A DNA stretch of 64,000 nucleotides, taken from NCBI GenBank assembly GCA_965219445.1, contig CBDCNQ010000005.1, forward strand, positions 480,001 through 544,000, in the 5' to 3' direction. The DNA is from Longimicrobiales bacterium. GTDB taxonomy: Bacteria > Gemmatimonadota > Gemmatimonadetes > Longimicrobiales > Gaopeijiaceae. Position 1 is the first letter of the stretch; each line of letters opens with the position of its first letter. The notes beneath the pieces were generated by a model, which saw nothing but the letters and a program-made list of their open reading frames with translations, ran no database searches and was not told the DNA's origin. This document shows, piece after piece, positions 1 through 64,000 of this stretch. The position numbers were made by a program, and so were the translations under genes.

Positions 1-208
1 GAGTGGGGCCAGGAAGTTGGATAACATGGTTCGCTCCGCGCAGAACTCGGACTCTCAGCATGAGCTGGCGGAAGTGCCCGCGGCTGTAGGTCTGGCGTGT
101 GGCGCGAGTAACCGCGCCAGCGGCATCGAGCAAGTTGGCCGCGAGGAGAGTGAGCACAATGGGCGCCTCGTTGGCGGCAGAGTATGGGCGCGGCGAACAT
201 TAGGAACA

Positions 209-982
209 ATGACAACAAGCAAGAAGATAATGAGCCCTGAGATGTTTTGGCCCGGTCAGGCTGTAGTGGATCCCATCGCGGCCAACGCAATTCATGTTTG
301 GGCGGCCTCGCTGGACGTGTCCCGAGACCGGCTCCAGCAACTCGCGGCGACGTTGTCTTGTGATGAACACAGTCGCTGCACTCGATTCCGGAATGTCGGA
401 TTATCACGTCGGTGGGTGGCTGCGCGCGGTTTGCTGCGCGAAATGCTGGGCGAGTATTTGAGCGTCGATCCGAAGGACATCCGATTCGCCTACGACGAGC
501 ACGGAAAGCCATCGGTAGCGGAGCCGGCCTGTGGCTCCCCGGTGCAATTCAATCTCTCCCATTCCAATAGCCTAGCCCTTTATGCCTTCTCGGCTGGGGT
601 TCCTGTGGGAGTGGACACTGAAAAGGTGGTCCACTTCGCCAATATGGCCAACATAGCCGACCAGTTCTTTTCGCCCGCCGAGCGCGCCGGGCTTGATACG
701 GTGGCGCCTTCCTGTTACTGGCGAGCGTTCTACTGCTGCTGGACCCGAAAAGAGGCATATCTCAAGGCGTGCGGAGTAGGTTTACTCTTGCCGCTCGATA
801 GCTTCGACGTGTCGGTGGTTCCCGGTGAACGGCCCGCCTTGCTCTGGGTGCAGGGAGAGGCCGATGCACCCGAGCGGTGGTCACTCGTCCACCTTCGACC
901 GGCCCGTAGGTACGTCGGGTCGATCGCCGTGGAGACGCCGACCCCCCAGGTGACGTGCTGGAGCTGGGTGCGATGCGGGTAG
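209..982 (+). CDS. Sfp-type 4'-phosphopantetheinyl transferase
   Basis: Motifs GKP, FNLSHS, VGVDTE and WTRKEAYLKACGVG. The ORF track starts at 17; ATG 209 after AGGA is the more likely start. Confidence 0.9.
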   Translation: MTTSKKIMSPEMFWPGQAVVDPIAANAIHVWAASLDVSRDRLQQLAATLSCDEHSRCTRFRNVGLSRRWVAARGLLREMLGEYLSVDPKDIRFAYDEHGKPSVAEPACGSPVQFNLSHSNSLALYAFSAGVPVGVDTEKVVHFANMANIADQFFSPAERAGLDTVAPSCYWRAFYCCWTRKEAYLKACGVGLLLPLDSFDVSVVPGERPALLWVQGEADAPERWSLVHLRPARRYVGSIAVETPTPQVTCWSWVRCG

Positions 983-1441
983 GGGAATTGGGCCGGAGTG
1001 TGAAGGCGCTGGAGAGCCACGAGGTGGAGGCGCGTCTACGGGGAAGGGAGCCTGCACCGTCATCTGAACGAGATGAAGGCCTTGTTACCCAACATGCCTC
1101 TTGTCTTTCAACCCATCACTCGTCGGTGTTCTAAGGGAATCCTTGAGACCATCATAGTGCCAGTCCGAGCGGGCGTGAATGCGCGTCGAGTGAAGAGTTT
1201 TGTGGCCGTAGTCGATGCCCGGAAGGACGTTCGAGCACCTGAGGTCCGTCCGGGACCAGGCTGCCTAATGGTACATGAACCGGCCACCGTTGACGTGTAG
1301 GGCCTGCCCAGTGCTCAAGGGATCAGGATGACGCCACACGCTCCAGTCGTTATTCTAAGGGGTGCACGGCGACACGAGTCCTGTTCCCGCCAGGGTGGAA
1401 GGAAGGGTGAACAATGAGCGACACTGACATGTTGGGTGCAC

Positions 1442-1757
1442 CGGAGCCTGTCAACGCCAGTGAGACACTCTTGGGAATTAATTAGAGAGCAATCTCCTGT
1501 GTCGTGAGGGAGGGGGTTGGAGGATTGATCCAGACGGCCTCCGGGAGCGGTTTGGGCTTCGGCTCACCGGAGACGAAGCGCTCGGGATGAGCGGCCCAAG
1601 CCTCGCGTAGCACGGCCTCCCTGCCGGCGATGACCTGATCTGCATTCCCGAAGTGGACCTGTTCGGGGGTCAGCATCGAGATACCGCCATGGCGGTGCTC
1701 GGCGTTGTACCAGCGGAAGAACGAGCGACAGAAGGTTTTGGCCTGGCCCTTTAGAGG
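1442..1757 (-). mobile_element. Truncated IS3-family element (3' end of orfB plus right end)
   Basis: Close match to about 13465-13774 (FCRSFFRWYNAEHRHGGISMLTPEQVH...TTQEIAL); GCAC occurs on both sides as a possible target duplication. Confidence 0.85.
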
Positions 1758-2334
1758 GCACTGACTGCGGAGGATCACGCGCGATTCCAGGAACAGGAGC
1801 AGGGGTATCTCGGGCCATTCAAGCTCTACGAGCCGGAGGAGATGCGGACCCGCTGGCAGCGACAGCGCATTGAGCTACTCGATCGGACTTTCGCGGTTTA
1901 CTCGGGGCAGAACCACTCTTCGCCGAAGAGTACCATCATGAACTACGATCGCCATCTCGACTGTGAGCTACTTGCGGACCATGTTTGTCACCCGGGGATT
2001 ATCAGCCGGGTGCAGGGCGCATTAGGTCCGGACATCGTTTGCTGGCGCACTGAGTTCTTTGCCAAGTATCCCGGCGACGAAGGTACGGACTGGCACCAGG
2101 CAGACACGTTTGCGAATGCTTCGGGCAAGCCTCAGATCGTCTGGCCGGAACACCTCAAGAAATTCGGAGGGACCATCACTGTATGGACGGCGTTCACGGA
2201 CTCGAATGAGGAGACGGGTTGCCTCCAATTCGTGCCCGGCACGCATGAGCGGATGTTCTACGACGAGTCGAAGGGCATGCATTACTCGCCGCAGGACATA
2301 AACATGATCGATAAGCGCGGAGTCCGGAGGGGTT

Positions 2335-3712
2335 GAGGTTGGGTCAATAGGTGTGTAAACGTATCAGGCGGCATTCTTCCGCTGTTGGGTTGAGACGGGC
2401 TTTCCGTCTTCGAACTTCCTTCCTTCAAACACGTCCTTGAGGAGGTGAGGAGCGTCGAGCCTTCGGAACCGCTTCTCGGCCACCAAGAGCAACTTCCAGA
2501 TCAGCGCCGTAGCGCTCTCGACCCGCTTGAATCGCTTCGCCGCCGTCGTCCTGAGCCGTAGCGCAGCGAACGGGCTCTCGACCACGTTCGTCGTGCGTAG
2601 ATGCTTCCAGTGATCCTCGGGGAAGTCGTAGAACGCCACCATCCGCTCCCAGTCGTCCTCGAGTACGTCCACCGCCTTCGGATACCACGGCCTGTAGCGC
2701 CTGGCGAACACTTCGCGGGCCTTCACAGCCTCGGCCCGGCTCGGTGCGTAGACCACGGCCCTGAGAAGATCCTTCGCCTCGCTCTGCTCCCGCTGCGGCA
2801 GCCGGTCCAGCACGTTCCTCATCTTGTGGTTCCAGCACCGTTGCTCGCCCGCCTCAGGCCATACCTGCCCGTACTGCGCCCCAGATCGCCGCGTTACCGT
2901 CCGCCATCAGAAGCCGGGGCGCCTCGATGCCGCGTGCCTTCAGATCCCGCAACACCTCGGAGCAGGACTCGACCGACTCTCGGTAGCCCGATCTCAGGGC
3001 CAACACCTCCTTCGTCCCGTCTCGCATCGCGCCCAGCACCACCAGCAGCGCCGCCTTGTCCCGCTCGAGCCCTGCCTTCACGTAGATCCCGTCCGCCCAT
3101 ACGTAGACGACCTCACGGCCCTCCAGGCGACGCTGGCTCCATTCCTCGAACTCCGCCGTCCATCCCGCCCGCAGTCTCCGAATCGAAGACTTCGACAGCG
3201 GTGCCCCCTCGCCTAGCAGTCCCCGCATCGCCAGCTCGAAGTCTCCCTCTGCCAGTCCGTGCAGATACAGCTCCGGAAGCAGAGCGCCCAGCTCCTTCGT
3301 CCGCCTCGCGAACAACGGCAGCACCCGACTCTCGAACCGCTCCTCGACGCCCCGAACCCGAGGGCGTCGGAGTGTGATCGTGCCCGAGCTCATCGCCAAC
3401 CGCCTCGGCTTGCCATATCCGTTGCGGTAGCCCTCGGCCGAGTCCACCGTACTCCTGCGCTCTGACCTCTCCCGGCCTAACAACTCCGTGACTTCCTCCT
3501 CCATGATCTGTTGGATGAACTCCTGCGCCTTCTCCCTAACCATCCCCTCGAGCGTCTCCCACATCAGCCTGCTGGACGCACCCTGGGGTCCCGCGATATC
3601 CTCTCTCATGAGGCGACGTTCCTTTCCCCGGGCTGTCACCCGGGCTCGCTGGTTTAAATCTCAGCGCAAAGGTACGTCGCCTCTCTTTTTACACACCCTC
3701 TGATCCTAGCTC
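2335..3712 (-). mobile_element. IS256-family element, copy 1 (transposase split into 2854-3639 and 2364-2822)
   Basis: Motifs YRNG, VYVWADG, QRCWNHK and LRTTNVVES. Imperfect terminal IRs GAGGTTGGGTCAATAGGTGTGTAAA / GAGCTAGGATCAGAGGGTGTGTAAA; 8-bp target duplication GAGGGGTT at 2327-2334 and 3713-3720. Confidence 0.95.
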
Positions 3713-4082
3713 GAGGGGTTTTTTGGATATGACTACCGTGAGTTGCAGTTGGATCCTGAGTGGATGCCTGATGAATCGCTGGCTGTATCAATCGTGATGC
3801 GCCCGGGGGAAGCGGTGATGTTCTGGTCCACACTGATGCATGCGTCGCATCCTCATGCAGGGAAGACACGAATGATGCGTCTCGGATTCGCAGCGCGGTA
3901 CGTCCCGCCATGCGTAGCAGTCTATCCGGACACGATGTTCCTAGAGGAGTTCGGTGACAGGGTCAATCTCGAAAAGTACGGCGTCGTACTGGTGAGTGGT
4001 CGCGACGACTATCACCACAATCGTTCGGTGACTGCGACGACACGGGGATACAATTTCAAGGCCTGCTAGAGTTCGGGTCCCC

Positions 4083-4700
4083 ATGCCATGGCTCACTCGG
4101 GTCGGGTCGGGTTTCGGACGCAGAGTCGCGGGACGAACATCAACTTCCCTTGGCCTTCGCTCCCGGACACATCCCTCGTACGCTGTTCCCGGGGAGATTC
4201 CCTGCGAAGATGACGGATCATGCCTGCCCTAGAGCCCCAGCCCCACGCTCGCGCGGCGCCGCTCTGACAACATGTTGTCCCTGAGTGCCGTTTCGTCATG
4301 GAGCTTCGACGAACTTCACACGGGGCGTCCAGAGATCGCCCATCCGGTTCTGACCCCTAGGATGAGATTCAATATCTCTCACACGGCCAGGCATGTAGCC
4401 TGCGTCGTTACCACCGAAATCGATTGCGGGATCGACGTGCAAGCCAAAGGCCAGGTCTCCGACATACACGCTTTAGCTGGCACAGTGCTGCGTAGCATCG
4501 AGTTTGACGATTTCGTAAAGCTACCGGCCGCGCCACCGGCTGGACCGATTCACGGTACTTTGGACTCTCAAGGAGGCCTACTCAAAGGCTCGCGGCCTCG
4601 GTATTGCGGATCCCCTTCGATAAGCTGACATTCTCGGGGGATCCGTGTCGGTTGAGTATACAGCCGGGGTCGATCAAGTCCTTCGCAGATGATTGGCAGT
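4083..4700 (+). pseudogene. Frameshifted Sfp-type PPTase remnant (copy 1)
   Basis: GRPEI, RFNISHT and CGIDVQ in one frame; WTLKEAYSKARGLG in another frame. Ends approximate. Confidence 0.75.
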
Positions 4701-4849
4701 TCACCAATGGTCACAGCGAGACGGTCTCTGGTTAGCCGTTGCTATCCGGTGTCAATGGCCATCGAAAATGTGACACTTTCGGAACGCGCCGCGGAGGGAG
4801 CGGAGCGACCGGAGCGGGGCGTTCCGAGAAAGGATCTGGTCGGCGCGCA

Positions 4850-5669
4850 TCACCGGGTCCCGCCGTGTTCCGAGCGCTCCGCCGAGACGGCCCGGGAGGC
4901 GGTCGGGTGGATGGCCTTGGAGAGCTCGGCATGGCGGCGCATCCGGTAGCTGTTGCCCCGGATGTTGACCATGTGGCAGCGGTGCAGTAGGCGGTCCAGC
5001 AGCGCGGCGGCCATGACCTCGTCGTGCAGGATCTCTCCCCATTGCTCGAAGCCCTTGTTCGAGGTCAGCACCGTCGAGGCGTGCTCGTAGCGCCGGTTAA
5101 CGAGCTGGAAGAACAGGATGGCGCCGCTGCGGGTGAGGGGGAGGTAACCGATCTCGTCCACGGCTAGGAGCGCGGAGTGGGTGAGGGTCTTGAGTCGGTG
5201 GTTGAGCCGGCCGGCGGCCTGGGCCTCTTCGAGCGAGTCGATGAGATCGGTGAGCGTTCCGTAGTAGACCCTGCGCCCGCTCTCGGCCGCGGCGATGGCC
5301 AGACTGATCGCCAGGTGTGTCTTGCCGACGCCGGGCGGGCCGAGGAACACGACGTTCTCCTTGCGCTCCAGGAAGCCGAGCTCGTGAAGCGAGTCGATCT
5401 GCTCCCGCTTGACCGAGGGTTGGAAGCTGAAGTCGAAGTCCGTGAGCGTCTTGATCGCCGGAAGACGGCTCGATCGCATGGCGGTGGCGAGGCGCCGGCT
5501 GTTGCGCAGCGTGATCTGGGCGGCCAGGAGCCGCTCGATGGCCTCTGCCGCGGTGGTTCCGCCGCCATCCACTCCGGCGAGGAACCTCGTCGAGGGCTTC
5601 CAGGGCGCCCGGCATCTTCAGATCGGCTAGTTGGGCCGCAATGCGCGTGCTCCGGGACCGGGCCTTCAC
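4850..5669 (-). pseudogene. istB: IS21 helper ATPase IstB with a frameshift near 5585
   Basis: Walker A GPPGVGKT, DEIGYLP and LLDRLLH. The N-terminus (GTG 5669, KARSRSTRIAAQLADLKMPGALEAL) is in a different frame. Confidence 0.85.
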
Positions 5670-6703
5670 GAGATCTGTCCCGTGATCTCGGCGTACTCGG
5701 ACAGCGGCCGGCCTTCGACCTCCACAACCTGGAGTGCCGAGGGTGGCCGGGTCCGGGTCGTCCGGGGCTCGGGCCGCGGCACCACGGGACGGTAAGGCCA
5801 AGGGGCCGGGGGACTCAGGCAGAGCCGCTCCCACTCGAACCGGTCCGCCACACGCTCCTTCAGCGTGCCGTGGATCCGAACGTTGGCCACGCCGTCGAGC
5901 CACAGGAGGGCCCGTGCGTTGAGATCATCATCCGAGGCGAAGTCGCGACCGTAGAAGAAGTTCCTCCGGATGTAGCTCACCGGCCGTTCCACCTTCCCCT
6001 TCGTCTGGGCCCGGTACGGGCGGCATGCCCGGATCCGGAATCTCCAGTGGTGGCTGAAGCGCAGGAACTCCGAGTTCTCGATCAGCCGTCCACCCTCGTG
6101 GCGCCTGTCGTCGGTGATGACGGCCTTCATCTGGTCGAACAGAAGCTCCGACGGCACGCCGCCGAAATAGGCGAACGACCTCTCCAGCCCCCGGATCACG
6201 ACCGGCATCGTCTGGCGCTCATAGAACCTGAGCCACATCAGCCGCGAGTAGCCCAGCACCACGATCAGCGTGTGCCGCTTGCCCCATGGCAACCGGAAGT
6301 CCGCGAAGTCCACCTGGCCCTGGTGGCCCGGAGGGGTCTCGAACCTCCGGACCGGCTCCACCGGCTCTTGCGGCCGAACCCCGCGCACGTAGCGCTTCAC
6401 CTGGCCGTAGCCGCCCCGATAGCCCGCCGCCTGCACCTCGTTGAACAACCGTACGGCGCTCAGCCTCGGATAGTCCGCCAGCCGGGTGTCGATGATCCCC
6501 TTGTAGGGATCGAGCTTCGACGGCGCCGGAGCTCTCGGCCGGGATCTCACCGCCTCGTCGTCCAGATCCCGGTCCAACTGCCCCGTCGCAATCCAACGAT
6601 ATATCGTCTCGCGGCTCACTCCCACGTGCCGAGCGATCGCCGCCTTCGGCACACCCTGCTCGAGGTAGTGTCGCAGAAGCACCCGCTTCTCTCTCCCGAT
6701 CAT
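5666..6703 (-). CDS. istA: IS21 transposase IstA
   Basis: N-terminal HTH, RFETPPGHQGQVDF, LLFDQMK and YRAQTKGKVER. Confidence 0.93.
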   Translation of the reverse strand: MIGREKRVLLRHYLEQGVPKAAIARHVGVSRETIYRWIATGQLDRDLDDEAVRSRPRAPAPSKLDPYKGIIDTRLADYPRLSAVRLFNEVQAAGYRGGYGQVKRYVRGVRPQEPVEPVRRFETPPGHQGQVDFADFRLPWGKRHTLIVVLGYSRLMWLRFYERQTMPVVIRGLERSFAYFGGVPSELLFDQMKAVITDDRRHEGGRLIENSEFLRFSHHWRFRIRACRPYRAQTKGKVERPVSYIRRNFFYGRDFASDDDLNARALLWLDGVANVRIHGTLKERVADRFEWERLCLSPPAPWPYRPVVPRPEPRTTRTRPPSALQVVEVEGRPLSEYAEITGQIS

Positions 6704-7431
6704 CGCGCCTCCTATGCTCAATGGAGACGCTAGAGTAAAGAATGGTCCGGCAAACCTCACCAGCCCCCCGGGTCCACCGCCCCAGCCGATCCTCGCTCAC
6801 CCGCCCAAGGTGTACCATTTTAGATGGCCACATCTGTCCAATTTTGCACGGCCGGTAACATCCGGATCTGTACAGATCCTAAAGTCGAAATAATCCGCCA
6901 ACATTTCCGCGTGTGCTCCGAATGGTCGGCGCCCCGCTATATGAAGCCGTGGTCAAAGAACTGCCGGGGAGAAGGGATGCAAGCAGCATCCTTCGCGCCG
7001 GAGGACGTCTTCAGAGTCGCTTTCGGAGATTAGAACACCGGCATTAACAAGGGGCTGGGGTCGAACCTCCTCACCAAAGTTGGTCTGGGAGCCAATGTTG
7101 ACAATTGATAGCAACCCCCCCCATCACCACGTACTATTGTCGGCGCTCGCGGCTAGAAGTCCCAGGTTCGTCCTCGGTCGGCTCGGTCGGTAGTCGGTCC
7201 CCCGAGCCGGGCACCGACGCGCAGCGTTGGTCAGAAGGCGGGCCCTAAGCTGTCCGAAAATTCTAGTGAGCCTCCGAGATACCGCCGGAGCCCTCGGAGA
7301 GTCCTTCGAGGCTGACGCTTATGGCGCGGAGCCTCGGCGGAGTGTTGGGAAAGTTGTTGGACACGCCGCGGAGCAGCTGTGTCTCACCGGCCAACGCCCG
7401 ACGTAGCCGCCGAGGCACCATTTCAGCTGTG

Positions 7432-9873
7432 TTACGAATCCCTCAGGGATGCACTAGGATCACACGCTGCCGCACGGATCGCTGGGAAGTAACTGGCAGA
7501 CAGCACAACGACGAAGAGCAGAACCGACACGCCGCCGAGAACGGTGGGATCAGTCGGTGTGACGCCGAAGAGCTCACTACTGATCACACGGACCATGCCT
7601 AGCCCGGCTAGAAGACCGATCACTGTGCCACTGATACCCAAACCGGCGGCACCTCGGAGCACCAGACTCAGCACAGACAGTGGGGACGCTCCCAGGGCCA
7701 TTCGAATTCCGAACTCGCGGTATCGTTCGCGCACGAGGAAAGATGTGACAGCATATACACCCGCCCCCGCAATCACGACGGCAAGTAAAGCGAAAGCAGC
7801 GAGAATACCGATCACCTGTCTTCGTCGGGTCCGCCAGCCGGAAAGGTCGTCGGAAACCGTGGCAGGTCTCGCCACTGGCATGCTGGGATCAATGGCTTGC
7901 ACGGATTGACGGATCGCTCCGACGAGTTCTGAAGGCATGTCCCGCGCCCGAACTACGATCGTGATGTTACCCCAAACCTCCGTGTTGAGAGGGACATAGA
8001 CTTCGGGGACCGGCTCCTGTTCTGGGCCATTCGCCCGGACGTTCCCGACGACAGCTACAATTTCTCCCGTAATAGCCTCGCCTCGGTTCGCGCGGTCCGG
8101 CGACTGCCGGAACACCGTGATTTGTTTCCTCAGAGCCAACTCATTAGGCCATAGAGTCCGGGCTAATCTTTCGTTGACCATGAGTGACACCGTGCCCTGA
8201 GTGAGAATCTGCTCGACTCTTTGACTTCCCACCAGAATCGTGAGGCCGGCCGCATCCACATATGTCGGCGAGACCACTCGATAACCGGCCACGACCTCCT
8301 CTTCAGGCAACTCGACCCGCCCCGATACAACAACTCGAGTCGCGATTCGACCACCGACGGAGGGCATGTGGTTAATAAGGCCCACGGATTCAACCCCTGG
8401 GATCGCCGATATCGTCTCTTCCAGTTGGCGATATAATGCCAGCGCAGCTTCGGGATCATCGTATCGCGGGGACGGCGGAAAGATTCTGACGGTCGCGAGC
8501 CTGTCCGCGTCGAAACCCATATCGACGGAACGTACCTCCATCAGGCTCCGAAGGAGCAGACCTGACCCATGCAGAAGAGTGAGTGCAAGCGCGACTTCTA
8601 TAACAACAAGGCCCGACCGAACGTGGCGCGATACTGCTCCCCGTTCACCGACCGTGCCAGATCGGAGGGCCACAGCCGTGCCGCGCCGCGAAGTAATGAG
8701 GGCCGGTACCGCCCCGGCCAACAGCATTCCGACAGCAGAAACAAGGGCCCCGAGCATGACCATCCGGGCATCGACGGACAGTTCCTCGAGGCGCGGGAGG
8801 TTCGCTCCTCCCCAGACCCGGAAGAGATTTACGCTCCATACCGCAAACGCAAATCCGAGTCCACCGGCCACAGCCGCCAGCAGGACCATCTCAACGGTGA
8901 GTTGCTGGGCGATCCGACCCCGGGTGGCGCCGAGAGCGGACCGAACCGCAAGCTGTGGGCTCCGGGCAATACCCCTGGCTAACGTCAGGTTGGCTACGTT
9001 CGCGCAGGCGAGGAGCAGCACTAGGATCACGGCCACGGTCAGTAAGCCGAGTTGTCGCCCGCTATCCCCCAAGACCAGATCTCGTAACGGTCGAAGGCTG
9101 GCACCTATCTCAGCATTTGTATCCGGGTACTCCTGAGCAAGACGTTGGGCGACCCCTCTGAGCTCCTCCTCTGCCGCCTCTGGGGTTGACGTCCCGGCGA
9201 CCCGGGCGAGTACAGCACCATCGACCCTCAACGCCCGGTCGTCGAGGCCTGCCTGCACCGAAATAATCGATCGTAGCGGAAGCCATACCTCCGCCCAGGA
9301 AGGAAACTCTACACCCTGTGGCATCACCCCCAACACCACACTCTCCAGACCGTCAAGATTAAGTGTCCGACCGATCACATCAGGATCACCACCGAAACGT
9401 CCCCTCCAAAGGCCGTAGCTCAGGACTAACACCGGCCGACCGATTTCTTCCTCTTCAGGCGTGAACGATCTGCCCCGGACGGGACGTGTCTGTAGTACGT
9501 CAAAGAACCCGGGGGAAACCGCAGCACCCAGAACTTGCTCGCCTCCGAGGTCGGTCGCGAGCGTGAGTGGAAGACCCCTCACGAACGTAAGTTCCGACGA
9601 AGTCACTTCCCGGCGAAGATCCGCAAAATCGGGGTAGGACGGAGTTAGGATGCCCCCAGAAGGGCGAGTGGAGTACACGGAGTGGAGTTGGTCAGCCTCG
9701 GGGTAAGCGAGTGGTCGGAGCAGTACGACATCGACCACGGAAAAGACCGCCGTACTTGCGCCTAAGCCAAGTGTGAGTGTCCCGCACGCCGCCGCCGTGT
9801 AACCCTTGCTCCTCCACAATGACCTTGTCGCGTAAAGAACGTCTTGAACCAGCCTCTCAAGCCACGTGTTCAC
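7432..9873 (-). CDS. ADOP-type duplicated MacB/FtsX ABC permease
   Basis: QDVLYATRSL start, LLLACANVANL, RSALGA and REFGIRMALGA; two FtsX halves. Start chosen at GTG 9873. Confidence 0.92.
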   Translation of the reverse strand: MNTWLERLVQDVLYATRSLWRSKGYTAAACGTLTLGLGASTAVFSVVDVVLLRPLAYPEADQLHSVYSTRPSGGILTPSYPDFADLRREVTSSELTFVRGLPLTLATDLGGEQVLGAAVSPGFFDVLQTRPVRGRSFTPEEEEIGRPVLVLSYGLWRGRFGGDPDVIGRTLNLDGLESVVLGVMPQGVEFPSWAEVWLPLRSIISVQAGLDDRALRVDGAVLARVAGTSTPEAAEEELRGVAQRLAQEYPDTNAEIGASLRPLRDLVLGDSGRQLGLLTVAVILVLLLACANVANLTLARGIARSPQLAVRSALGATRGRIAQQLTVEMVLLAAVAGGLGFAFAVWSVNLFRVWGGANLPRLEELSVDARMVMLGALVSAVGMLLAGAVPALITSRRGTAVALRSGTVGERGAVSRHVRSGLVVIEVALALTLLHGSGLLLRSLMEVRSVDMGFDADRLATVRIFPPSPRYDDPEAALALYRQLEETISAIPGVESVGLINHMPSVGGRIATRVVVSGRVELPEEEVVAGYRVVSPTYVDAAGLTILVGSQRVEQILTQGTVSLMVNERLARTLWPNELALRKQITVFRQSPDRANRGEAITGEIVAVVGNVRANGPEQEPVPEVYVPLNTEVWGNITIVVRARDMPSELVGAIRQSVQAIDPSMPVARPATVSDDLSGWRTRRRQVIGILAAFALLAVVIAGAGVYAVTSFLVRERYREFGIRMALGASPLSVLSLVLRGAAGLGISGTVIGLLAGLGMVRVISSELFGVTPTDPTVLGGVSVLLFVVVLSASYFPAIRAAACDPSASLRDS

Positions 9874-9909
9874 GGTCCGCTGCTCTCCTGTCAAAAAATT
9901 TTGCTGGCC

Positions 9910-10930
9910 CACCGCATTGAGTCATCACGATGCGCTTGGCCCCTAATCCAAGCAGTGCACCGGGACTCGCGATGCTCTCCGCCTCGATGTCGGGCCTCTC
10001 CGCCAACCCCGCAAGGAGTGATTCGTACAGCCGGGCACGCGACGGCCTCTGTGTGGACGCCGCCACCTCAACCGGAATGGCGACGGAATCTTCTCCCAAA
10101 GGGTCCACCCGAGCACGGTCCGGACTCGAGCCGACGAGCCCCCGATCAACACGAGTACCGAAACGGCGACGGCCACCTGGCAGACCACCGCCGCGTCCCG
10201 CCCGAACGACTCACCTCGATCCGGTAGCCCGGAACTCTGCCGAGAAAGGAAAGTAAATAGCCGCCTGTGCCTCCAGATTGCGAGCCCCGGAAGTACCGTT
10301 ATGGCGATTACGACCCCCCTGGGCCGCCACCACTGCGCCGAACGTCAACGCCCGGTCGAGCAAAGACCATCCGAGCACCTGGTCCGGCCAGGTCCATCGA
10401 ATGGCAACGCCCAATGAGAGCACCACGCCAAGCGCCACCGCACCGGCTCTACGCCCTCGGACCTCGACATGCCGCACGAACTCGAACGCAAGACGCCATC
10501 GATCGACTCCAAGAGCAGGCTGGATGGCCACAGACCGCGTCGCCGCTATACGCTCCTCCGCCATCAGCAGGACCCCACAGACCAGGGCGGCGCCGGCAAG
10601 CAGAAGAAGGGCTGCGGTTAGGACGCCCAGCAATCCAGTAAACGCTAACTCCTGAGCGGCGGAGGCAGGAACAAGGGCCGCTGCCCACTCGCCCGTCCAG
10701 TCCGGATCCGCCACCGGAGGCACCGTCATGAGGGACCCCCGGCCCAGACCGAGCACCATCCCCGCGATGGCGCAGAATCCGGCGGCCAGTCCTACGAAGG
10801 CAGAGACAAGGTGCCCTAGCCGACTCACCGCAGAGTCGAAACGCACCGCTATGAGGTGCTGCACCCTCACTCCCCTGATTCTCGCAGGGAGCTCGATCTT
10901 CCCCGGGCTCGGCCGACGCGCGGTCTCCAT
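9910..10930 (-). pseudogene. Frameshifted, truncated FtsX-like permease; paralog of 60207-62057
   Basis: Long near-identical nucleotide stretches shared with about 61083-61985, spread over several frames. Confidence 0.85.
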
Positions 10931-11219
10931 GCCTCCAGTTGCGCATGGGCCACTGCCGCGAACCGAAGGACCGAAGGACCGATTCTTGGCGCGTAGATTT
11001 TTCCCTCTGCCGTTGCTGGGGGAGAACGGCTGGGCTGAGCGTGAACCAATACCTGAGAGTGATCCTACGGTCTTTGGCGGCTCAGGCGCAAGCTGCCCTT
11101 CCCTGGGGGCGGTCGCGCCACCAGCGTGTCGCCCTGCAGAAAAAGAACCAGGACAAGCTTTGTTGCAACCCACGAATCTTGATCCAGGGTGACCAACGCA
11201 AAGACGAGATAGCCTGAGA

Positions 11220-11560
11220 GCCCCAGAGACCGACGAAGGGCGGGGAATAGAAGCCGGATGAGGAAGTCGAGATTCTGTGAAGAACTGATCGCGATGGCGC
11301 TGCGCGAAGGCCGGCACGCCTGTGGTGGAAGATCATATGCAAGCTTGGGATCAGCGAGCAGACGCACTACTGGCGGAAGAGGAAGTAGAACGGCTTGGGG
11401 GGTGTCGGAACTCCGGGAGCTCAAAGCGATCCGGGAAGAGAACCGTCGGCTGAAGACGCTAATGGCGGATTCTGTCCTTGGACAAGACAGTCCAGCAAAA
11501 GGCGCTCATGAGAAAATGGTGGGGCTCGACGCACCGAAGAGGGGGGGGGTGACGTGAGCA
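11220..11560 (+). mobile_element. Decayed IS3-family orfA remnant
   Basis: MRKSRFCEELIAMALR...KLGISEQT...ELRELKAIREENRRLKTLMAD. Boundaries approximate. Confidence 0.75.
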
Positions 11561-11797
11561 CGGGAGGCCTACCTGCTACCTGAGAGGGGGTTGCAGGCGC
11601 TGGGCCATGGACTTTGTCTTGGCAGAACAGCTCCCCCCCCGGCACTGAATAAAGCTAGCCCAACACGTCCGGCGTTGGTCCATCAGTTTTCGAGGTTGCT
11701 CGAGGCGAACGTAGGACTCGGCCCTCTGGGCGTGGGAATCGGGGAAGTGGACCCACCTTTTCACTTGGCAGGCAAGACCAATTTGTCAGCCCTCGAA

Positions 11798-12200
11798 TCA
11801 GCTGGCCCGCTCAGCAACTGACGTGACAAAACGTTCCACCAGTGCTGAGGTGTAGGCCGGAGCGTCGTACGTTGGCACATGACGGCCATGTAGGAGAGTA
11901 TGCGACCTAAAGCATGCGTCCTCATCCGCGAAGCGCGTGAGCCTTCCTCGGTACTCGTCACTGTTGAGAGGCGCGTGGAGGAACGGAACCGGTGGCGGTT
12001 CGGAAAGGCGGGAAAGCGCGCCGAGTGGAGCGCCTTCGCGTGAGTACGCATTCCTGATCTCCCGGCTAGCGCGGGTGTACATGCTGAACCCGTATTCGTT
12101 CCCCAGGGCGATTTCCCTGGACCGCACCCGCCTTGGAGCTCCGGCGAGCTACCCCTGATTGAGCGTTGGATAAGGACAATACGTATCTACAGCGGCCGGT
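11798..12200 (-). pseudogene. C-terminal remnant of a HOD/QDO-like alpha/beta-hydrolase-fold protein
   Basis: EYGFSMYTRASREIRNAYSREGAPL...HVPTYDAP resembles my recollection of the HOD C-terminus ([25 protein letters not shown]...HFPAIDVP). In-frame TAG upstream; cut off by IS3. Confidence 0.55.
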
Positions 12201-12280
12201 GCTACCCCCCTCTCTGCCAACTTAGGTGAGACACGGAACGAGTAAAGAATTAGAGTAGGGCGAAGGCAGAGAAACCGAGG

Positions 12281-12730
12281 ATGCTGAGACACCGAGAGAG
12301 GATGGAAGAGAATGGAAACGCCCCACTAACCTGGGAGGGTAAGCGAAGCGCGGCAGCTGCTCCGGACGCGGAGGTGGTAGATAAGCCGACGCGCCGGCGG
12401 TTCGCTCCGTCGTACAAGCTGCGGATCGTCGAAGAAGCGGACCGGTGCACGGAGCCCGGAGAGGTTGGCCGACTCCTACGGCGGGAGGGCTTGTACTCGT
12501 CGCACCTGACGACATGGCGCAAGGCGGCGCATAGCGGGTCCCTGAAAGCGCTGTCGAAGAAACGAGGCCGTAAGCGCGAGCGCAATCCGCTGGAGGAGAA
12601 GGTGCGCAAGCTGGAGCGCGAGAACACTCGCCTCGAGAAGGAGCTCCAGAAGGCGCACTTGATCATCGACGTCCAGGGAAAAGTTGCAGGGCTGCTGGGA
12701 TTGAGCCTCGAGGACGGGACGAACTCATGA
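12281..12730 (+). CDS. IS3-family transposase OrfA
   Basis: RRRFAPSYKLRIVEEAD, LLRREGLYSSHLTTWR and a coiled coil; ATGA overlap with orfB. Start uncertain. Confidence 0.88.
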   Translation: MLRHRERMEENGNAPLTWEGKRSAAAAPDAEVVDKPTRRRFAPSYKLRIVEEADRCTEPGEVGRLLRREGLYSSHLTTWRKAAHSGSLKALSKKRGRKRERNPLEEKVRKLERENTRLEKELQKAHLIIDVQGKVAGLLGLSLEDGTNS

Positions 12731-13734
12731 AGGCGACCCAGGAGCTAGCCAAGCACGTAGGGGTGAAGCCCGCGTGCGATGCGCTCAGGGTGCCGCGAGC
12801 CACGTTCTACCGTCGTCGGAGTGCATCGACCGGGCATCAGCAGCCCCGCCCGACCCCAGCCCGGGCCTTGAGTGAGAGGGAGCGGGACAAGATTTTCGAC
12901 ACCCTGTGTTCGGAGCGGTTCGTGGACCGGTCCCCAGCCGAGGTGGTGGCGACGCTGCTCGACGAGGACGTCTACCTGTGCAGCGAGCGTACGATGTATC
13001 GCGTTCTGGCTTCCCAGGTGCCGGTTCAGGAGCGTCGAGCGCAGCGGAGTCATCCCAAATACCAGAAGCCCGAGTTGATGGCGAGGGGCCCGAACCAGGT
13101 CTGGTCCTGGGATATCACCCGGCTGCTGGGGCCGAAGAAGTGGAGTTACTTCTACCTCTACGTGATCCTGGACATCTTCAGCCGCTACGTCGTGGGATGG
13201 ATGGTGGCGGATCGGGAGAACTCTGCCCTGGCCAGCCGGCTGATCCAGCAGAGTTGCTTGAAGCATGGCGTCCAGCCCCACCTCCTGACCCTGCATTCCG
13301 ATCGAGGGGCTCCGATGACGAGCCAATGCACGGCTCAACTACTCGCCGATCTCGGCGTGACCCGCTCGTTGGGCCGACCCCAGGTCTCGGATGACAATCC
13401 GTTCTCCGAGGCTCAGTTCAAGACCTTGAAGTACCATCCCTCGTTTCCCGGCCGGTTCGGGGATCAGGGGCAAGCCAAGACCTTCTGTCGCTCGTTCTTC
13501 CGTTGGTATAATGCCGAGCACCGCCATGGCGGCATCTCGATGCTGACCCCCGAACAGGTCCACTTCGGTCACGCCGATCGGATCATCGCCTGCAGGAAGG
13601 CCGTGCTCCGTGAGGCATGGGCCGCTCATCCCGAGCGCTTCGTCTCCGGTGAGCCGAAGCCTAAACCACTCCCGGAGGCCGTCTGGATCAATCCTCCCAC
13701 CCCATCCCTCACGACACAGGAGATTGCTCTCTAA
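12727..13734 (+). CDS. IS3-family transposase OrfB (rve DDE)
   Basis: NQVWSWDIT, DIFSRYVVGW, LHSDRG and DNPFSEAQFKTLK. Confidence 0.93.
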   Translation: MKATQELAKHVGVKPACDALRVPRATFYRRRSASTGHQQPRPTPARALSERERDKIFDTLCSERFVDRSPAEVVATLLDEDVYLCSERTMYRVLASQVPVQERRAQRSHPKYQKPELMARGPNQVWSWDITRLLGPKKWSYFYLYVILDIFSRYVVGWMVADRENSALASRLIQQSCLKHGVQPHLLTLHSDRGAPMTSQCTAQLLADLGVTRSLGRPQVSDDNPFSEAQFKTLKYHPSFPGRFGDQGQAKTFCRSFFRWYNAEHRHGGISMLTPEQVHFGHADRIIACRKAVLREAWAAHPERFVSGEPKPKPLPEAVWINPPTPSLTTQEIAL

Positions 13735-13933
13735 TTAATTCCCAAGAGTGTCTCACTGGCGTTGACAGGCTCCGCCACCTCCCGAGCGGGACACGTGACT
13801 GCCGGAAGCTGCGGCCTTGATCTCCCTAGCCGGGTGACACCGCTGACCATCCTTCGGTCTTCACCGTGAGGGCGTTCGAAGAAGCACCTCAAAGTTCGAA
13901 AGACTTTAAGTCTGGCCACCAGCCCCGAAAAAC

Positions 13934-14260
13934 TCACTGGACGCACAGGAGCCTCGCGGGAGGTATCCGTGCGCCGCAAACCGCCGGAGAAAACGCTCCG
14001 AGCACAACGATTGCCAGCCGCACCGCTGAAACACGGGCAAGTGTCAAAGGATCCCAGCGACCTACTCCGAACAGCTGGCTCGCAAATGTCACGAGGCCTA
14101 CCACCACTCCGGCAGAGCCGAGCCGAAACGCCTGCCACATGACGATCAAGAGCAGGAAACTCGGCGAGGCACCTACCGCCATCCTGACGCCTAGGTCATG
14201 AAACCTCCCACGCATTAGGAAAGACTCGATTGCGTAGAGACCAGCAGCTGCCACGATCAC
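13934..14260 (-). pseudogene. C-terminal FtsX-like permease fragment
   Basis: GLYAIESF...DLGVRMAVGA...LFGVGRWDPLT...ARIPP. Confidence 0.75.
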
Positions 14261-14281
14261 GGTGGCGCCAGAGAGCCAACA

Positions 14282-15061
14282 TCAGAGGCCCCCGAACTTC
14301 AGACCGCCGGTGAGCTCGATAGTTTCCCCGGTGAGGAACTCGCACTCGATTCCGAAGCGGATAGCGAGCCACACGTCGGATGCCTCACCCACCCTTCCAA
14401 GCGGAGTGCGTCGCGTCAACGCATTGATCGCTTCATGGGATATGGATTGGAGCATCGGAGTCCCTATCAGCCCGGGTGAGACCGTGAAGACCCTGATGCC
14501 GGCTCTTCCCAACTCAAGAGCCCATGAGCGACTGGCGGCCTCCAAGCCTGCCTTCGAAGCCGCATACGCCCCTTGCCCGAGGTTTCCGGCACGCGCTGCG
14601 GACGAGACATTTGCGATCACGCGATCACCGCTTTGCTCCGCGCTCAGCATGGCTCCGGCCGCCGCTCTGGCAATCAAGAACGCGCCCCGGAGGTTTGTTG
14701 CTATCACGCGGTCCCACAGGGCCACCGGTTGCTTCTTGGTCCACCCACCCATCGGCTCAGCAAGCACACCATCACCTAGCACCCCGATGGCATTAACGCA
14801 GCAGTTTATCGATCCCAGGCGATCCGAAGCCTCAGCCACGAAGCCCTCTACCTGCTCCTCATGCAGCACATCCATAACCTGGCAAAGTACCGGTGGGTTT
14901 GCGCCCATCGAGGCCTCAGTGCCTGCCAACCGCTCGTCTCGCCGGTCACTGAGAGCAGTCCGCGCACCCATGTGACCCATCTCTCGAGCGATCACACCGC
15001 CAATACCGCCGCCTGCTCCGAAAATCAGGGCTCTGCATTCCGAAATGACCATCCGTGCCAT
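14282..15061 (-). CDS. SDR oxidoreductase (FabG-like)
   Basis: GAGGGIG, VNAIG, NVSS, YAASK and PLGRVGE. Confidence 0.9.
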   Translation of the reverse strand: MARMVISECRALIFGAGGGIGGVIAREMGHMGARTALSDRRDERLAGTEASMGANPPVLCQVMDVLHEEQVEGFVAEASDRLGSINCCVNAIGVLGDGVLAEPMGGWTKKQPVALWDRVIATNLRGAFLIARAAAGAMLSAEQSGDRVIANVSSAARAGNLGQGAYAASKAGLEAASRSWALELGRAGIRVFTVSPGLIGTPMLQSISHEAINALTRRTPLGRVGEASDVWLAIRFGIECEFLTGETIELTGGLKFGGL

Positions 15062-15099
15062 CACCGTCCACGAGCAGTGCCAACTGGCGGCATATGAAT

Positions 15100-15471
15100 C
15101 TATATAGCAGGTCGGTCGAAGAAGGTACGCCGGCACCTGATCAGGCCGTCTTCAAACCGAAAGAAGTCTGCATACCGCTCTTTCAAAGCACTCCCGTCCC
15201 GATGCAGTCCTTCAAAGAGCCCCCAACATGCGACGGTATCCCGATCACTGAGTGCGCAGCGCACGGTGTGTCGCCCCCATCTTATTGGGCGCTCCTCCCG
15301 ATAAAACTGTAGGAGCTCCGTCCGCCCGACCATCCGAGGATAGCCCGGACGTTCATAGATTACATCGCGGTGGAAGATTCGCCCTAGTTCGCGCCAGTCA
15401 CAAGCATCAATCACCGCATACAACCCGATGATGTTCGCTTTATAGCCTTCACAACGAAGCGGTGACTCCAT
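15100..15471 (-). CDS. SnoaL-like / NTF2-family protein
   Basis: 123 aa with IFHRDVIYERPG and a DFFRFEDGLI...RTFFD C-terminus typical of the fold. Confidence 0.8.
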   Translation of the reverse strand: MESPLRCEGYKANIIGLYAVIDACDWRELGRIFHRDVIYERPGYPRMVGRTELLQFYREERPIRWGRHTVRCALSDRDTVACWGLFEGLHRDGSALKERYADFFRFEDGLIRCRRTFFDRPAI

Positions 15472-15527
15472 TCCGTGCTCCCCTGAACCCTCGCTGGGTT
15501 CTATACTACATCTTGACTACATCTCGC

Positions 15528-18500
15528 CTACGCCGAACCGCATTGTCTCGCCATCACGAGAACGGTCCGAAGTTCCTCGGCCACCGCACCCACAAAAGGC
15601 TCCTTCATGATTTCGTTGTGAATGCACGGGACCTGCCTGATAACGAGCGAACCGTCTATCAGGCGCTGCCAGTACGGGGCGGGCTCCTCACCCGTGGGCA
15701 GGGGTTCGTTCGAAGCGCGAAGGAACAACACATCCCCTCTGAAGCGCGTCGGTCTGTACTGCAGCCATGCGCTTCGATTCCGTTCGTACACTGCTAGTCG
15801 CTCAGCCCTGCTCTCGGGAGCCGACATACGGGCCAGTTCCGACCGGGCGACAGCAAGTTGCTCATCCGGTGACATGCCCTCCAGCTTGTCAAGGAAGCCG
15901 GAACCTGTCAAATCGCTCATAATAGCCATTATTGGTGCAACATGATTTATCTGCTCACCGACATAGCCTCGACAGTCAATGAGCGTCAAGGAGCCAACAA
16001 CCTTCTTTACTGCCTCCAACTGGAGAGCCATCTCATAGGCTATCACGCCGCCGAACGACCACCCAACAAGGTTCAGCGGATCAGCGAGGCCCCGAGTGCG
16101 AATCTCCTCCACGTAATCCCTGGCCATTACCTCGACCGTTCCATGTCGCGCGAAGCGCGGGCTTTCGCAAGACGTGGCACGTATACCGAAGACATTGAAA
16201 TCCTTAGCGAGCAACTTACTCAGCGCCTCATAGGAGAGTACGCCGGCCCCCACCGCATGAGGGCAGATCACACTCGCCATTCCGATCTTCTCTGTGGTCA
16301 GAGCGACAACGAGGGGCGGCTCACCCACGCTGACTGGCAGCGTGTCGCCGAGACCGCCTGCAAGTGCTCTTACTGTACCAGAGGAGTAGAATGCTTCCAG
16401 GGACGGACTGGCGCCCAGGCGTGCTTGGATCAGGTCGGACACTCGCATCGCCAGAAGCGAATGGCCACCGAGTTCGAAGAAGTTGTCATGGATCCCGATT
16501 TCCTCGACCCCGAGAACCTCGCTCCAGATCTCGGCGATCACCTTTTCGACCCGCGTCCGAGGCTCCACGTACTCGGCGAGTCCATCTCTTTGGTTCGTCG
16601 GCTCCGGTAGGCTGGCCCGGTCGATCTTGCCACTCGGGTTCAGTGGCAACTCGTCCAGTGCCACCAAATAGTTCGGCACCATGAACTCAGGAAGTCGATC
16701 GCGCAGATACCGACGCACTTCGCCCGTCCCATCCGCCCTTCCCTCCAACACCACATACCCAACCAGTTTTCGGTCCCCCTCCTCGTCCTCCTGCACTACC
16801 ACCACCGCGTCACGCACCCGCTCGTGACCCATCAGCACCGACTCGACCTCGCCCGGCTCGATCCGAAATCCTCGCACCTTCACCTGATCGTCGAACCGCC
16901 CCAGGAATTCCAACTGCCCATCTGAGCGCCACCGCACACGATCCCCCGTCACGTACAAACGCTCCCCCCTCTCGCCAAACGGGTTCGGCACGAACCGCTC
17001 CGCTGTCAGGCCTGCTCGACCCCAGTACCCCCGAGCTAAACCCGCACCTCCGATGTACAACTCGCCCGCCACACCCACCGCCACCAACTGCATCCCCCCG
17101 TCCAGCACGTACAACGTCCATCCCGGTAATGGACGGCCGATCGCGCTGTGTCTCGTTGCACTCTCCTTAACATCCAATCTCTTGAGCGTACTGTGGACAG
17201 TCGCTTCTGTGATCCCGTACATATTGCACAAGATCAGGTCGCTGTCCGCACGCTCCCGAAGCCAATCCTGAGTGCTCGTTACGTCCAGCGCTTCACCGCC
17301 CAGCACCACATATTTCACGCCACTTAGAAACGCCTCATCGCACTGACCATCGACGTTCCTGAGCTCCATGAACGCCGAAGGCGTTTGGTTGACGATAGTA
17401 ATTCCCTCGTCGCGAATAAACTCACCAAACGCTGTCGCCGACCTGCTTACCCAGAACGGCACAATGACCAGTCGAGATCCGTGAAGCAGCGCGCCCCATA
17501 TCTCCCACACGGAAAAGTCGAACGCATAGGAGTGGAATAGCGGCCAAGTATCCGATTCATCGAACCGAAAATGATGATCCGTGGCCCTGAAGAGCCCCGC
17601 CACTGCACCGTGCGGGATCAGAACACCTTTCGGGGTACCCGTGGAGCCGGAGGTGTAGATGATATAGGCCAGGTTCTCGGGATCGACCGGCACCTGCAGA
17701 TTCATCGTATCCGCGGTATCGAAGATCGGCTCCTCTCGATCGAGGTACACGACTTCCACGGCCAGTGACGGTACCCGGTCCACCAGACGCCGCTGCGTCA
17801 GTAATACCTCGACCTCACTGTCCTCCGCCATGAATGCCCGCCGCTTCGGCGGATAGTCAGGATCTAGTGGCACATACGCTCCGCCCGCCTTCAATGCCCC
17901 CAACATCCCCACTACCAACTCCATCCCACGCTCTACACACAGCCCTACCCGTACTTCCGGACCCACACCCAGCCGCCTCAGTTGATGCGCAACCTGATTC
18001 GCCCGCTCGTTCAGCTCTCTGTACGTATACCGCTCCCCCTCACACTCCACTGCAATCCCTTCCGGCGTTCGCTCCACCTGCCCTTCGAACAGCTCGTGAA
18101 CACTCGCCTCCGGATACGATACCCCCGTCTCGTTCCACTCCTCCAACAGCTGCCGACGCTCGTCTTCACCCAGCATCGCCATCTCATAAATCGGACACTC
18201 CACATCCTCCACCACACTCTCCAACAACCGCCCGTAATGTCCCATCATCCGCTCGATCGTCGCGCTATCGAACAGGTCCGTGCTGTACTCGAGCCAACCT
18301 CTTAGGCCCTGGGGATTGCGCACTACAAAGACTTGTAGATCGAACTTGGAAGACTTGTACGAAGTCGTCGTCCGTCGGAGATCTATGGCGCCGCCAAGCC
18401 GCCGAACCGAGTCACTCGCGATGGGCATCGAAAACATCACCTGGAAGACCGGATTGTACGCCGGACTCCGTTCGACGTTGAGCTCCTCCACCAGCTTCGC

Positions 18501-21500
18501 GAACGGCAGATCCTGATGCTCGTACGCCTCCAGCGTCGTCTCACGAATCCGTCGCAGCACCTCCCGGAAGCTCGGCTCCCCCGACAGATCCGTCCGCAGC
18601 GCTAGCGTGTTGACAAAACAGCCAATAATGGGGTCCAGCGTCGGCTCGATCCGGCCGGACGAGACCGAGCCTACAACGACATCTTCCTGTCCCGAATACC
18701 GAGCTATCAGAACCTTGAACGCCGCCAGCAACACCATGAACAGCGTCGCACCTTCTTCCCGACCCAGCCGCTCGAGTGGCTGGGCCAAGGTCGGATAATC
18801 GAAGTGTAGGAAGGTGCCTCGGTGACTCTGAACCGCCGGCCGGGCTCGATCCGTCGGCAACTCCAACAACTCCGGAGCCCCCGATAACTTCCCCTTCCAG
18901 TACGTCAGCTGCCTCGCTAGCTCCCCACCCTCCAACCACTCTCGCTGCCACATGGCGTAGTCCGCATACTGCACCGGTAGCTCAGGCAATGGTGACGTCG
19001 CCGAACCACCCCCGTACGCCTCGTACAGCACACTCAACTCCCGGAACAGTACATCCATGCTCCATCCATCACTCACAATGTGATGCATCGACAGAAGCAG
19101 GACATGCTCCGAATCGGACAACCTCAATAGCTCCGCCCGGAACAGTGGCCCTCGCTCCAGATCGAAGCCCCGCCCCGCCATCTCCTCCGCCCGCCGCCGA
19201 ATCTCCTCCTCCAACTCCGCCCCACCCAGACCCGTCAGATCCTCCCGCGGTAACTCCCACCCCCCAGCCTCTCCCACCACCTGCCAAGGCTCCCCGTCAA
19301 TCTCCACAAACGTCGTTCGCAACGACTCATGCCGACCGATCACCTCCCCAATCGCCCACTCTAACCCCCCAACATCCAACACCCCAGACAGACGAACTCC
19401 ATTATTGATGACGTATGTCGCCCGACCTCGCACGAGCCGCTCGAGGATGAACATCTGTCGCTGCGCATACGATGCAGGGGTGGGTCCTGCCTCGCGGAGT
19501 CTCGGAACCAACCGGGGCCGCGGACTAACCCGAGTCGTTCGCAACTTCCGTACAAGGGCCGCTATCGCACCGATGGTTCTCTTCTCGAAGACGGCCTGAA
19601 CCGGGAGCCCGACACCCAACGCGTCCCGGATCCGCCAAGCGAGACGGGTGGCAGTGAAGGACGTGCCTCCCACCGAAAAGAAGTCATCCGAAAGCGACAA
19701 GCTTGTCGCTCCGGTCACTTCCCGCACCAGCTCCACCAGGAGGCTCTCGATGAGCTCGTACCGTGCAGAGCTACGCTCCCAGTTGGCGTGCCTGAGCCGT
19801 TTCTCGACTTGCCAACCCAGTTCGCGGCGATCAACCTTCCCCGTTGTCGTGGTGGGAAGGCTGTCGACAATGATAATCCCATGAGGGATCATGAAGCTCG
19901 GCATGCGGTCTGTGAGCCACTCGCGCAAATCCCGCTCGTCGATCAAACCGGACGCCCTGGGAATGACAAATGCTATGGGCTCAACACCACGGCTCCCACC
20001 CACGTCGCTCACGACAGCGCAAGCTTTAATATCTGGGTGGGATGATATCATGCTCTCTACCTCTCCTAGTTCCACTCGGAATCCGCGGACCTTCACCTGA
20101 GCATCCACCCGTCCGTGAAACTCTAGCACACCCTTCGGCATCCATCGCACAAGGTCCCCAGTCCGGTAAAGTCGACCACCAGCTTCACCGAAGAGGTCGG
20201 GAACGAACCGTGCCGCTGTAAGGCCGGCGCGGCGCGCGTAGCCTCGGGCAACTGCGGCGCCCCCGACATAGAGCTCGCCCCGCACCCCCACCGGAACCGG
20301 TTGCATCCATTGATCCAACACAAAGCACTTTCTGTCACCGACAGGTTGCCCAATCGGGATCGAGAGCGGGAGAGTGTCGTTGCGGATTTCACCACCGATC
20401 AAGTGGCAGGTAGCGAACACGGTGCATTCGGACGGCCCATATCCGTTGATCACTATCATGTCCGGGTACTCGGTCATCAACGCGTGCACATGTAGTGGAG
20501 AGAGAGACTCCCCCCCCACCAAGATGAGTCGCAATGACCCTAGGATTTCCACCGCAGTGTCGACGATCTCGTTGAAGAGGGACGCAGTCAGCCAAAGATG
20601 TGTAACCGCACCTCTACGAAGGGCGTCGGCAAAATTCGGAAGACTGATTCCACCCTCAGCCGTAGGTGGCACTATTTCGACACGTCCACCACGGAGAAGC
20701 GGGGTCCAGACCTCCAACGTGAGCGCGTCCCAGGAAATCGCGGAATAGTGCGCCCATACCTCAGGAATCAGCTCAAGCGAGTCTGTGTGGAGATCGAAGT
20801 TCTCATGGATGAATCCCGGTATCGCACTATGGTGGACAAGGGTGCCTTTCGGGGTACCCGTGGAGCCGGAGGTGTAGATGATATAGGCCAGGTTCTCGGG
20901 ATCGACCGGCACCTGCAGATTCATCGTATCCGCAGTATCGAAGATCGGCTCCTCTCGATCGAGGTACACGACTTCCACGGCCAGTGACGGTACCCGGTCC
21001 ACCAGACGCCGCTGCGTCAGTAATACCTCGACCTCACTGTCCTCCGCCATGAATGCCAGCCGCTTCGGCGGATAATCAGGATCTAGTGGCACATACGCTC
21101 CGCCCGCCTTCAATGCCCCCAACATCCCCACTACCAACTCCATCCCACGCTCTACACACAGCCCTACCCGTACTTCCGGACCCACACCCAGCCGCCTCAG
21201 TTGATGCGCAACCTGATTCGCCCGCTCGTTCAGCTCTCTGTACGTATACCGCTCCCCCTCACACTCCACTGCAATCCCTTCCGGCGTTCGCTCCACCTGC
21301 CCTTCGAACAGCTCGTGAACACTCGCCTCCGGATACGATACCCCCGTCTCGTTCCACTCCTCCAACAGCTGCCGACGCTCGTCTTCACCCAGCATCGCCA
21401 TCTCATAAATCGGACACTCCACATCCTCCACCACACTCTCCAACAACCGCCCGTAATGTCCCATCATCCGCTCGATCGTCGCGCTATCGAACAGGTCCGT

Positions 21501-24500
21501 GCTGTATCCACAGCTGCCCACAACCGACCCGTCCTCCTTCTCCACAAGCATCGCAACCAGATCGAACTTGGCAGTGTGACTGTCTGTCGAAACCGACGTC
21601 GCCTCCAGTTCACCCAGCTTGAGCGCTCGCTTCTCCGGACTGCGGAGCGTGAACATCACCTGGAAGACCGGATGATGTGCCAGACTCCGTTCGACGTTGA
21701 GCTCCTCGACCAGCTTCTCGAACGGCAGATCCTGATGCTCGTACGCGTCTAGCGTCGTCTCACGAACCCGTCGCAGCACCTCCCGGAAGCTTGGCTCCCC
21801 CGATAGATCCGTCCGTAGCGCTAGCGTGTTCAGGAAGAACCCGATCAGTCCTTCGAATTCCTCTCGGCTACGGTTCGCGATCACAGTCCCGACGACGACA
21901 TCTTCCTGTCCCGAATACCGAGCCATCAGAACCTTGAACGCCGCCAGCAACACCATGAACAGCGTCGCACCTTCTTCCCGACCCAAAGCCCGCAAACCCT
22001 CCACCACCTCCGCTGGGATATCGAACCGCTCGCGCCCCCCTCGGTGACTCTGAACCGCCGGCCGGGCTCGATCCGTCGGCAACTCCAACAACTCCGGAGC
22101 CCCCGATAACTTCCCCTTCCAGTACGTCAGCTGCCTCGCTAGCTCCCCACCCTCCAACCACTCTCGCTGCCACATGGCGTAGTCCGCATACTGCACCGGT
22201 AGCTCAGGCAATGGTGACGTCGCCGAACCACCCCCGTACGCCTCGTACAGCACACTCAACTCCCGGAACAGTACATCCATGCTCCATCCATCACTCACAA
22301 TGTGATGCATCGACAGAAGCAGGACATGCTCCGAATCGGACAACCTCAATAGCTCCGCCCGGAACAGTGGCCCTCGCTCCAGATCGAAGCCCCACCCCGC
22401 CATCTCCTCCGCCCGCCGCCGAATCTCCTCCTCCAACTCCGCCCCACCCAGACCCGTCAGATCCTCCCGCGGTAACTCCCACCCCCCAGCCTCTCCCACC
22501 ACCTGCCAAGGCTCCCCGTCAATCTCCACAAACGTCGTTCGCAACGACTCATGCCGACCGATCACCTCCCCAATCGCCCACTCTAACCCCCCAACATCCA
22601 ACACCCCAGACAGACGAACTCCCTTCGACACGGTGTAAAACGCATCGCCAGGATACATACGATCCAAAAACCACAGCCGCTCCTGTGCGTGCGAAAGCCG
22701 GGACGGCTCGGGCCTTCTGACCCGAAGGTGGCGGTCGGGGAGGGCCTCATCGTCCCTAGAGTGCCTTCCTCCTTCTCGGATCGTAGCCGCGAGTGCCTCC
22801 AGCGTTGAAAAACGAAACACCACATCGAGCGTTAATCGAATGCCCATGTCCGACCGCACTTGTGCGACCAAGCGCATGGCGCTGAGCGACGTCCCTCCGA
22901 GGAGAAAGAAGTCATCAGTCCGCTTCACCGCCTGCAGGCCCAAAAGATCTCCCCAAACCTTCGCGAGATACGCCTCGAGGGGAGCCAACTCGGAACGATG
23001 GGCAACTTGGGGCCCGGAGGTGAGACCGAGTTCTCGGTCCGCCCACTCGACGAGAGCCTTGTAGTCGGTCTTGCCTCGCTCTGTCGTCGGCAGGCTCGGG
23101 AGCGCAAACACATGAGTGGGAACCATGTAACGGGGAATGAGGCGCACCGCCCAATCCGCCAGGTCAGTCGAAGCAAGATCGAGCGAGACGTCGATGGATT
23201 CGCGATCGCCTAAGCGTACGAAAGCGCAGAGTTGCGGTGACTCGCCACGCTCGCCGACCAAACAAACCCGGACCTCGCGTATCGCCGGGTGACGTTCCAG
23301 TACTCGCTCTACCTCGTCGAGCTCGACGCGAAATCCCCTCAGCTTGACCTGCCGATCACGCCTCCCCAGAAAATGGAGGTGGCCGTCCGGACCGATCGTG
23401 GCCAAATCACCCGTACGGTACATCCGGCTCCCCGGACCGTGCTCCGCGAACGGGTCAGGAAGGAAGCTCGCGGCCGTTGCAGCTGGTGCATTCACATAGC
23501 CCTGGGCGACACCGTGGCCACTCAGATACACCTCCCCCGCAATCCCTATTGCCGTCGGCTTCAGCTCTTCGTCAAGAACATATGCACTCGTGCCTCGGAT
23601 TGGACGCCCGATTGGTGGCGCTTCGCAACCCTTATCCACCTGCTCCATAGGCACTTCGAAGGCGGTGGAATAGGTCGTGTCCTCGGAGGGACCGTAGAGG
23701 TTGAACAACCGCCCCTCAAAGCCAGACCGCCTCAGGGCGATCGCAAGGGTACCGGAAAAAACCTCTCCACAAAGGCAGATCACGCGCAGAGTATCCGGTA
23801 GACCCACCGAGTCGAGTAGTGCTGCCGCTGCAGACGGCACGGTGTTGAGAAACGTAACGCGACCTAGGCTTGGTTCGGCGCCAATATCGAGTGCGTCTTC
23901 TTTCAAGAGAACGCAGCCGCCCATCGAAAGGGTGCCGAAAACCTCGAACACTGACAGGTCAAACGACACCGATGTCGTGGCCAACATCCCCTCAAAGTCG
24001 GCCGGCGAGAACGTGGCCCTGGTCCACTCGAGCAAGGCGGCGAGGCCGCGGTGCTCGATCCCGACACCCTTCGGTTTCCCGGTAGATCCCGACGTGTAGA
24101 CTACATACGCGAGGGCGTTGAGAGACGGCTCCCCCATCGTCGGATCGAAGGTTCCATCGCTCCCGGCAATGAGGCTCTCGAAAGCCCGCCATTCCTGCGG
24201 CTGTTCCTTGCCAAGTTCTTCGATGGTACGCGCTTCGGCTACGACAAGCCGAACAGAGGCGTCGCTCAGAATCGCCCGCACGCGGCTATCCGGCACCTCA
24301 GGTCCGATCGGCACATAACAGCGTTGTGCGGCCAGGCACCCGAGCAGACTCACGATCAACCGATGGTCCCGCGGCAGCAGTATTGCGACAAGGTCGTCCC
24401 GCGACACCCCGGCCGTCAGAACGCCATCGGCGAAGTCAACGGCCATTCCACGTAGCTCGGCGTAGGTAAGAACTCTCGCCCCCGCCTCGACCGCCGGACG

Positions 24501-25949
24501 ATACCCCCACATGCGCGCAGCGGAGTCGAAAGCGCTCCAGCCTGTCATGCCGATGGGCTCGTCCTCGATTACGGCGCCACTCAACCCGCCTTCGCGAAGA
24601 TTGGGTGCGTGAGAGTGCTGCTGCCGGAGCGCCGAGCGGTCGGGGGTTTCGGACATCTGCGTGAAGATCTCTGAAAGCTCTGCCAGAAATGACGCGATCA
24701 ATGCCTCGCCAAGGCACGCTTGGTGTTCGAACGTAACAGTTACTCGAGTACCTAACTCGCGGAAATACACGAAGAGCAACATCTTGGCGTCGGCCGGCTG
24801 CATTGCAGCCACGCGCATCCTGACATCGCCCAAGCCCCGTTGAGGACCGTCTTGCTCCGTCCCCGACTGCATGGCACACATCACCTGAAAGATGGGCGTC
24901 CGGGTCAGGTCCCGAACTCCGGGGAGCTCCTCGACCAGCTTCTCGAACGGCAGATCCTGATGCTCGTACGCGTCTAGCGTCGTCTCACGAACCCGTCGCA
25001 GCACCTCCCGGAAGCTTGGCTCCCCCGATAGATCCGTCCGTAGCGCTAGCGTGTTCAGGAAACTCCCGATCAATCCTTGAAGATCAGGGTGGTTACGGTT
25101 CGCGATCACAGTCCCGACGACGACATCTTCCTGTCCCGAATACCGAGCCATCAGAACCTTGAACGCCGCCAGCAACACCATGAACAGCGTCGCACCTTCT
25201 TCCCGACCCAAAGCCCGCAAACCCTCCATCACCTCCGCTGGGATATCGAACCGCTCGCGCCCCCCTCGGTGACTCTGAACCGCCGGCCGGGCTCGATCCG
25301 TCGGCAACTCCAACAACTCCGGAGCCCCCGATAACTTCCCCTTCCAGTACGTCAGCTGCCTCGCTAGCTCCCCACCCTCCAACCACTCTCGCTGCCACAT
25401 GGCGTAGTCCGCATACTGCACCGGTAGCTCAGGCAATGGTGACGTCGCCGAACCACCCCCGTACGCCTCGTACAGCACACTCAACTCCCGGAACAGTACA
25501 TCCATGCTCCATCCATCACTCACAATGTGATGCATCGACAGAAGCAGGACATGCTCCGAATCGGACAACCTCAATAGCTCCGCCCGGAACAGTGGCCCTC
25601 GCTCCAGATCGAAGCCCCGCCCCGCCATCTCCTCCGCCCGCCGCCGAATCTCCTCCTCCAACTCCGCCCCACCCAGACCCGTCAGATCCTCCCGCGGTAA
25701 CTCCCACCCCCCAGCCTCTCCCACCACCTGCCAAGGCTCCCCGTCAATCTCCACAAACGTCGTTCGCAACGACTCATGCCGACCGATCACCTCCCCAATC
25801 GCCCACTCTAACCCCCCAACATCCAACACCCCAGACAGCTCTATGACGCGGCCAGTGTTGTATCGATCGCTCTCCGGCACAATCTGGTGTAATAGCCAGA
25901 AGCGTCTCTGTGACCACGAGCAGGGAAAGCGGGTCTCTCGTGGCTTCAT
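15528..25949 (-). CDS. NRPS-4: C-A(Ala-like)-T-C-A(Val-like)-T-C-A(Thr)-T-TE
   Basis: Three HHIVSDG motifs, three YTSGSTG motifs, carrier sites GGTSL/GGTSF/GGHSL and TE GWSFGG. Hand-read codes DLFNCCLT, DALWLGGV and DFWNVGMV. Confidence 0.96.
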   Translation of the reverse strand: MKPRETRFPCSWSQRRFWLLHQIVPESDRYNTGRVIELSGVLDVGGLEWAIGEVIGRHESLRTTFVEIDGEPWQVVGEAGGWELPREDLTGLGGAELEEEIRRRAEEMAGRGFDLERGPLFRAELLRLSDSEHVLLLSMHHIVSDGWSMDVLFRELSVLYEAYGGGSATSPLPELPVQYADYAMWQREWLEGGELARQLTYWKGKLSGAPELLELPTDRARPAVQSHRGGRERFDIPAEVMEGLRALGREEGATLFMVLLAAFKVLMARYSGQEDVVVGTVIANRNHPDLQGLIGSFLNTLALRTDLSGEPSFREVLRRVRETTLDAYEHQDLPFEKLVEELPGVRDLTRTPIFQVMCAMQSGTEQDGPQRGLGDVRMRVAAMQPADAKMLLFVYFRELGTRVTVTFEHQACLGEALIASFLAELSEIFTQMSETPDRSALRQQHSHAPNLREGGLSGAVIEDEPIGMTGWSAFDSAARMWGYRPAVEAGARVLTYAELRGMAVDFADGVLTAGVSRDDLVAILLPRDHRLIVSLLGCLAAQRCYVPIGPEVPDSRVRAILSDASVRLVVAEARTIEELGKEQPQEWRAFESLIAGSDGTFDPTMGEPSLNALAYVVYTSGSTGKPKGVGIEHRGLAALLEWTRATFSPADFEGMLATTSVSFDLSVFEVFGTLSMGGCVLLKEDALDIGAEPSLGRVTFLNTVPSAAAALLDSVGLPDTLRVICLCGEVFSGTLAIALRRSGFEGRLFNLYGPSEDTTYSTAFEVPMEQVDKGCEAPPIGRPIRGTSAYVLDEELKPTAIGIAGEVYLSGHGVAQGYVNAPAATAASFLPDPFAEHGPGSRMYRTGDLATIGPDGHLHFLGRRDRQVKLRGFRVELDEVERVLERHPAIREVRVCLVGERGESPQLCAFVRLGDRESIDVSLDLASTDLADWAVRLIPRYMVPTHVFALPSLPTTERGKTDYKALVEWADRELGLTSGPQVAHRSELAPLEAYLAKVWGDLLGLQAVKRTDDFFLLGGTSLSAMRLVAQVRSDMGIRLTLDVVFRFSTLEALAATIREGGRHSRDDEALPDRHLRVRRPEPSRLSHAQERLWFLDRMYPGDAFYTVSKGVRLSGVLDVGGLEWAIGEVIGRHESLRTTFVEIDGEPWQVVGEAGGWELPREDLTGLGGAELEEEIRRRAEEMAGWGFDLERGPLFRAELLRLSDSEHVLLLSMHHIVSDGWSMDVLFRELSVLYEAYGGGSATSPLPELPVQYADYAMWQREWLEGGELARQLTYWKGKLSGAPELLELPTDRARPAVQSHRGGRERFDIPAEVVEGLRALGREEGATLFMVLLAAFKVLMARYSGQEDVVVGTVIANRSREEFEGLIGFFLNTLALRTDLSGEPSFREVLRRVRETTLDAYEHQDLPFEKLVEELNVERSLAHHPVFQVMFTLRSPEKRALKLGELEATSVSTDSHTAKFDLVAMLVEKEDGSVVGSCGYSTDLFDSATIERMMGHYGRLLESVVEDVECPIYEMAMLGEDERRQLLEEWNETGVSYPEASVHELFEGQVERTPEGIAVECEGERYTYRELNERANQVAHQLRRLGVGPEVRVGLCVERGMELVVGMLGALKAGGAYVPLDPDYPPKRLAFMAEDSEVEVLLTQRRLVDRVPSLAVEVVYLDREEPIFDTADTMNLQVPVDPENLAYIIYTSGSTGTPKGTLVHHSAIPGFIHENFDLHTDSLELIPEVWAHYSAISWDALTLEVWTPLLRGGRVEIVPPTAEGGISLPNFADALRRGAVTHLWLTASLFNEIVDTAVEILGSLRLILVGGESLSPLHVHALMTEYPDMIVINGYGPSECTVFATCHLIGGEIRNDTLPLSIPIGQPVGDRKCFVLDQWMQPVPVGVRGELYVGGAAVARGYARRAGLTAARFVPDLFGEAGGRLYRTGDLVRWMPKGVLEFHGRVDAQVKVRGFRVELGEVESMISSHPDIKACAVVSDVGGSRGVEPIAFVIPRASGLIDERDLREWLTDRMPSFMIPHGIIIVDSLPTTTTGKVDRRELGWQVEKRLRHANWERSSARYELIESLLVELVREVTGATSLSLSDDFFSVGGTSFTATRLAWRIRDALGVGLPVQAVFEKRTIGAIAALVRKLRTTRVSPRPRLVPRLREAGPTPASYAQRQMFILERLVRGRATYVINNGVRLSGVLDVGGLEWAIGEVIGRHESLRTTFVEIDGEPWQVVGEAGGWELPREDLTGLGGAELEEEIRRRAEEMAGRGFDLERGPLFRAELLRLSDSEHVLLLSMHHIVSDGWSMDVLFRELSVLYEAYGGGSATSPLPELPVQYADYAMWQREWLEGGELARQLTYWKGKLSGAPELLELPTDRARPAVQSHRGTFLHFDYPTLAQPLERLGREEGATLFMVLLAAFKVLIARYSGQEDVVVGSVSSGRIEPTLDPIIGCFVNTLALRTDLSGEPSFREVLRRIRETTLEAYEHQDLPFAKLVEELNVERSPAYNPVFQVMFSMPIASDSVRRLGGAIDLRRTTTSYKSSKFDLQVFVVRNPQGLRGWLEYSTDLFDSATIERMMGHYGRLLESVVEDVECPIYEMAMLGEDERRQLLEEWNETGVSYPEASVHELFEGQVERTPEGIAVECEGERYTYRELNERANQVAHQLRRLGVGPEVRVGLCVERGMELVVGMLGALKAGGAYVPLDPDYPPKRRAFMAEDSEVEVLLTQRRLVDRVPSLAVEVVYLDREEPIFDTADTMNLQVPVDPENLAYIIYTSGSTGTPKGVLIPHGAVAGLFRATDHHFRFDESDTWPLFHSYAFDFSVWEIWGALLHGSRLVIVPFWVSRSATAFGEFIRDEGITIVNQTPSAFMELRNVDGQCDEAFLSGVKYVVLGGEALDVTSTQDWLRERADSDLILCNMYGITEATVHSTLKRLDVKESATRHSAIGRPLPGWTLYVLDGGMQLVAVGVAGELYIGGAGLARGYWGRAGLTAERFVPNPFGERGERLYVTGDRVRWRSDGQLEFLGRFDDQVKVRGFRIEPGEVESVLMGHERVRDAVVVVQEDEEGDRKLVGYVVLEGRADGTGEVRRYLRDRLPEFMVPNYLVALDELPLNPSGKIDRASLPEPTNQRDGLAEYVEPRTRVEKVIAEIWSEVLGVEEIGIHDNFFELGGHSLLAMRVSDLIQARLGASPSLEAFYSSGTVRALAGGLGDTLPVSVGEPPLVVALTTEKIGMASVICPHAVGAGVLSYEALSKLLAKDFNVFGIRATSCESPRFARHGTVEVMARDYVEEIRTRGLADPLNLVGWSFGGVIAYEMALQLEAVKKVVGSLTLIDCRGYVGEQINHVAPIMAIMSDLTGSGFLDKLEGMSPDEQLAVARSELARMSAPESRAERLAVYERNRSAWLQYRPTRFRGDVLFLRASNEPLPTGEEPAPYWQRLIDGSLVIRQVPCIHNEIMKEPFVGAVAEELRTVLVMARQCGSA

Positions 25950-27229
25950 GACTCGCGCTTTGAGCTTGTTGACGCGAGATTCTCCGGATCCGAGTCCAAG
26001 CCCGCGCTACTCAAGAGACTCAGAAGGGACAAGGCCTCGAGCGCGGGAGTGGCATACCGCCCATAGCTAGCGAGATCTTCCGTCAAGCGAGGTACCAGGT
26101 CGCGGCGTCCGTCCCGTGCCCACATCGCGAACGGAACAGGTTCGGGGTCATGGGAGGCGCGCCTCGGGCCGGCGGTCCTTGTCCTGTGGGAGCTGGTGTT
26201 CGTGTAATGATCAGGAACGACAACTAGAGTGCCGAGCCGGTCCGGATGGTTTTGGAAGTACCTCACCACGGGTGCCACGACGCATCTGTCGAACCGCTCG
26301 ATCGACCAAACTTTGGCTCTGAAGTCCCCCTCGTGTGCGGCCTCGTCTGGCGCGTTCACATGACACAGGACGAACCGGTAGCCCCGTTTCAGAAGTTCGA
26401 GGGTTTGTCGCCCTTTCTCTACATATGACGTGTCGACGCGTCCGTTGCCGATCTTGTAGAAATCCATCCCTCCGGCACTGCAGATACCACCTAGAAAATC
26501 CATGGCGCCAACGATCGCAGCCGGGGCTGTCCATTCGTGCCGGCTCTCGAGACGGGGCAGCTCGATGTCCTTCGATGGACTCCATGGCCACAAGAAGTTC
26601 GCCCGACAGCCATCAAGCACCTTCGCGACATTATTGCAGAATCCCATCAGCATCACACACACATCTTCTGCGGCCGGACCGTTCGAGGTACAGAGCTCAC
26701 CGAGCTTGGTCCGACACCCCTGCACCTCGTGAGGCTCTAAGAGCCTCAGGTCTGCCGGGTCAACACCCGCACACCGTATTCTGAGCAGACAGCGGTAATC
26801 GCTCATATGGAGGAGGGCTATGCGGGGATACGTCTCTCTGACGCGATCGCAGACCTTATCCACCAGCGCCGACGCTTCGCCTGTGCCTATGGCATGGGCA
26901 CTGAAACTGGCGAGCCGCCCTGCGCGCAGATGACAGAGATTCGCTCGAAACACCAGTTCTTGCGGCTCTGGCACCAAGCCCATTCCACGTAGCTCCATCG
27001 CTGCTCGCCCGCCAGGATTGTACCTGCGCGGATCCCAGCCTAAGAGGGCAAGATGTGCCGTCAGACTTCCATGGTCGACGCCAGAGTAAAGTGTCTTTAT
27101 GCGACCGACCACCCCACTGGACGCTATGGTGTCGATCCATCTCGTTTTGGCAGCCGCGAGCGGCGTTAATAGAGATTCACGTACCCGGTCCGCAGCCCCA
27201 TCGGGTACGAGGACCACATGCTGCCTCAT
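25946..27229 (-). CDS. Cofactor-independent phosphoglycerate-mutase-like (ApgM/PhosphMutase) metalloenzyme
   Basis: VPDGAAD, GSLTAHLALLGWDP, FRANL, HVNAPDEAAHEGD, PDHYT and HDPEPVPF. Confidence 0.85.
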   Translation of the reverse strand: MRQHVVLVPDGAADRVRESLLTPLAAAKTRWIDTIASSGVVGRIKTLYSGVDHGSLTAHLALLGWDPRRYNPGGRAAMELRGMGLVPEPQELVFRANLCHLRAGRLASFSAHAIGTGEASALVDKVCDRVRETYPRIALLHMSDYRCLLRIRCAGVDPADLRLLEPHEVQGCRTKLGELCTSNGPAAEDVCVMLMGFCNNVAKVLDGCRANFLWPWSPSKDIELPRLESRHEWTAPAAIVGAMDFLGGICSAGGMDFYKIGNGRVDTSYVEKGRQTLELLKRGYRFVLCHVNAPDEAAHEGDFRAKVWSIERFDRCVVAPVVRYFQNHPDRLGTLVVVPDHYTNTSSHRTRTAGPRRASHDPEPVPFAMWARDGRRDLVPRLTEDLASYGRYATPALEALSLLSLLSSAGLDSDPENLASTSSKRES

Positions 27230-28164
27230 GATCGGGGCGAGGTTGTGCGCAACCGGCTCCTGTACTCCTCCAAGGTCGCCATACCCTTCCAGCCGGCGTC
27301 ACCCGAAATGGCGACAACACACGCCGCCTCGTCCCCAAGCTCATTGGCCAATTCCGTTGCAATGGCCGCCACTCCTCCCGTTTGGATTCCACAGAACATA
27401 CCTTCGCCCTTGAGGCACTCACACCAGTCGCTAGCCTCCTGCCACCCAACCGAGCGTATCTCGTCAATGCAGCCCTGCTTCTGCGCCTTGGTGATGAACG
27501 GGGTGACGTAGTCGCCGTCATCGAAGCTACCGGTCCCCGGAATCCGGCTGCCCTTCGAAGCCTTGACTCCGACGATCCGAACGAGGGAGGCCCGTTCTTT
27601 GAAGAAGCGCGAGACCCCTGCGACCGTGCCACCGGAACCGAGAGATCCCACGATCGCAGTCACTGCCGGCAAACCTTTAAGAATCTCCGGACCTGTTGTT
27701 CTGTAGTGGGCAAGCGGATTGGCGGGATTGTGCAACTGGTCCAAGAAAAGGACATCCGGAGCGCCGGCAGCCACGTGGTCTCGGCACCATCGGTTCCCTT
27801 CTATCGTGAAGTGTCCGAGTTCTTTGACCTCGGCATCGTAGTAGTCGAGGAGAGTTCGCTTCTCGTGGGTGATCTTTGAACTCACCACTACTTTCGCTCG
27901 TAGCCCGAGGGCAGCAGCAAGGAATGCCATCGAACATGCGAAATTGCCACTCGAGGCATCCAGCAACGTTGCACCGGGACACAACCGGCCGTCCAGCTCG
28001 GCCTCCAACAAGATGGAGAGCGCGGTCCGATCCTTCAGGCTACCGGTCGGATTCGAACCTTCGAGTTTGAGGAACACCCTCGCGCTGCCGGATCTACGTA
28101 GGCCCCGCAGTTCAACGAGTGGTGTGTTGCCGATCAGATCGGCCATGTCCCGCAGGCTCCTCAA
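27226..28164 (-). CDS. PLP-dependent cysteine-synthase-family enzyme
   Basis: IGNTPLV, KLEGSNPTGSLKDR, SSGN and GSGGT. Confidence 0.9.
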   Translation of the reverse strand: MRSLRDMADLIGNTPLVELRGLRRSGSARVFLKLEGSNPTGSLKDRTALSILLEAELDGRLCPGATLLDASSGNFACSMAFLAAALGLRAKVVVSSKITHEKRTLLDYYDAEVKELGHFTIEGNRWCRDHVAAGAPDVLFLDQLHNPANPLAHYRTTGPEILKGLPAVTAIVGSLGSGGTVAGVSRFFKERASLVRIVGVKASKGSRIPGTGSFDDGDYVTPFITKAQKQGCIDEIRSVGWQEASDWCECLKGEGMFCGIQTGGVAAIATELANELGDEAACVVAISGDAGWKGMATLEEYRSRLRTTSPRS

Positions 28165-28194
28165 CGGTGCCCCCCTGACGTGGTCATGATTCGC

Positions 28195-31100
28195 TTAGCG
28201 TCTCCGCCTCAGGACAGGCCTCGCGTGAGCTCTTCCCGGGCCATGTGCTCGGTGACGCTCGACAAGGTTCGCCATCTCCGAAAGCGTAGAGGCTTGAAAA
28301 ATCTGTCGGACGGATAAGACAGTCCCAACGTCTCTCTCGAGATCAGCCAGCAGCCGAATCACCGCAAGTGAGTTGCCGCCCACTGAGAAGAAGTCGGCTT
28401 CCCTGTCTATCGAACCCACGGGCGAGGAAATTGCGCGTGACCAGGACGCCCACAGCTGCATCTCGAGATCTGAGGCTGGACCACATCGCGAGACATCGGG
28501 TTCGCCAATCCGTGCCCGTGCGATCTCCCTGAGAGCCCGTTCATCGCGCTTGCCGTTAGTTGTCACAGGCACCTGCTCGACCTGCCACATGTAGGTCGGC
28601 ACCATGTAGTCGGGCAATCTAGACATAAGCATACGGCGGTGCTCCGTTATGTCGAGTTCGCCCGGTCCGGCCGAGCGAAGAAACGCGGCTAGCTTCGCAG
28701 CTCCTTGACCATCTGTGTCGAGAACGTGGATACAAGCGGCATCGCCGACGGTGGCAGCGAGCATCAGGGCATGCTCTATCTCTTTCAGATCAACTCGAAA
28801 GCCACGGAGTTTGACCTGGGAGTCATGTCGCCCCTCGAAGAAGATCTCACCATCCGCGTTCACGCGACCTCTGTCGCCGGTCACATACATCCGGGTGCCC
28901 GACTCACTCCAGAACGGATCCGGAATGAAACGCTCGGCCGTGGGGCCCGGTTCGCCAGCGTAGCCGCGGGCCAGCCGATTGCCCCCGATGTAGATGTCCC
29001 CAATCATCCCCTCCGGAACGGGGTTCAGATGGCGGTCGAGCACGTATATTGCGGCATCCGTTAGTGGGGCCCCAAGGGGAACGCCGCGGTGCGCGTTACC
29101 CCAATCCAGTTCCGTCCTGATCTCGTACATCGAGATCGCCACGCTGGTTTCTGTCGCCCCATAGTGATTGAAGATCCTTAGATTTGGCGAAACCGCCTTC
29201 AGAGATCTCAACCAACTTCTTTCGGCTGCCTCTCCTCCGATCACCAAGTGATGGTTGGGGAGGGCGTCAGGGTTGGGCGGGGAGCCCAGGAGAGCCTTCA
29301 GATGAGAAGGCACGATCTTGAGACCGCTGATGTTGTAGCACTTCATATACTGGGCGAACGCGCGGCCGTCGAGCGCGATCGACTCCGGCACAATGTAGAG
29401 TGTACCCGCTGCGTAGGCTGCGCCGAAGATTTGGGAAACCACCGAATCGAAGGATAGAGGCTGAACCAACGCGAACCTTGCCCCGGGCTCGACCTGCAGT
29501 CGTTGCAGGAGGCCCTCCACGTACCTTGCCAGCTCAGCATGTGCGATCAGAACGCCTTTCGGCGTTCCGGTGGTGCCCGACGTGAAGATCGCGTACGCCA
29601 AGTTCTCCGAATGGGTCCGAACGGGGGACAGATCGACTGCGGTATCGTGAGCCGCACTCAACCGTACGCGTAGCGAGGGCGCTGGCACCAAGGTCGCATC
29701 CCTCTTGTCAGTCAACACCAAGTCAAGGCTCAGGGTCTCTATCGCTTGTCTGAGCCGAGTATTCGGAGATCGTACGTCCAACGGCACGAAAGCCGCTCCT
29801 GCGCACAGCGTCCCCCAGATCGCGACGATCGCCTCAGCGGACCGATCCATGAGGATCCCTACTCTCCGTTCGGGCCCGAGATCGCTTGCCACCAGTTTGC
29901 TAGCAAGCATAAGCGCTTGTTGGCGGAGTTCCTGATAGGTGAGGCTTCGCCCGGCATCGACTATAGCCAGATCGTCGCCATGTCGTTTCGCTACATCTTC
30001 AAGAACATCGATAGCCAAGCGCATCCCACCGTTTCCGCAGTCGGGGTTTTGCTGTAGTGCGAGAGCGTGATGTTCGCGACGATGGGGCGAGTCCAGGGGA
30101 ATCAACCAGACTGACTCTGAGGAATCTTCCACAGCCGCCCGCAGGACTGCCTGAAAGTGATCCGAAAGCCGGGCTACGGTTGCGGGAGTGAAGCAGTTGG
30201 CATTGAACTCCAGAGTCGCGTGTGTCTTGTCGGCGTTGTTCCGGGAAGTCAGGATTCGGAGTGCGAGATCGAACTTGGCAGTGTGACTGTCTGTCGAAAC
30301 CGACGTCGCCTCCAGTTCACCCAGCTTGAGCGCTCGCTTCTCCGGACTGCGGAGCGTGAACATCACCTGGAAGACCGGATGATGTGCCAGACTCCGTTCG
30401 ACGTTGAGCTCCTCGACCAGCTTCTCGAACGGCAGATTCTGATGCTCGTACGCGTCTAGCGTCGTCTCACGAACCCGTCGCAGCACCTCCCGGAAGCTTG
30501 GCTCCCCCGATAGATCCGTCCGTAGCGCTAGCGTGTTCAGGAAGAACCCGATCAGTCCTTCGAATTCCTCTCGGCTACGGTTCGCGATCACAGTCCCGAC
30601 GACGACATCTTCCTGTCCCGAATACCGAGCCATCAGAACCTTGAACGCCGCCAGCAACACCATGAACAGCGTCGCACCTTCTTCCCGACCCAAAGCCCGC
30701 AAACCCTCCACCACCTCCGCTGGGATATCGAACCGCTCGCGCCCCCCTCGGTGACTCTGAACCGCCGGCCGGGCTCGATCCGTCGGCAACTCCAACAACT
30801 CCGGAGCCCCCGATAACTTCCCCTTCCAGTACGTCAGCTGCCTCGCTAGCTCCCCACCCTCCAACCACTCTCGCTGCCACATGGCGTAGTCCGCATACTG
30901 CACCGGTAGCTCAGGCAATGGTGACGTCGCCGAACCACCCCCGTACGCCTCGTACAGCACACTCAACTCCCGGAACAGTACATCCATGCTCCATCCATCA
31001 CTCACAATGTGATGCATCGACAGAAGCAGGACATGCTCCGAATCGGACAACCTCAATAGCTCCGCCCGGAACAGTGGCCCTCGCTCCAGATCGAAGCCCC

Positions 31101-34100
31101 ACCCCGCCATCTCCTCCGCCCGCCGCCGAATCTCCTCCTCCAACTCCGCCCCACCCAGACCCGTCAGATCCTCCCGCGGTAACTCCCACCCCCCAGCCTC
31201 TCCCACCACCTGCCAAGGCTCCCCGTCAATCTCCACAAACGTCGTTCGCAACGACTCATGCCGACCGATCACCTCCCCAATCGCCCACTCTAACCCCCCA
31301 ACATCCAACACCCCAGACAGACGAACTCCCTTCGACACGGTGTAAAACGCATCGCCAGGATACATACGATCCAAAAACCACAGCCGCTCCTGTGCGTGCG
31401 AAAGCCACAAACGCTCCTCGCCCGGGGCTCGCCTCACCCCGCCCTCCTCGACGACCAGCCCACACTCGGCATCCTGCGCAAGAGACGCCACCTCAGGGCT
31501 CTCGAACATCCTCCGGAGCGGGACCTCCACACCAAGCTGGCTTCGGATACGCGTCTGGACCCGCGTGGCCAGAAGCGAATGGCCACCGAGTTCGAAGAAG
31601 TTGTCATGGATCCCGATTTCCTCGACCCCGAGAACCTCGCTCCAGATCTCGGCGATCACCTTTTCGACCCGCGTCCGAGGCTCCACGTACTCGGCGAGTC
31701 CATCTCTTTGGTTCGTCGGCTCCGGTAGGCTGGCCCGGTCGATCTTGCCACTCGGGTTCAGTGGCAACTCGTCCAGTGCCACCAAATAGTTCGGCACCAT
31801 GAACTCAGGAAGTCGATCGCGCAGATACCGACGCACTTCGCCCGTCCCATCCGCCCTTCCCTCCAACACCACATACCCAACCAGTTTTCGGTCCCCCTCC
31901 TCGTCCTCCTGCACTACCACCACCGCGTCACGCACCCGCTCGTGACCCATCAGCACCGACTCGACCTCGCCCGGCTCGATCCGAAATCCTCGCACCTTCA
32001 CCTGATCGTCGAACCGCCCCAGGAATTCCAACTGCCCATCTGAGCGCCACCGCACACGATCCCCCGTCACGTACAAACGCTCCCCCCTCTCGCCAAACGG
32101 GTTCGGCACGAACCGCTCCGCTGTCAGGCCTGCTCGACCCCAGTACCCCCGAGCTAAACCCGCACCTCCGATGTACAACTCGCCCGCCACACCCACCGCC
32201 ACCAACTGCATCCCCCCGTCCAGCACGTACAACGTCCATCCCGGTAATGGACGGCCGATCGCGCTGTGTCTCGTTGCACTCTCCTTAACATCCAATCTCT
32301 TGAGCGTACTGTGGACAGTCGCTTCTGTGATCCCGTACATATTGCACAAGATCAGGTCGCTGTCCGCACGCTCCCGAAGCCAATCCTGAGTGCTCGTTAC
32401 GTCCAGCGCTTCACCGCCCAGCACCACATATTTCACGCCACTTAGAAACGCCTCATCGCACTGACCATCGACGTTCCTGAGCTCCATGAACGCCGAAGGC
32501 GTTTGGTTGACGATAGTAATTCCCTCGTCGCGAATAAACTCACCAAACGCTGTCGCCGACCTGCTTACCCAGAACGGCACAATGACCAGTCGAGATCCGT
32601 GAAGCAGCGCGCCCCATATCTCCCACACGGAAAAGTCGAACGCATAGGAGTGGAATAGCGGCCAAGTATCCGATTCATCGAACCGAAAATGATGATCCGT
32701 GGCCCTGAAGAGCCCCGCCACTGCACCGTGCGGGATCAGAACACCTTTCGGGGTACCCGTGGAGCCGGAGGTGTAGATGATATAGGCCAGGTTCTCGGGA
32801 TCGACCGGCACCTGCAGATTCATCGTATCCGCGGTATCGAAGATCGGCTCCTCTCGATCGAGGTACACGACTTCCACGGCCAGTGACGGTACCCGGTCCA
32901 CCAGACGCCGCTGCGTCAGTAATACCTCGACCTCACTGTCCTCCGCCATGAATGCCCGCCGCTTCGGCGGATAGTCAGGATCTAGTGGCACATACGCTCC
33001 GCCCGCCTTCAATGCCCCCAACATCCCCACTACCAACTCCATCCCACGCTCTACACACAGCCCTACCCGTACTTCCGGACCCACACCCAGCCGCCTCAGT
33101 TGATGCGCAACCTGATTCGCCCGCTCGTTCAGCTCTCTGTACGTATACCGCTCCCCCTCACACTCCACTGCAATCCCTTCCGGCGTTCGCTCCACCTGCC
33201 CTTCGAACAGCTCGTGAACACTCGCCTCCGGATACGATACCCCCGTCTCGTTCCACTCCTCCAACAGCTGCCGACGCTCGTCTTCACCCAGCATCGCCAT
33301 CTCATAAATCGGACACTCCACATCCTCCACCACACTCTCCAACAACCGCCCGTAATGTCCCATCATCCGCTCGATCGTCGCGCTATCGAACAGGTCCGTG
33401 CTGTATCCACAGCTGCCCACAACCGACCCGTCCTCCTTCTCCACAAGCATCGCAACCAGATCGAACTTGACGGACCGCCCTTTCGGGAGGGCGAAAGGGT
33501 ATCCGAACGAGGACCTTGCTTCAGAATGAGGTCGTACAGCTCTGAATCCAACAAACACCTGGAAGACCGGATTGTACGCCGGACTCCGTTCGACGTTGAG
33601 CTCCTCCACCAGCTTCGCGAACGGCAGATCCTGATGCTCGTACGCCTCCAGCGTCGTCTCACGAATCCGTCGCAGCACCTCCCGGAAGCTCGGCTCCCCC
33701 GACAGATCCGTCCGTAGCGCTAGCGTGTTGGTGAAGAACCCGATCAGTCCTTCGAATTCCTCTCGGCTACGGTTCGCGATCGATGTCCCGACGACGACAT
33801 CTTCCTGTCCCGAATACCGAGCCATCAGAACCTTGAACGCCGCCAGCAACACCATGAACAGCGTCGCACCTTCTTCCCGACCCAAAGCCCGCAAACCCTC
33901 CACCACCTCCGCTGGGATATCGAACCGCTCGCGCCCCCCTCGGTGACTCTGAACCGCCGACCGGGCTCGATCCGTCGGCAACTCCAACAACTCCGGAGCC
34001 CCCGATAACTTCCCCTTCCAGTACGTCAGCTGCCTCGCTAGCTCCCCACCCTCCAACCACTCTCGCTGCCACATGGCGTAGTCCGCATACTGCACCGGTA

Positions 34101-34722
34101 GCTCAGGCAATGGTGACGTCGCCGAACCACCCCCGTACGCCTCGTACAGCACACTCAACTCCCGGAACAGTACATCCATGCTCCATCCATCACTCACAAT
34201 GTGATGCATCGACAGAAGCAGGACATGCTCCGAATCGGACAACCTCAATAGCTCCGCCCGGAACAGTGGCCCTCGCTCCAGATCGAAGCCCCGCCCCGCC
34301 ATCTCCTCCGCCCGCTGCCGAATCTCCTCCTCCAACTCCGCCCCACCCAGACCCGTCAGATCCTCCCGCGGTAACTCCCACCCCCCAGCCTCTCCCACCA
34401 CCTGCCAAGGCTCCCCGTCAATCTCCACAAACGTCGTTCGCAACGACTCATGCCGACCGATCACCTCCCCAATCGCCCACTCTAACCCCCCAACATCCAA
34501 CACCCCAGACAGACGAACTCCAGATCTTAGTTTATACGCGTCGATTGTCTCACCTAGGGAATGTAGAAACCACAGGCCCGACTGGAGCGCACTAGTCGGT
34601 GCGAGGCGGATAGTGTGAGGCAGCCCGAGAAGTTCAGCGAAATCGACTCGTTTCACGGTGCCATTATAGTAGATGGTTTCTCTTCGCCGTTCCTGAAGAG
34701 GCATCGAATGGAGGTCGGACAC
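28195..34722 (-). CDS. NRPS-3: C-A(Thr)-T-C-A(Asp-like/anionic)-T
   Basis: Two HHIVSDG motifs; codes DFWNVGMV and DSSKVGHV; carrier sites GGHSL and GGNSL. Confidence 0.96.
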   Translation of the reverse strand: MSDLHSMPLQERRRETIYYNGTVKRVDFAELLGLPHTIRLAPTSALQSGLWFLHSLGETIDAYKLRSGVRLSGVLDVGGLEWAIGEVIGRHESLRTTFVEIDGEPWQVVGEAGGWELPREDLTGLGGAELEEEIRQRAEEMAGRGFDLERGPLFRAELLRLSDSEHVLLLSMHHIVSDGWSMDVLFRELSVLYEAYGGGSATSPLPELPVQYADYAMWQREWLEGGELARQLTYWKGKLSGAPELLELPTDRARSAVQSHRGGRERFDIPAEVVEGLRALGREEGATLFMVLLAAFKVLMARYSGQEDVVVGTSIANRSREEFEGLIGFFTNTLALRTDLSGEPSFREVLRRIRETTLEAYEHQDLPFAKLVEELNVERSPAYNPVFQVFVGFRAVRPHSEARSSFGYPFALPKGRSVKFDLVAMLVEKEDGSVVGSCGYSTDLFDSATIERMMGHYGRLLESVVEDVECPIYEMAMLGEDERRQLLEEWNETGVSYPEASVHELFEGQVERTPEGIAVECEGERYTYRELNERANQVAHQLRRLGVGPEVRVGLCVERGMELVVGMLGALKAGGAYVPLDPDYPPKRRAFMAEDSEVEVLLTQRRLVDRVPSLAVEVVYLDREEPIFDTADTMNLQVPVDPENLAYIIYTSGSTGTPKGVLIPHGAVAGLFRATDHHFRFDESDTWPLFHSYAFDFSVWEIWGALLHGSRLVIVPFWVSRSATAFGEFIRDEGITIVNQTPSAFMELRNVDGQCDEAFLSGVKYVVLGGEALDVTSTQDWLRERADSDLILCNMYGITEATVHSTLKRLDVKESATRHSAIGRPLPGWTLYVLDGGMQLVAVGVAGELYIGGAGLARGYWGRAGLTAERFVPNPFGERGERLYVTGDRVRWRSDGQLEFLGRFDDQVKVRGFRIEPGEVESVLMGHERVRDAVVVVQEDEEGDRKLVGYVVLEGRADGTGEVRRYLRDRLPEFMVPNYLVALDELPLNPSGKIDRASLPEPTNQRDGLAEYVEPRTRVEKVIAEIWSEVLGVEEIGIHDNFFELGGHSLLATRVQTRIRSQLGVEVPLRRMFESPEVASLAQDAECGLVVEEGGVRRAPGEERLWLSHAQERLWFLDRMYPGDAFYTVSKGVRLSGVLDVGGLEWAIGEVIGRHESLRTTFVEIDGEPWQVVGEAGGWELPREDLTGLGGAELEEEIRRRAEEMAGWGFDLERGPLFRAELLRLSDSEHVLLLSMHHIVSDGWSMDVLFRELSVLYEAYGGGSATSPLPELPVQYADYAMWQREWLEGGELARQLTYWKGKLSGAPELLELPTDRARPAVQSHRGGRERFDIPAEVVEGLRALGREEGATLFMVLLAAFKVLMARYSGQEDVVVGTVIANRSREEFEGLIGFFLNTLALRTDLSGEPSFREVLRRVRETTLDAYEHQNLPFEKLVEELNVERSLAHHPVFQVMFTLRSPEKRALKLGELEATSVSTDSHTAKFDLALRILTSRNNADKTHATLEFNANCFTPATVARLSDHFQAVLRAAVEDSSESVWLIPLDSPHRREHHALALQQNPDCGNGGMRLAIDVLEDVAKRHGDDLAIVDAGRSLTYQELRQQALMLASKLVASDLGPERRVGILMDRSAEAIVAIWGTLCAGAAFVPLDVRSPNTRLRQAIETLSLDLVLTDKRDATLVPAPSLRVRLSAAHDTAVDLSPVRTHSENLAYAIFTSGTTGTPKGVLIAHAELARYVEGLLQRLQVEPGARFALVQPLSFDSVVSQIFGAAYAAGTLYIVPESIALDGRAFAQYMKCYNISGLKIVPSHLKALLGSPPNPDALPNHHLVIGGEAAERSWLRSLKAVSPNLRIFNHYGATETSVAISMYEIRTELDWGNAHRGVPLGAPLTDAAIYVLDRHLNPVPEGMIGDIYIGGNRLARGYAGEPGPTAERFIPDPFWSESGTRMYVTGDRGRVNADGEIFFEGRHDSQVKLRGFRVDLKEIEHALMLAATVGDAACIHVLDTDGQGAAKLAAFLRSAGPGELDITEHRRMLMSRLPDYMVPTYMWQVEQVPVTTNGKRDERALREIARARIGEPDVSRCGPASDLEMQLWASWSRAISSPVGSIDREADFFSVGGNSLAVIRLLADLERDVGTVLSVRQIFQASTLSEMANLVERHRAHGPGRAHARPVLRRRR

Positions 34723-34734
34723 GGGCTATCTAGC

Positions 34735-37527
34735 CTAGACATCCGGTGCACCTTGATCGGGCCTAACCCTTTTTCCCCTCACCTTCTCGATCACAAGCGC
34801 TTTCGCAGATTCGTCGAGTGCGGCCAGTCTCCGCTCGATGTCTTGCTCCAACCTCGTCTGCTTGGCGGTTACGGTGCTCGTCCTATAAGGGATGCTGATG
34901 ATATGCTGCCCCAATGACGCCACATCCGGGTGTTCGAACACTGCCACGAGGGAGACCTCCACACCAAGCTGGCTTCGGATACGCGTCTGGACCCGCGTGG
35001 CCAGAAGCGAATGGCCACCGAGTTCGAAGAAGTTGTCATGGATCCCGATTTCCTCGACCCCGAGAACCTCGCTCCAGATCTCGGCGATCACCTTTTCGAC
35101 CCGCGTCCGAGGCTCCACGTACTCGGCGAGTCCATCTCTTTGGTTCGTCGGCTCCGGTAGGCTGGCCCGGTCGATCTTGCCACTCGGGTTCAGTGGCAAC
35201 TCGTCCAGTGCCACCAAATAGTTCGGCACCATGAACTCAGGAAGTCGATCGCGCAGATACCGACGCACTTCGCCCGTCCCATCCGCCCTTCCCTCCAACA
35301 CCACATACCCAACCAGTTTTCGGTCCCCCTCCTCGTCCTCCTGCACTACCACCACCGCGTCACGCACCCGCTCGTGACCCATCAGCACCGACTCGACCTC
35401 GCCCGGCTCGATCCGAAATCCTCGCACCTTCACCTGATCGTCGAACCGCCCCAGGAATTCCAACTGCCCGTCTGAGCGCCACCGCACACGATCCCCCGTC
35501 ACGTACAAACGCTCCCCCCTCTCGCCAAACGGGTTCGGCACGAACCGCTCCGCTGTCAGGCCTGCTCGACCCCAGTACCCCCGAGCTAAACCCGCACCTC
35601 CGATGTACAACTCGCCCGCCACACCCACCGCCACCAACTGCATCCCCCCGTCCAGCACGTACAACCTCGTATTCGCAATCGGCTTACCAATCGGTGGGAG
35701 GGAGTGACCACCAAAATCCTCAATCCGCATCCGCCACTGGGTTACAACGTGCGTTTCGGTGGGCCCGTAGTGATTCACGATGTGGGAGCAGAAGGCATGG
35801 AGGAGCTGGCGGTGGAGGTCAGCGGAAAGAGTCAGCCGTTCTCCGGCGAACACGATTGTCTCCAAAGCCAACCCGTGACGGCCCTGCTCTCTCACGAGAT
35901 CACATAGATGCCTAAACTTCGATGGGGTCGTGAATATCCACGACCTTAGTTTCTCAGAGCTCTTGCCGAGAACCTCTGCCACCCGGGCCAACTCTGCATC
36001 CTCGCTTGCGTTCAGGCATCCCCCGGCCAGCAGAGGGGTGATAACCTCCTGAACCGATACATCAAAGCTCACCGTAGACGTCTGCCATACGTGAATTGGC
36101 GCCTCGGAGGCAAGCACCGATACCTGCCACTGCAAGAGATTGGCTAATCCGACGTGCCGGTACGAAACGCCTTTCGGGGTACCCGTGGAGCCGGAGGTGT
36201 AGATGATATAGGCCAGGTTCTCGGGATCGACCGGCACCTGCAGATTCATCGTATCCGCGGTATCGAAGATCGGCTCCTCTCGATCGAGGTACACGACTTC
36301 CACGGCCAGTGACGGTACCCGGTCCACCAGACGCCGCTGCGTCAGTAATACCTCGACCTCACTGTCCTCCGCCATGAATGCCAGCCGCTTCGGCGGATAG
36401 TCAGGATCTAGTGGCACATACGCTCCGCCCGCCTTCAATACCCCCAACATCCCCACTACCAACTCCATCCCACGCTCTACACACAGCCCTACCCGTACTT
36501 CCGGACCCACACCCAGCCGCCTCAGTTGATGCGCAACCTGATTCGCCCGCTCGTTCAGCTCTCTGTACGTATACCGCTCCCCCTCACACTCCACTGCAAT
36601 CCCTTCCGGCGTTCGCTCCACCTGCCCTTCGAACAGCTCGTGAACACTCGCCTCCGGATACGATACCCCCGTCTCGTTCCACTCCTCCAACAGCTGCCGA
36701 CGCTCGTCTTCACCCAGCATCGCCATCTCATAAATCGGACACTCCACATCCTCCACCACACTCTCCAACAACCGCCCGTAATGTCCCATCATCCGCTCGA
36801 TCGTCGCGCTATCGAACAGGTCCGTGCTGTATCTACAGCTGCCCACAACCGACCCGTCCTCCTTCTCCACAAGCATCGCAACCAGATCGAACTTGGCAGT
36901 GTGACTGTCTGTCGAAACCGACGTCGCCTCCAGTTCACCCAGCTTGAGCGCTCGCTTCTCCGGACTGCGGAGCGTGAACATCACCTGGAAGACCGGATGA
37001 TGTGCCAGACTCCGTTCGACGTTGAGCTCCTCGACCAGCTTCTCGAACGGCAGATCCTGATGCTCGTACGCGTCTAGCGTCGTCTCACGAACCCGTCGCA
37101 GCACCTCCCGGAAGCTTGGCTCCCCCGATAGATCCGTCCGTAGCGCTAGCGTGTTCAGGAAGAACCCGATCAGTCCTTCGAATTCCTCTCGGCTACGGTT
37201 CGCGATCACAGTCCCGACGACGACATCTTCCTGTCCCGAATACCGAGCCATCAGAACCTTGAACGCCGCCAGCAACACCATGAACAGCGTCGCACCTTCT
37301 TCCCGACCCAAAGCCCGCAAACCCTCCACCACCTCCGCTGGGATATCGAACCGCTCGCGCCCCCCTCGGTGACTCTGAACCGCCGACCGGGCTCGATCCG
37401 TCGGCAACTCCAACAACTCCGGAGCCCCCGATAACTTCCCCTTCCAGTAATCCACTTGTTTGCCTAACTCACGCTGCCGGTTCTGGCCCTCCATGTCGGC
37501 ATCCTCCGCCAAGATCTGCCGATTCAT
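34735..37527 (-). CDS. NRPS-2: half-C-A(Pro-like)-T
   Basis: Starts mid-C domain without HHxxxDG; FDVSVQE and NHYGPTETHVV give code DVQFVAHV; carrier site GGHSL. Confidence 0.95.
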   Translation of the reverse strand: MNRQILAEDADMEGQNRQRELGKQVDYWKGKLSGAPELLELPTDRARSAVQSHRGGRERFDIPAEVVEGLRALGREEGATLFMVLLAAFKVLMARYSGQEDVVVGTVIANRSREEFEGLIGFFLNTLALRTDLSGEPSFREVLRRVRETTLDAYEHQDLPFEKLVEELNVERSLAHHPVFQVMFTLRSPEKRALKLGELEATSVSTDSHTAKFDLVAMLVEKEDGSVVGSCRYSTDLFDSATIERMMGHYGRLLESVVEDVECPIYEMAMLGEDERRQLLEEWNETGVSYPEASVHELFEGQVERTPEGIAVECEGERYTYRELNERANQVAHQLRRLGVGPEVRVGLCVERGMELVVGMLGVLKAGGAYVPLDPDYPPKRLAFMAEDSEVEVLLTQRRLVDRVPSLAVEVVYLDREEPIFDTADTMNLQVPVDPENLAYIIYTSGSTGTPKGVSYRHVGLANLLQWQVSVLASEAPIHVWQTSTVSFDVSVQEVITPLLAGGCLNASEDAELARVAEVLGKSSEKLRSWIFTTPSKFRHLCDLVREQGRHGLALETIVFAGERLTLSADLHRQLLHAFCSHIVNHYGPTETHVVTQWRMRIEDFGGHSLPPIGKPIANTRLYVLDGGMQLVAVGVAGELYIGGAGLARGYWGRAGLTAERFVPNPFGERGERLYVTGDRVRWRSDGQLEFLGRFDDQVKVRGFRIEPGEVESVLMGHERVRDAVVVVQEDEEGDRKLVGYVVLEGRADGTGEVRRYLRDRLPEFMVPNYLVALDELPLNPSGKIDRASLPEPTNQRDGLAEYVEPRTRVEKVIAEIWSEVLGVEEIGIHDNFFELGGHSLLATRVQTRIRSQLGVEVSLVAVFEHPDVASLGQHIISIPYRTSTVTAKQTRLEQDIERRLAALDESAKALVIEKVRGKRVRPDQGAPDV

Positions 37528-40500
37528 TGTGACTGTTCCCGACTCCCCAATCGCTTGAGAAGTTCCTCAGCAAACGTTGGATCAAGAGAATGCATCTGAC
37601 TTGCAATCTCATCAATCATTCCTGCCTGATCACGCGTGGCAGGCGACGGCACCGATGACACATCTCGCAGAGGGCGACTCATTGCGTGCATCTCATAAAT
37701 CGGACGCTCCACATCCTCCTCCACACTCTCCAACAACCGCCCGTAGTGTCCCATCATCCGCTCGATCGTCGCGCTATCGAACAGGTCCGTGCTGTATCTA
37801 CAGCTGCCCACAACCGACCCGTCCTCCTTCTCCACAAGCATCGCAACCAGATCGAACTTGGCAGTGTGACTGTCTGTCGAAACCGACGTCGCCTCCAGTT
37901 CACCCAGCTTGAGCGCTCGCTTCTCCGGACTGCGGAGCGTGAACATCACCTGGAAGACCGGATGATGTGCCAGACTCCGTTCGACGTTGAGCTCCTCGAC
38001 CAGCTTCTCGAACGGCAGATTCTGATGCTCGTACGCGTCTAGCGTCGTCTCACGAACCCGTCGCAGCACCTCCCGGAAGCTTGGCTCCCCCGATAGATCC
38101 GTCCGTAGCGCTAGCGTGTTCAGGAAGAACCCGATCAGTCCTTCGAATTCCTCTCGGCTACGGTTCGCGATCACAGTCCCGACGACGACATCTTCCTGTC
38201 CCGAATACCGAGCCATCAGAACCTTGAACGCCGCCAGCAACACCATGAACAGCGTCGCACCTTCTTCCCGACCCAAAGCCCGCAAACCCTCCACCACCTC
38301 CGCTGGGATATCGAACCGCTCGCGCCCCCCTCGGTGACTCTGAACCGCCGGCCGGGCTCGATCCGTCGGCAACTCCAACAACTCCGGAGCCCCCGATAAC
38401 TTCCCCTTCCAGTACGTCAGCTGCCTCGCTAGCTCCCCACCCTCCAACCACTCTCGCTGCCACATGGCGTAGTCCGCATACTGCACCGGTAGCTCAGGCA
38501 ATGGTGACGTCGCCGAACCACCCCCGTACGCCTCGTACAGCACACTCAACTCCCGGAACAGTACATCCATGCTCCATCCATCACTCACAATGTGATGCAT
38601 CGACAGAAGCAGGACATGCTCCGAATCGGACAACCTCAATAGCTCCGCCCGGAACAGTGGCCCTCGCTCCAGATCGAAGCCCCGCCCCGCCATCTCCTCC
38701 GCCCGCCGCCGAATCTCCTCCTCCAACTCCGCCCCACCCAGACCCGTCAGATCCTCCCGCGGTAACTCCCACCCCCCAGCCTCTCCCACCACCTGCCAAG
38801 GCTCCCCGTCAATCTCCACAAACGTCGTTCGCAACGACTCATGCCGACCGATCACCTCCCCAATCGCCCACTCTAACCCCCCAACATCCAACACCCCAGA
38901 CAGACGAATTCCCTTCGACACGGTGTAAAACGCATCGCCAGGATACATACGATCCAAAAACCACAGCCGCTCCTGTGCGCGCGAAAGCCACAAACGCTCC
39001 TCGCCCGGGGCTCGCCTCACCCCGCCCTCCTCGACGACCAGCCCACACTCGGCATCCTGCGCAAGAGACGCCACCTCAGGGCTCTCGAACATCCTCCGGA
39101 GCGGGACCTCCACACCAAGCTGGCTTCGGATACGCGTCTGGACCCGCGTGGCCAGAAGCGAATGGCCACCGAGTTCGAAGAAGTTGTCATGGATCCCGAT
39201 TTCCTCGACCCCGAGAACCTCGCTCCAGATCTCGGCGATCACCTTTTCGACCCGCGTCCGAGGCTCCACGTACTCGGCGAGTCCATCTCTTTGGTTCGTC
39301 GGCTCCGGTAGGCTGGCCCGGTCGATCTTGCCACTCGGGTTCAGTGGCAACTCGTCCAGTGCCACCAAATAGTTCGGCACCATGAACTCAGGAAGTCGAT
39401 CGCGCAGATACCGACGCACTTCGCCCGTCCCATCCGCCCTTCCCTCCAACACCACATACCCAACCAGTTTTCGGTCCCCCTCCTCGTCCTCCTGCACTAC
39501 CACCACCGCGTCACGCACCCGCTCGTGACCCATCAGCACCGACTCGACCTCGCCCGGCTCGATCCGAAATCCTCGCACCTTCACCTGATCGTCGAACCGC
39601 CCCAGGAATTCCAACTGCCCATCTGAGCGCCACCGCACACGATCCCCCGTCACGTACAAACGCTCCCCCCTCTCGCCAAACGGGTTCGGCACGAACCGCT
39701 CCGCTGTCAGGCCTGCTCGACCCCAGTACCCCCGAGCTAAACCCGCACCTCCGATGTACAACTCGCCCGCCACACCCACCGCCACCAACTGCATCCCCCC
39801 GTCCAGCACGTACAACCTCGTATTCGCAATCGGCTTACCAATCGGTGGCTCTTTAGAGCCACGCTCGCAGCGAGCTGACGTTACATTGACAGATGCCTCG
39901 GTTGGACCGTAGAGATTGAACATTCGACGACCCGTCCCCCATCTCCGAACCAATTCCTCGGGGCAACGTTCTCCGCCAACCAGCAGCGTCGTCAGATCTT
40001 CGAATTCGACCTCCGGTAGGTGGCTGCACACGGTAGGTGGCAACTTGGCGTTCGTGATGCAGTGCTTGCGCAAGAAGTCGACAAGCCCCCGTCCGGGCAG
40101 CAGGGCCTCTCCCACCGCAATATGCAAGGTAGCCCCCGAGTGGATCGCCATCGAAATCTCTGCAATCGCCGCGTCGAAGCCAAACGACGCAAATTGGAGG
40201 ACCGCCGTCCTCGGTCCCGTGTCGAACCTGTCTATCCGATCCAAACTCACATTGGATATGCCCCTGTGCGGGATCAGAACACCTTTCGGGGTACCCGTGG
40301 AGCCGGAGGTGTAGATGATATAGGCCAGGTTCTCGGGATCGACCGGCACCTGCAGATTCATCGTATCCGCGGTATCGAAGATCGGCTCCTCTCGATCGAG
40401 GTACACGACTTCCACGGCCAGTGACGGTACCCGGTCCACCAGACGCCGCTGCGTCAGTAATACCTCGACCTCACTGTCCTCCGCCATGAATGCCAGCCGC

Positions 40501-41624
40501 TTCGGCGGATAGTCAGGATCTAGTGGCACATACGCTCCGCCCGCCTTCAATACCCCCAACATCCCCACTACCAACTCCATCCCACGCTCTACACACAGCC
40601 CTACCCGTACTTCCGGACCCACACCCAGCCGCCTCAGTTGATGCGCAACCTGATTCGCCCGCTCGTTCAGCTCTCTGTACGTATACCGCTCCCCCTCACA
40701 CTCCACTGCAATCCCTTCCGGCGTTCGCTCCACCTGCCCTTCGAACAGCTCGTGAACACTCGCCTCCGGATACGATACCCCCGTCTCGTTCCACTCCTCC
40801 AACAGCTGCCGACGCTCGTCTTCACCCAGCATCGCCATCTCATAAATCGGACACTCCACATCCTCCACCACACTCTCCAACAACCGCCCGTAATGTCCCA
40901 TCATCCGCTCGATCGTCGCGCTATCGAACAGGTCCGTGCTGTATCCACAGCTGCCCACAACCGACCCGTCCTCCTTCTCCACAAGCATCGCAACCAGATC
41001 GAACTTGGCAGTGTGACTGTCTGTCGAAACCGACGTCGCCTCCAGTTCACCCAGCTTGAGCGCTCGCTTCTCCGGACTGCGGAGCGTGAACATCACCTGG
41101 AAGACCGGATGATGTGCCAGACTCCGTTCGACGTTGAGCTCCTCGACCAGCTTCTCGAACGGCAGATCCTGATGCTCGTACGCGTCTAGCGTCGTCTCAC
41201 GAACCCGTCGCAGCACCTCCCGGAAGCTTGGCTCCCCCGATAGATCCGTCCGTAGCGCTAGCGTGTTCAGGAAGAACCCGATCAGTCCTTCGAATTCCTC
41301 TCGGCTACGGTTCGCGATCACAGTCCCGACGACGACATCTTCCTGTCCCGAATACCGAGCCATCAGAACCTTGAACGCCGCCAGCAACACCATGAACAGC
41401 GTCGCACCTTCTTCCCGACCCAAAGCCCGCAAACCCTCCACCACCTCCGCTGGGATATCGAACCGCTCGCGCCCCCCTCGGTGACTCTGAACCGCCGACC
41501 GGGCTCGATCCGTCGGCAACTCCAACAACTCCGGAGCCCCCGATAACTTCCCCTTCCAGTACGTCAGCTGCCTCATCACTCGTTGCATGTCAGAAGGTCG
41601 CGATTTCGGCCTGGCGGAGCGCAT
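37524..41624 (-). CDS. NRPS-1: half-C-A(unknown)-T-C
   Basis: Starts mid-C domain; code DAAKLGLV; GGHSL; complete C-terminal C domain with HHIVSDG. Confidence 0.95.
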   Translation of the reverse strand: MRSARPKSRPSDMQRVMRQLTYWKGKLSGAPELLELPTDRARSAVQSHRGGRERFDIPAEVVEGLRALGREEGATLFMVLLAAFKVLMARYSGQEDVVVGTVIANRSREEFEGLIGFFLNTLALRTDLSGEPSFREVLRRVRETTLDAYEHQDLPFEKLVEELNVERSLAHHPVFQVMFTLRSPEKRALKLGELEATSVSTDSHTAKFDLVAMLVEKEDGSVVGSCGYSTDLFDSATIERMMGHYGRLLESVVEDVECPIYEMAMLGEDERRQLLEEWNETGVSYPEASVHELFEGQVERTPEGIAVECEGERYTYRELNERANQVAHQLRRLGVGPEVRVGLCVERGMELVVGMLGVLKAGGAYVPLDPDYPPKRLAFMAEDSEVEVLLTQRRLVDRVPSLAVEVVYLDREEPIFDTADTMNLQVPVDPENLAYIIYTSGSTGTPKGVLIPHRGISNVSLDRIDRFDTGPRTAVLQFASFGFDAAIAEISMAIHSGATLHIAVGEALLPGRGLVDFLRKHCITNAKLPPTVCSHLPEVEFEDLTTLLVGGERCPEELVRRWGTGRRMFNLYGPTEASVNVTSARCERGSKEPPIGKPIANTRLYVLDGGMQLVAVGVAGELYIGGAGLARGYWGRAGLTAERFVPNPFGERGERLYVTGDRVRWRSDGQLEFLGRFDDQVKVRGFRIEPGEVESVLMGHERVRDAVVVVQEDEEGDRKLVGYVVLEGRADGTGEVRRYLRDRLPEFMVPNYLVALDELPLNPSGKIDRASLPEPTNQRDGLAEYVEPRTRVEKVIAEIWSEVLGVEEIGIHDNFFELGGHSLLATRVQTRIRSQLGVEVPLRRMFESPEVASLAQDAECGLVVEEGGVRRAPGEERLWLSRAQERLWFLDRMYPGDAFYTVSKGIRLSGVLDVGGLEWAIGEVIGRHESLRTTFVEIDGEPWQVVGEAGGWELPREDLTGLGGAELEEEIRRRAEEMAGRGFDLERGPLFRAELLRLSDSEHVLLLSMHHIVSDGWSMDVLFRELSVLYEAYGGGSATSPLPELPVQYADYAMWQREWLEGGELARQLTYWKGKLSGAPELLELPTDRARPAVQSHRGGRERFDIPAEVVEGLRALGREEGATLFMVLLAAFKVLMARYSGQEDVVVGTVIANRSREEFEGLIGFFLNTLALRTDLSGEPSFREVLRRVRETTLDAYEHQNLPFEKLVEELNVERSLAHHPVFQVMFTLRSPEKRALKLGELEATSVSTDSHTAKFDLVAMLVEKEDGSVVGSCRYSTDLFDSATIERMMGHYGRLLESVEEDVERPIYEMHAMSRPLRDVSSVPSPATRDQAGMIDEIASQMHSLDPTFAEELLKRLGSREQSQ

Positions 41625-42076
41625 CGAACTGCCAAGGGTTCCGTGTGGCGTCGGGTCGACTCACTAGAAAGGGGCCCCACAAACTCTCGCTCTCGCCCCC
41701 GAGTTGAACCCTCTCGCGAGACCAATTCAGCCTTCCCAGTGGTGGTATTTGCAAGCCGCAAGCTCCTGACCTTGGATCGCAGAAAACGCGGATGAATCGA
41801 CCGGGTATCATGTAGAAAGGCAGCAGGCCCTCCAATCCGCTCCGGCAAATTGACGATACTTGCTCCCGCGGGCGGTCCGAGACATGCCGGCCGGAGTGCG
41901 CTGAGCCTGCCTGTCCAATAGCTCGTGTAGAAGAAGGTTTCTCCGCATCCGTCACATCACGTCAAATGCACCGCGGAGCCGCCATCGCCGCCTCGCGATC
42001 GTAGGTCATGTCTCCCGACCGGAAGCCCTCCCGAAGCATGGACGGCACAAACTTTTCACGTCCTAGGAGGCTTGGA

Positions 42077-42292
42077 TCACGCACCCTCCGGAGTTGATTC
42101 CTCCATCTTCCGTCGCAGCGAAAGTGGGCGCATATCGGTCCACACTTCGCTGATATAAGCCAGGCACTCCTCCTTGCTCCCCCGCTTCCCTGCATCCCGC
42201 CACCCAGGAGCGTTTTCACGCTCCGCGAACCAGATGGAGTACTGCTCCTCTTGGTTGATCACAACTCGATAGACCCTGCCCTCTTCACTCAT
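42077..42292 (-). CDS. mbtH: MbtH-like protein
   Basis: [12 protein letters not shown]...PGW...[18 protein letters not shown]. Confidence 0.97.
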
Positions 42293-42533
42293 ACGATCTC
42301 CTCGACGATCAGGTTCCAAAGACCCTGGCTAGCCCGTTCAATGATCTGGGCCGCACCGACGGCCCATCAACCGACGCGTCCTGCCTCCTTGAAACCACGA
42401 AGATTTAGACTCCAGACTGCCGGCTCGAAACTTGGCGACACACACGGCCGCGTCTCTATGAACAGACGCTGCCAAGGTACTGATCTGCCCCCCAAAGCGG
42501 TACCCCCGTCCAATGCCAGACCAGCAGCCGCCC

Positions 42534-42880
42534 TTACAGTTGAGGCAACCTGAGAAACCAAGATGATGGCTTGATCGTCTCCAGAGCGAGTGGGAGACGA
42601 TCGCAGCCAGGGTGTGGCCGGGTGGTATTTCGCAGCCGCAGCCCCTGCTCAACCAGCACCTCAGCCTCGGCCAGTGAATAGCAGATCTCCCCGTTCAAGA
42701 ACTTGTTTCTCAACCTTCGCTTGAAGCTCTCGACGTAGCCACTTAGCCGAGGACTCCCCGGCTCGATGTATAACGTCTGGACACCTGGCCCGGCAAAAAA
42801 CACCACCGGACCAGTTTGGCGGTGAACTCAGGCCCATTGTCGGAGCGCAGATTGTCGGGCGGACCATGCCGCGCGAACCA
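42534..42880 (-). mobile_element. IS3-family orfB remnant
   Basis: NLRSDNGPEF, TLYIEPGSP, GYVESF and NTTRPH across shifted frames. Confidence 0.8.
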
Positions 42881-44257
42881 ATTGGCTGTCAACGCCGATT
42901 GAAAATGTCACACTTCGACGGCGGGTGACGAGCCTCTCGATCGTCGTTTTTTCCTTTGCTCTTGCCCTCGTTTTGCGGGGGGGGGGGCTCCGCAGGAGGC
43001 GAGTGGAGCCCTTTGGAGAGCTCGGTGCGATAATGCATCCGGTAGCTGTTACCGCGGAGGTTGACGATGTGGCAGTGGTGCGGAGCCGGTCGAGGAGTGC
43101 TGCGGCCATGACCTCGTCGCCCAGAACCTCGCCTCACTCCTCGAAGCCCTTGTTGGACATGAGCACGGTGGATGTGTACTCGTAGCGCCGGTTGATCAAG
43201 TGGAAGAAGAGCATGGCGCCGGTCTGACTGACCGGTAGGTAGCCAATTTCGTCCACGACCAGGAGCGCGGGATAAGTCAGGGCCTTGAGGCGGTGACCGA
43301 GCCGGCCCGCGGCCTTGGCTTCTTCGAGAGAGGTGATGAGGTCGGCCGGAGCGCCGTTGTAGACACTGCTTCCGCTCCGGGCTGTAGCAGTGGCCAGGCT
43401 GATCGCCTGATGCGTCTTGCCGACGCCCGGAGGGCCGAGGAAGATCACGTTCTCCTTGCGTGCCAGGAACCCGAGCGCGGCATGGACGGGCGTTGGGCCT
43501 GCATGCGCGGATCCGGAAGCCATGATGGCTCGCGAAGCGTAGGAACTCGGCGTTCTCGATACGGCGACCTCCCATGGCTCGCTCATCCTTGATGACTACG
43601 ACGTTCATCTGGTCGAACAGTAGCTCGTGGGGCACACCGCCAAAGAACGAGAACGCCTCTTCAAGACCCTCGAAGACATGCATCGTCTTCCTGAAGAAAA
43701 ACTGTAGCCACACAGGACGCGGGAGAAGCCCAGCACGGCCAGGAACGCATAACGCTTGCCCTAGTGCAGCCGAAAGTCCGCGAAGTCGACCTGACCCTGG
43801 TGGCCCAGCGGCGTCTCAAAGCGGACTACCGGATCCTCAGGCGCCGGGGGCGGACCTTGCGCACTTACTCCTTAAGTTATGTGTATCCACCCCGATGCCT
43901 GCCGCTCGGGTCTCTTCGAGAGCCAGATCGCTGTGAGTCGCGGGTAGGTCTCCAAGGGTACTTCGATGATGCCTGTGTCGGGATCCAGCTTGGTGGACTT
44001 CGGCGATCGAGGCCCCTAGGGGACCGGTTCGTCGTCCGGTCCCGATCCGATCCCCCGGCCTCGATCTCAGCGATAGATCGTGCGTCGATCGAGCTAGGAT
44101 CAAAGGCATCATAGGGGCATGGCGACCGCTACCGGTACCGATCAGCAGCGAAGCAGCCCGAAGACGAAGAGGCGTTCTCCTCCGGGAGCGGGTGCGCGTT
44201 CATCATTATTCGCGCAAGCAAGCAACCCAACCCGTCCTACCCAAGAGGAGGATGCCC

Positions 44258-45313
44258 ATGGAGAGGTATATCGGACTCGACGCACACGCGTCGAGCTGCA
44301 CGCTGGGGATTGTAGGCCCCAGCGGCAAGCGCTTGGGCTCGCAGGTGGTGGAGACGAACGCGCGGGCGCTGATCGAGGTGCTGCGAGGGATTCCGAGGAA
44401 CCGGCACTTATGCCTGGAAGAAGGGACGCTGTCGGGGTGGCTGTACGAGGTGCTGAAGCCGCACGTGGAGGAGCTGACGGTGGCGGGGGTCGGCAAGAGC
44501 CGGGGCCCGAAGACCGACAAGCTGGACGCGTTTGCCCTGGCGGAGAAGCTGCGGATCGGATCACTGGAGACGACGGTCTACAAGAACCGGGGCCAGTTCA
44601 GGCGGCTGGGGGAACGGGCGAAGAGCTACGACTTCTTGGTCGGCGACACGGTGCGGGTGAAGAACCGGCTCAAGAGCGTGCTGCGCTCGAGAGGAGTGGC
44701 CTACGGCGCGGGGCGCTCGGTCTACTTAAAGCGCGACCGGGAGGAGTGGTTGGCCAAGCTGCCGGAAGCGAGCAGGACGACGGCCGGGTTGCTGTACGAG
44801 GAGCACGACGCACTCGTGGCATTGAGGGCGAAGGCCGAGAAGGCGTTGCTGGCGGAAGCACGCAAGCATCGAGAGTGGCATGTGCTGAAGACGTGCCCGG
44901 GTCTGGGTCCGATCCGGACGGCGGAGCTCCTGCCGGTGGTGGTGACGCCGTACCGGTTCCAGAGCCGGAGCAGGTTCTGGGCGTACTGCGGACTGGGCGT
45001 CGTGATGCGGAGCTCGTCGGACTGGGTGCGGGGTCCGGGTGGGCGGTGGGTAAGGGAACCGGTACAGCAGACGCGGGGGCTGAATCGGAACTTCAACCAC
45101 ACGCTGAAGCGTGTGTTCAAGGGCGCAGCGACGACGGTGATCGGTCGGGCCGAGGACGAGCCCTTGTACCGCCACTACGAGCGACTCCTGGAGGGGGGCA
45201 CGAAGCCGAATCTGGCGAAGCTGACGATCGCGCGTCAGCTCGCCTCGATCGTGCTAGCGGTGTGGCGCACGGGCGAAGCGTACGACCCCAAGAGACTGGA
45301 AGCGACGGAGTAA
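44258..45313 (+). CDS. IS110-family DEDD recombinase/transposase
   Basis: YIGLDAH, LEEG, KTDKLDA, CPGLG and AYCGL...RSSS; RBS GAGGAGG upstream. Confidence 0.95.
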   Translation: MERYIGLDAHASSCTLGIVGPSGKRLGSQVVETNARALIEVLRGIPRNRHLCLEEGTLSGWLYEVLKPHVEELTVAGVGKSRGPKTDKLDAFALAEKLRIGSLETTVYKNRGQFRRLGERAKSYDFLVGDTVRVKNRLKSVLRSRGVAYGAGRSVYLKRDREEWLAKLPEASRTTAGLLYEEHDALVALRAKAEKALLAEARKHREWHVLKTCPGLGPIRTAELLPVVVTPYRFQSRSRFWAYCGLGVVMRSSSDWVRGPGGRWVREPVQQTRGLNRNFNHTLKRVFKGAATTVIGRAEDEPLYRHYERLLEGGTKPNLAKLTIARQLASIVLAVWRTGEAYDPKRLEATE

Positions 45314-45384
45314 ACCGGCCTGGGATCGGCGAGCGTGGGGTCGAAAGCGGTCACAACATGGGGTCCGACGAAACGGAAGCGAAC

Positions 45385-45520
45385 CGGTTACAGGGGACAG
45401 CATCCATACACACCGTGGGCCGGGGCAGAGAGCCCAAGCCCCCACTCAAAGGCTATGCACCCCTGGAGAGCCGAACGAAGCGATGGGCCACAGAGTCCCA
45501 GATAGAAGGATGGTTCCCGC
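45385..45520 (+). ncRNA. Putative bridge/seekRNA of the IS110 element
   Basis: Nested stems enclose TACACACC and TCAAAGG (match the target); a second loop carries ATAGAAGG (matches the element's right end). Transcript ends unknown. Confidence 0.8.
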
Positions 45521-45679
45521 TCCAGAGCGGAGAACGCGACGGCTGTGAACGTCTTCCGGACTGCGATGCGGACCCTGCGAGCGCACCCCTCCCCACCCTG
45601 AGTCGTCGACCGGGCAATCCAAACCATGCGGACGCCGACGGTCAAAAAATGAGCCGACGGCGCGTGGGGAAGGTGCGTC

Positions 45680-45685
45680 TTGACC
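45680..45685 (+). promoter_or_regulatory. Outward -35 box of a circle-junction promoter
   Basis: TTGACC lies exactly 17 bp from CATCAT (44107-44112) once the ends are joined through AAGG. Confidence 0.65.
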
Positions 45686-47328
45686 GCCAGCCCCATAGAA
45701 GGGTGTGTAAAAAGAGAGGCGACGTACCTTTGCGCTGAGATTTAAACCAGCGAGCCCGGGTGACAGCCCGGGGAAAGGAACGTCGCCTCATGAGAGAGGA
45801 TATCGCGGGACCCCAGGGTGCGTCCAGCAGGCTGATGTGGGAGACGCTCGAGGGGATGGTTAGGGAGAAGGCGCAGGAGTTCATCCAACAGATCATGGAG
45901 GAGGAAGTCACGGAGTTGTTAGGCCGGGAGAGGTCAGAGCGCAGGAGTACGGTGGACTCGGCCGAGGGCTACCGCAACGGATATGGCAAGCCGAGGCGGT
46001 TGGCGATGAGCTCGGGCACGATCACACTCCGACGCCCTCGGGTTCGGGGCGTCGAGGAGCGGTTCGAGAGTCGGGTGCTGCCGTTGTTCGCGAGGCGGAC
46101 GAAGGAGCTGGGCGCTCTGCTTCCGGAGCTGTATCTGCACGGACTGGCAGAGGGAGACTTCGAGCTGGCGATGCGGGGACTGCTAGGCGAGGGGGCACCG
46201 CTGTCGAAGTCTTCGATTCGGAGACTGCGGGCGGGATGGACGGCGGAGTTCGAGGAATGGAGCCAGCGTCGCCTGGAGGGCCGTGAGGTCGTCTACGTAT
46301 GGGCGGACGGGATCTACGTGAAGGCAGGGCTCGAGCGGGACAAGGCGGCGCTGCTGGTGGTGCTGGGCGCGATGCGAGACGGGACGAAGGAGGTGTTGGC
46401 CCTGAGATCGGGCTACCGAGAGTCGGTCGAGTCCTGCTCCGAGGTGTTGCGGGATCTGAAGGCACGCGGCATCGAGGCGCCCCGGCTTCTGATGGCGGAC
46501 GGTAACGCGGCGATCTGGGGCGCAGTACGGGCAGGTATGGCCTGAGGCGGGCGAGCAACGGTGCTGGAACCACAAGATGAGGAACGTGCTGGACCGGCTG
46601 CCGCAGCGGGAGCAGAGCGAGGCGAAGGATCTTCTCAGGGCCGTGGTCTACGCACCGAGCCGGGCCGAGGCTGTGAAGGCCCGCGAAGTGTTCGCCAGGC
46701 GCTACAGGCCGTGGTATCCGAAGGCGGTGGACGTACTCGAGGACGACTGGGAGCGGATGGTGGCGTTCTACGACTTCCCCGAGGATCACTGGAAGCATCT
46801 ACGCACGACGAACGTGGTCGAGAGCCCGTTCGCTGCGCTACGGCTCAGGACGACGGCGGCGAAGCGATTCAAGCGGGTCGAGAGCGCTACGGCGCTGATC
46901 TGGAAGTTGCTCTTGGTGGCCGAGAAGCGGTTCCGAAGGCTCGACGCTCCTCACCTCCTCAAGGACGTGTTTGAAGGAAGGAAGTTCGAAGACGGAAAGC
47001 CCGTCTCAACCCAACAGCGGAAGAATGCCGCCTGATACGTTTACACACCTATTGACCCAACCTCCGTCGATCAACGCCCAGGTCACTCGCCAGGGCTGCC
47101 TTCGACATGCCTTGTTCGAGATAGTGTCTGAGCAACACATGCTCCTCTGTTCCGTACATCGCGCCTCCGACGTGTGGGTAGAGTCGCAAAGATGGAGGAT
47201 CGACGCGTGGGCGCTCAGTTAGTAGAGCTTACGCTCGGCGCCTCGCAGCCCGACCTACAGGACCGCGGAGTGTGACATTTTCGTCCGCCACTTCTGTGTA
47301 AGCGCTTAGTCCGCCGCTAACGATTAGC

Positions 47329-47470
47329 GAGTGCAAACTCCTCGAGCAGAAAAGCTCGCGGAACCAGCTCGAGGCGCGGATGGCCGTGTTGGACTTCATC
47401 GAGGCCTAGTATGATCCCCACCGATGACACTCCGCTCTCGGGCATGGGTCACCCCTTGATTACGACAAGG
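47329..47470 (+). mobile_element. Short IS3-family orfB C-terminal remnant
   Basis: EARMAVLDFIEA*YDPHR*HSALG, with stop codons. Confidence 0.6.
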
Positions 47471-47514
47471 AAGCACACACCGCACCTATCGATAACCCCA
47501 GCATCGAGGTAGCC

Positions 47515-48855
47515 TTGAAGCACTTACGGGTCCGCCCGCTCAAAGGACCAATCGGTGGAAGCATCGAAGTGCCCAGATCCAAACCGGAAACCCAGCGCGC
47601 CATCCTGGCCGCCTCTCTTGCGGAGGGCTCGTCGATCATCCATGGCGATCTAAGGTGTGAGGAGACTCTGGCCATGCGGACGGCGGTGTCGGCGCTTGGG
47701 GCTCATGTGAAGGTAGATCACGGTGCCCTGTGGGTAACAGGAACATCACGGCCGGCCGCGCCGGCATCAGTGATACATTGCGGTGGTTCTGCGCTGGTGT
47801 TTCGTACAATGCTTGCGCTTGCATCATATAGTGGGGCGCCGACCATTCTGAGTGGAGACCACACGCTCCGATTGCGGCCGATGGCACCACTTTTCAGTTC
47901 GCTAGGTGAACTAGGGGCGGTGGTGGAGGAAATCTCGGAAGCCGGATGCGCCCCGGCAGTCAATTGGGGCAGGGGGCTGCGCGGCGGACACGCGTATCTG
48001 CCACCCGACGTAAGCTCACAGTTCCTCACGGCGCTTTTGTTTGCCGCGCCGCTTGCCGAGCGTAGGCTCATTCTCTCCGTAGGACAGCCTTTGCGTTCAC
48101 GATCGTACGTTGATCAAACGATCGTTGCTCTAGCACGTGCTGGTATCACGGTCGAAGTGTCCTCCTCCAATAGTATCTACTGTGTCGAGCCGGGACCGTA
48201 CAGGCCTTTTGAGGTAGGAATCGGCGGCGATTTCACATCCGCGTCATACCTGATGCTGCTTGCATCCCTTTTCCCTGGCAGTTCTTTGACCTTGAGGGGG
48301 CTCGAGGAGGATAGCCTCCAGGGGGAGCGACTCATGCTGGACGCTTTGGAGGCAGTCGGCGCAAAAGTGGGTTTCAACCGAAAGGACGAATGCCAGATTG
48401 AGGTCTCCAATGAACTCCAAGGAGACCTGGAACTAGACCTGTCTAATGGGCCGAATGTGTTCCCGACACTCGCGGTATTGGGTGCCTTCATACCTGGCAC
48501 AACGGTGCTTGTCGGAGCGCGACTAACGAACGATCACAAGTGTCCGAGGATCACCGCGGTGGCGGAGGAGCTGAGGCGCTTCGGGGTCAAATTGTCGCTG
48601 ATCTACGATGGAAACAGCTTGGACGGGTTGCGGATTCAGGGTCGTCGAGACTACAAGGGAGACGCCATACTTGATAGCCACGGTGACCACAGATTGCTAA
48701 TGGCCTTGGCGGTTGCGTGTACTCGAATGTCGAGAGCTACGTCGGTGACGGGATCCACTCTGGTCGCTCAGTCCTACCCGAACTTCTATAGGCATCTCAC
48801 AAGACTGGGAGTGCAACTCGCCGATGAACCGTTGCTGACTCCACCGGCAAGCTAG
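47515..48855 (+). CDS. EPSP-synthase-like enolpyruvyl-transferase-fold protein with an altered active site
   Basis: PRSKPETQRA, LRLRPM, SSQFLTALL, SHGDHRLLMA and SYPNF present; KETDR replaced by HKCPR. Confidence 0.88.
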   Translation: MKHLRVRPLKGPIGGSIEVPRSKPETQRAILAASLAEGSSIIHGDLRCEETLAMRTAVSALGAHVKVDHGALWVTGTSRPAAPASVIHCGGSALVFRTMLALASYSGAPTILSGDHTLRLRPMAPLFSSLGELGAVVEEISEAGCAPAVNWGRGLRGGHAYLPPDVSSQFLTALLFAAPLAERRLILSVGQPLRSRSYVDQTIVALARAGITVEVSSSNSIYCVEPGPYRPFEVGIGGDFTSASYLMLLASLFPGSSLTLRGLEEDSLQGERLMLDALEAVGAKVGFNRKDECQIEVSNELQGDLELDLSNGPNVFPTLAVLGAFIPGTTVLVGARLTNDHKCPRITAVAEELRRFGVKLSLIYDGNSLDGLRIQGRRDYKGDAILDSHGDHRLLMALAVACTRMSRATSVTGSTLVAQSYPNFYRHLTRLGVQLADEPLLTPPAS

Positions 48856-49043
48856 ATTTGTCCCATCGTGACCCGACTTAGATTGAATCCGATCTCCTTC
48901 GTGCTCGGAAATTGACTCTTCTTCCAGCATCGCCCGAAACTAGGCCTTACCCTCTGTGAGTGGCGGATTATTTCGACTTTAGGATCTGTACAGATCCGGA
49001 TAGCAACGGCTAACCAGAGACCGTCTCGCTTGACCATTGGTGA

Positions 49044-49661
49044 ACTGCCAATCATCTGCGAAGGACTTGATCGACCCCGGCTGTATACTCAACCGACACG
49101 GATCCCCCGAGAATGTCAGCTTATCGAAGGGGATCCGCAATACCGAGGCCGCGAGCCTTTGAGTAGGCCTCCTTGAGAGTCCAAAGTACCGTGAATCGGT
49201 CCAGCCGGTGGCGCGGCCGGTAGCTTTACGAAATCGTCAAACTCGATGCTACGCAGCACTGTGCCAGCTAAAGCGTGTATGTCGGAGACCTGGCCTTTGG
49301 CTTGCACGTCGATCCCGCAATCGATTTCGGTGGTAACGACGCAGGCTACATGCCTGGCCGTGTGAGAGATATTGAATCTCATCCTAGGGGTCAGAACCGG
49401 ATGGGCGATCTCTGGACGCCCCGTGTGAAGTTCGTCGAAGCTCCATGACGAAACGGCACTCAGGGACAACATGTTGTCAGAGCGGCGCCGCGCGAGCGTG
49501 GGGCTGGGGCTCTAGGGCAGGCATGATCCGTCATCTTCGCAGGGAATCTCCCCGGGAACAGCGTACGAGGGATGTGTCCGGGAGCGAAGGCCAAGGGAAG
49601 TTGATGTTCGTCCCGCGACTCTGCGTCCGAAACCCGACCCGACCCGAGTGAGCCATGGCAT
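49044..49661 (-). pseudogene. Frameshifted Sfp-type PPTase remnant (copy 2)
   Basis: Same sequence as 4083-4700. Ends approximate. Confidence 0.75.
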
Positions 49662-49674
49662 GGGGACCCGAACT

Positions 49675-50619
49675 CTAGCAGGCCTTGAAATTGTATCCCC
49701 GTGTCGTCGCAGTCACCGAACGATTGTGGTGATAGTCGTCGCGACCACTCACCAGTACGACGCCGTACTTTTCGAGATTGACCCTGTCACCGAACTCCTC
49801 TAGGAACATCGTGTCCGGATAGACTGCTACGCATGGCGGGACGTACCGCGCTGCGAATCCGAGACGCATCATTCGTGTCTTCCCTGCATGAGGATGCGAC
49901 GCATGCATCAGTGTGGACCAGAACATCACCGCTTCCCCCGGGCGCATCACGATTGATACAGCCAGCGATTCATCAGGCATCCACTCAGGATCCAACTGCA
50001 ACTCACGGTAGTCATATCCAAAAAACCCCCTCCGGACTCCGCGCTTATCGATCATGTTTATGTCCTGCGGCGAGTAATGCATGCCCTTCGACTCGTCGTA
50101 GAACATCCGCTCATGCGTGCCGGGCACGAATTGGAGGCAACCCGTCTCCTCATTCGAGTCCGTGAACGCCGTCCATACAGTGATGGTCCCTCCGAATTTC
50201 TTGAGGTGTTCCGGCCAGACGATCTGAGGCTTGCCCGAAGCATTCGCAAACGTGTCTGCCTGGTGCCAGTCCGTACCTTCGTCGCCGGGATACTTGGCAA
50301 AGAACTCAGTGCGCCAGCAAACGATGTCCGGACCTAATGCGCCCTGCACCCGGCTGATAATCCCCGGGTGACAAACATGGTCCGCAAGTAGCTCACAGTC
50401 GAGATGGCGATCGTAGTTCATGATGGTACTCTTCGGCGAAGAGTGGTTCTGCCCCGAGTAAACCGCGAAAGTCCGATCGAGTAGCTCAATGCGCTGTCGC
50501 TGCCAGCGGGTCCGCATCTCCTCCGGCTCATAGAGCTTGAATGGCCCGAGATACCCCTGCTCCTGGAATCGCGCGTGATCCTCCGCAGTCAGTGCACCCA
50601 ACATGTCAGTGTCGCTCAT
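49675..50619 (-). CDS. syrB2: SyrB2/CmaB-type non-heme Fe(II)/2-oxoglutarate aliphatic halogenase
   Basis: [39 protein letters not shown] (HxA halogenase motif), [22 protein letters not shown] and TTRG closely follow Pseudomonas SyrB2 as I recall it. Confidence 0.93.
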
Positions 50620-50730
50620 TGTTCACCCTTCCTTCCACCCTGGCGGGAACAGGACTCGTGTCGCCGTGCACCCCTTAGAATAACGACTGGAGCGTGTGGC
50701 GTCATCCTGATCCCTTGAGCACTGGGCAGC

Positions 50731-51579
50731 CTAGTGGTACATGAACTGACCGCCGTTGACGTGAAGGGCCTGACCAGTGATGAAGGATCCGCCATCACCA
50801 GCGAGAAACACGCAGGCCATGGCGACGTCCTCGACGCGTCCGATTTTTTTCATCGGTATCTGCCGGAGACGTATCTGCAACCAGTCCCTTGGATACTGGC
50901 TCCAATCTCGCTCCGTGTCGATCGATCCCGGAGAGACTGTGTTGGCCGTTATGCCACAGGCTGCGAACTCGATCGAAATAGCCTTTGTGAGAGCGTGTAA
51001 CCCTGCCTTGGAGACGATGTTGTGCGCACGGGCCTCGATGTGCCCCGCAAAGCCGTCCTCACCGGCAATATGGATGATCCGTCCCCGCCTGGATTCTATC
51101 ATTCCGGGGAGGACAGCCCTAGCGAGGTAGAACGCCGCGTTGAGGTTGGTGTTAAGCGTGTCGTTCCAGTCCTTCAACGAAATCTCGAGAAACGGCTGAC
51201 GCCGCCGTTTCCCGACGTTCGAGACTGCAATGTCCACCCTTCCGAAACGGCGCTCCGCCGCATCAACCATCTTTAGGACTTGATCCGGGTCACCGACGTC
51301 GGCGAGATGTTTCACCGCCACGCCACCGTCTTCTCCGATCTTCCGCACGACTTGATCCAGCGCGGCCACGTCGCGGCGCCCGTTAACAACGATGTTCGCG
51401 CCAGCACGAGCCAGACCCAATGCTATCGCCCGACCAATGTTCCGACCAGCGCCAGTCACGATGGCAGTCCGTCCTGCCAGCTGCGGCCCTCCACCGTTGT
51501 CTCCAGGCGAATCTGTCAACCCGCTCCCTGTGGCAGTCACGCGCTTATAGCCTTCTCTGATATGACCCTCGAGGAACAT
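50731..51579 (-). CDS. SDR oxidoreductase
   Basis: TGAGRNIG, RFGRVD, VSPG and ITGQALHVNGG; the YxxxK motif appears as NIVSK. Confidence 0.88.
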   Translation of the reverse strand: MFLEGHIREGYKRVTATGSGLTDSPGDNGGGPQLAGRTAIVTGAGRNIGRAIALGLARAGANIVVNGRRDVAALDQVVRKIGEDGGVAVKHLADVGDPDQVLKMVDAAERRFGRVDIAVSNVGKRRRQPFLEISLKDWNDTLNTNLNAAFYLARAVLPGMIESRRGRIIHIAGEDGFAGHIEARAHNIVSKAGLHALTKAISIEFAACGITANTVSPGSIDTERDWSQYPRDWLQIRLRQIPMKKIGRVEDVAMACVFLAGDGGSFITGQALHVNGGQFMYH

Positions 51580-51609
51580 CGTGGTCGCGCGGAAAGATCC
51601 ATGGACGTC

Positions 51610-52953
51610 TCAGCAGCCGACCAACCGCGCATATTCCTTGATCGAGCCGACATCGAAGTTCTGCAGCGCGTCGAACAGCGACGCCGTGTTCCCTTGGCCC
51701 AGAACGGGCTCGACGAGTTGCTCGAACTTCGCCTTGACTTGCCTCCAGTTCATGGGGTTCTGAGGATCACCCGGCGCCACGGATTTGCCGGACTTCAGTG
51801 ACGTGTCATCGGCCAGGCGGACCTCGATCCAGGCGGAACTTCTATCACATGTGTCGTCTGTCAGCAGCTCTGTTCGCTGCACCAGAGCGCGGAGAGTCGG
51901 GTCCAGCACCTTTTCGTCTGAGAAGTCGGCCACGGTTCCTCGATGGCCGGTAAGGCCAAGTGCAGCGCAGTACGCGGCGGAAAATTTTCCTTCGAGGCCG
52001 GTCTCCGGCGCCATCTTACCCGCGATGCACCGTGTCACGGGGCTGATCCAGATCCGGATCCCAGATATTTCTCTCCCCTTCACTTGATTGGATAAGTCGA
52101 GCGCGGATTCAATCACTGGGTGGGTCAGTCTGCAACATGCGTACAGTTTAGGGGCGTTCTGCATCAGCTCCCAGTCTCCGTGGGGATTGAACACCTGAAC
52201 TGGTACGGACCTATCCTGCACCAGCGCGGTTACCAAAGGTCCTGCCGGCTCCAATACGTCGGCGGCGGCTACGAAGCCTTGCGCAGCAAGCTCAGCTGCG
52301 ATTACACCATTCATCGCTGCCTTGCCGGCATGTAGTGGCTTCGCCATGGTGCCGAAAGAGGCAACCAGACCGCCCGTCTGTGTTGCGGCCGCTCCTAGGG
52401 CGTTCCGAATGCCGTCTTCATCTAGGTTGAGTACGATGCCCGCGGCAGCCGCCGACGCAAGACATCCCAGCACTCCGGTCGAATGCAGACCTCGAATGTT
52501 CAGGGCGGGACCGAGGCCATTGCGGCCGAGCCTCGCACCGATCTCGAACCCTCCGATGAACGCAGAGAGGATGTCTCGTTCTTCGGCTCCCGTATGTAGC
52601 CCTAGAGCGAGCGCCACGCTCCACACGGGGTTGCTGAGATGCGCGGCAGAGCTGGCGTGCGTGTCGTCGTAGTCGAGAGAGTGGCCCATTGTTGCGTTCA
52701 CGAGCGCGGCCGCGACGGGAGCTACGCGTCCACCGCATAGGATTTGCGCCTCTCCGCTGGTACTCCAGCCGAGGGCGACCTGGCGGGCGAACTGCGCTGC
52801 TGGCTCCGCGTGCCCTCCGATCGCGACCCCGATGCTATCAGCGAGGCTCCGGCGCGCGACGTCAACAACCTCGGGAGGGAAGCTCATTTCCTTTACCGAA
52901 GCGACAAACCGACTCGCGACTTCGGTGCTCGTGGAACTTGAATTTGATTTCAC
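51610..52953 (-). CDS. MmgE/PrpD-family protein
   Basis: HSLDYDDTH, HLS, GTMAKPLHAG, KLYACCRLTH, GKFS and GDPQNPM. Start chosen at GTG 52953. Confidence 0.92.
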   Translation of the reverse strand: MKSNSSSTSTEVASRFVASVKEMSFPPEVVDVARRSLADSIGVAIGGHAEPAAQFARQVALGWSTSGEAQILCGGRVAPVAAALVNATMGHSLDYDDTHASSAAHLSNPVWSVALALGLHTGAEERDILSAFIGGFEIGARLGRNGLGPALNIRGLHSTGVLGCLASAAAAGIVLNLDEDGIRNALGAAATQTGGLVASFGTMAKPLHAGKAAMNGVIAAELAAQGFVAAADVLEPAGPLVTALVQDRSVPVQVFNPHGDWELMQNAPKLYACCRLTHPVIESALDLSNQVKGREISGIRIWISPVTRCIAGKMAPETGLEGKFSAAYCAALGLTGHRGTVADFSDEKVLDPTLRALVQRTELLTDDTCDRSSAWIEVRLADDTSLKSGKSVAPGDPQNPMNWRQVKAKFEQLVEPVLGQGNTASLFDALQNFDVGSIKEYARLVGC

Positions 52954-53375
52954 TGGTTTTCGGGGGCAGGACGTTTGTGAAGAGGCGAACGCCAGTTGCT
53001 GGCATCTGATAGGACACACGCCGACTGGTCCGCGCACCGATGGGAAACGCTGATCGTTCTGAGAATCGTCAACATTACATAGCTCAAGCGGCGTGCAAGT
53101 CCAGCCGGCGTTCGAGATCGCGAGTTGCCGCCGCAACTTCGCCTCCCATCATATCGAGAACCAATATCTTAGCAATATAGGGAGATGACCAATGTCGCTG
53201 ATAAGCTCAAGACCTTAGTCGAAAGCCACCACGAACAACGCAAAGACTGTGGGCAAATGGCGAATCGATAGCGCGCGCACCGAGTCCCTTGTGCCCCGAT
53301 GTAATCAAGCCTAAGATCCGGCTTACTACAAGGTAGTACTGAAGGTCGAAGGCCGCTGGGAAGGGAGATCGAAGC

Positions 53376-54509
53376 ATGATCCGTATCGTGGATAGCACGC
53401 TTCGGGAGGGCTGTCAGTCGGCCGCGGGTCGCTTCACCATCGAGCAAAGCCAGGAGATCGCGCGGCTCTTGCGAGCCGCCGGGGTCGACATGATCGAGTG
53501 TGGTCACGCGAGCATCGATGCGGAAGAGCTGCGGAGAATTGCCGCAGTGACAGAAGTCGTCGGGAACGTGCCAGTCCTCTCACACGCGCGTGCCTGTCCC
53601 TTGGATGTTGATCGTGCAGCAGAGAGCGGGGCCTCTTGGGTGGGGATTTTTCTCGGCTGCAACAGCCTCACCCGGAAGGCTCGGCTGCCAGGAAGAAGCC
53701 GAAGAGAACTCCTGAGGATGGCGCGGGAGAGCGTGTCTCGGGCACGCCGCCGTGGTCTTCAAATACGCTTTACTGTGGAAGACGCGAGTCGGACACCTCT
53801 TGACCTGATGCTAGATCAGTTTCGGGTAGCACTTGAGTCCGGGGCGGATCGCCTTTGCATTGCGGATACAATCGGCCTGTTGGAGCCGCCATTGACTAGC
53901 AAAGTTGTTTGCGAGTTCCGCGAGAGGTTCCCGGAGGTCCCCTTGGAAGTGCACATGCACGACGACCGTGGGTTAGCATTGGCGAACGTTCTTGCGGCGG
54001 TAGACGCCGGAGCCACATGGGTTTCCACCTCTGTGAACGGTCTGGGCGAACGTGCGGGCATCACTGATCTCGCAGCCCTTGAGCTTAACCTTCACGTCCG
54101 GGGGGACCGACTGCTCACCTGTGGGGAGTCCCTTCAAGAGCTGAGCCGGCGTGTCGGTGCTTACTCGCGGTCCAGGCCGGATTTCCGCCGGCCGGTAGTT
54201 GGTCGGGATGCGTTCACACACGCCAGTCGCCTTCATCGGCTTGCAATGCAACGGGACACTTCAGCATACGAGCTGGTGGACCCCGCGATCGTGGGCAGGT
54301 CTCGCATAATTGAGCTGCCGGAGTCTCGTTCGGAGGAGGCAGTGACGGCGCGGCCTTCAACCAACGGCACGTCTCGGTCGGTGAGTTCGCCACCGCGGGA
54401 ACAGCACTCGAGATTCGGATCGAAGAAGCCTTCTCGCGTAGTCGGAGACGGTGAAGACCGGGCGCGGTCGCCCGGCGATGTGAAGCAAAGGCCGATGCCG
54501 TCCTTTTAA
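53376..54509 (+). CDS. Homocitrate/isopropylmalate-synthase-like DRE-TIM enzyme
   Basis: DSTLREG, EDASR, ADTIG, HMHDDRGLALAN and NGLGERAG; no recognisable LeuA regulatory domain. Confidence 0.9.
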   Translation: MIRIVDSTLREGCQSAAGRFTIEQSQEIARLLRAAGVDMIECGHASIDAEELRRIAAVTEVVGNVPVLSHARACPLDVDRAAESGASWVGIFLGCNSLTRKARLPGRSRRELLRMARESVSRARRRGLQIRFTVEDASRTPLDLMLDQFRVALESGADRLCIADTIGLLEPPLTSKVVCEFRERFPEVPLEVHMHDDRGLALANVLAAVDAGATWVSTSVNGLGERAGITDLAALELNLHVRGDRLLTCGESLQELSRRVGAYSRSRPDFRRPVVGRDAFTHASRLHRLAMQRDTSAYELVDPAIVGRSRIIELPESRSEEAVTARPSTNGTSRSVSSPPREQHSRFGSKKPSRVVGDGEDRARSPGDVKQRPMPSF

Positions 54510-54784
54510 GTACCTACCTGTGGATACGCTCCTCGGCTGGAGCAAGAATGACTTGAGCGACGCTGCTCAGACGAGGGGGTGCCGAGCCTGTTCGAGTGGC
54601 CGGAAGAGTAGAGACGGGCTTTGAGACTCCTGGGGAGGGCGATCCGAGGTGTCGGTGCATGGCTCGGAGTTGGGGATAGATTCTTCCGTTCCCAGATCGG
54701 GGATCCTGCTTTGCTTCGTTTAGTCCAGCCAATGAGTCGGAGTAGACGAACGGTGGGTCAGACGCCTGATGATGGGAAGTTGAG

Positions 54785-57700
54785 GTGACAATGACTACAG
54801 GGAAAGTGATCCGGAACGCAGCGACGCCGGAGACTCTCGAGGTGGAGGTACCGGAGAACGGGATCCCGGCGTCGTGTGAGGTGATCAGGCCAGAGATGCT
54901 GCCGCTTGTGGAGTTGGATCAGACGGAGATCGAGGGGATCGTGGCGGGAGTGGAGGGCGGAGCGAGGAACGTGCAGGACATCTATGCGCTTGCTCCGTTG
55001 CAGGAAGGGATCCTGTTCCACCACCTGATGGCGGGGGAGGGGGATCCCTACCTGCTATCGCACCTGATGGGCTTCGACAGTCGAGAGCGGTTGGAAGCGT
55101 ACGTGGGGGCTTTGCAGGCAGTGATCGACCGACACGACATCTTGCGAACGGGGGTGGTGTGGGAAAGGCTCCGGGAGCCGGTACAGGTGGTGTGGCGCAA
55201 GGCTCGGCTAGTGGTAGAGAAGGTTGAGTTTGACGCGGCCGAGGGTGACGTGGCGGAGCAGCTGTGGGAGTGGTTCGATCCGAGGCAGTACAGGATGGAT
55301 GTGGGTCAAGCGCCGCTGATGCGGGCTTATGTGGCCCACGATGAGGTTCGGGGGCGCTGGCTGCTGCTGCTGCTGCGGCATCACCTCATTAGCGACTACA
55401 CGACGCTGGAGGTGCTGCAGGCGGAGATTGAGGCGCACCTTTTGGGTCGTGCGGACGTGCTACCCGTTCCGCTGCTTTTCCGGAACTATGTGGCTCAGGC
55501 TCGATTGGGCGTGAGTGCAGCGGAGCACGAGGTTTTTTTCGGGAAGCTGTTAGGCGACGTGGAGGAGCCGACGGCACCGTATGGTCTGCTGGACGTGCAG
55601 GGCGATGGGGGGGGGATCGAAGAAGCGCGGCTGAAAGTGGACGGGGCGCTGGCGGGTCGGCTGCGCGAGCGAGCGAGGAAGCTGGGAGTGAGTGCTGCGA
55701 GTCTATGTCATGTGGCGTGGGCGCAGGTACTGGCGCGTGTATCGGGCCGCGAGGACGTTGTATACGGCACGGTGTTGTTTGGTCGCATGCAGGGTGGAGA
55801 GGGATCGGACCGAGTGATGGGTCTGTTCATCAACACGCTACCGGTACGTATCGGAGTGGGTGAGGAGGGAGTGGAGGCGAGTGTGCGGCGTACGCACACG
55901 CTGCTGGCTGATCTGCTGCGTCACGAGCACGCGTCGCTGGCACTGGCGCAGCGGTGCAGTGGAGTAGAGGCACCGACGCCGTTGTTCACGGCGCTACTGA
56001 ATTACCGCCACAGCGGGGGTGGGGGGCGAGCCCGATCAGCGGAGGCACGGCGGGGCATCGAGCGGCTCAGGGGCGAGGAGCGCACGAACTATCCGCTGAC
56101 GCTGTCGGTGGACGATCTGGGCGAGGAGTTCGGGCTGACGGTGCAGGTACGGGCTTCGGTGGGGCCGATGCGGGTGTGTGCGTTGATGCATCGGGCGCTG
56201 GAGGTGCTGGTGGGCGCGCTGGAGAGTGCGCCGGATCGTGCGCTGGGGAGCCTGGACGTGCTCCCGGAGTCTGAGCGCAGACAGGTGGTGGAAGAGTGGA
56301 ACGCGACGGAGGTCGCGTTTCCGAGCGATATGTGCGTGCATGAGTTGTTCGAGACTCAGGTTAAACGCACACCCGACGCTGAAGCGGTGCTGTTTGAGGA
56401 CGAGCGTCTGAGTTATGCGGAGCTGAACGCTCGCGCGAATCAGCTGGCTCACTATCTAATAGAGGGGGGAGTGGGTCCGGACGCTCGGGTGGCGATCTGC
56501 GTAGAGCGCTCGATCGAGCTGGTGGTGGGTCTGTTGGGGATCTTGAAGGCGGGCGGCGCGTATGTGCCGCTCGATCCTGAGTACCCGGTCGAGCGGCTGA
56601 GGTACATGCTCGACGACAGTGCTCCGGTGGTGGTATTGACACAAGGGTCACAGGCGGGGCTCTTTGAGGGGCTGAGCGAGAAGGTACCGGTGCTCGAGCT
56701 CGATGCACCGCAGTGGGCGGACCGACCGGATACGAACCCGGATCGTGAGGGGGTGGGGCTGACGTCGGATAATCTGGCGTACGTGATTTACACGTCGGGC
56801 TCCACTGGTCAGCCCAAGGGGGTCATGGTCGAGCACCGAGAGCTGGTGAACTTCATCGACTGGTATCGGCGAGAATTCCGGATCTCGGAGCGCGATGCGG
56901 TCCTGATTGCAACGTCTTACAGCGCGGCCCTGACACAAAAGAACCTGTTCAGTCCGCTGTTCGCAGGCGGACAGGTGCACCTGGCGAGCGAGCCGTTCGA
57001 TCCGCAGGGTATTCTAGCGCATATCGTGGAATGCCGGATCAGCATGATGAATCTGACGTCGTCCGCGTTCCACTCGCTCATCGACGCGAGTCGGGCCGGT
57101 GAGTTTATCGGGGTGCGGCTCGTGGTCCTGAGTGGAGAGGCGACACGGCCGAGGAAGCTGATGGAGCTTGCGGAGCCCCGGCCGGAGCTCGTGAGCGTGT
57201 ACGGGTCGACTGAGGTTTTGGGGGTGGCTTACCACCGCATGTCGCCGGACCTGGAGACATACCTGGATCGGTCAGTTCTGCTGGGCGACCCGATCAGTAA
57301 CGCTCGGATCTACATCGTGGACGGTCGAGGCGAGCCGGTGCCGGTGGGAGTGGTCGGTGAGCTGTACATCGGGGGTGCGGGAGTGGCGCGTTGCTACCAG
57401 AACCGACCGGAACTGACGGCGGAGCGTTTCATCCCGGACTGGTTCAGCGGCGAAGCGCATGCACGACTGTACCGAACGGGAGACCTGGGTCGGTGGCTAC
57501 CGGACGGTACGATCGAGTTCGTGGGCCGCAACGACGATCAGGTGAAGGTGCGGGGCTATCGGATCGAGTTGGGCGAGATCGAGGCACGGCTGGGTGAGCA
57601 TGCTGCGGTACGTGAGGCTGTGGTGCTGGCTCGTGAGGATGCTCCGGGTGACAAGCGACTGGTGGCATACTACGTGGGTGAGCAGGCTGTGGGAGCGGAG

Positions 57701-59563
57701 GTACTACGCGTGCATCTACTGGAGCGCCTGCCGGAGTACATGGTTCCAGCGGCTTATATGCGGCTGGACGTGTTGCCACTGACGGCGAACGGTAAGGTGG
57801 ACCGGAGGGCGCTACCGGCGCCTGAGGGTGATGCGTATGTGAGGCGCGGCTACGAGGCACCGGTGGGCGAGACGGAGGATGCGTTGGTAGAGCTGTGGCA
57901 GGAGGTGTTGGGAGTTGAGAGAGTGGGTCGTTGGGACAACTTCTTCGAGTTGGGCGGGCACTCGCTGTTGGTGGTGACGCTGCTCGAGCGTATGCGGCGA
58001 CGGCGGCTGCATGTGGAGACGCGTGCGCTGTTCACAATGCCGACGCTGGTGGGGTTCGCGGCTGCGGTGGGTGGCGAGACTCTCGAGGTGGAGGTACCGG
58101 AGAACGGGATCCCGGCGTCGTGTGAGGTAGTCAGGCCGGAGATGCTACCGCTTGTGGAGTTGGATCAGACGGAGATCGAGGGGATTGTCGCGGGAGTGGA
58201 GGGCGGAGCCAGGAACGTGCAGGACATCTATGCGCTTGCTCCGTTGCAGGAAGGGATCCTGTTCCACCACCTGATGGAGGGCGAGGGGGATCCCTACCTG
58301 CTATCGCACCTGATGGGCTTCGACAGTCGAGAGCGGTTGGAAGCGTACGTGGGGGCTTTGCAGGCAGTGATCGACCGACACGATATCTTGCGAACGGGGG
58401 TGGTATGGGAAGGGCTACGGGAGCCAGTACAGGTGGTGTGGCGCAAGGCTCGGCTAGTGGTAGAGGAGGCGGAGTTGGATCCGGCCGAGGGTGACGTGGC
58501 GGAGCAGCTGTGGGAGTGGTTCGATCCGAGGCAGTACAGGATGGATGTGGGTCAGGCGCCGCTGATGCGGGCCTACGTGGCTCACGATGAGGTTCAGGGG
58601 CGCTGGCTGCTGCTGCTGCTGCGGCATCACCTCATTAGCGACCACACGACGCTGGAGGTGTTGCAGGCGGAGATTGAGGCGCACCTATTGGGTCGTGCGG
58701 ACGTGCTACCCGTTCCGCTGCCGTTCCGGAACTACGTGGCACAGGCGCAGCTGGGAGTGAGCGCGGCGGAGCACGAGCGGTTCTTCGGGGAGCTGTTGGG
58801 TGACGTGGAGGAGCCGACGGCACCGTTCGGTCTGCTAGACGTGCAGGGCAATGGGACGGGGATCGAGGAAGCGCGGCTCGAGGTGGAGAGGGCACTGGCG
58901 GGTCGGTTGCCGGCGAGCGCGAGGAAGCTGGGGGTGAGCGTAGCGTGCGTGTGTCATGTGGCGTGGGCGCAGGTCCTCGCGCGTGTGTCGGGTCGTGAGG
59001 ATGTGGTGTTTGGCACGGTGCTGGTCGGTCGGATGCAGGGCGGTGAGGGAGCCGACCGAGTGATGGGTCCGTTCATCAACACACTGCCGATGCGGATCCG
59101 GGTAGGTGAGGAGGGAGTGGCGATGAGCGTGCGACGTACACACACGCTGCTGGCGGACCTGCTGCGTCATGAGCATGCGTCGCTGGCGATGGCTCAGAGA
59201 TGCAGTGGAGTGCAGGCACCTACGCCGTTGTTCTCAGCGCTTCTGAACTTCCGACACCATGGGGGTGAGGGTAGGAAGGCCCACTCTCTGGAGGTGCGGC
59301 AGGCGTGGAAGGGCATCGAGAGGCTCAGAGTCGAGGAGCGTACGAACTATCCGCTGACGCTGTCGGTGGATGATCTGGGTGAGAGCTTCCGACTCACGGC
59401 GAAGGCAGAGGGTTCGGTCGGACCGAAGCGCGTGTGCTTGCTGATGCATCGTGCACTGGAGGTGCTGGTGGAGGCGCTGGAGGAGGCGCCGGAGACGGCG
59501 GTGGGGAGCCTGGACGTGCTCCCGGAGCGAGAGCGCACGCAAGTCGTGGTGGAATGGAGCTAG
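54785..59563 (+). CDS. Second NRPS: dual E/C-A-T-dual E/C, truncated at the 3' end (possibly a pseudogene)
   Basis: FHHLM..EGDPY plus HHLISD twice, YTSGSTGQPKG and GGHSL. Ends at EWS* where the next A domain should begin, at an IS630 junction. Confidence 0.88.
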   Translation: MTMTTGKVIRNAATPETLEVEVPENGIPASCEVIRPEMLPLVELDQTEIEGIVAGVEGGARNVQDIYALAPLQEGILFHHLMAGEGDPYLLSHLMGFDSRERLEAYVGALQAVIDRHDILRTGVVWERLREPVQVVWRKARLVVEKVEFDAAEGDVAEQLWEWFDPRQYRMDVGQAPLMRAYVAHDEVRGRWLLLLLRHHLISDYTTLEVLQAEIEAHLLGRADVLPVPLLFRNYVAQARLGVSAAEHEVFFGKLLGDVEEPTAPYGLLDVQGDGGGIEEARLKVDGALAGRLRERARKLGVSAASLCHVAWAQVLARVSGREDVVYGTVLFGRMQGGEGSDRVMGLFINTLPVRIGVGEEGVEASVRRTHTLLADLLRHEHASLALAQRCSGVEAPTPLFTALLNYRHSGGGGRARSAEARRGIERLRGEERTNYPLTLSVDDLGEEFGLTVQVRASVGPMRVCALMHRALEVLVGALESAPDRALGSLDVLPESERRQVVEEWNATEVAFPSDMCVHELFETQVKRTPDAEAVLFEDERLSYAELNARANQLAHYLIEGGVGPDARVAICVERSIELVVGLLGILKAGGAYVPLDPEYPVERLRYMLDDSAPVVVLTQGSQAGLFEGLSEKVPVLELDAPQWADRPDTNPDREGVGLTSDNLAYVIYTSGSTGQPKGVMVEHRELVNFIDWYRREFRISERDAVLIATSYSAALTQKNLFSPLFAGGQVHLASEPFDPQGILAHIVECRISMMNLTSSAFHSLIDASRAGEFIGVRLVVLSGEATRPRKLMELAEPRPELVSVYGSTEVLGVAYHRMSPDLETYLDRSVLLGDPISNARIYIVDGRGEPVPVGVVGELYIGGAGVARCYQNRPELTAERFIPDWFSGEAHARLYRTGDLGRWLPDGTIEFVGRNDDQVKVRGYRIELGEIEARLGEHAAVREAVVLAREDAPGDKRLVAYYVGEQAVGAEVLRVHLLERLPEYMVPAAYMRLDVLPLTANGKVDRRALPAPEGDAYVRRGYEAPVGETEDALVELWQEVLGVERVGRWDNFFELGGHSLLVVTLLERMRRRRLHVETRALFTMPTLVGFAAAVGGETLEVEVPENGIPASCEVVRPEMLPLVELDQTEIEGIVAGVEGGARNVQDIYALAPLQEGILFHHLMEGEGDPYLLSHLMGFDSRERLEAYVGALQAVIDRHDILRTGVVWEGLREPVQVVWRKARLVVEEAELDPAEGDVAEQLWEWFDPRQYRMDVGQAPLMRAYVAHDEVQGRWLLLLLRHHLISDHTTLEVLQAEIEAHLLGRADVLPVPLPFRNYVAQAQLGVSAAEHERFFGELLGDVEEPTAPFGLLDVQGNGTGIEEARLEVERALAGRLPASARKLGVSVACVCHVAWAQVLARVSGREDVVFGTVLVGRMQGGEGADRVMGPFINTLPMRIRVGEEGVAMSVRRTHTLLADLLRHEHASLAMAQRCSGVQAPTPLFSALLNFRHHGGEGRKAHSLEVRQAWKGIERLRVEERTNYPLTLSVDDLGESFRLTAKAEGSVGPKRVCLLMHRALEVLVEALEEAPETAVGSLDVLPERERTQVVVEWS

Positions 59564-60130
59564 TGTGGTGTCCCAGAGATAGCGGTAGACAATCTCTGGA
59601 TCTTCTGGAGAATGGAGTCAGCGGTGGCGGTCCACATGAAGGGACGGGCTTGGGAGTTATTGGTGTCGGTAAATTATCGGATCCTGTCGTTGGGCTCGCG
59701 GATGGAGGAGAACGATCCGCGCCCGATGGCTTTATGGGTAATGACGTTAAACCAGATCTCGACCTGGTTGATCCAGGAGGAGTAGGTGGGGGTGAAGTGG
59801 ACGTGATAACGGGGCCGAGCAGCGAGCCAGCGCTTGACTTTGACGTGTTTATGGGTGCTGTAATTGTCCACGACGAGGTGGACATCGAGGTCAGGGGGCA
59901 CGTTGGCGTCGACGTGCTTGAGAAAGCTAAAAAACTCCTGATGACGATGCCGTGGCGTGCACTGGGCCGGGATCTGGCCCGTGGCCACGTCGAGGCCGGC
60001 GAAGAGAGTGGTCGTGCCGTGACGGATGTAGCCATGCGTGACGCCTTTGACGCAACGCCTGGGTCTGGCTCTTCTCGTCAACCCACAGCACCATCGCCTT
60101 ATCGGGTGGGTTGACCCGTTGCCCGGTAGA
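59560..60130 (-). mobile_element. IS630-family transposase remnant
   Basis: VDEKSQTQAL, YIRHGTTTLFAGLD, VVDNYSTHK and HFTPTYSSWINQVEIWF; ends ISGTPH* at a CTAG. Confidence 0.9.
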
Positions 60131-60206
60131 GAGGACCCAAGTCAGGAAGGCCCCTTCCTTCCCCTTGAGTCCAGAGGCGTCCCTGAGCCGTCCGAGGTTC
60201 CGACGG

Positions 60207-62057
60207 TTATCCTCCGGATAGCACCCGGGCTGGATCTTGGCTCGCTGCATGCCGTGCCGGGCCCCAAGCGCCCCACACTGAGACGACAGAGAGGAAGGAC
60301 GTCCAGACCAAAACCCACTCCATCGGTGGAGGCGAGATTTCTGGGATCACAAGCTGGAGTCGGCCCAAGAAAACCAGTCCAAAGAAAAGACCGACTAGGG
60401 TACCCCAGGCCAAACGATTGAGGGATCGCCGAATTACGAGTGTCCTGATTCTCGCGGGCGCGGCTCCAACAGCCATCCGCAGGCCGATTTCTGCTGCGGA
60501 ACGCTCCATCGACACGCGCATCACCGCTCGCACCGCGGCCACCACAACGAACAGGGCGATCGCCGCCACCGCCAGGAGCGCCTGTCTCAGCCATGAAAGA
60601 GGAGCCCAGGACATCCTCCGGACGGTGGTAACCGTCCTCGGTGGGCCCGCAGCCATCGTGGACGGTATCAGAGCAGCCAGGCGTTCAAGGTCCGCTGCCG
60701 AGGAAGAACTCGGCCGGACGATCAACGTGGCTCGGGCCGGAGGCACTTGGAGCGCAGAGAGGTAGAGCGTCGGCCGTTGTGAGGATCGTGCCCCCATCGC
60801 CACGGCCCGGGGCTCCTCCACGACGCCGATGACGTCGAACCAATCTCCACGCGGGCCGCCGATCTGGACGCCCCTCCCGAGGGGCTCGCCCCGCTCGAAG
60901 TACGTGTCCGCCAGGCTCCTGTTGACGATCGCCACTCGGTCGGAGCCCAAGACATCGGTAAACGTAAACTCGCGACCGCTGACGATTTCATAGCCGATCA
61001 ACCCGAAGAAGCCTGGCCCCACTGCGTGATGGTCGGCAGTGGCGATCAGGAAGGGCATAGGCCACCCCCCGATGAAGCATCGACCGCATTGAGTCATCAC
61101 GATGCCGTTGGCTCCCAACCCAAGCAGCGCACCGGGACTCGCGATGCTCTCCGCCTCGATGTCGGGCCTCTCCGCCAACCCCGCGAGGAGTGATTCGTAC
61201 AGCCGGGCACGCGACGGCCCTGGCGTGGTCGCTGCAACCTCCATCGGAATCACAACCGTGTCGTCTCCCAGGACGTCGACTCCAGCGCGCGCCGGACTCG
61301 AACCGACGAGCCCCCCGATCAACACGAGTACCGAAACGGCGACGGCCACCTGGCAGACCACCGCCGCGTCCCGCCCGAACGACTCACCTCGATCTGGTAG
61401 CCCGGAACTCTGCCGAGAAAGGAAAGTAGATAGCCGCCTGTGCCTCCAGATTGCGAGCCCCGGAAGGACCGTTATGGCGATTACGACCCCCGTGGCCGCC
61501 ACCACTGCGCCGAACGTCAACGCCCCGTCGAGCAAAGACCATCCGAGCACCTGGTCCGGCCAGGTCCATCGAATGGCAACGCCCAATGAGAGCACCACGC
61601 CAAGCGCCACCGCACCGGCCCTACGCCCTCGGACCCCGACATCCCGCACAAGGTCGAGCGTAAGACGCCATCGATCGATTCCAAGAGCAGACTGAATGGC
61701 CACGGAGCGCGTCGCCGCAATACGCTCCTCCGCTAGGAGCAGGACACCACAGACCGCGGCTGCGGCCGCAGCCAGAAGAAGCGCTACGGTTAGGAGGCCC
61801 AGCAAACTTGTAAAGGCTAATTCCTGTCCGGCGGAAGCAGGAATAAGGGCCGGTGTCCACTCTCCCGGCCATCCCGGATCCGCCACCGGAGGCACCGTCA
61901 TGAGGGACCCCCGGCCCGGACCCAGCACCATCCCCGCGATCGCGCAGAGCCCGGCGGCCAGGCCTACGAAGGAGGAGACAAGGTACTTGGACGAGCGTTT
62001 CAAGCCGACTCGCCACAGGATCGAGGTCCTGCCACCGAGAACGCAACTAAGGCACAA
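60207..62057 (-). CDS. FtsX/MacB-like ABC permease
   Basis: CQVAVAV, VAIVNRSLA, IGVVEE and EIGLRMAVGA. Start uncertain. Confidence 0.8.
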   Translation of the reverse strand: MCLSCVLGGRTSILWRVGLKRSSKYLVSSFVGLAAGLCAIAGMVLGPGRGSLMTVPPVADPGWPGEWTPALIPASAGQELAFTSLLGLLTVALLLAAAAAAVCGVLLLAEERIAATRSVAIQSALGIDRWRLTLDLVRDVGVRGRRAGAVALGVVLSLGVAIRWTWPDQVLGWSLLDGALTFGAVVAATGVVIAITVLPGLAIWRHRRLSTFLSRQSSGLPDRGESFGRDAAVVCQVAVAVSVLVLIGGLVGSSPARAGVDVLGDDTVVIPMEVAATTPGPSRARLYESLLAGLAERPDIEAESIASPGALLGLGANGIVMTQCGRCFIGGWPMPFLIATADHHAVGPGFFGLIGYEIVSGREFTFTDVLGSDRVAIVNRSLADTYFERGEPLGRGVQIGGPRGDWFDVIGVVEEPRAVAMGARSSQRPTLYLSALQVPPARATLIVRPSSSSAADLERLAALIPSTMAAGPPRTVTTVRRMSWAPLSWLRQALLAVAAIALFVVVAAVRAVMRVSMERSAAEIGLRMAVGAAPARIRTLVIRRSLNRLAWGTLVGLFFGLVFLGRLQLVIPEISPPPMEWVLVWTSFLSVVSVWGAWGPARHAASQDPARVLSGG

Positions 62058-62242
62058 AGCGTCCCAACATACGTTCCCTCGATTTTCCGACTAAGGCATC
62101 GGCGGAGGGTTGCGTTCAGAAGGGAGATGGGATCGGACATTGAGGACAAGATGCGTCTAAGACGTCTGGGGCTGCAAGCGCCCTAACCTCATCATGCCGC
62201 CCACTTCGTGCAGGTAGCCAGTCCCGGACGAGCAAGGACCTA

Positions 62243-63162
62243 CTACGTGCTCTGAAGTGCCACGGCCGGTGGGATGCGCGCGGCCTTCAAGGCGGGGATG
62301 ATGGCGCCAAGCGCCGCCACTGGGAGGAAGATCACCGCCCCTCCGACAAGGGTCAGAGGATCGAAAGGACTGACGCCGTATAGCAAAGAAGTTAGGAGCC
62401 GACCCATCGCTAAAGCCGCTAAGAGTCCGATCGCGACCCCCGCTCCCGCGAGTCGCATCCCTTGCATGAGAATCATCCTGCGCACCTTCGTGGAGTCCGC
62501 ACCCAACGCCAGGCGCACTCCTATCTCCGAGGTTCGCTGGCTCACGATGTAGGAAATAACGCCGTAAATCCCCACCGATCCCAAGAACAACGCGATGATT
62601 GCCGCTAGCACAAGCACAGACATCGTGAAGCTGGTGCGGCTCATCGAATCTGCCACCACTTCCTACATGGATCTGATGTCGCTGAGCCGTACCGATTCGC
62701 CCAGAGACCATCGCTCAGGAGCGCCACCCCGGGACCGTCGGGGACGCCCTCTTCGGCTGTCGGAAAACGGCCACGCTGGGGCAGCGTTCCGACGACTTCG
62801 AAGGCCCCGGCCGTCATCCTGATGACATCGACTTGTAAAGGCTGGCCATCCCCAGTCAGGGGAAATGGTAACCGCCCATTGTACCCGCCGAAACTGTCGA
62901 ACGCGCGGTTGTTGTTCACGAAGTGCCAATAACTGCGATCGGAGAAGGGGAACCCGGGTGTATTAACGGTCGAGGCGGACACCCTTACGAGACGGTCTGC
63001 GTCAGGATACGGAAGGGGGCGGAGCAGGACCCCATCCACGACAGAGAAGATCGCCGTGTTCGCGCCGATTGCTACGGCCAAGGTGAGGACGGCGACAGCC
63101 GTGAAGCCGCGATCTTTCAGGAGGGTGCGAAGCGCCAGCCGAACGTCTTGTAGGATGGACAT
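62243..63162 (-). pseudogene. ADOP permease with a large internal deletion
   Basis: The N-terminus (MSILQDVRLALRTL...) abuts the extreme C-terminus (QRTSEIGVRLALGA...ARIPPAVAL) out of frame near 62660. Confidence 0.85.
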
Positions 63163-63504
63163 AGCAGGCAATATGCGTCTAAGGCGTGTGGCGCGGCAAG
63201 CGGGCGAGGGTTCGGGGGCTGCGAGTCAGGGTCCGAGGTGACGGATGTTCGATATTGGGAATCGAGGTCCCGCGGGTGGGCACCACGGAGGGTTTGAAAG
63301 ACAGAACGACGGGTACTCTAACCACAATAGGGATAGTGGGTTACGTAGATATCCTATTATTGGCATGAACCTTTCCCAAAGAGGGGACGTGAACCTACAG
63401 ACTGATACAGTGACGCGGGGCCGAATCGAAGCGTGCGCTATGAAACATGTGAGCGTTCGACGGAGATCGAGGGTGACGCGAATGCTGGAATGGGGGAAGA
63501 GCAA

Positions 63505-64000
63505 GTGAACAGAGCGTTGACCATGACGGCGGCTTCACTTTTGGCCACAGTCACAATGGCGCTGGGGCAGGAAACGGTACGCCTCACGTTGGACGAAGCG
63601 ATCGACTTCGCCCGTGAGAACAACCCCACCTTCCTCACGACGCAGAACGACGAGGCTCAGGCCGATTGGGCCGTGAGAGAAGCCACGAGCAATCTCTTCA
63701 TTCCGTCGGTCACGGCTTTCGGGCAGGCACGGTACCGGTCTCCGGGCTTGTCGCGGATTGGGACGATCAACACGGGTGGGGTTGAGCAGGGGGCGCAATA
63801 CACGTCCTTCTATCAACTTCGAGCGACGTACACGCTGAACGGGAACACGCTGTTCGGTTTCAGCAGCGCTAAAGCGGATCGGAACGCTGCCCGCTGGCTT
63901 ACGAACGCGGCGGAATTTACGATGGGATCCGTGGTCACGCTCCAATACATGACGGCGTTGCGGGCGCGAGACCAAGTCGAAGTCGCCCGCCGACAGGTCG
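63505..64000 (+). CDS. TolC-family outer membrane protein (5' part; runs off the window)
   Basis: Hand translation gives a signal peptide, then QETVRLTLDEAIDFARENNP...IPSV...VTLQYMTALRARDQVEVAR. Confidence 0.8.
   Translation, partial: MNRALTMTAASLLATVTMALGQETVRLTLDEAIDFARENNPTFLTTQNDEAQADWAVREATSNLFIPSVTAFGQARYRSPGLSRIGTINTGGVEQGAQYTSFYQLRATYTLNGNTLFGFSSAKADRNAARWLTNAAEFTMGSVVTLQYMTALRARDQVEVARRQV

Follow-up and report, generated by a model that had tools for sequence, protein, structure and literature searches.

The window analysed here, a 64,000-nucleotide stretch of a contig from a Longimicrobiales bacterium, carries on its minus strand an operon of four NRPS genes with seven A, seven T, six full C and two half C domains and one TE. 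The first gene of the operon encodes an MbtH-like protein (42077..42319; PF03621, E 1e-18), with IS3 and IS21 fragments directly upstream. Domain hits and pocket codes define NRPS gene A (37524..41624; half C, A1, T1, full C), gene B (34735..37527; half C, A2 with a Pro code, T2), gene C (28195..34722; C-A3(Thr)-T-C-A4-T, A4 probably for cysteate) and gene D (15528..25949; C-A5(Ala-like)-T-C-A6(Val-like)-T-C-A7(Thr)-T-TE). Family matches on the same strand identify a SnoaL/NTF2-like protein (SnoaL_2, 15100..15471) and a FabG-like SDR (14282..15136). All six full C domains carry HHIVSDG, and the motif HHxxxDG is thus present in n-1 C domains. The TE, with the motif GWSFG, is terminal to collinear A-T modules, as in a linear TE-terminated NRPS, and the domain scan of the four genes found neither a methyltransferase domain nor any C-like (E) domain beyond those listed. 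The MbtH protein, seven modules, TE and lack of E domains listed in a preliminary description of this DNA were all confirmed by the scan, and its tailoring genes have family matches (PALP, apgM/PhosphMutase, SnoaL_2, two SDRs, EPSP_synthase, TIGR01762, MmgE/PrpD and HMGL-like). An all-L heptamodular NRPS using non-proteinogenic residues is supported.

Pocket codes were extracted by script from the A domains. They read DAAKLGLVNK for A1, which has a Phe/Tyr-clade scaffold, DVQFVAHVVK (Pro) for A2, DFWNVGMVHK (Thr) for both A3 and A7, DSSKVGHVAK (acidic) for A4, DLFNCCLTYK (Ala-like) for A5 and DALWLGGVFK (Val-like) for A6, agreeing with an earlier hand reading of X-Pro-Thr-acidic-Ala-Val-Thr. 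The A2 code is one position off the Pro code of the discodermin domain DscA_A3, and none of the 119 homologs compared shares the A1 code. The flanks of A1, A2 and A3/A7 are 93-100% identical and their pocket subdomains 27-28% identical, with six different specificity subdomains in the operon. The operon offers a clean example from nature of specificity-subdomain swapping, a pattern useful to NRPS engineering.

Repeats of at least 95% identity, the longest 1968 bp, cover 14,348 of the 23,852 NRPS bases (60%), and the module order therefore rests on the assembly. In the unique stretches 25809-30295 and 41545-43230, contigs from public runs agree with the assembly at every base; none spans the repeats. 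The module count and order might be an artefact of assembling these near-identical copies, and two loose ends absent from the assembly point that way, one in a T-C linker in all four runs and one at 24793 in three of the four runs listed. We nevertheless consider an artefact very unlikely, as the repeat depth in run X1 was about 4-6 times that of unique DNA (18.9 and 26.3 vs 4.6), matching four A-T and five C copies, all frames are open, and the specificity subdomains are of six different kinds.

The NRPS genes and the cassette are free of stops and frameshifts over about 27 kb, and every A, T, C and TE motif checked is present. The half C domains at the N-termini are not damage in themselves, since ten homologous NRPS proteins of those screened have the same feature. 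A1-T1 is intact. Ahead of it, between the MbtH gene and NRPS gene A, stands a remnant A-domain gene (41750..41948, minus strand) with N-terminal and late C-terminal motifs in different frames and its middle deleted. The two motifs score 23.1 and 18.7 bits, and jointly 34.5 against a maximum of 3.0 in 1500 random genome windows; a third motif was unmatched in the scan, and the remnant is present in public contigs. It is the probable trace of a lost starter A(-T) gene. The starter probably capped the N-terminus, and its loss makes the present-day output uncertain.

Damage is also seen beyond the operon. The PPTase that the preliminary description placed among the cluster genes is frameshifted (49116..49472, minus strand), and an intact Sfp/HetI-type PPTase lies outside the described range, at 2..982 on the plus strand. 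An inverted duplicate of the halogenase and the broken PPTase, with two IS inside, occupies 1304..4749 (plus strand). Just past the other end of the described range is a relic NRPS fragment, C-A-T-C (54785..59563, plus strand), with another type of C domain; it begins in a T-C linker, its A domain lacks the amine-binding Asp, and an IS fragment cuts it. Its best NCBIfam score, 1755.5 bits, was to SolG of the solanimycin system (PMC10204066), which has a related C-domain type. We rejected SolG membership, as the score is under the cut-off of 2200, the relic is cut at both ends and the window showed neither a PKS nor any further sol gene. The earlier view that the core is intact thus holds for modules 1-7, the TE and the cassette, but not for the deleted starter gene, the frameshifted PPTase or the eighth NRPS gene, now a relic.

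Starter loss and the IS upstream of MbtH may have switched the cluster off, or an uncapped X-Pro may be lost as a diketopiperazine, leaving the cluster silent and decaying. The deleted starter, the broken PPTase, the broken halogenase copy and the relic NRPS all fit with this, and a simple scan found no promoter-like site between the IS and MbtH (the promoter/terminator scan performed at chance level). However, the long open reading frames with their motifs present, the half C domains shared with homologs and the intact PPTase close by argue for a working cluster. We see silence as a tentative reading, well short of even, and one compatible with the explanation we favour below.

Directly after module 4, between NRPS genes C and D, sits a two-gene cassette. 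One gene (27226..28164, minus strand, PALP) encodes a PLP beta-replacement enzyme that is CysM-like and belongs to a subfamily of its own, a candidate cysteate synthase; the other (25946..27229, minus strand, apgM/PhosphMutase) encodes an apgM-like enzyme of the alkaline-phosphatase fold, a candidate supplier of O-phosphoserine, whose reading frame overlaps each neighbour by 4 nt. The PLP enzyme has the PLP lysine, Lys44, with the invariant columns of its subfamily (85-row alignment), and its predicted structure is of fold type II (pLDDT 93), with a TM score of 0.83 to CysM, its nearest solved relative. Its score against NF053679, the model for CapA cysteate synthase, is 128.7 bits (cut-off 600), and that against the SbnA family 157 bits (cut-off 349.95). 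No SbnB, ATP-grasp or argininosuccinate lyase partner was found among the window ORFs scanned. In the apgM-like alignment D10, S55, D295, H299 and H341 are invariant, and D340 and H360 nearly so. Fold and atlas searches for proteins of this locus gave answers at family level only.

A locus search with the single apgM-like protein as query gave no matches; an alignment query gathered 111 loci of the apgM subfamily. A close CysM-like partner (at least 40% identity) is present in 62 of the 111, and relatives of the FabG-like SDR (45-48%) in three. Members of the subfamily also sit beside a PALP/ATP-grasp/argininosuccinate-lyase set in 13 of 15 Dab-type loci and beside a threonine-aldolase-like gene in six of the 111 loci, company that fits a phospho-amino-acid supplier. 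In genomes closer to the host, the apgM profile matched none of 150 from the same family, C domains were found in none of 11 from the same genus, and the cassette is absent at E<=1e-60 from five of the same order that are rich in NRPS genes. With no full-length relative among the genomes and the 111 loci compared, the cluster keeps its orphan status. Literature searches turned up no paper on the gene combination or the cassette, their matches being unrelated (including PMC9457059), and the available parts of PMC7160387 and PMC11193023 hold nothing on the cassette enzymes.

The genomic company of the cassette suggests that it makes L-cysteate for module 4, which we infer to be the best reading. 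An A domain of the D[AGS]xKxGH type is found in 18 of 32 CysM-partnered loci with a readable A domain, in none of ten Dab-type loci and in one of six loci without a partner. The gene order of the window recurs in 47 loci. In 14 of them an A domain lies 2.1-2.9 kb upstream, at the place of A4 (2366 bp); at the other 33 no A domain was recovered there (short contigs or non-NRPS contexts). Twelve of the 14 read DATK[LM]GH[VC]GK, the loci not being independent and the DATK rows amounting to about nine lineages. DATK-type codes are ones we take to be cysteate codes, and the six best BLAST matches of A4 are DATK types. A4 also shares 7 of its 10 code positions with the discodermin cysteic acid domain DscC_A8 (DSTKIGHVGK), the Ser in second place among them. 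The cassette and module 4 seem to move together as a plug-in unit.

Sulfate-activation genes stand beside the cassette in three of the 62 CysM-partnered loci and none of the 49 others, too few for significance, and a PLP decarboxylase shows the same distribution (3/62 vs 0/49). The host genome carries a sulfate adenylyltransferase/APS kinase and a gene of the PAPS-reductase family. SerC was found neither in the window's genome nor, over the cut-off, in 24 relatives. We dropped this absence as support for the role of the cassette, because canonical SerC is over the cut-off in 9 of 15 cassette-bearing genomes, which have no need of a second phosphoserine source.

A different acidic residue from the same cluster is a doubtful but real alternative. 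CysM makes S-sulfocysteine from thiosulfate and the nearest solved relatives of the PLP enzyme are CysM enzymes, so that the product might be S-sulfocysteine or another anionic beta-substituted alanine; or A4 might load O-phosphoserine or Asp. The A4 code departs from DATK at several positions, and in a quick tree (99 distinct rows of 102) A4 falls in the acidic clade (SH-aLRT 98) but is basal to the DATK group and the Asp-type DLTK group alike and belongs to neither, so that cysteate and Asp cannot be told apart by this tree. On the other hand, A4 resembles the discodermin module that carries cysteic acid, Asp-type DLTK domains are separate from the cassette-linked DATK domain in the same loci (L021, L056), and decarboxylase and sulfate-activation neighbours suit a sulfonate.

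The remaining genes of the range form a block that the preliminary description had joined to the NRPS, with a peptide possibly containing 4-chlorothreonine as the product. The block holds an AroA-fold protein (47515..48855, plus strand), the frameshifted PPTase, an intact SyrB2-type Fe/2-oxoglutarate halogenase (49675..50619, minus), an SDR (50731..51579, minus), an MmgE/PrpD-family protein (51610..53136, minus) and a homocitrate/alkylmalate-synthase-like enzyme (HMGL-like, 53376..54509, plus). The halogenase scores 429.5 bits against TIGR01762 (cut-off 226.3), aligns to the SyrB2 structure (E 9e-130) and keeps the His-X-Ala and distal His (HxA...H). It is 63-65% identical to two halogenases (L122, L131/L132), each of which directly follows an A-T carrier with a Thr code and is itself followed by a SyrC-like hydrolase.

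In the syringomycin system SyrB1, SyrB2 and SyrC make 4-chlorothreonine with a Thr A-T carrier, transfer by SyrC and an A-less last module. The window shares the halogenase family and a C-terminal Thr module with that system and lacks the rest. A tblastn search of the genome for a standalone Thr A-T carrier gave only NRPS modules and distant matches at the level of acyl-CoA ligases; no SyrC/CmaE aminoacyltransferase lies in the window, the one match, 25% identical, being about 890 kb away (genome 91.8% complete); and each of the seven modules has its own A domain. As 5 kb of IS also separates block and operon, 4-chlorothreonine is not supported, and there is little to argue for a new halogenated peptide.

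Even so, the halogenase might chlorinate a carrier-bound residue, either Thr on T3/T7 or the residue on T1, in one pathway with the homocitrate-synthase-like, PrpD and SDR genes, which would extend a keto-acid chain to give residue 1. The GC3 of the block is as low as that of the cluster (0.62-0.69 vs 0.76 for the host), the halogenase is intact and close to the Thr-carrier-linked enzymes, the start of the deleted A gene resembles those carriers, and the Lys at the base of the A1 pocket suits an acidic side chain. We find this unlikely, as besides the missing partners the block runs in three transcription directions behind the IS with a broken PPTase, and no AroA, halogenase, PrpD, homocitrate-synthase-like or SnoaL gene occurs in any of the 111 cassette loci. 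Such a halogenase is present in a single cassette genome, where it is accompanied by a carrier of its own on a contig other than that of the cassette. The block is probably a remnant of the island that has lost its partners, with no chlorination of this peptide today.

The AroA-fold protein scores 304.4 bits against TIGR01356 (cut-off 287.25), with Asn for the catalytic Asp and His-Lys where Lys-Glu is expected. The catalytic residues of EPSP synthase are presumably Asp313 and Glu341 (E. coli numbering). The two changes are common to 11 and 9 of its 13 closest relatives, while more distant relatives are canonical at Asp in 124 of 130 and at Glu in 121 of 130. The host has its own aroA elsewhere. 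Because both catalytic acids are missing, we reject the idea that it serves as an EPSP synthase for self-resistance or to boost flux, and a link to the NRPS is unproven.

On our favoured reading, which we put a little above even, the operon assembles an all-L heptapeptide X-Pro-Thr-Cya-Ala-Val-Thr, with cysteate from the cassette and the halogenase block a partnerless remnant. The order would run from MbtH through the deleted starter gene and modules 1-4 to the cassette, followed by modules 5-7 and the TE, in an acquired, IS-eroded island. The apgM-like enzyme would transfer phosphate to serine, the CysM-like enzyme would swap the phosphate for sulfite to give L-cysteate, and A4 would load it; the sulfite could be supplied by the sulfate adenylyltransferase/APS kinase and the PAPS-reductase-family gene of the host. 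The TE would probably close a lactone on Thr3. The peptide is most likely sulfonated rather than chlorinated.

Peptides from marine sources and from actinomycetes contain cysteic acid, which can matter for their activity. With one A domain and two small enzymes now named, a new cysteate supply route is open to test in vitro, and the cassette, with 62 loci so far, is a marker for mining similar clusters. A bolder picture is possible, if less probable than its opposite: that the cassette is a two-enzyme route, so far undescribed, by which serine becomes L-cysteate, that it moves from one NRPS cluster to another with a dedicated module and marks sulfonated peptides of a widespread, uncharacterised class found in Acidobacteriota and Gemmatimonadota, that the apgM-like enzyme is a general phosphotransferase serving PLP beta-replacement enzymes, and that the product starts with an unprecedented acidic residue from the AroA-fold/homocitrate-synthase-like/PrpD block, possibly chlorinated on T1.

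Among known systems, SbnA, DabA, mycobacterial CysM and CapA are phosphoserine-dependent beta-replacement enzymes. The PLP enzyme of the cassette resembles them in its fold type, catalytic Lys and expected phosphorylated amino acid substrate. It differs in falling below every model cut-off, in its own invariant signature and in being paired with an apgM-like enzyme rather than SbnB, ATP-grasp or lyase partners. The discodermin NRPS (dsc) of 'Ca. Entotheonella monilis', a marine, uncultured producer and in this too like the window, likewise uses a module with an Asp-like code for cysteic acid (PMC12858407). According to the available part of that paper, it has 14 modules with formyltransferase, E and methyltransferase, in contrast to the seven all-L modules here, and no cysteate genes were found, the origin of the residue being called unclear, whereas the window has a candidate supply cassette inside the operon. 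The actinomycete peptides imacidin (10.1101/2025.10.02.680127), cysteoamide and JBIR-95 (PMC13260306) share an NRPS, cluster-encoded cysteate and Thr-containing lactones with the peptide proposed here and differ in sequence, acyl caps and D-residues, a comparison of peptide features rather than cysteate enzymes drawn from the accessible portions of these sources. In the imacidin series the cysteate congeners are described there as the most active.

The operon lies on the minus strand in the order MbtH, gene A, gene B, gene C, a PLP enzyme (27226..28164), an apgM-like enzyme (25946..27229), gene D, a SnoaL-like gene and an SDR, with 4-base overlaps between genes A and B, between the PLP and apgM-like genes, and between the latter and gene D. 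Gene A encodes half C-A1-T-C, gene B half C-A2-T, gene C C-A3-T-C-A4-T and gene D C-A5-T-C-A6-T-C-A7-T-TE, so there are six full C domains for seven modules. Domain searches found no E or methyltransferase domain in the NRPS genes, bearing out the preliminary description of MbtH, seven modules and a TE without E domains. The pocket codes it had called Pro-, Thr-, Ala- and Val-like were also upheld: those of A2, A3/A7 and A5 differ by one or two letters from discodermin's listed codes for Pro, Thr and Ala, that of A6 by three letters from its Val code, and A3, A5 and A6 group with Thr-, Ala- and Val-type codes, respectively, in a quick tree. A1 has a Phe/Tyr-clade scaffold (~50% identity), and its pocket code was found in none of 119 homologs.

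The stretch 15528-41624 is a subdomain-swap mosaic. The flanks of A1, A2, A3 and A7 are 93-100% identical, with only 27-28% identity among the specificity subdomains of A1, A2 and A3/A7, where A3 equals A7; A6 shares the N-terminal flank only. The C-domain cores are homogenised. Repeats of at least 95% identity make up 14,348 of the 23,852 NRPS bases, and the A-T of module 7 is a 99.5% copy of that of module 3. None of the public-run contigs spans the NRPS repeats. Depth ratios in one public sequencing run are consistent with the repeat copy numbers, and the PLP/apgM-like cassette with A4 (25809-30295) exactly matches contigs from four runs of one study. Loose contig ends in public runs, at 31424/39007 and 24793, run into sequence that the assembly does not contain; they may reflect a sister form of the cluster, extra or missing modules, or an insertion.

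The genome (4.56 Mb, five contigs, 91.8% complete; window at C5:480001-544000) has ten condensation-domain matches, all inside the window, and 11 same-genus genomes have none. The cluster genes have a GC3 of 0.58-0.72 against 0.76 in long host ORFs, and family searches showed the window to be densely populated with IS. The region is an acquired island, and the NRPS, first described as an orphan, is a genuine one. Integrase-, relaxase- and conjugation-like ORFs seen by eye (as ORF starts) in 40 kb upstream of the window (L001 and L003) suggest an adjoining integrative element. Five genomes of one genus in the same order (G027, G031, G033, G037 and G039) are very NRPS-rich, with 44-101 condensation-domain candidates each.

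The core had been thought intact, which holds for modules 1-7, the TE and the cassette but not for the gene remnant after MbtH or for a frameshifted PPTase. In the gap between MbtH and gene A, an A-domain start and a late motif lie 95 bases apart in different frames. Together they score 34.5 bits, where 1500 random windows gave at most 3.0; the same letters occur in public contigs. The remnant begins like standalone A-T proteins and is too short to type. The half C of gene B comes after gene A, which ends in a full C; the half C of gene A may likewise point to a former partner gene upstream of it. X-Pro thioesters that carry no cap are prone to form diketopiperazines, as in gramicidin S synthetase, a further argument for a lost cap. 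Another NRPS gene (54785-59563), with host-like codon use, a different C type, an A domain that lacks the amine-binding Asp, and a cut by an IS fragment, is by its sequence features a relic. Present activity of the cluster is uncertain.

The preliminary description had further proposed a halogenated peptide, possibly containing 4-chlorothreonine. The halogenase in the 47515-54509 block is an intact SyrB2 relative by model and structure match, and was not found in the 40 relatives and 400 phylum genomes searched. The two close homologues inspected each have a Thr-code A-T gene on one side and a SyrC-like hydrolase on the other. In this genome no Thr-code A-T carrier was found, and the only SyrC-like hydrolase is one distant 25% match. 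Shared GC3 places the block on the same island, and nothing beyond this ties it to the seven modules. Chlorination is unsupported. A separate PKS-NRPS cluster in an Acidobacteriota genome (L131/L132, G525:C47) has the full triad of Thr A-T, halogenase and SyrC-like genes. The frameshifted PPTase adjoins the halogenase, and an inverted duplicate of the two (1259-4749; 1.7 kb, 99.9% identical) is cut by two IS. The duplicate starts, with a short fold-back, at the stop codon of the SDR and holds an IS256-type copy 100% identical to that at 45700-47064. The AroA-fold protein (47515-48855; also L118:14998-16344 and L119:11980-13368) belongs to a subfamily with its own motifs and without both EPSPS catalytic acids, which exceeds the aroA model cut-off and so would be annotated aroA. 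Its Burkholderia members lie in small ATP-grasp/dioxygenase biosynthetic clusters; the best plasmid matches (45-47%) of the homocitrate-synthase-like (HCS) enzyme are in small biosynthetic clusters too.

An alignment of 14 apgM-like proteins retrieved 111 loci, the named ones mostly from Acidobacteriota and Longimicrobiaceae, of which 77 have a PLP-enzyme match and 53 an A domain. Queries with AroA, halogenase, PrpD, HCS, SnoaL and PPTase found nothing in these loci, which span only 1-21 kb. The PLP partner is close (at least 40% identity) in 62, distant (about 30%) in 15 and absent from 34. The commonest A-domain code family is DATK[LM]GH[VC]GK (18/94). Among the loci with an A domain, a D[AGS]xKxGH code is found in 18 of the 32 that have a close partner, against 0/10 with a distant partner and 1/6 others. 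Gene order is as in the window in 47 loci. An A domain was recovered at 2.1-2.9 kb upstream in 14 of these, of the DATK type in 12, and A4, at 2366 bp upstream, falls within this range. The next module is an Ala module in L021 and L064, as in the window. The loci are related (about nine lineages in the tree), so these counts are not independent. No description of the cassette was found in the open literature outside MIBiG and primary actinomycete papers. The most defensible novelty, from sequence comparison, is that a module and the cassette form a widespread unit, which probably serves cysteate.

Other loci differ in setting. In L034 (5186-11323) and 12 more, the apgM-like subfamily occurs with DabABC-like genes (PALP, ATP-grasp, argininosuccinate-lyase-like), two having a DMGS-type A domain just downstream. 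In L033 (4238-15202) and L037 (2766-17875), one operon holds the cassette, MbtH, PLP decarboxylase, sulfate adenylyltransferase/APS kinase and LutABC-like genes, and in L037 also a standalone C domain and a glycosyltransferase; it is a candidate taurine- or cysteate-amide pathway. In L090, L091 and L111 the cassette sits in a surface-polysaccharide cluster (NeuB, WbqC, flippase) with TauD-like and amidotransferase-domain genes, possibly for sulfonate decoration of a glycan.

Module 4 and the cassette probably serve cysteate, judging from their genes and neighbours. Both cassette enzymes keep their active-site residues in alignments, and their predicted folds are those of CysM and an archaeal-type phosphoglycerate mutase. 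The apgM subfamily also accompanies the PALP/ATP-grasp/argininosuccinate-lyase set and threonine-aldolase-like genes, which presumably use phosphorylated Ser or Thr; this points to phosphate transfer onto an amino acid by the apgM-like enzyme. Genes for sulfate activation and of the PAPS-reductase family are present in the host. Counting against cysteate are the low score of the PLP enzyme with the CapA model, the presence of SerC in 9 of 15 cassette genomes, and thiosulfate, which could plausibly be the nucleophile of the PLP enzyme instead of sulfite. Outside the usual context, neighbours of the close-partner cassettes include sulfate adenylyltransferase/APS kinase, a PLP decarboxylase and a TauD-like gene (each 3/62), none seen in the 49 other loci, which favours cysteate, though only suggestively. 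The top BLAST matches of A4 are DATK domains, but its branch in the quick tree lies basal to the DATK and Asp-type groups alike. Its code, DSSKVGHVAK, equals in seven of ten letters the DSTKIGHVGK of discodermin module 8, whose residue is cysteic acid (PMC12858407).

Follow-up and report, generated by a model that had tools for sequence, protein, structure and literature searches.

An IS110-family insertion sequence with a predicted 3'-end guide RNA occupies the left inverted repeats of IS256 in a Longimicrobiales genome

Introduction

IS4321 and IS5075, which belong to the IS1111 group, reportedly insert into Tn21-family terminal inverted repeats, as Partridge and Hall are said to have described in 2003. 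Among RNA-guided relatives, IS621 targets REP sequences (PMC11208160, PMC11208158, PMC13626964); according to the available part of one of these reports, its core is CT with an invariant T, and its handshake bases pair with positions 6-7 of the opposite partner (PMC11208158). The guide order reported for IS1111, in the accessible text of PMC11187229, is also the order at the locus described here. Accounts of the donor site disagree as far as their available portions go, since for IS621 post-excision junctions were found and the site was restored (PMC13626964), whereas elsewhere a rejoined donor site was not found (PMC11187229; bioRxiv 10.1101/2025.10.25.684509). In the IS256 family, TGTAAA is a motif of the terminal repeats, and the transposase has been reported, in the part of the study available, to contact the ISCth4 repeat at bp 1-12 and 14-25 (PMC7780238).

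The window analysed is a 64,000-nt stretch of a Longimicrobiales genome, in which an IS110-family element lies inside an IS256 (Table 1). Very probably, the recombinase of this element uses an RNA from its 3' end to reach a 14-nt site in the IS256 left repeat; nearly every such repeat in the genome is filled, and the IS256 copies concerned are thereby likely immobilized.

Sequences compared

The source genome (G000) comprises 4.56 Mb in 5 contigs. Loci for comparison were 79 from genomes and 80 from metagenomes, taken from the best 80 of 468 and of 566, respectively. Of 160 loci, window included, 98 allowed the RNA to be parsed and 62, which were short contigs or had other scaffolds, did not; the parsed loci formed 73 clusters at 90 %, and one locus per cluster was tested. 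Element ends in the relatives were located without use of the guides. IS256 left ends were also tabulated in Longimicrobiales MAGs (G001-G005), five of the 85 rows of that table being dropped because their target was not readable.

Table 1. Positions of the features in the window, counted from its first nucleotide
Feature	Position	Strand	Content or basis
Second IS256, empty	2335-3712	-	Body with 0 differences over 1,357 bp; one change inside target, TCAGAGGG
IS256 target duplication, left copy	44083-44090	+	8 bp, identical to 47065-47072
IS256 left inverted repeat, outer 15 bp	44091-44105	+	Ends in target half TCAA (44100-44103) and core AG (44104-44105)
IS110-family element	44106-45701	+	1,596 bp including right AG core copy; ends fixed via relatives with other flanks
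Predicted -10 box, circle-junction promoter	44107-44112	+	CATCAT, 17 nt from TTGACC after end joining
DEDD recombinase	44258-45313	+	351 aa; PF01548 and PF02371; D8, E54/E55, D87, D90, S253
Predicted bridge RNA scaffold	45391-45515	+	Consensus fold and pair counts, 64 relatives
Target loop of predicted RNA	45404-45416 / 45442-45454	+	Consensus fold, 64 relatives
First target guide	45407-45416	+	Complementary to right flank (TACACACC), then 2 nt facing core
Second target guide	45444-45453	+	ACTCAAAG, same sense as left flank and core, then handshake-like GC
Donor loop of predicted RNA	45474-45484 / 45499-45510	+	Consensus fold, 64 relatives
Likely left-end donor guide	45475-45481	+	5/7 match to element left end
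Right-end donor guide	45502-45510	+	Right end plus core (ATAGAAG), then handshake-like GA
Element right end	45680-45701	+	Predicted -35 box TTGACC, short imperfect subterminal repeat, core AG
IS256 left repeat, inner part	45702-45714	+	Target half GGTGTGTA; holds family motif TGTAAA; follows 21 element right ends
IS256 transposase	45790-47035	+	Two frames in window copy (45790-46545, 46577-47035); PF00872, NF033543
IS256 right inverted repeat	47040-47064	-	Never occupied in source genome (0/29)

The element and its recombinase

The source genome holds 22 full-length copies of the element at 98.2-100 %, in addition to partial ones. As is characteristic of the IS110 family, the recombinase has an N-terminal DEDD RuvC-like domain and a C-terminal PF02371 domain with a conserved serine; PF01548 and PF02371 score 39.7 and 32.4 bits, both above cut-off, and D8, E54/55, D87, D90 and S253 are invariant across 27 homologs (alignment A1). 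The enzyme is placed on a divergent IS110 branch because NCBIfam NF033542 matches it over its full length (112.2 bits, E 2.8e-32) while remaining below the cut-off of 140. Among solved structures, IS621 is the sole match, and a weak one (E 1.6e-5), and the best full-length matches to plasmid-borne IS110s, among those listed, reach at most 27 %. The clade itself comprises 3,146 proteins at E <=1e-20 among 8,000 scored.

Insertion is site- and orientation-specific around a 2-nt core, without terminal repeats or target duplication beyond the core, which is again typical of the IS110 family. The gene is flanked by 152 bp of non-coding sequence upstream and 388 bp downstream, the longer downstream side being a feature of the IS1111 group. 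The near-perfect 11-13 bp subterminal repeats with 7/3-bp extensions of that group were not found, the longest perfect run being 5 bp (10/11 with a gap; 3-8 bp in 30 loci), and because such long repeats are lacking, the element is classified as IS110 family, 3'-RNA type, rather than as IS1111 group.

Joining of the element ends creates TTGACC-17-CATCAT, a predicted promoter, and across 95 left ends the -10-like box is CATCAT, CATTAT, CATAAG or TATAAG-like. No end-to-end (circle) or flank-to-flank (excision) joint was found in 8 runs; contigs drop rare forms, and the raw reads numbered 9, all from the Hi-C run. The single metatranscriptome covered the element only at 44341-44626, as well as the IS256, at a depth of 2-4, with the guide-RNA region lying outside this cover.

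The predicted guide RNA

An earlier note, made from the window alone, had proposed an RNA of the bridge/seekRNA type downstream of the recombinase gene, and every motif on which it drew lies exactly where it was placed (CAGGGG at 45391, CCCCTG at 45460, GCAT at 45400, ATGC at 45455, GTGGG at 45415, CCCAC at 45441, TACACACC at 45407, TCAAAGG at 45446, ATAGAAGG at 45502 and 45695, GATG at 45482 and CATC at 44107). A single-sequence fold of the region is of modest stability (z -1.2 and -1.65), and Rfam holds no family for it, the one match (E 0.85) being due to chance. RNAalifold, applied to 64 of the 73 cluster representatives (9 were left out of alignment A2), yielded a fold with two internal loops. 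In these 64 relatives, 94.8 % of cells are paired over the 26 pairs of the scaffold, compared with at most 53.7 % when it is slid, and 13 pairs show two-sided changes, values that favour the scaffold in that it was derived from the very alignment on which it was scored. The conserved stem is GGGC/GCCC; the GTGGG/CCCAC stem of the earlier model was not upheld, being paired in 57 % of cells, a level equalled in 158 of 500 shuffles.

The guides track the DNA that they would pair with. The second guide matches the left flank at 4.33 of 5 positions (2.29 shuffled, n=45), the first guide matches the right flank at 5.70 of 7 (3.34 shuffled, n=47) and the donor guide matches the element right end at 6.91 of 7 (5.98 shuffled, n=47), each with p ~1e-4, none of 10,000 shuffles, in which kinship is ignored, having reached the observed score. 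The register of the right flank shifts by 1-2 nt between relatives and was scored as the best of several, by the same rule in the shuffles, while a few slid parses (e.g. L042, L075, L098, L108) were retained. Guides are diverse, with 61 and 50 distinct ones among the 73 clusters, and both guide words of the element occur in 7 of 199,325 random 389-nt genome windows. The loops and targets of the relatives hence covary in both target guides, a check that the earlier note had named, and its right-end guide in the second hairpin is likewise borne out. Relative to the gene, the top-strand complement (45407) precedes the bottom-strand match (45444), which is the arrangement of the IS1111 group. On the basis of guide covariation and the two-loop scaffold, the predicted RNA falls within the bridge/seekRNA class.

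Several details of the earlier model required revision. Its TCAAAGG, taken as left half plus core, does match the left flank, but the last G belongs to the conserved scaffold. GATG, its guide for the left end, shows no covariation with that end (p 0.09); the segment at 45475-45481 is a likelier candidate, with 5.05 of 7 matches versus 4.91 shuffled (n=41, p 1e-4), a small effect. The core, given as GG, is AG on the strand presented and CT on the opposite strand, as determined from covariation, the second guide agreeing with the DNA at the core in 45 of 45 cases (AG 29, AA 16). A GG core is ruled out by relatives in which the right flank begins with A, C or T while the element left end retains G. 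After these corrections to the core, to one stem and to the donor guide for the left end, the inference of a bridge/seekRNA set to the IS256 left repeat is supported by both sequence tests.

Read on the opposite strand, the geometry comprises a CT core, a 7-nt left guide, a short right guide and handshake dinucleotides, as in IS621. The GC that follows the second guide is complementary to donor positions 6-7, and the first base of the GA handshake is the same as that of the target in 29 of 40 cases (25.5 expected, p 0.012). In this geometry the first guide is ACACACC followed by 2 nt facing the core.

These 2 nt are CT in 49 of the 64 relatives and GT in the window element, which has a G opposite the core in place of their C, an observation that counts against the explanation favoured here.

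Occupancy of IS256 ends

The interrupted element has the Mutator-type transposase, the terminal repeats with TGTAAA and the 8-bp duplication (44083-44090 and 47065-47072) of the IS256 family, in agreement with its earlier identification, and is split within its left inverted repeat, between bp 15 and 16. Its removal was said to restore the IS256 left end, and the restored form is indeed the usual one in relatives (39 of 40 ends read in G004, 7 of 8 in G001). Twenty-three of the 24 element left junctions in the source genome lie at the same base of the IS256 left tip, so the suggested check on other copies was passed; this recurrence, the empty form in relatives and the core set by covariation are the basis for the outer segment in Table 1. 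Counting by motif showed the element in 21 of 26 left ends and in 0 of 29 right ends; one further filled left end escaped this count owing to a group II intron that interrupts it. Insertions occur in three IS256 types that differ by up to 20 %, and in the commoner type the transposase frame is unbroken (423 codons). No occurrence of the perfect 14-nt target was found empty in the source genome.

Insertions elsewhere also agree with the guides. At C2:336726, a copy not in IS256 has a left flank that matches the second guide at 8 of 8 positions, better than IS256 does, and a second insertion outside IS256 (L269, in G005) matches the guides at 11 of 14. In G001, the sole copy, whose recombinase is 95 % identical, has changed guides; its left junction is the tip of the IS256 right repeat and its right flank is unrelated, while all 7 perfect IS256 left ends of this genome are empty. 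These comparisons support the proposal that the guide sets the insertion site.

The remaining genomes show other degrees of filling. In G002, 4 left ends are filled, 3 are altered and 5 are perfect but empty (3 of these 5 with a truncated tip); G003 has 2 filled and 2 altered ones; and in G004 a single left end is filled and 39 are perfect but empty (40 of 53 candidates scored). Since perfect empty ends lie beside the element in G002 and G004, filling is not automatic. In G005, 5 left ends are filled and 10 are empty, all 10 being changed at the core.

IS256 targeting as a trait of the whole clade was ruled out, as among the 98 loci with a parsed RNA only the group at 95-100 % has such guides; near-identical copies of the 3' region were present in just one of 60 sampled relatives. 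The commonest target in the wider clade is GGATAG, ~6 nt, CAA, and inspection of 26 rejoined sites by eye revealed no shared hairpin that would mark it as an attC, a REP or an IS end.

Empty ends with altered targets

The 5 empty left ends of the source genome carry 5 different changes, all inside the 14-nt target, and 4 of them have no other change, being otherwise identical to a filled copy (0 differences over 1,357-1,365 bp). A change inside the target likely makes an end refractory, and such ends are the ones left empty. Across genomes, altered targets were seen in 20 of the 57 left ends of four genomes that hold at least 3 RNA-bearing copies and in 1 of the 48 of two genomes that hold 1-2, the copies not being independent. 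In the commoner IS256 type, 3 empties are altered only inside the target against 0.05 expected at the background rate (P ~2e-5), from which it follows that something beyond survival acts there.

Each altered end could be a scar, a standing allele or a selected variant, and the data show a mixture. Imprecise exit of the IS110 element, or slippage of the AAG repeats at its ends, would leave scars, with precise losses refilled and imprecise ones staying empty; as the source of the altered ends, this is given somewhat less than an even chance. The target-only changes of the commoner type, which survival alone does not explain, fit such an origin, as does the fact that the left flank followed by the element right end can spell each of TCAGAAG, TCGAAG and TCAAG. 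However, GTGAGTA is likewise present in G001, a genome in which the element does not match, which marks it as a standing allele; the G005 allele TCAAATGG is present in 8 copies, with duplications intact in the 4 checked, and TCAATAAG equals the right repeat of G005, which points to proliferation or repeat conversion. Moreover, each altered end is a 1-nt change, for which a point change or an assembly error is possible, and published IS621 excision restores the site (PMC13626964), while ISEc11 and CazIS110, in the available parts of their reports, leave no rejoined site.

A broader reading sees two insertion sequences in a contest of guide against target, which the sister species would show in several states (fill, immunity, spread and retargeting); taken as a whole, it is tentative and rather doubtful. 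The RNA-guided element would fill and silence IS256 left ends, and IS256 would gain immunity through changes inside the 14-nt target, some probably written by the imprecise exit of the element and one perhaps copied from the immune right repeat. An immune variant would then multiply, as the 8 copies in G005 may illustrate, and the guide would answer by a longer match or by a shift to the right repeat (G005, G001).

Targeting versus passenger spread

Occupancy might also reflect passenger amplification, in which a single insertion is followed by movement of the split 3-kb unit by the IS256 transposase rather than by repeated targeting. Such spread would agree with the 7-9-bp duplications retained by the composites, with the mostly identical bodies of the commoner IS256 type and with the one derived base common to all 5 filled ends of G005. 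It is nevertheless improbable, since IS110 copies inside identical IS256 bodies differ at up to 26 sites, copies 1 difference apart occupy IS256 types 148 differences apart, and three IS256 types and two non-IS256 sites have been used, although gene conversion could blur the contrast between composite spread and targeting. Site choice by protein-DNA recognition or by interaction with the IS256 transposase, with incidental RNA matches, would suit the lack of direct RNA evidence in the runs examined (one metatranscriptome, region uncovered) but is highly improbable, given that the distinct guides of the 73 clusters track their own flanks and that the 95 % identical recombinase of G001 has other guides and another site.

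Proposed mechanism and significance

Under repeated RNA-guided targeting, the preferred reading, the element would form a circle whose joined ends make the TTGACC-17-CATCAT promoter, by analogy with IS621, ISEc11 and their kin. The target loop of the RNA would pair with both strands of the site and the donor loop with the circle junction, and strand exchange at the core would be carried out by the DEDD and serine sites. Because the right-flank guide extends into the conserved TGTAAA, IS256 would constitute a renewable landing site at which no host gene is lost. If the contacts known from ISCth4 hold, the two stretches of the repeat bound by the transposase would be split apart by insertion after bp 15, and filled IS256 copies are likely immobilized, although filled composites may still move.

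If filled ends are dead, one mobile element polices the copy number of another, and what is seen here is likely the silencing of an element by a second one, followed by the escape of the first. The locus and its relatives (24 insertions, two off-site insertions, ~10 refractory alleles and one retargeted relative) form a natural data set on which target bases matter for bridge recombinases, and the altered empty ends offer a handle on natural donor-site exit, a point on which current papers disagree. The contest, if true, would document in nature how targets become immune to a bridge recombinase and how such a recombinase is retargeted. The clade combines a compact enzyme of 351 aa with a two-loop scaffold of ~125 nt and a large number of natural guides, and is thus a fresh source of potentially programmable recombinases.

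Comparison with known systems

As reported for IS4321 and IS5075, an IS110-family element is inserted here at a fixed base of the terminal inverted repeat of another mobile element; unlike in those cases, the target is the IS256 left repeat rather than a Tn21-family repeat, and long subterminal repeats are absent. Neither element is named among the plasmid matches listed for the recombinase. The mechanism is already known, and the earlier claim of novelty was overrated, since transposon-end targeting (IS4321/IS5075) and IS targeting (ISEc21) are published. A literature search, with ISfinder, TnPedia and paper supplements outside its scope, found no IS110 element that targets IS256 ends. IS256 is unmentioned in the available part of PMC11208160.

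The element resembles the seekRNA systems of ISEc11, ISKpn4 and ISPa11 in its 3' non-coding region, complement-before-match order, predicted junction promoter and natural retargeting among relatives, but differs from them in its perfect end repeat (5 bp, 3-8 in 30 loci, versus the usual 11-13), in its serine motif (GLGV..RSSS versus GL-P----SG) and in its clear second, donor loop (PMC11187229). Two internal loops and DEDD plus serine are shared with IS621 (PMC11208160, PMC11208158, PMC13626964; PDB 8wt6), as are the opposite-strand CT core with an invariant T and a variable C and the handshake dinucleotides at the same places; unlike in IS621, the RNA lies downstream of the gene, the target is read opposite to the gene and the protein match is weak (E 1.6e-5). 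ISEc21, of the IS110 group, has a 5' non-coding region and targets the transposase coding region of the IS3 family, unlike the present element, which would nevertheless share with it the RNA-guided targeting of another IS family (PMC11187229).

Target site and variation of the IS110 element

Among close relatives of the IS110 element, the target in most loci (L012-L041, L080-L087 and others) consists of GGATAG, approximately 6 nt and CAA. The register of the right-flank guide, the first target guide of the predicted bridge RNA, shifts by 1-2 nt among these relatives. The genome of the window also contains relics of a related IS110, comprising a left end after GGGATAG, the common target of the clade, and, standing alone, the 3' portion of a related RNA.

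In their left end and recombinase gene, the IS110 copies combine segments of two haplotypes in mosaic fashion, whereas a single homopolymer is the only variation in the RNA and right end. In the genome of the window and at locus L005 (genome G003), the terminal 460-510 bp of the element are duplicated in tandem, so that the RNA region is present two or three times. An additional AAG recurs at the right junction of distant relatives (L002, L018, L030, L045, L047 and L147), and is possibly a slippage product of the reaction.

IS256 copies and their surroundings

In many IS256 copies on contigs C2-C5 of the genome of the window, the target duplications are mismatched, the matching partner being found at another copy (as for the copies at C2:418493 and C2:466203), which suggests flank exchange via recombination between repeats, or assembly swaps. 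The right half of one filled IS256 target is interrupted by a 1.9-kb group II intron-like element, which encodes a reverse transcriptase ORF and is present in 13 copies. In the related genomes G002 (L183) and G005 (L232), the inner repeat of IS256 is preceded by the end of another intron-like element, distinct from this one. The composite in the window (IS256 with inserted IS110) lies next to IS21 remnants, in a region of non-ribosomal peptide synthetase-like genes whose repeated modules are nearly identical.

Coordinates of features in the window and its genome (G000)
Feature	Sequence	Position
Peptide synthetase-like region	window	34735-54509
IS21 remnants	window	42889-43713
IS110 mosaic region	window	44106-45313
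IS110 3' tandem duplication	C5	1612735-1613245
Related IS110 relic	C2	661602
Related IS110 relic	C5	1023334
Group II intron-like element	C4	1169765-1171666
IS256, duplication partner at another copy	C2	418493
IS256, duplication partner at another copy	C2	466203
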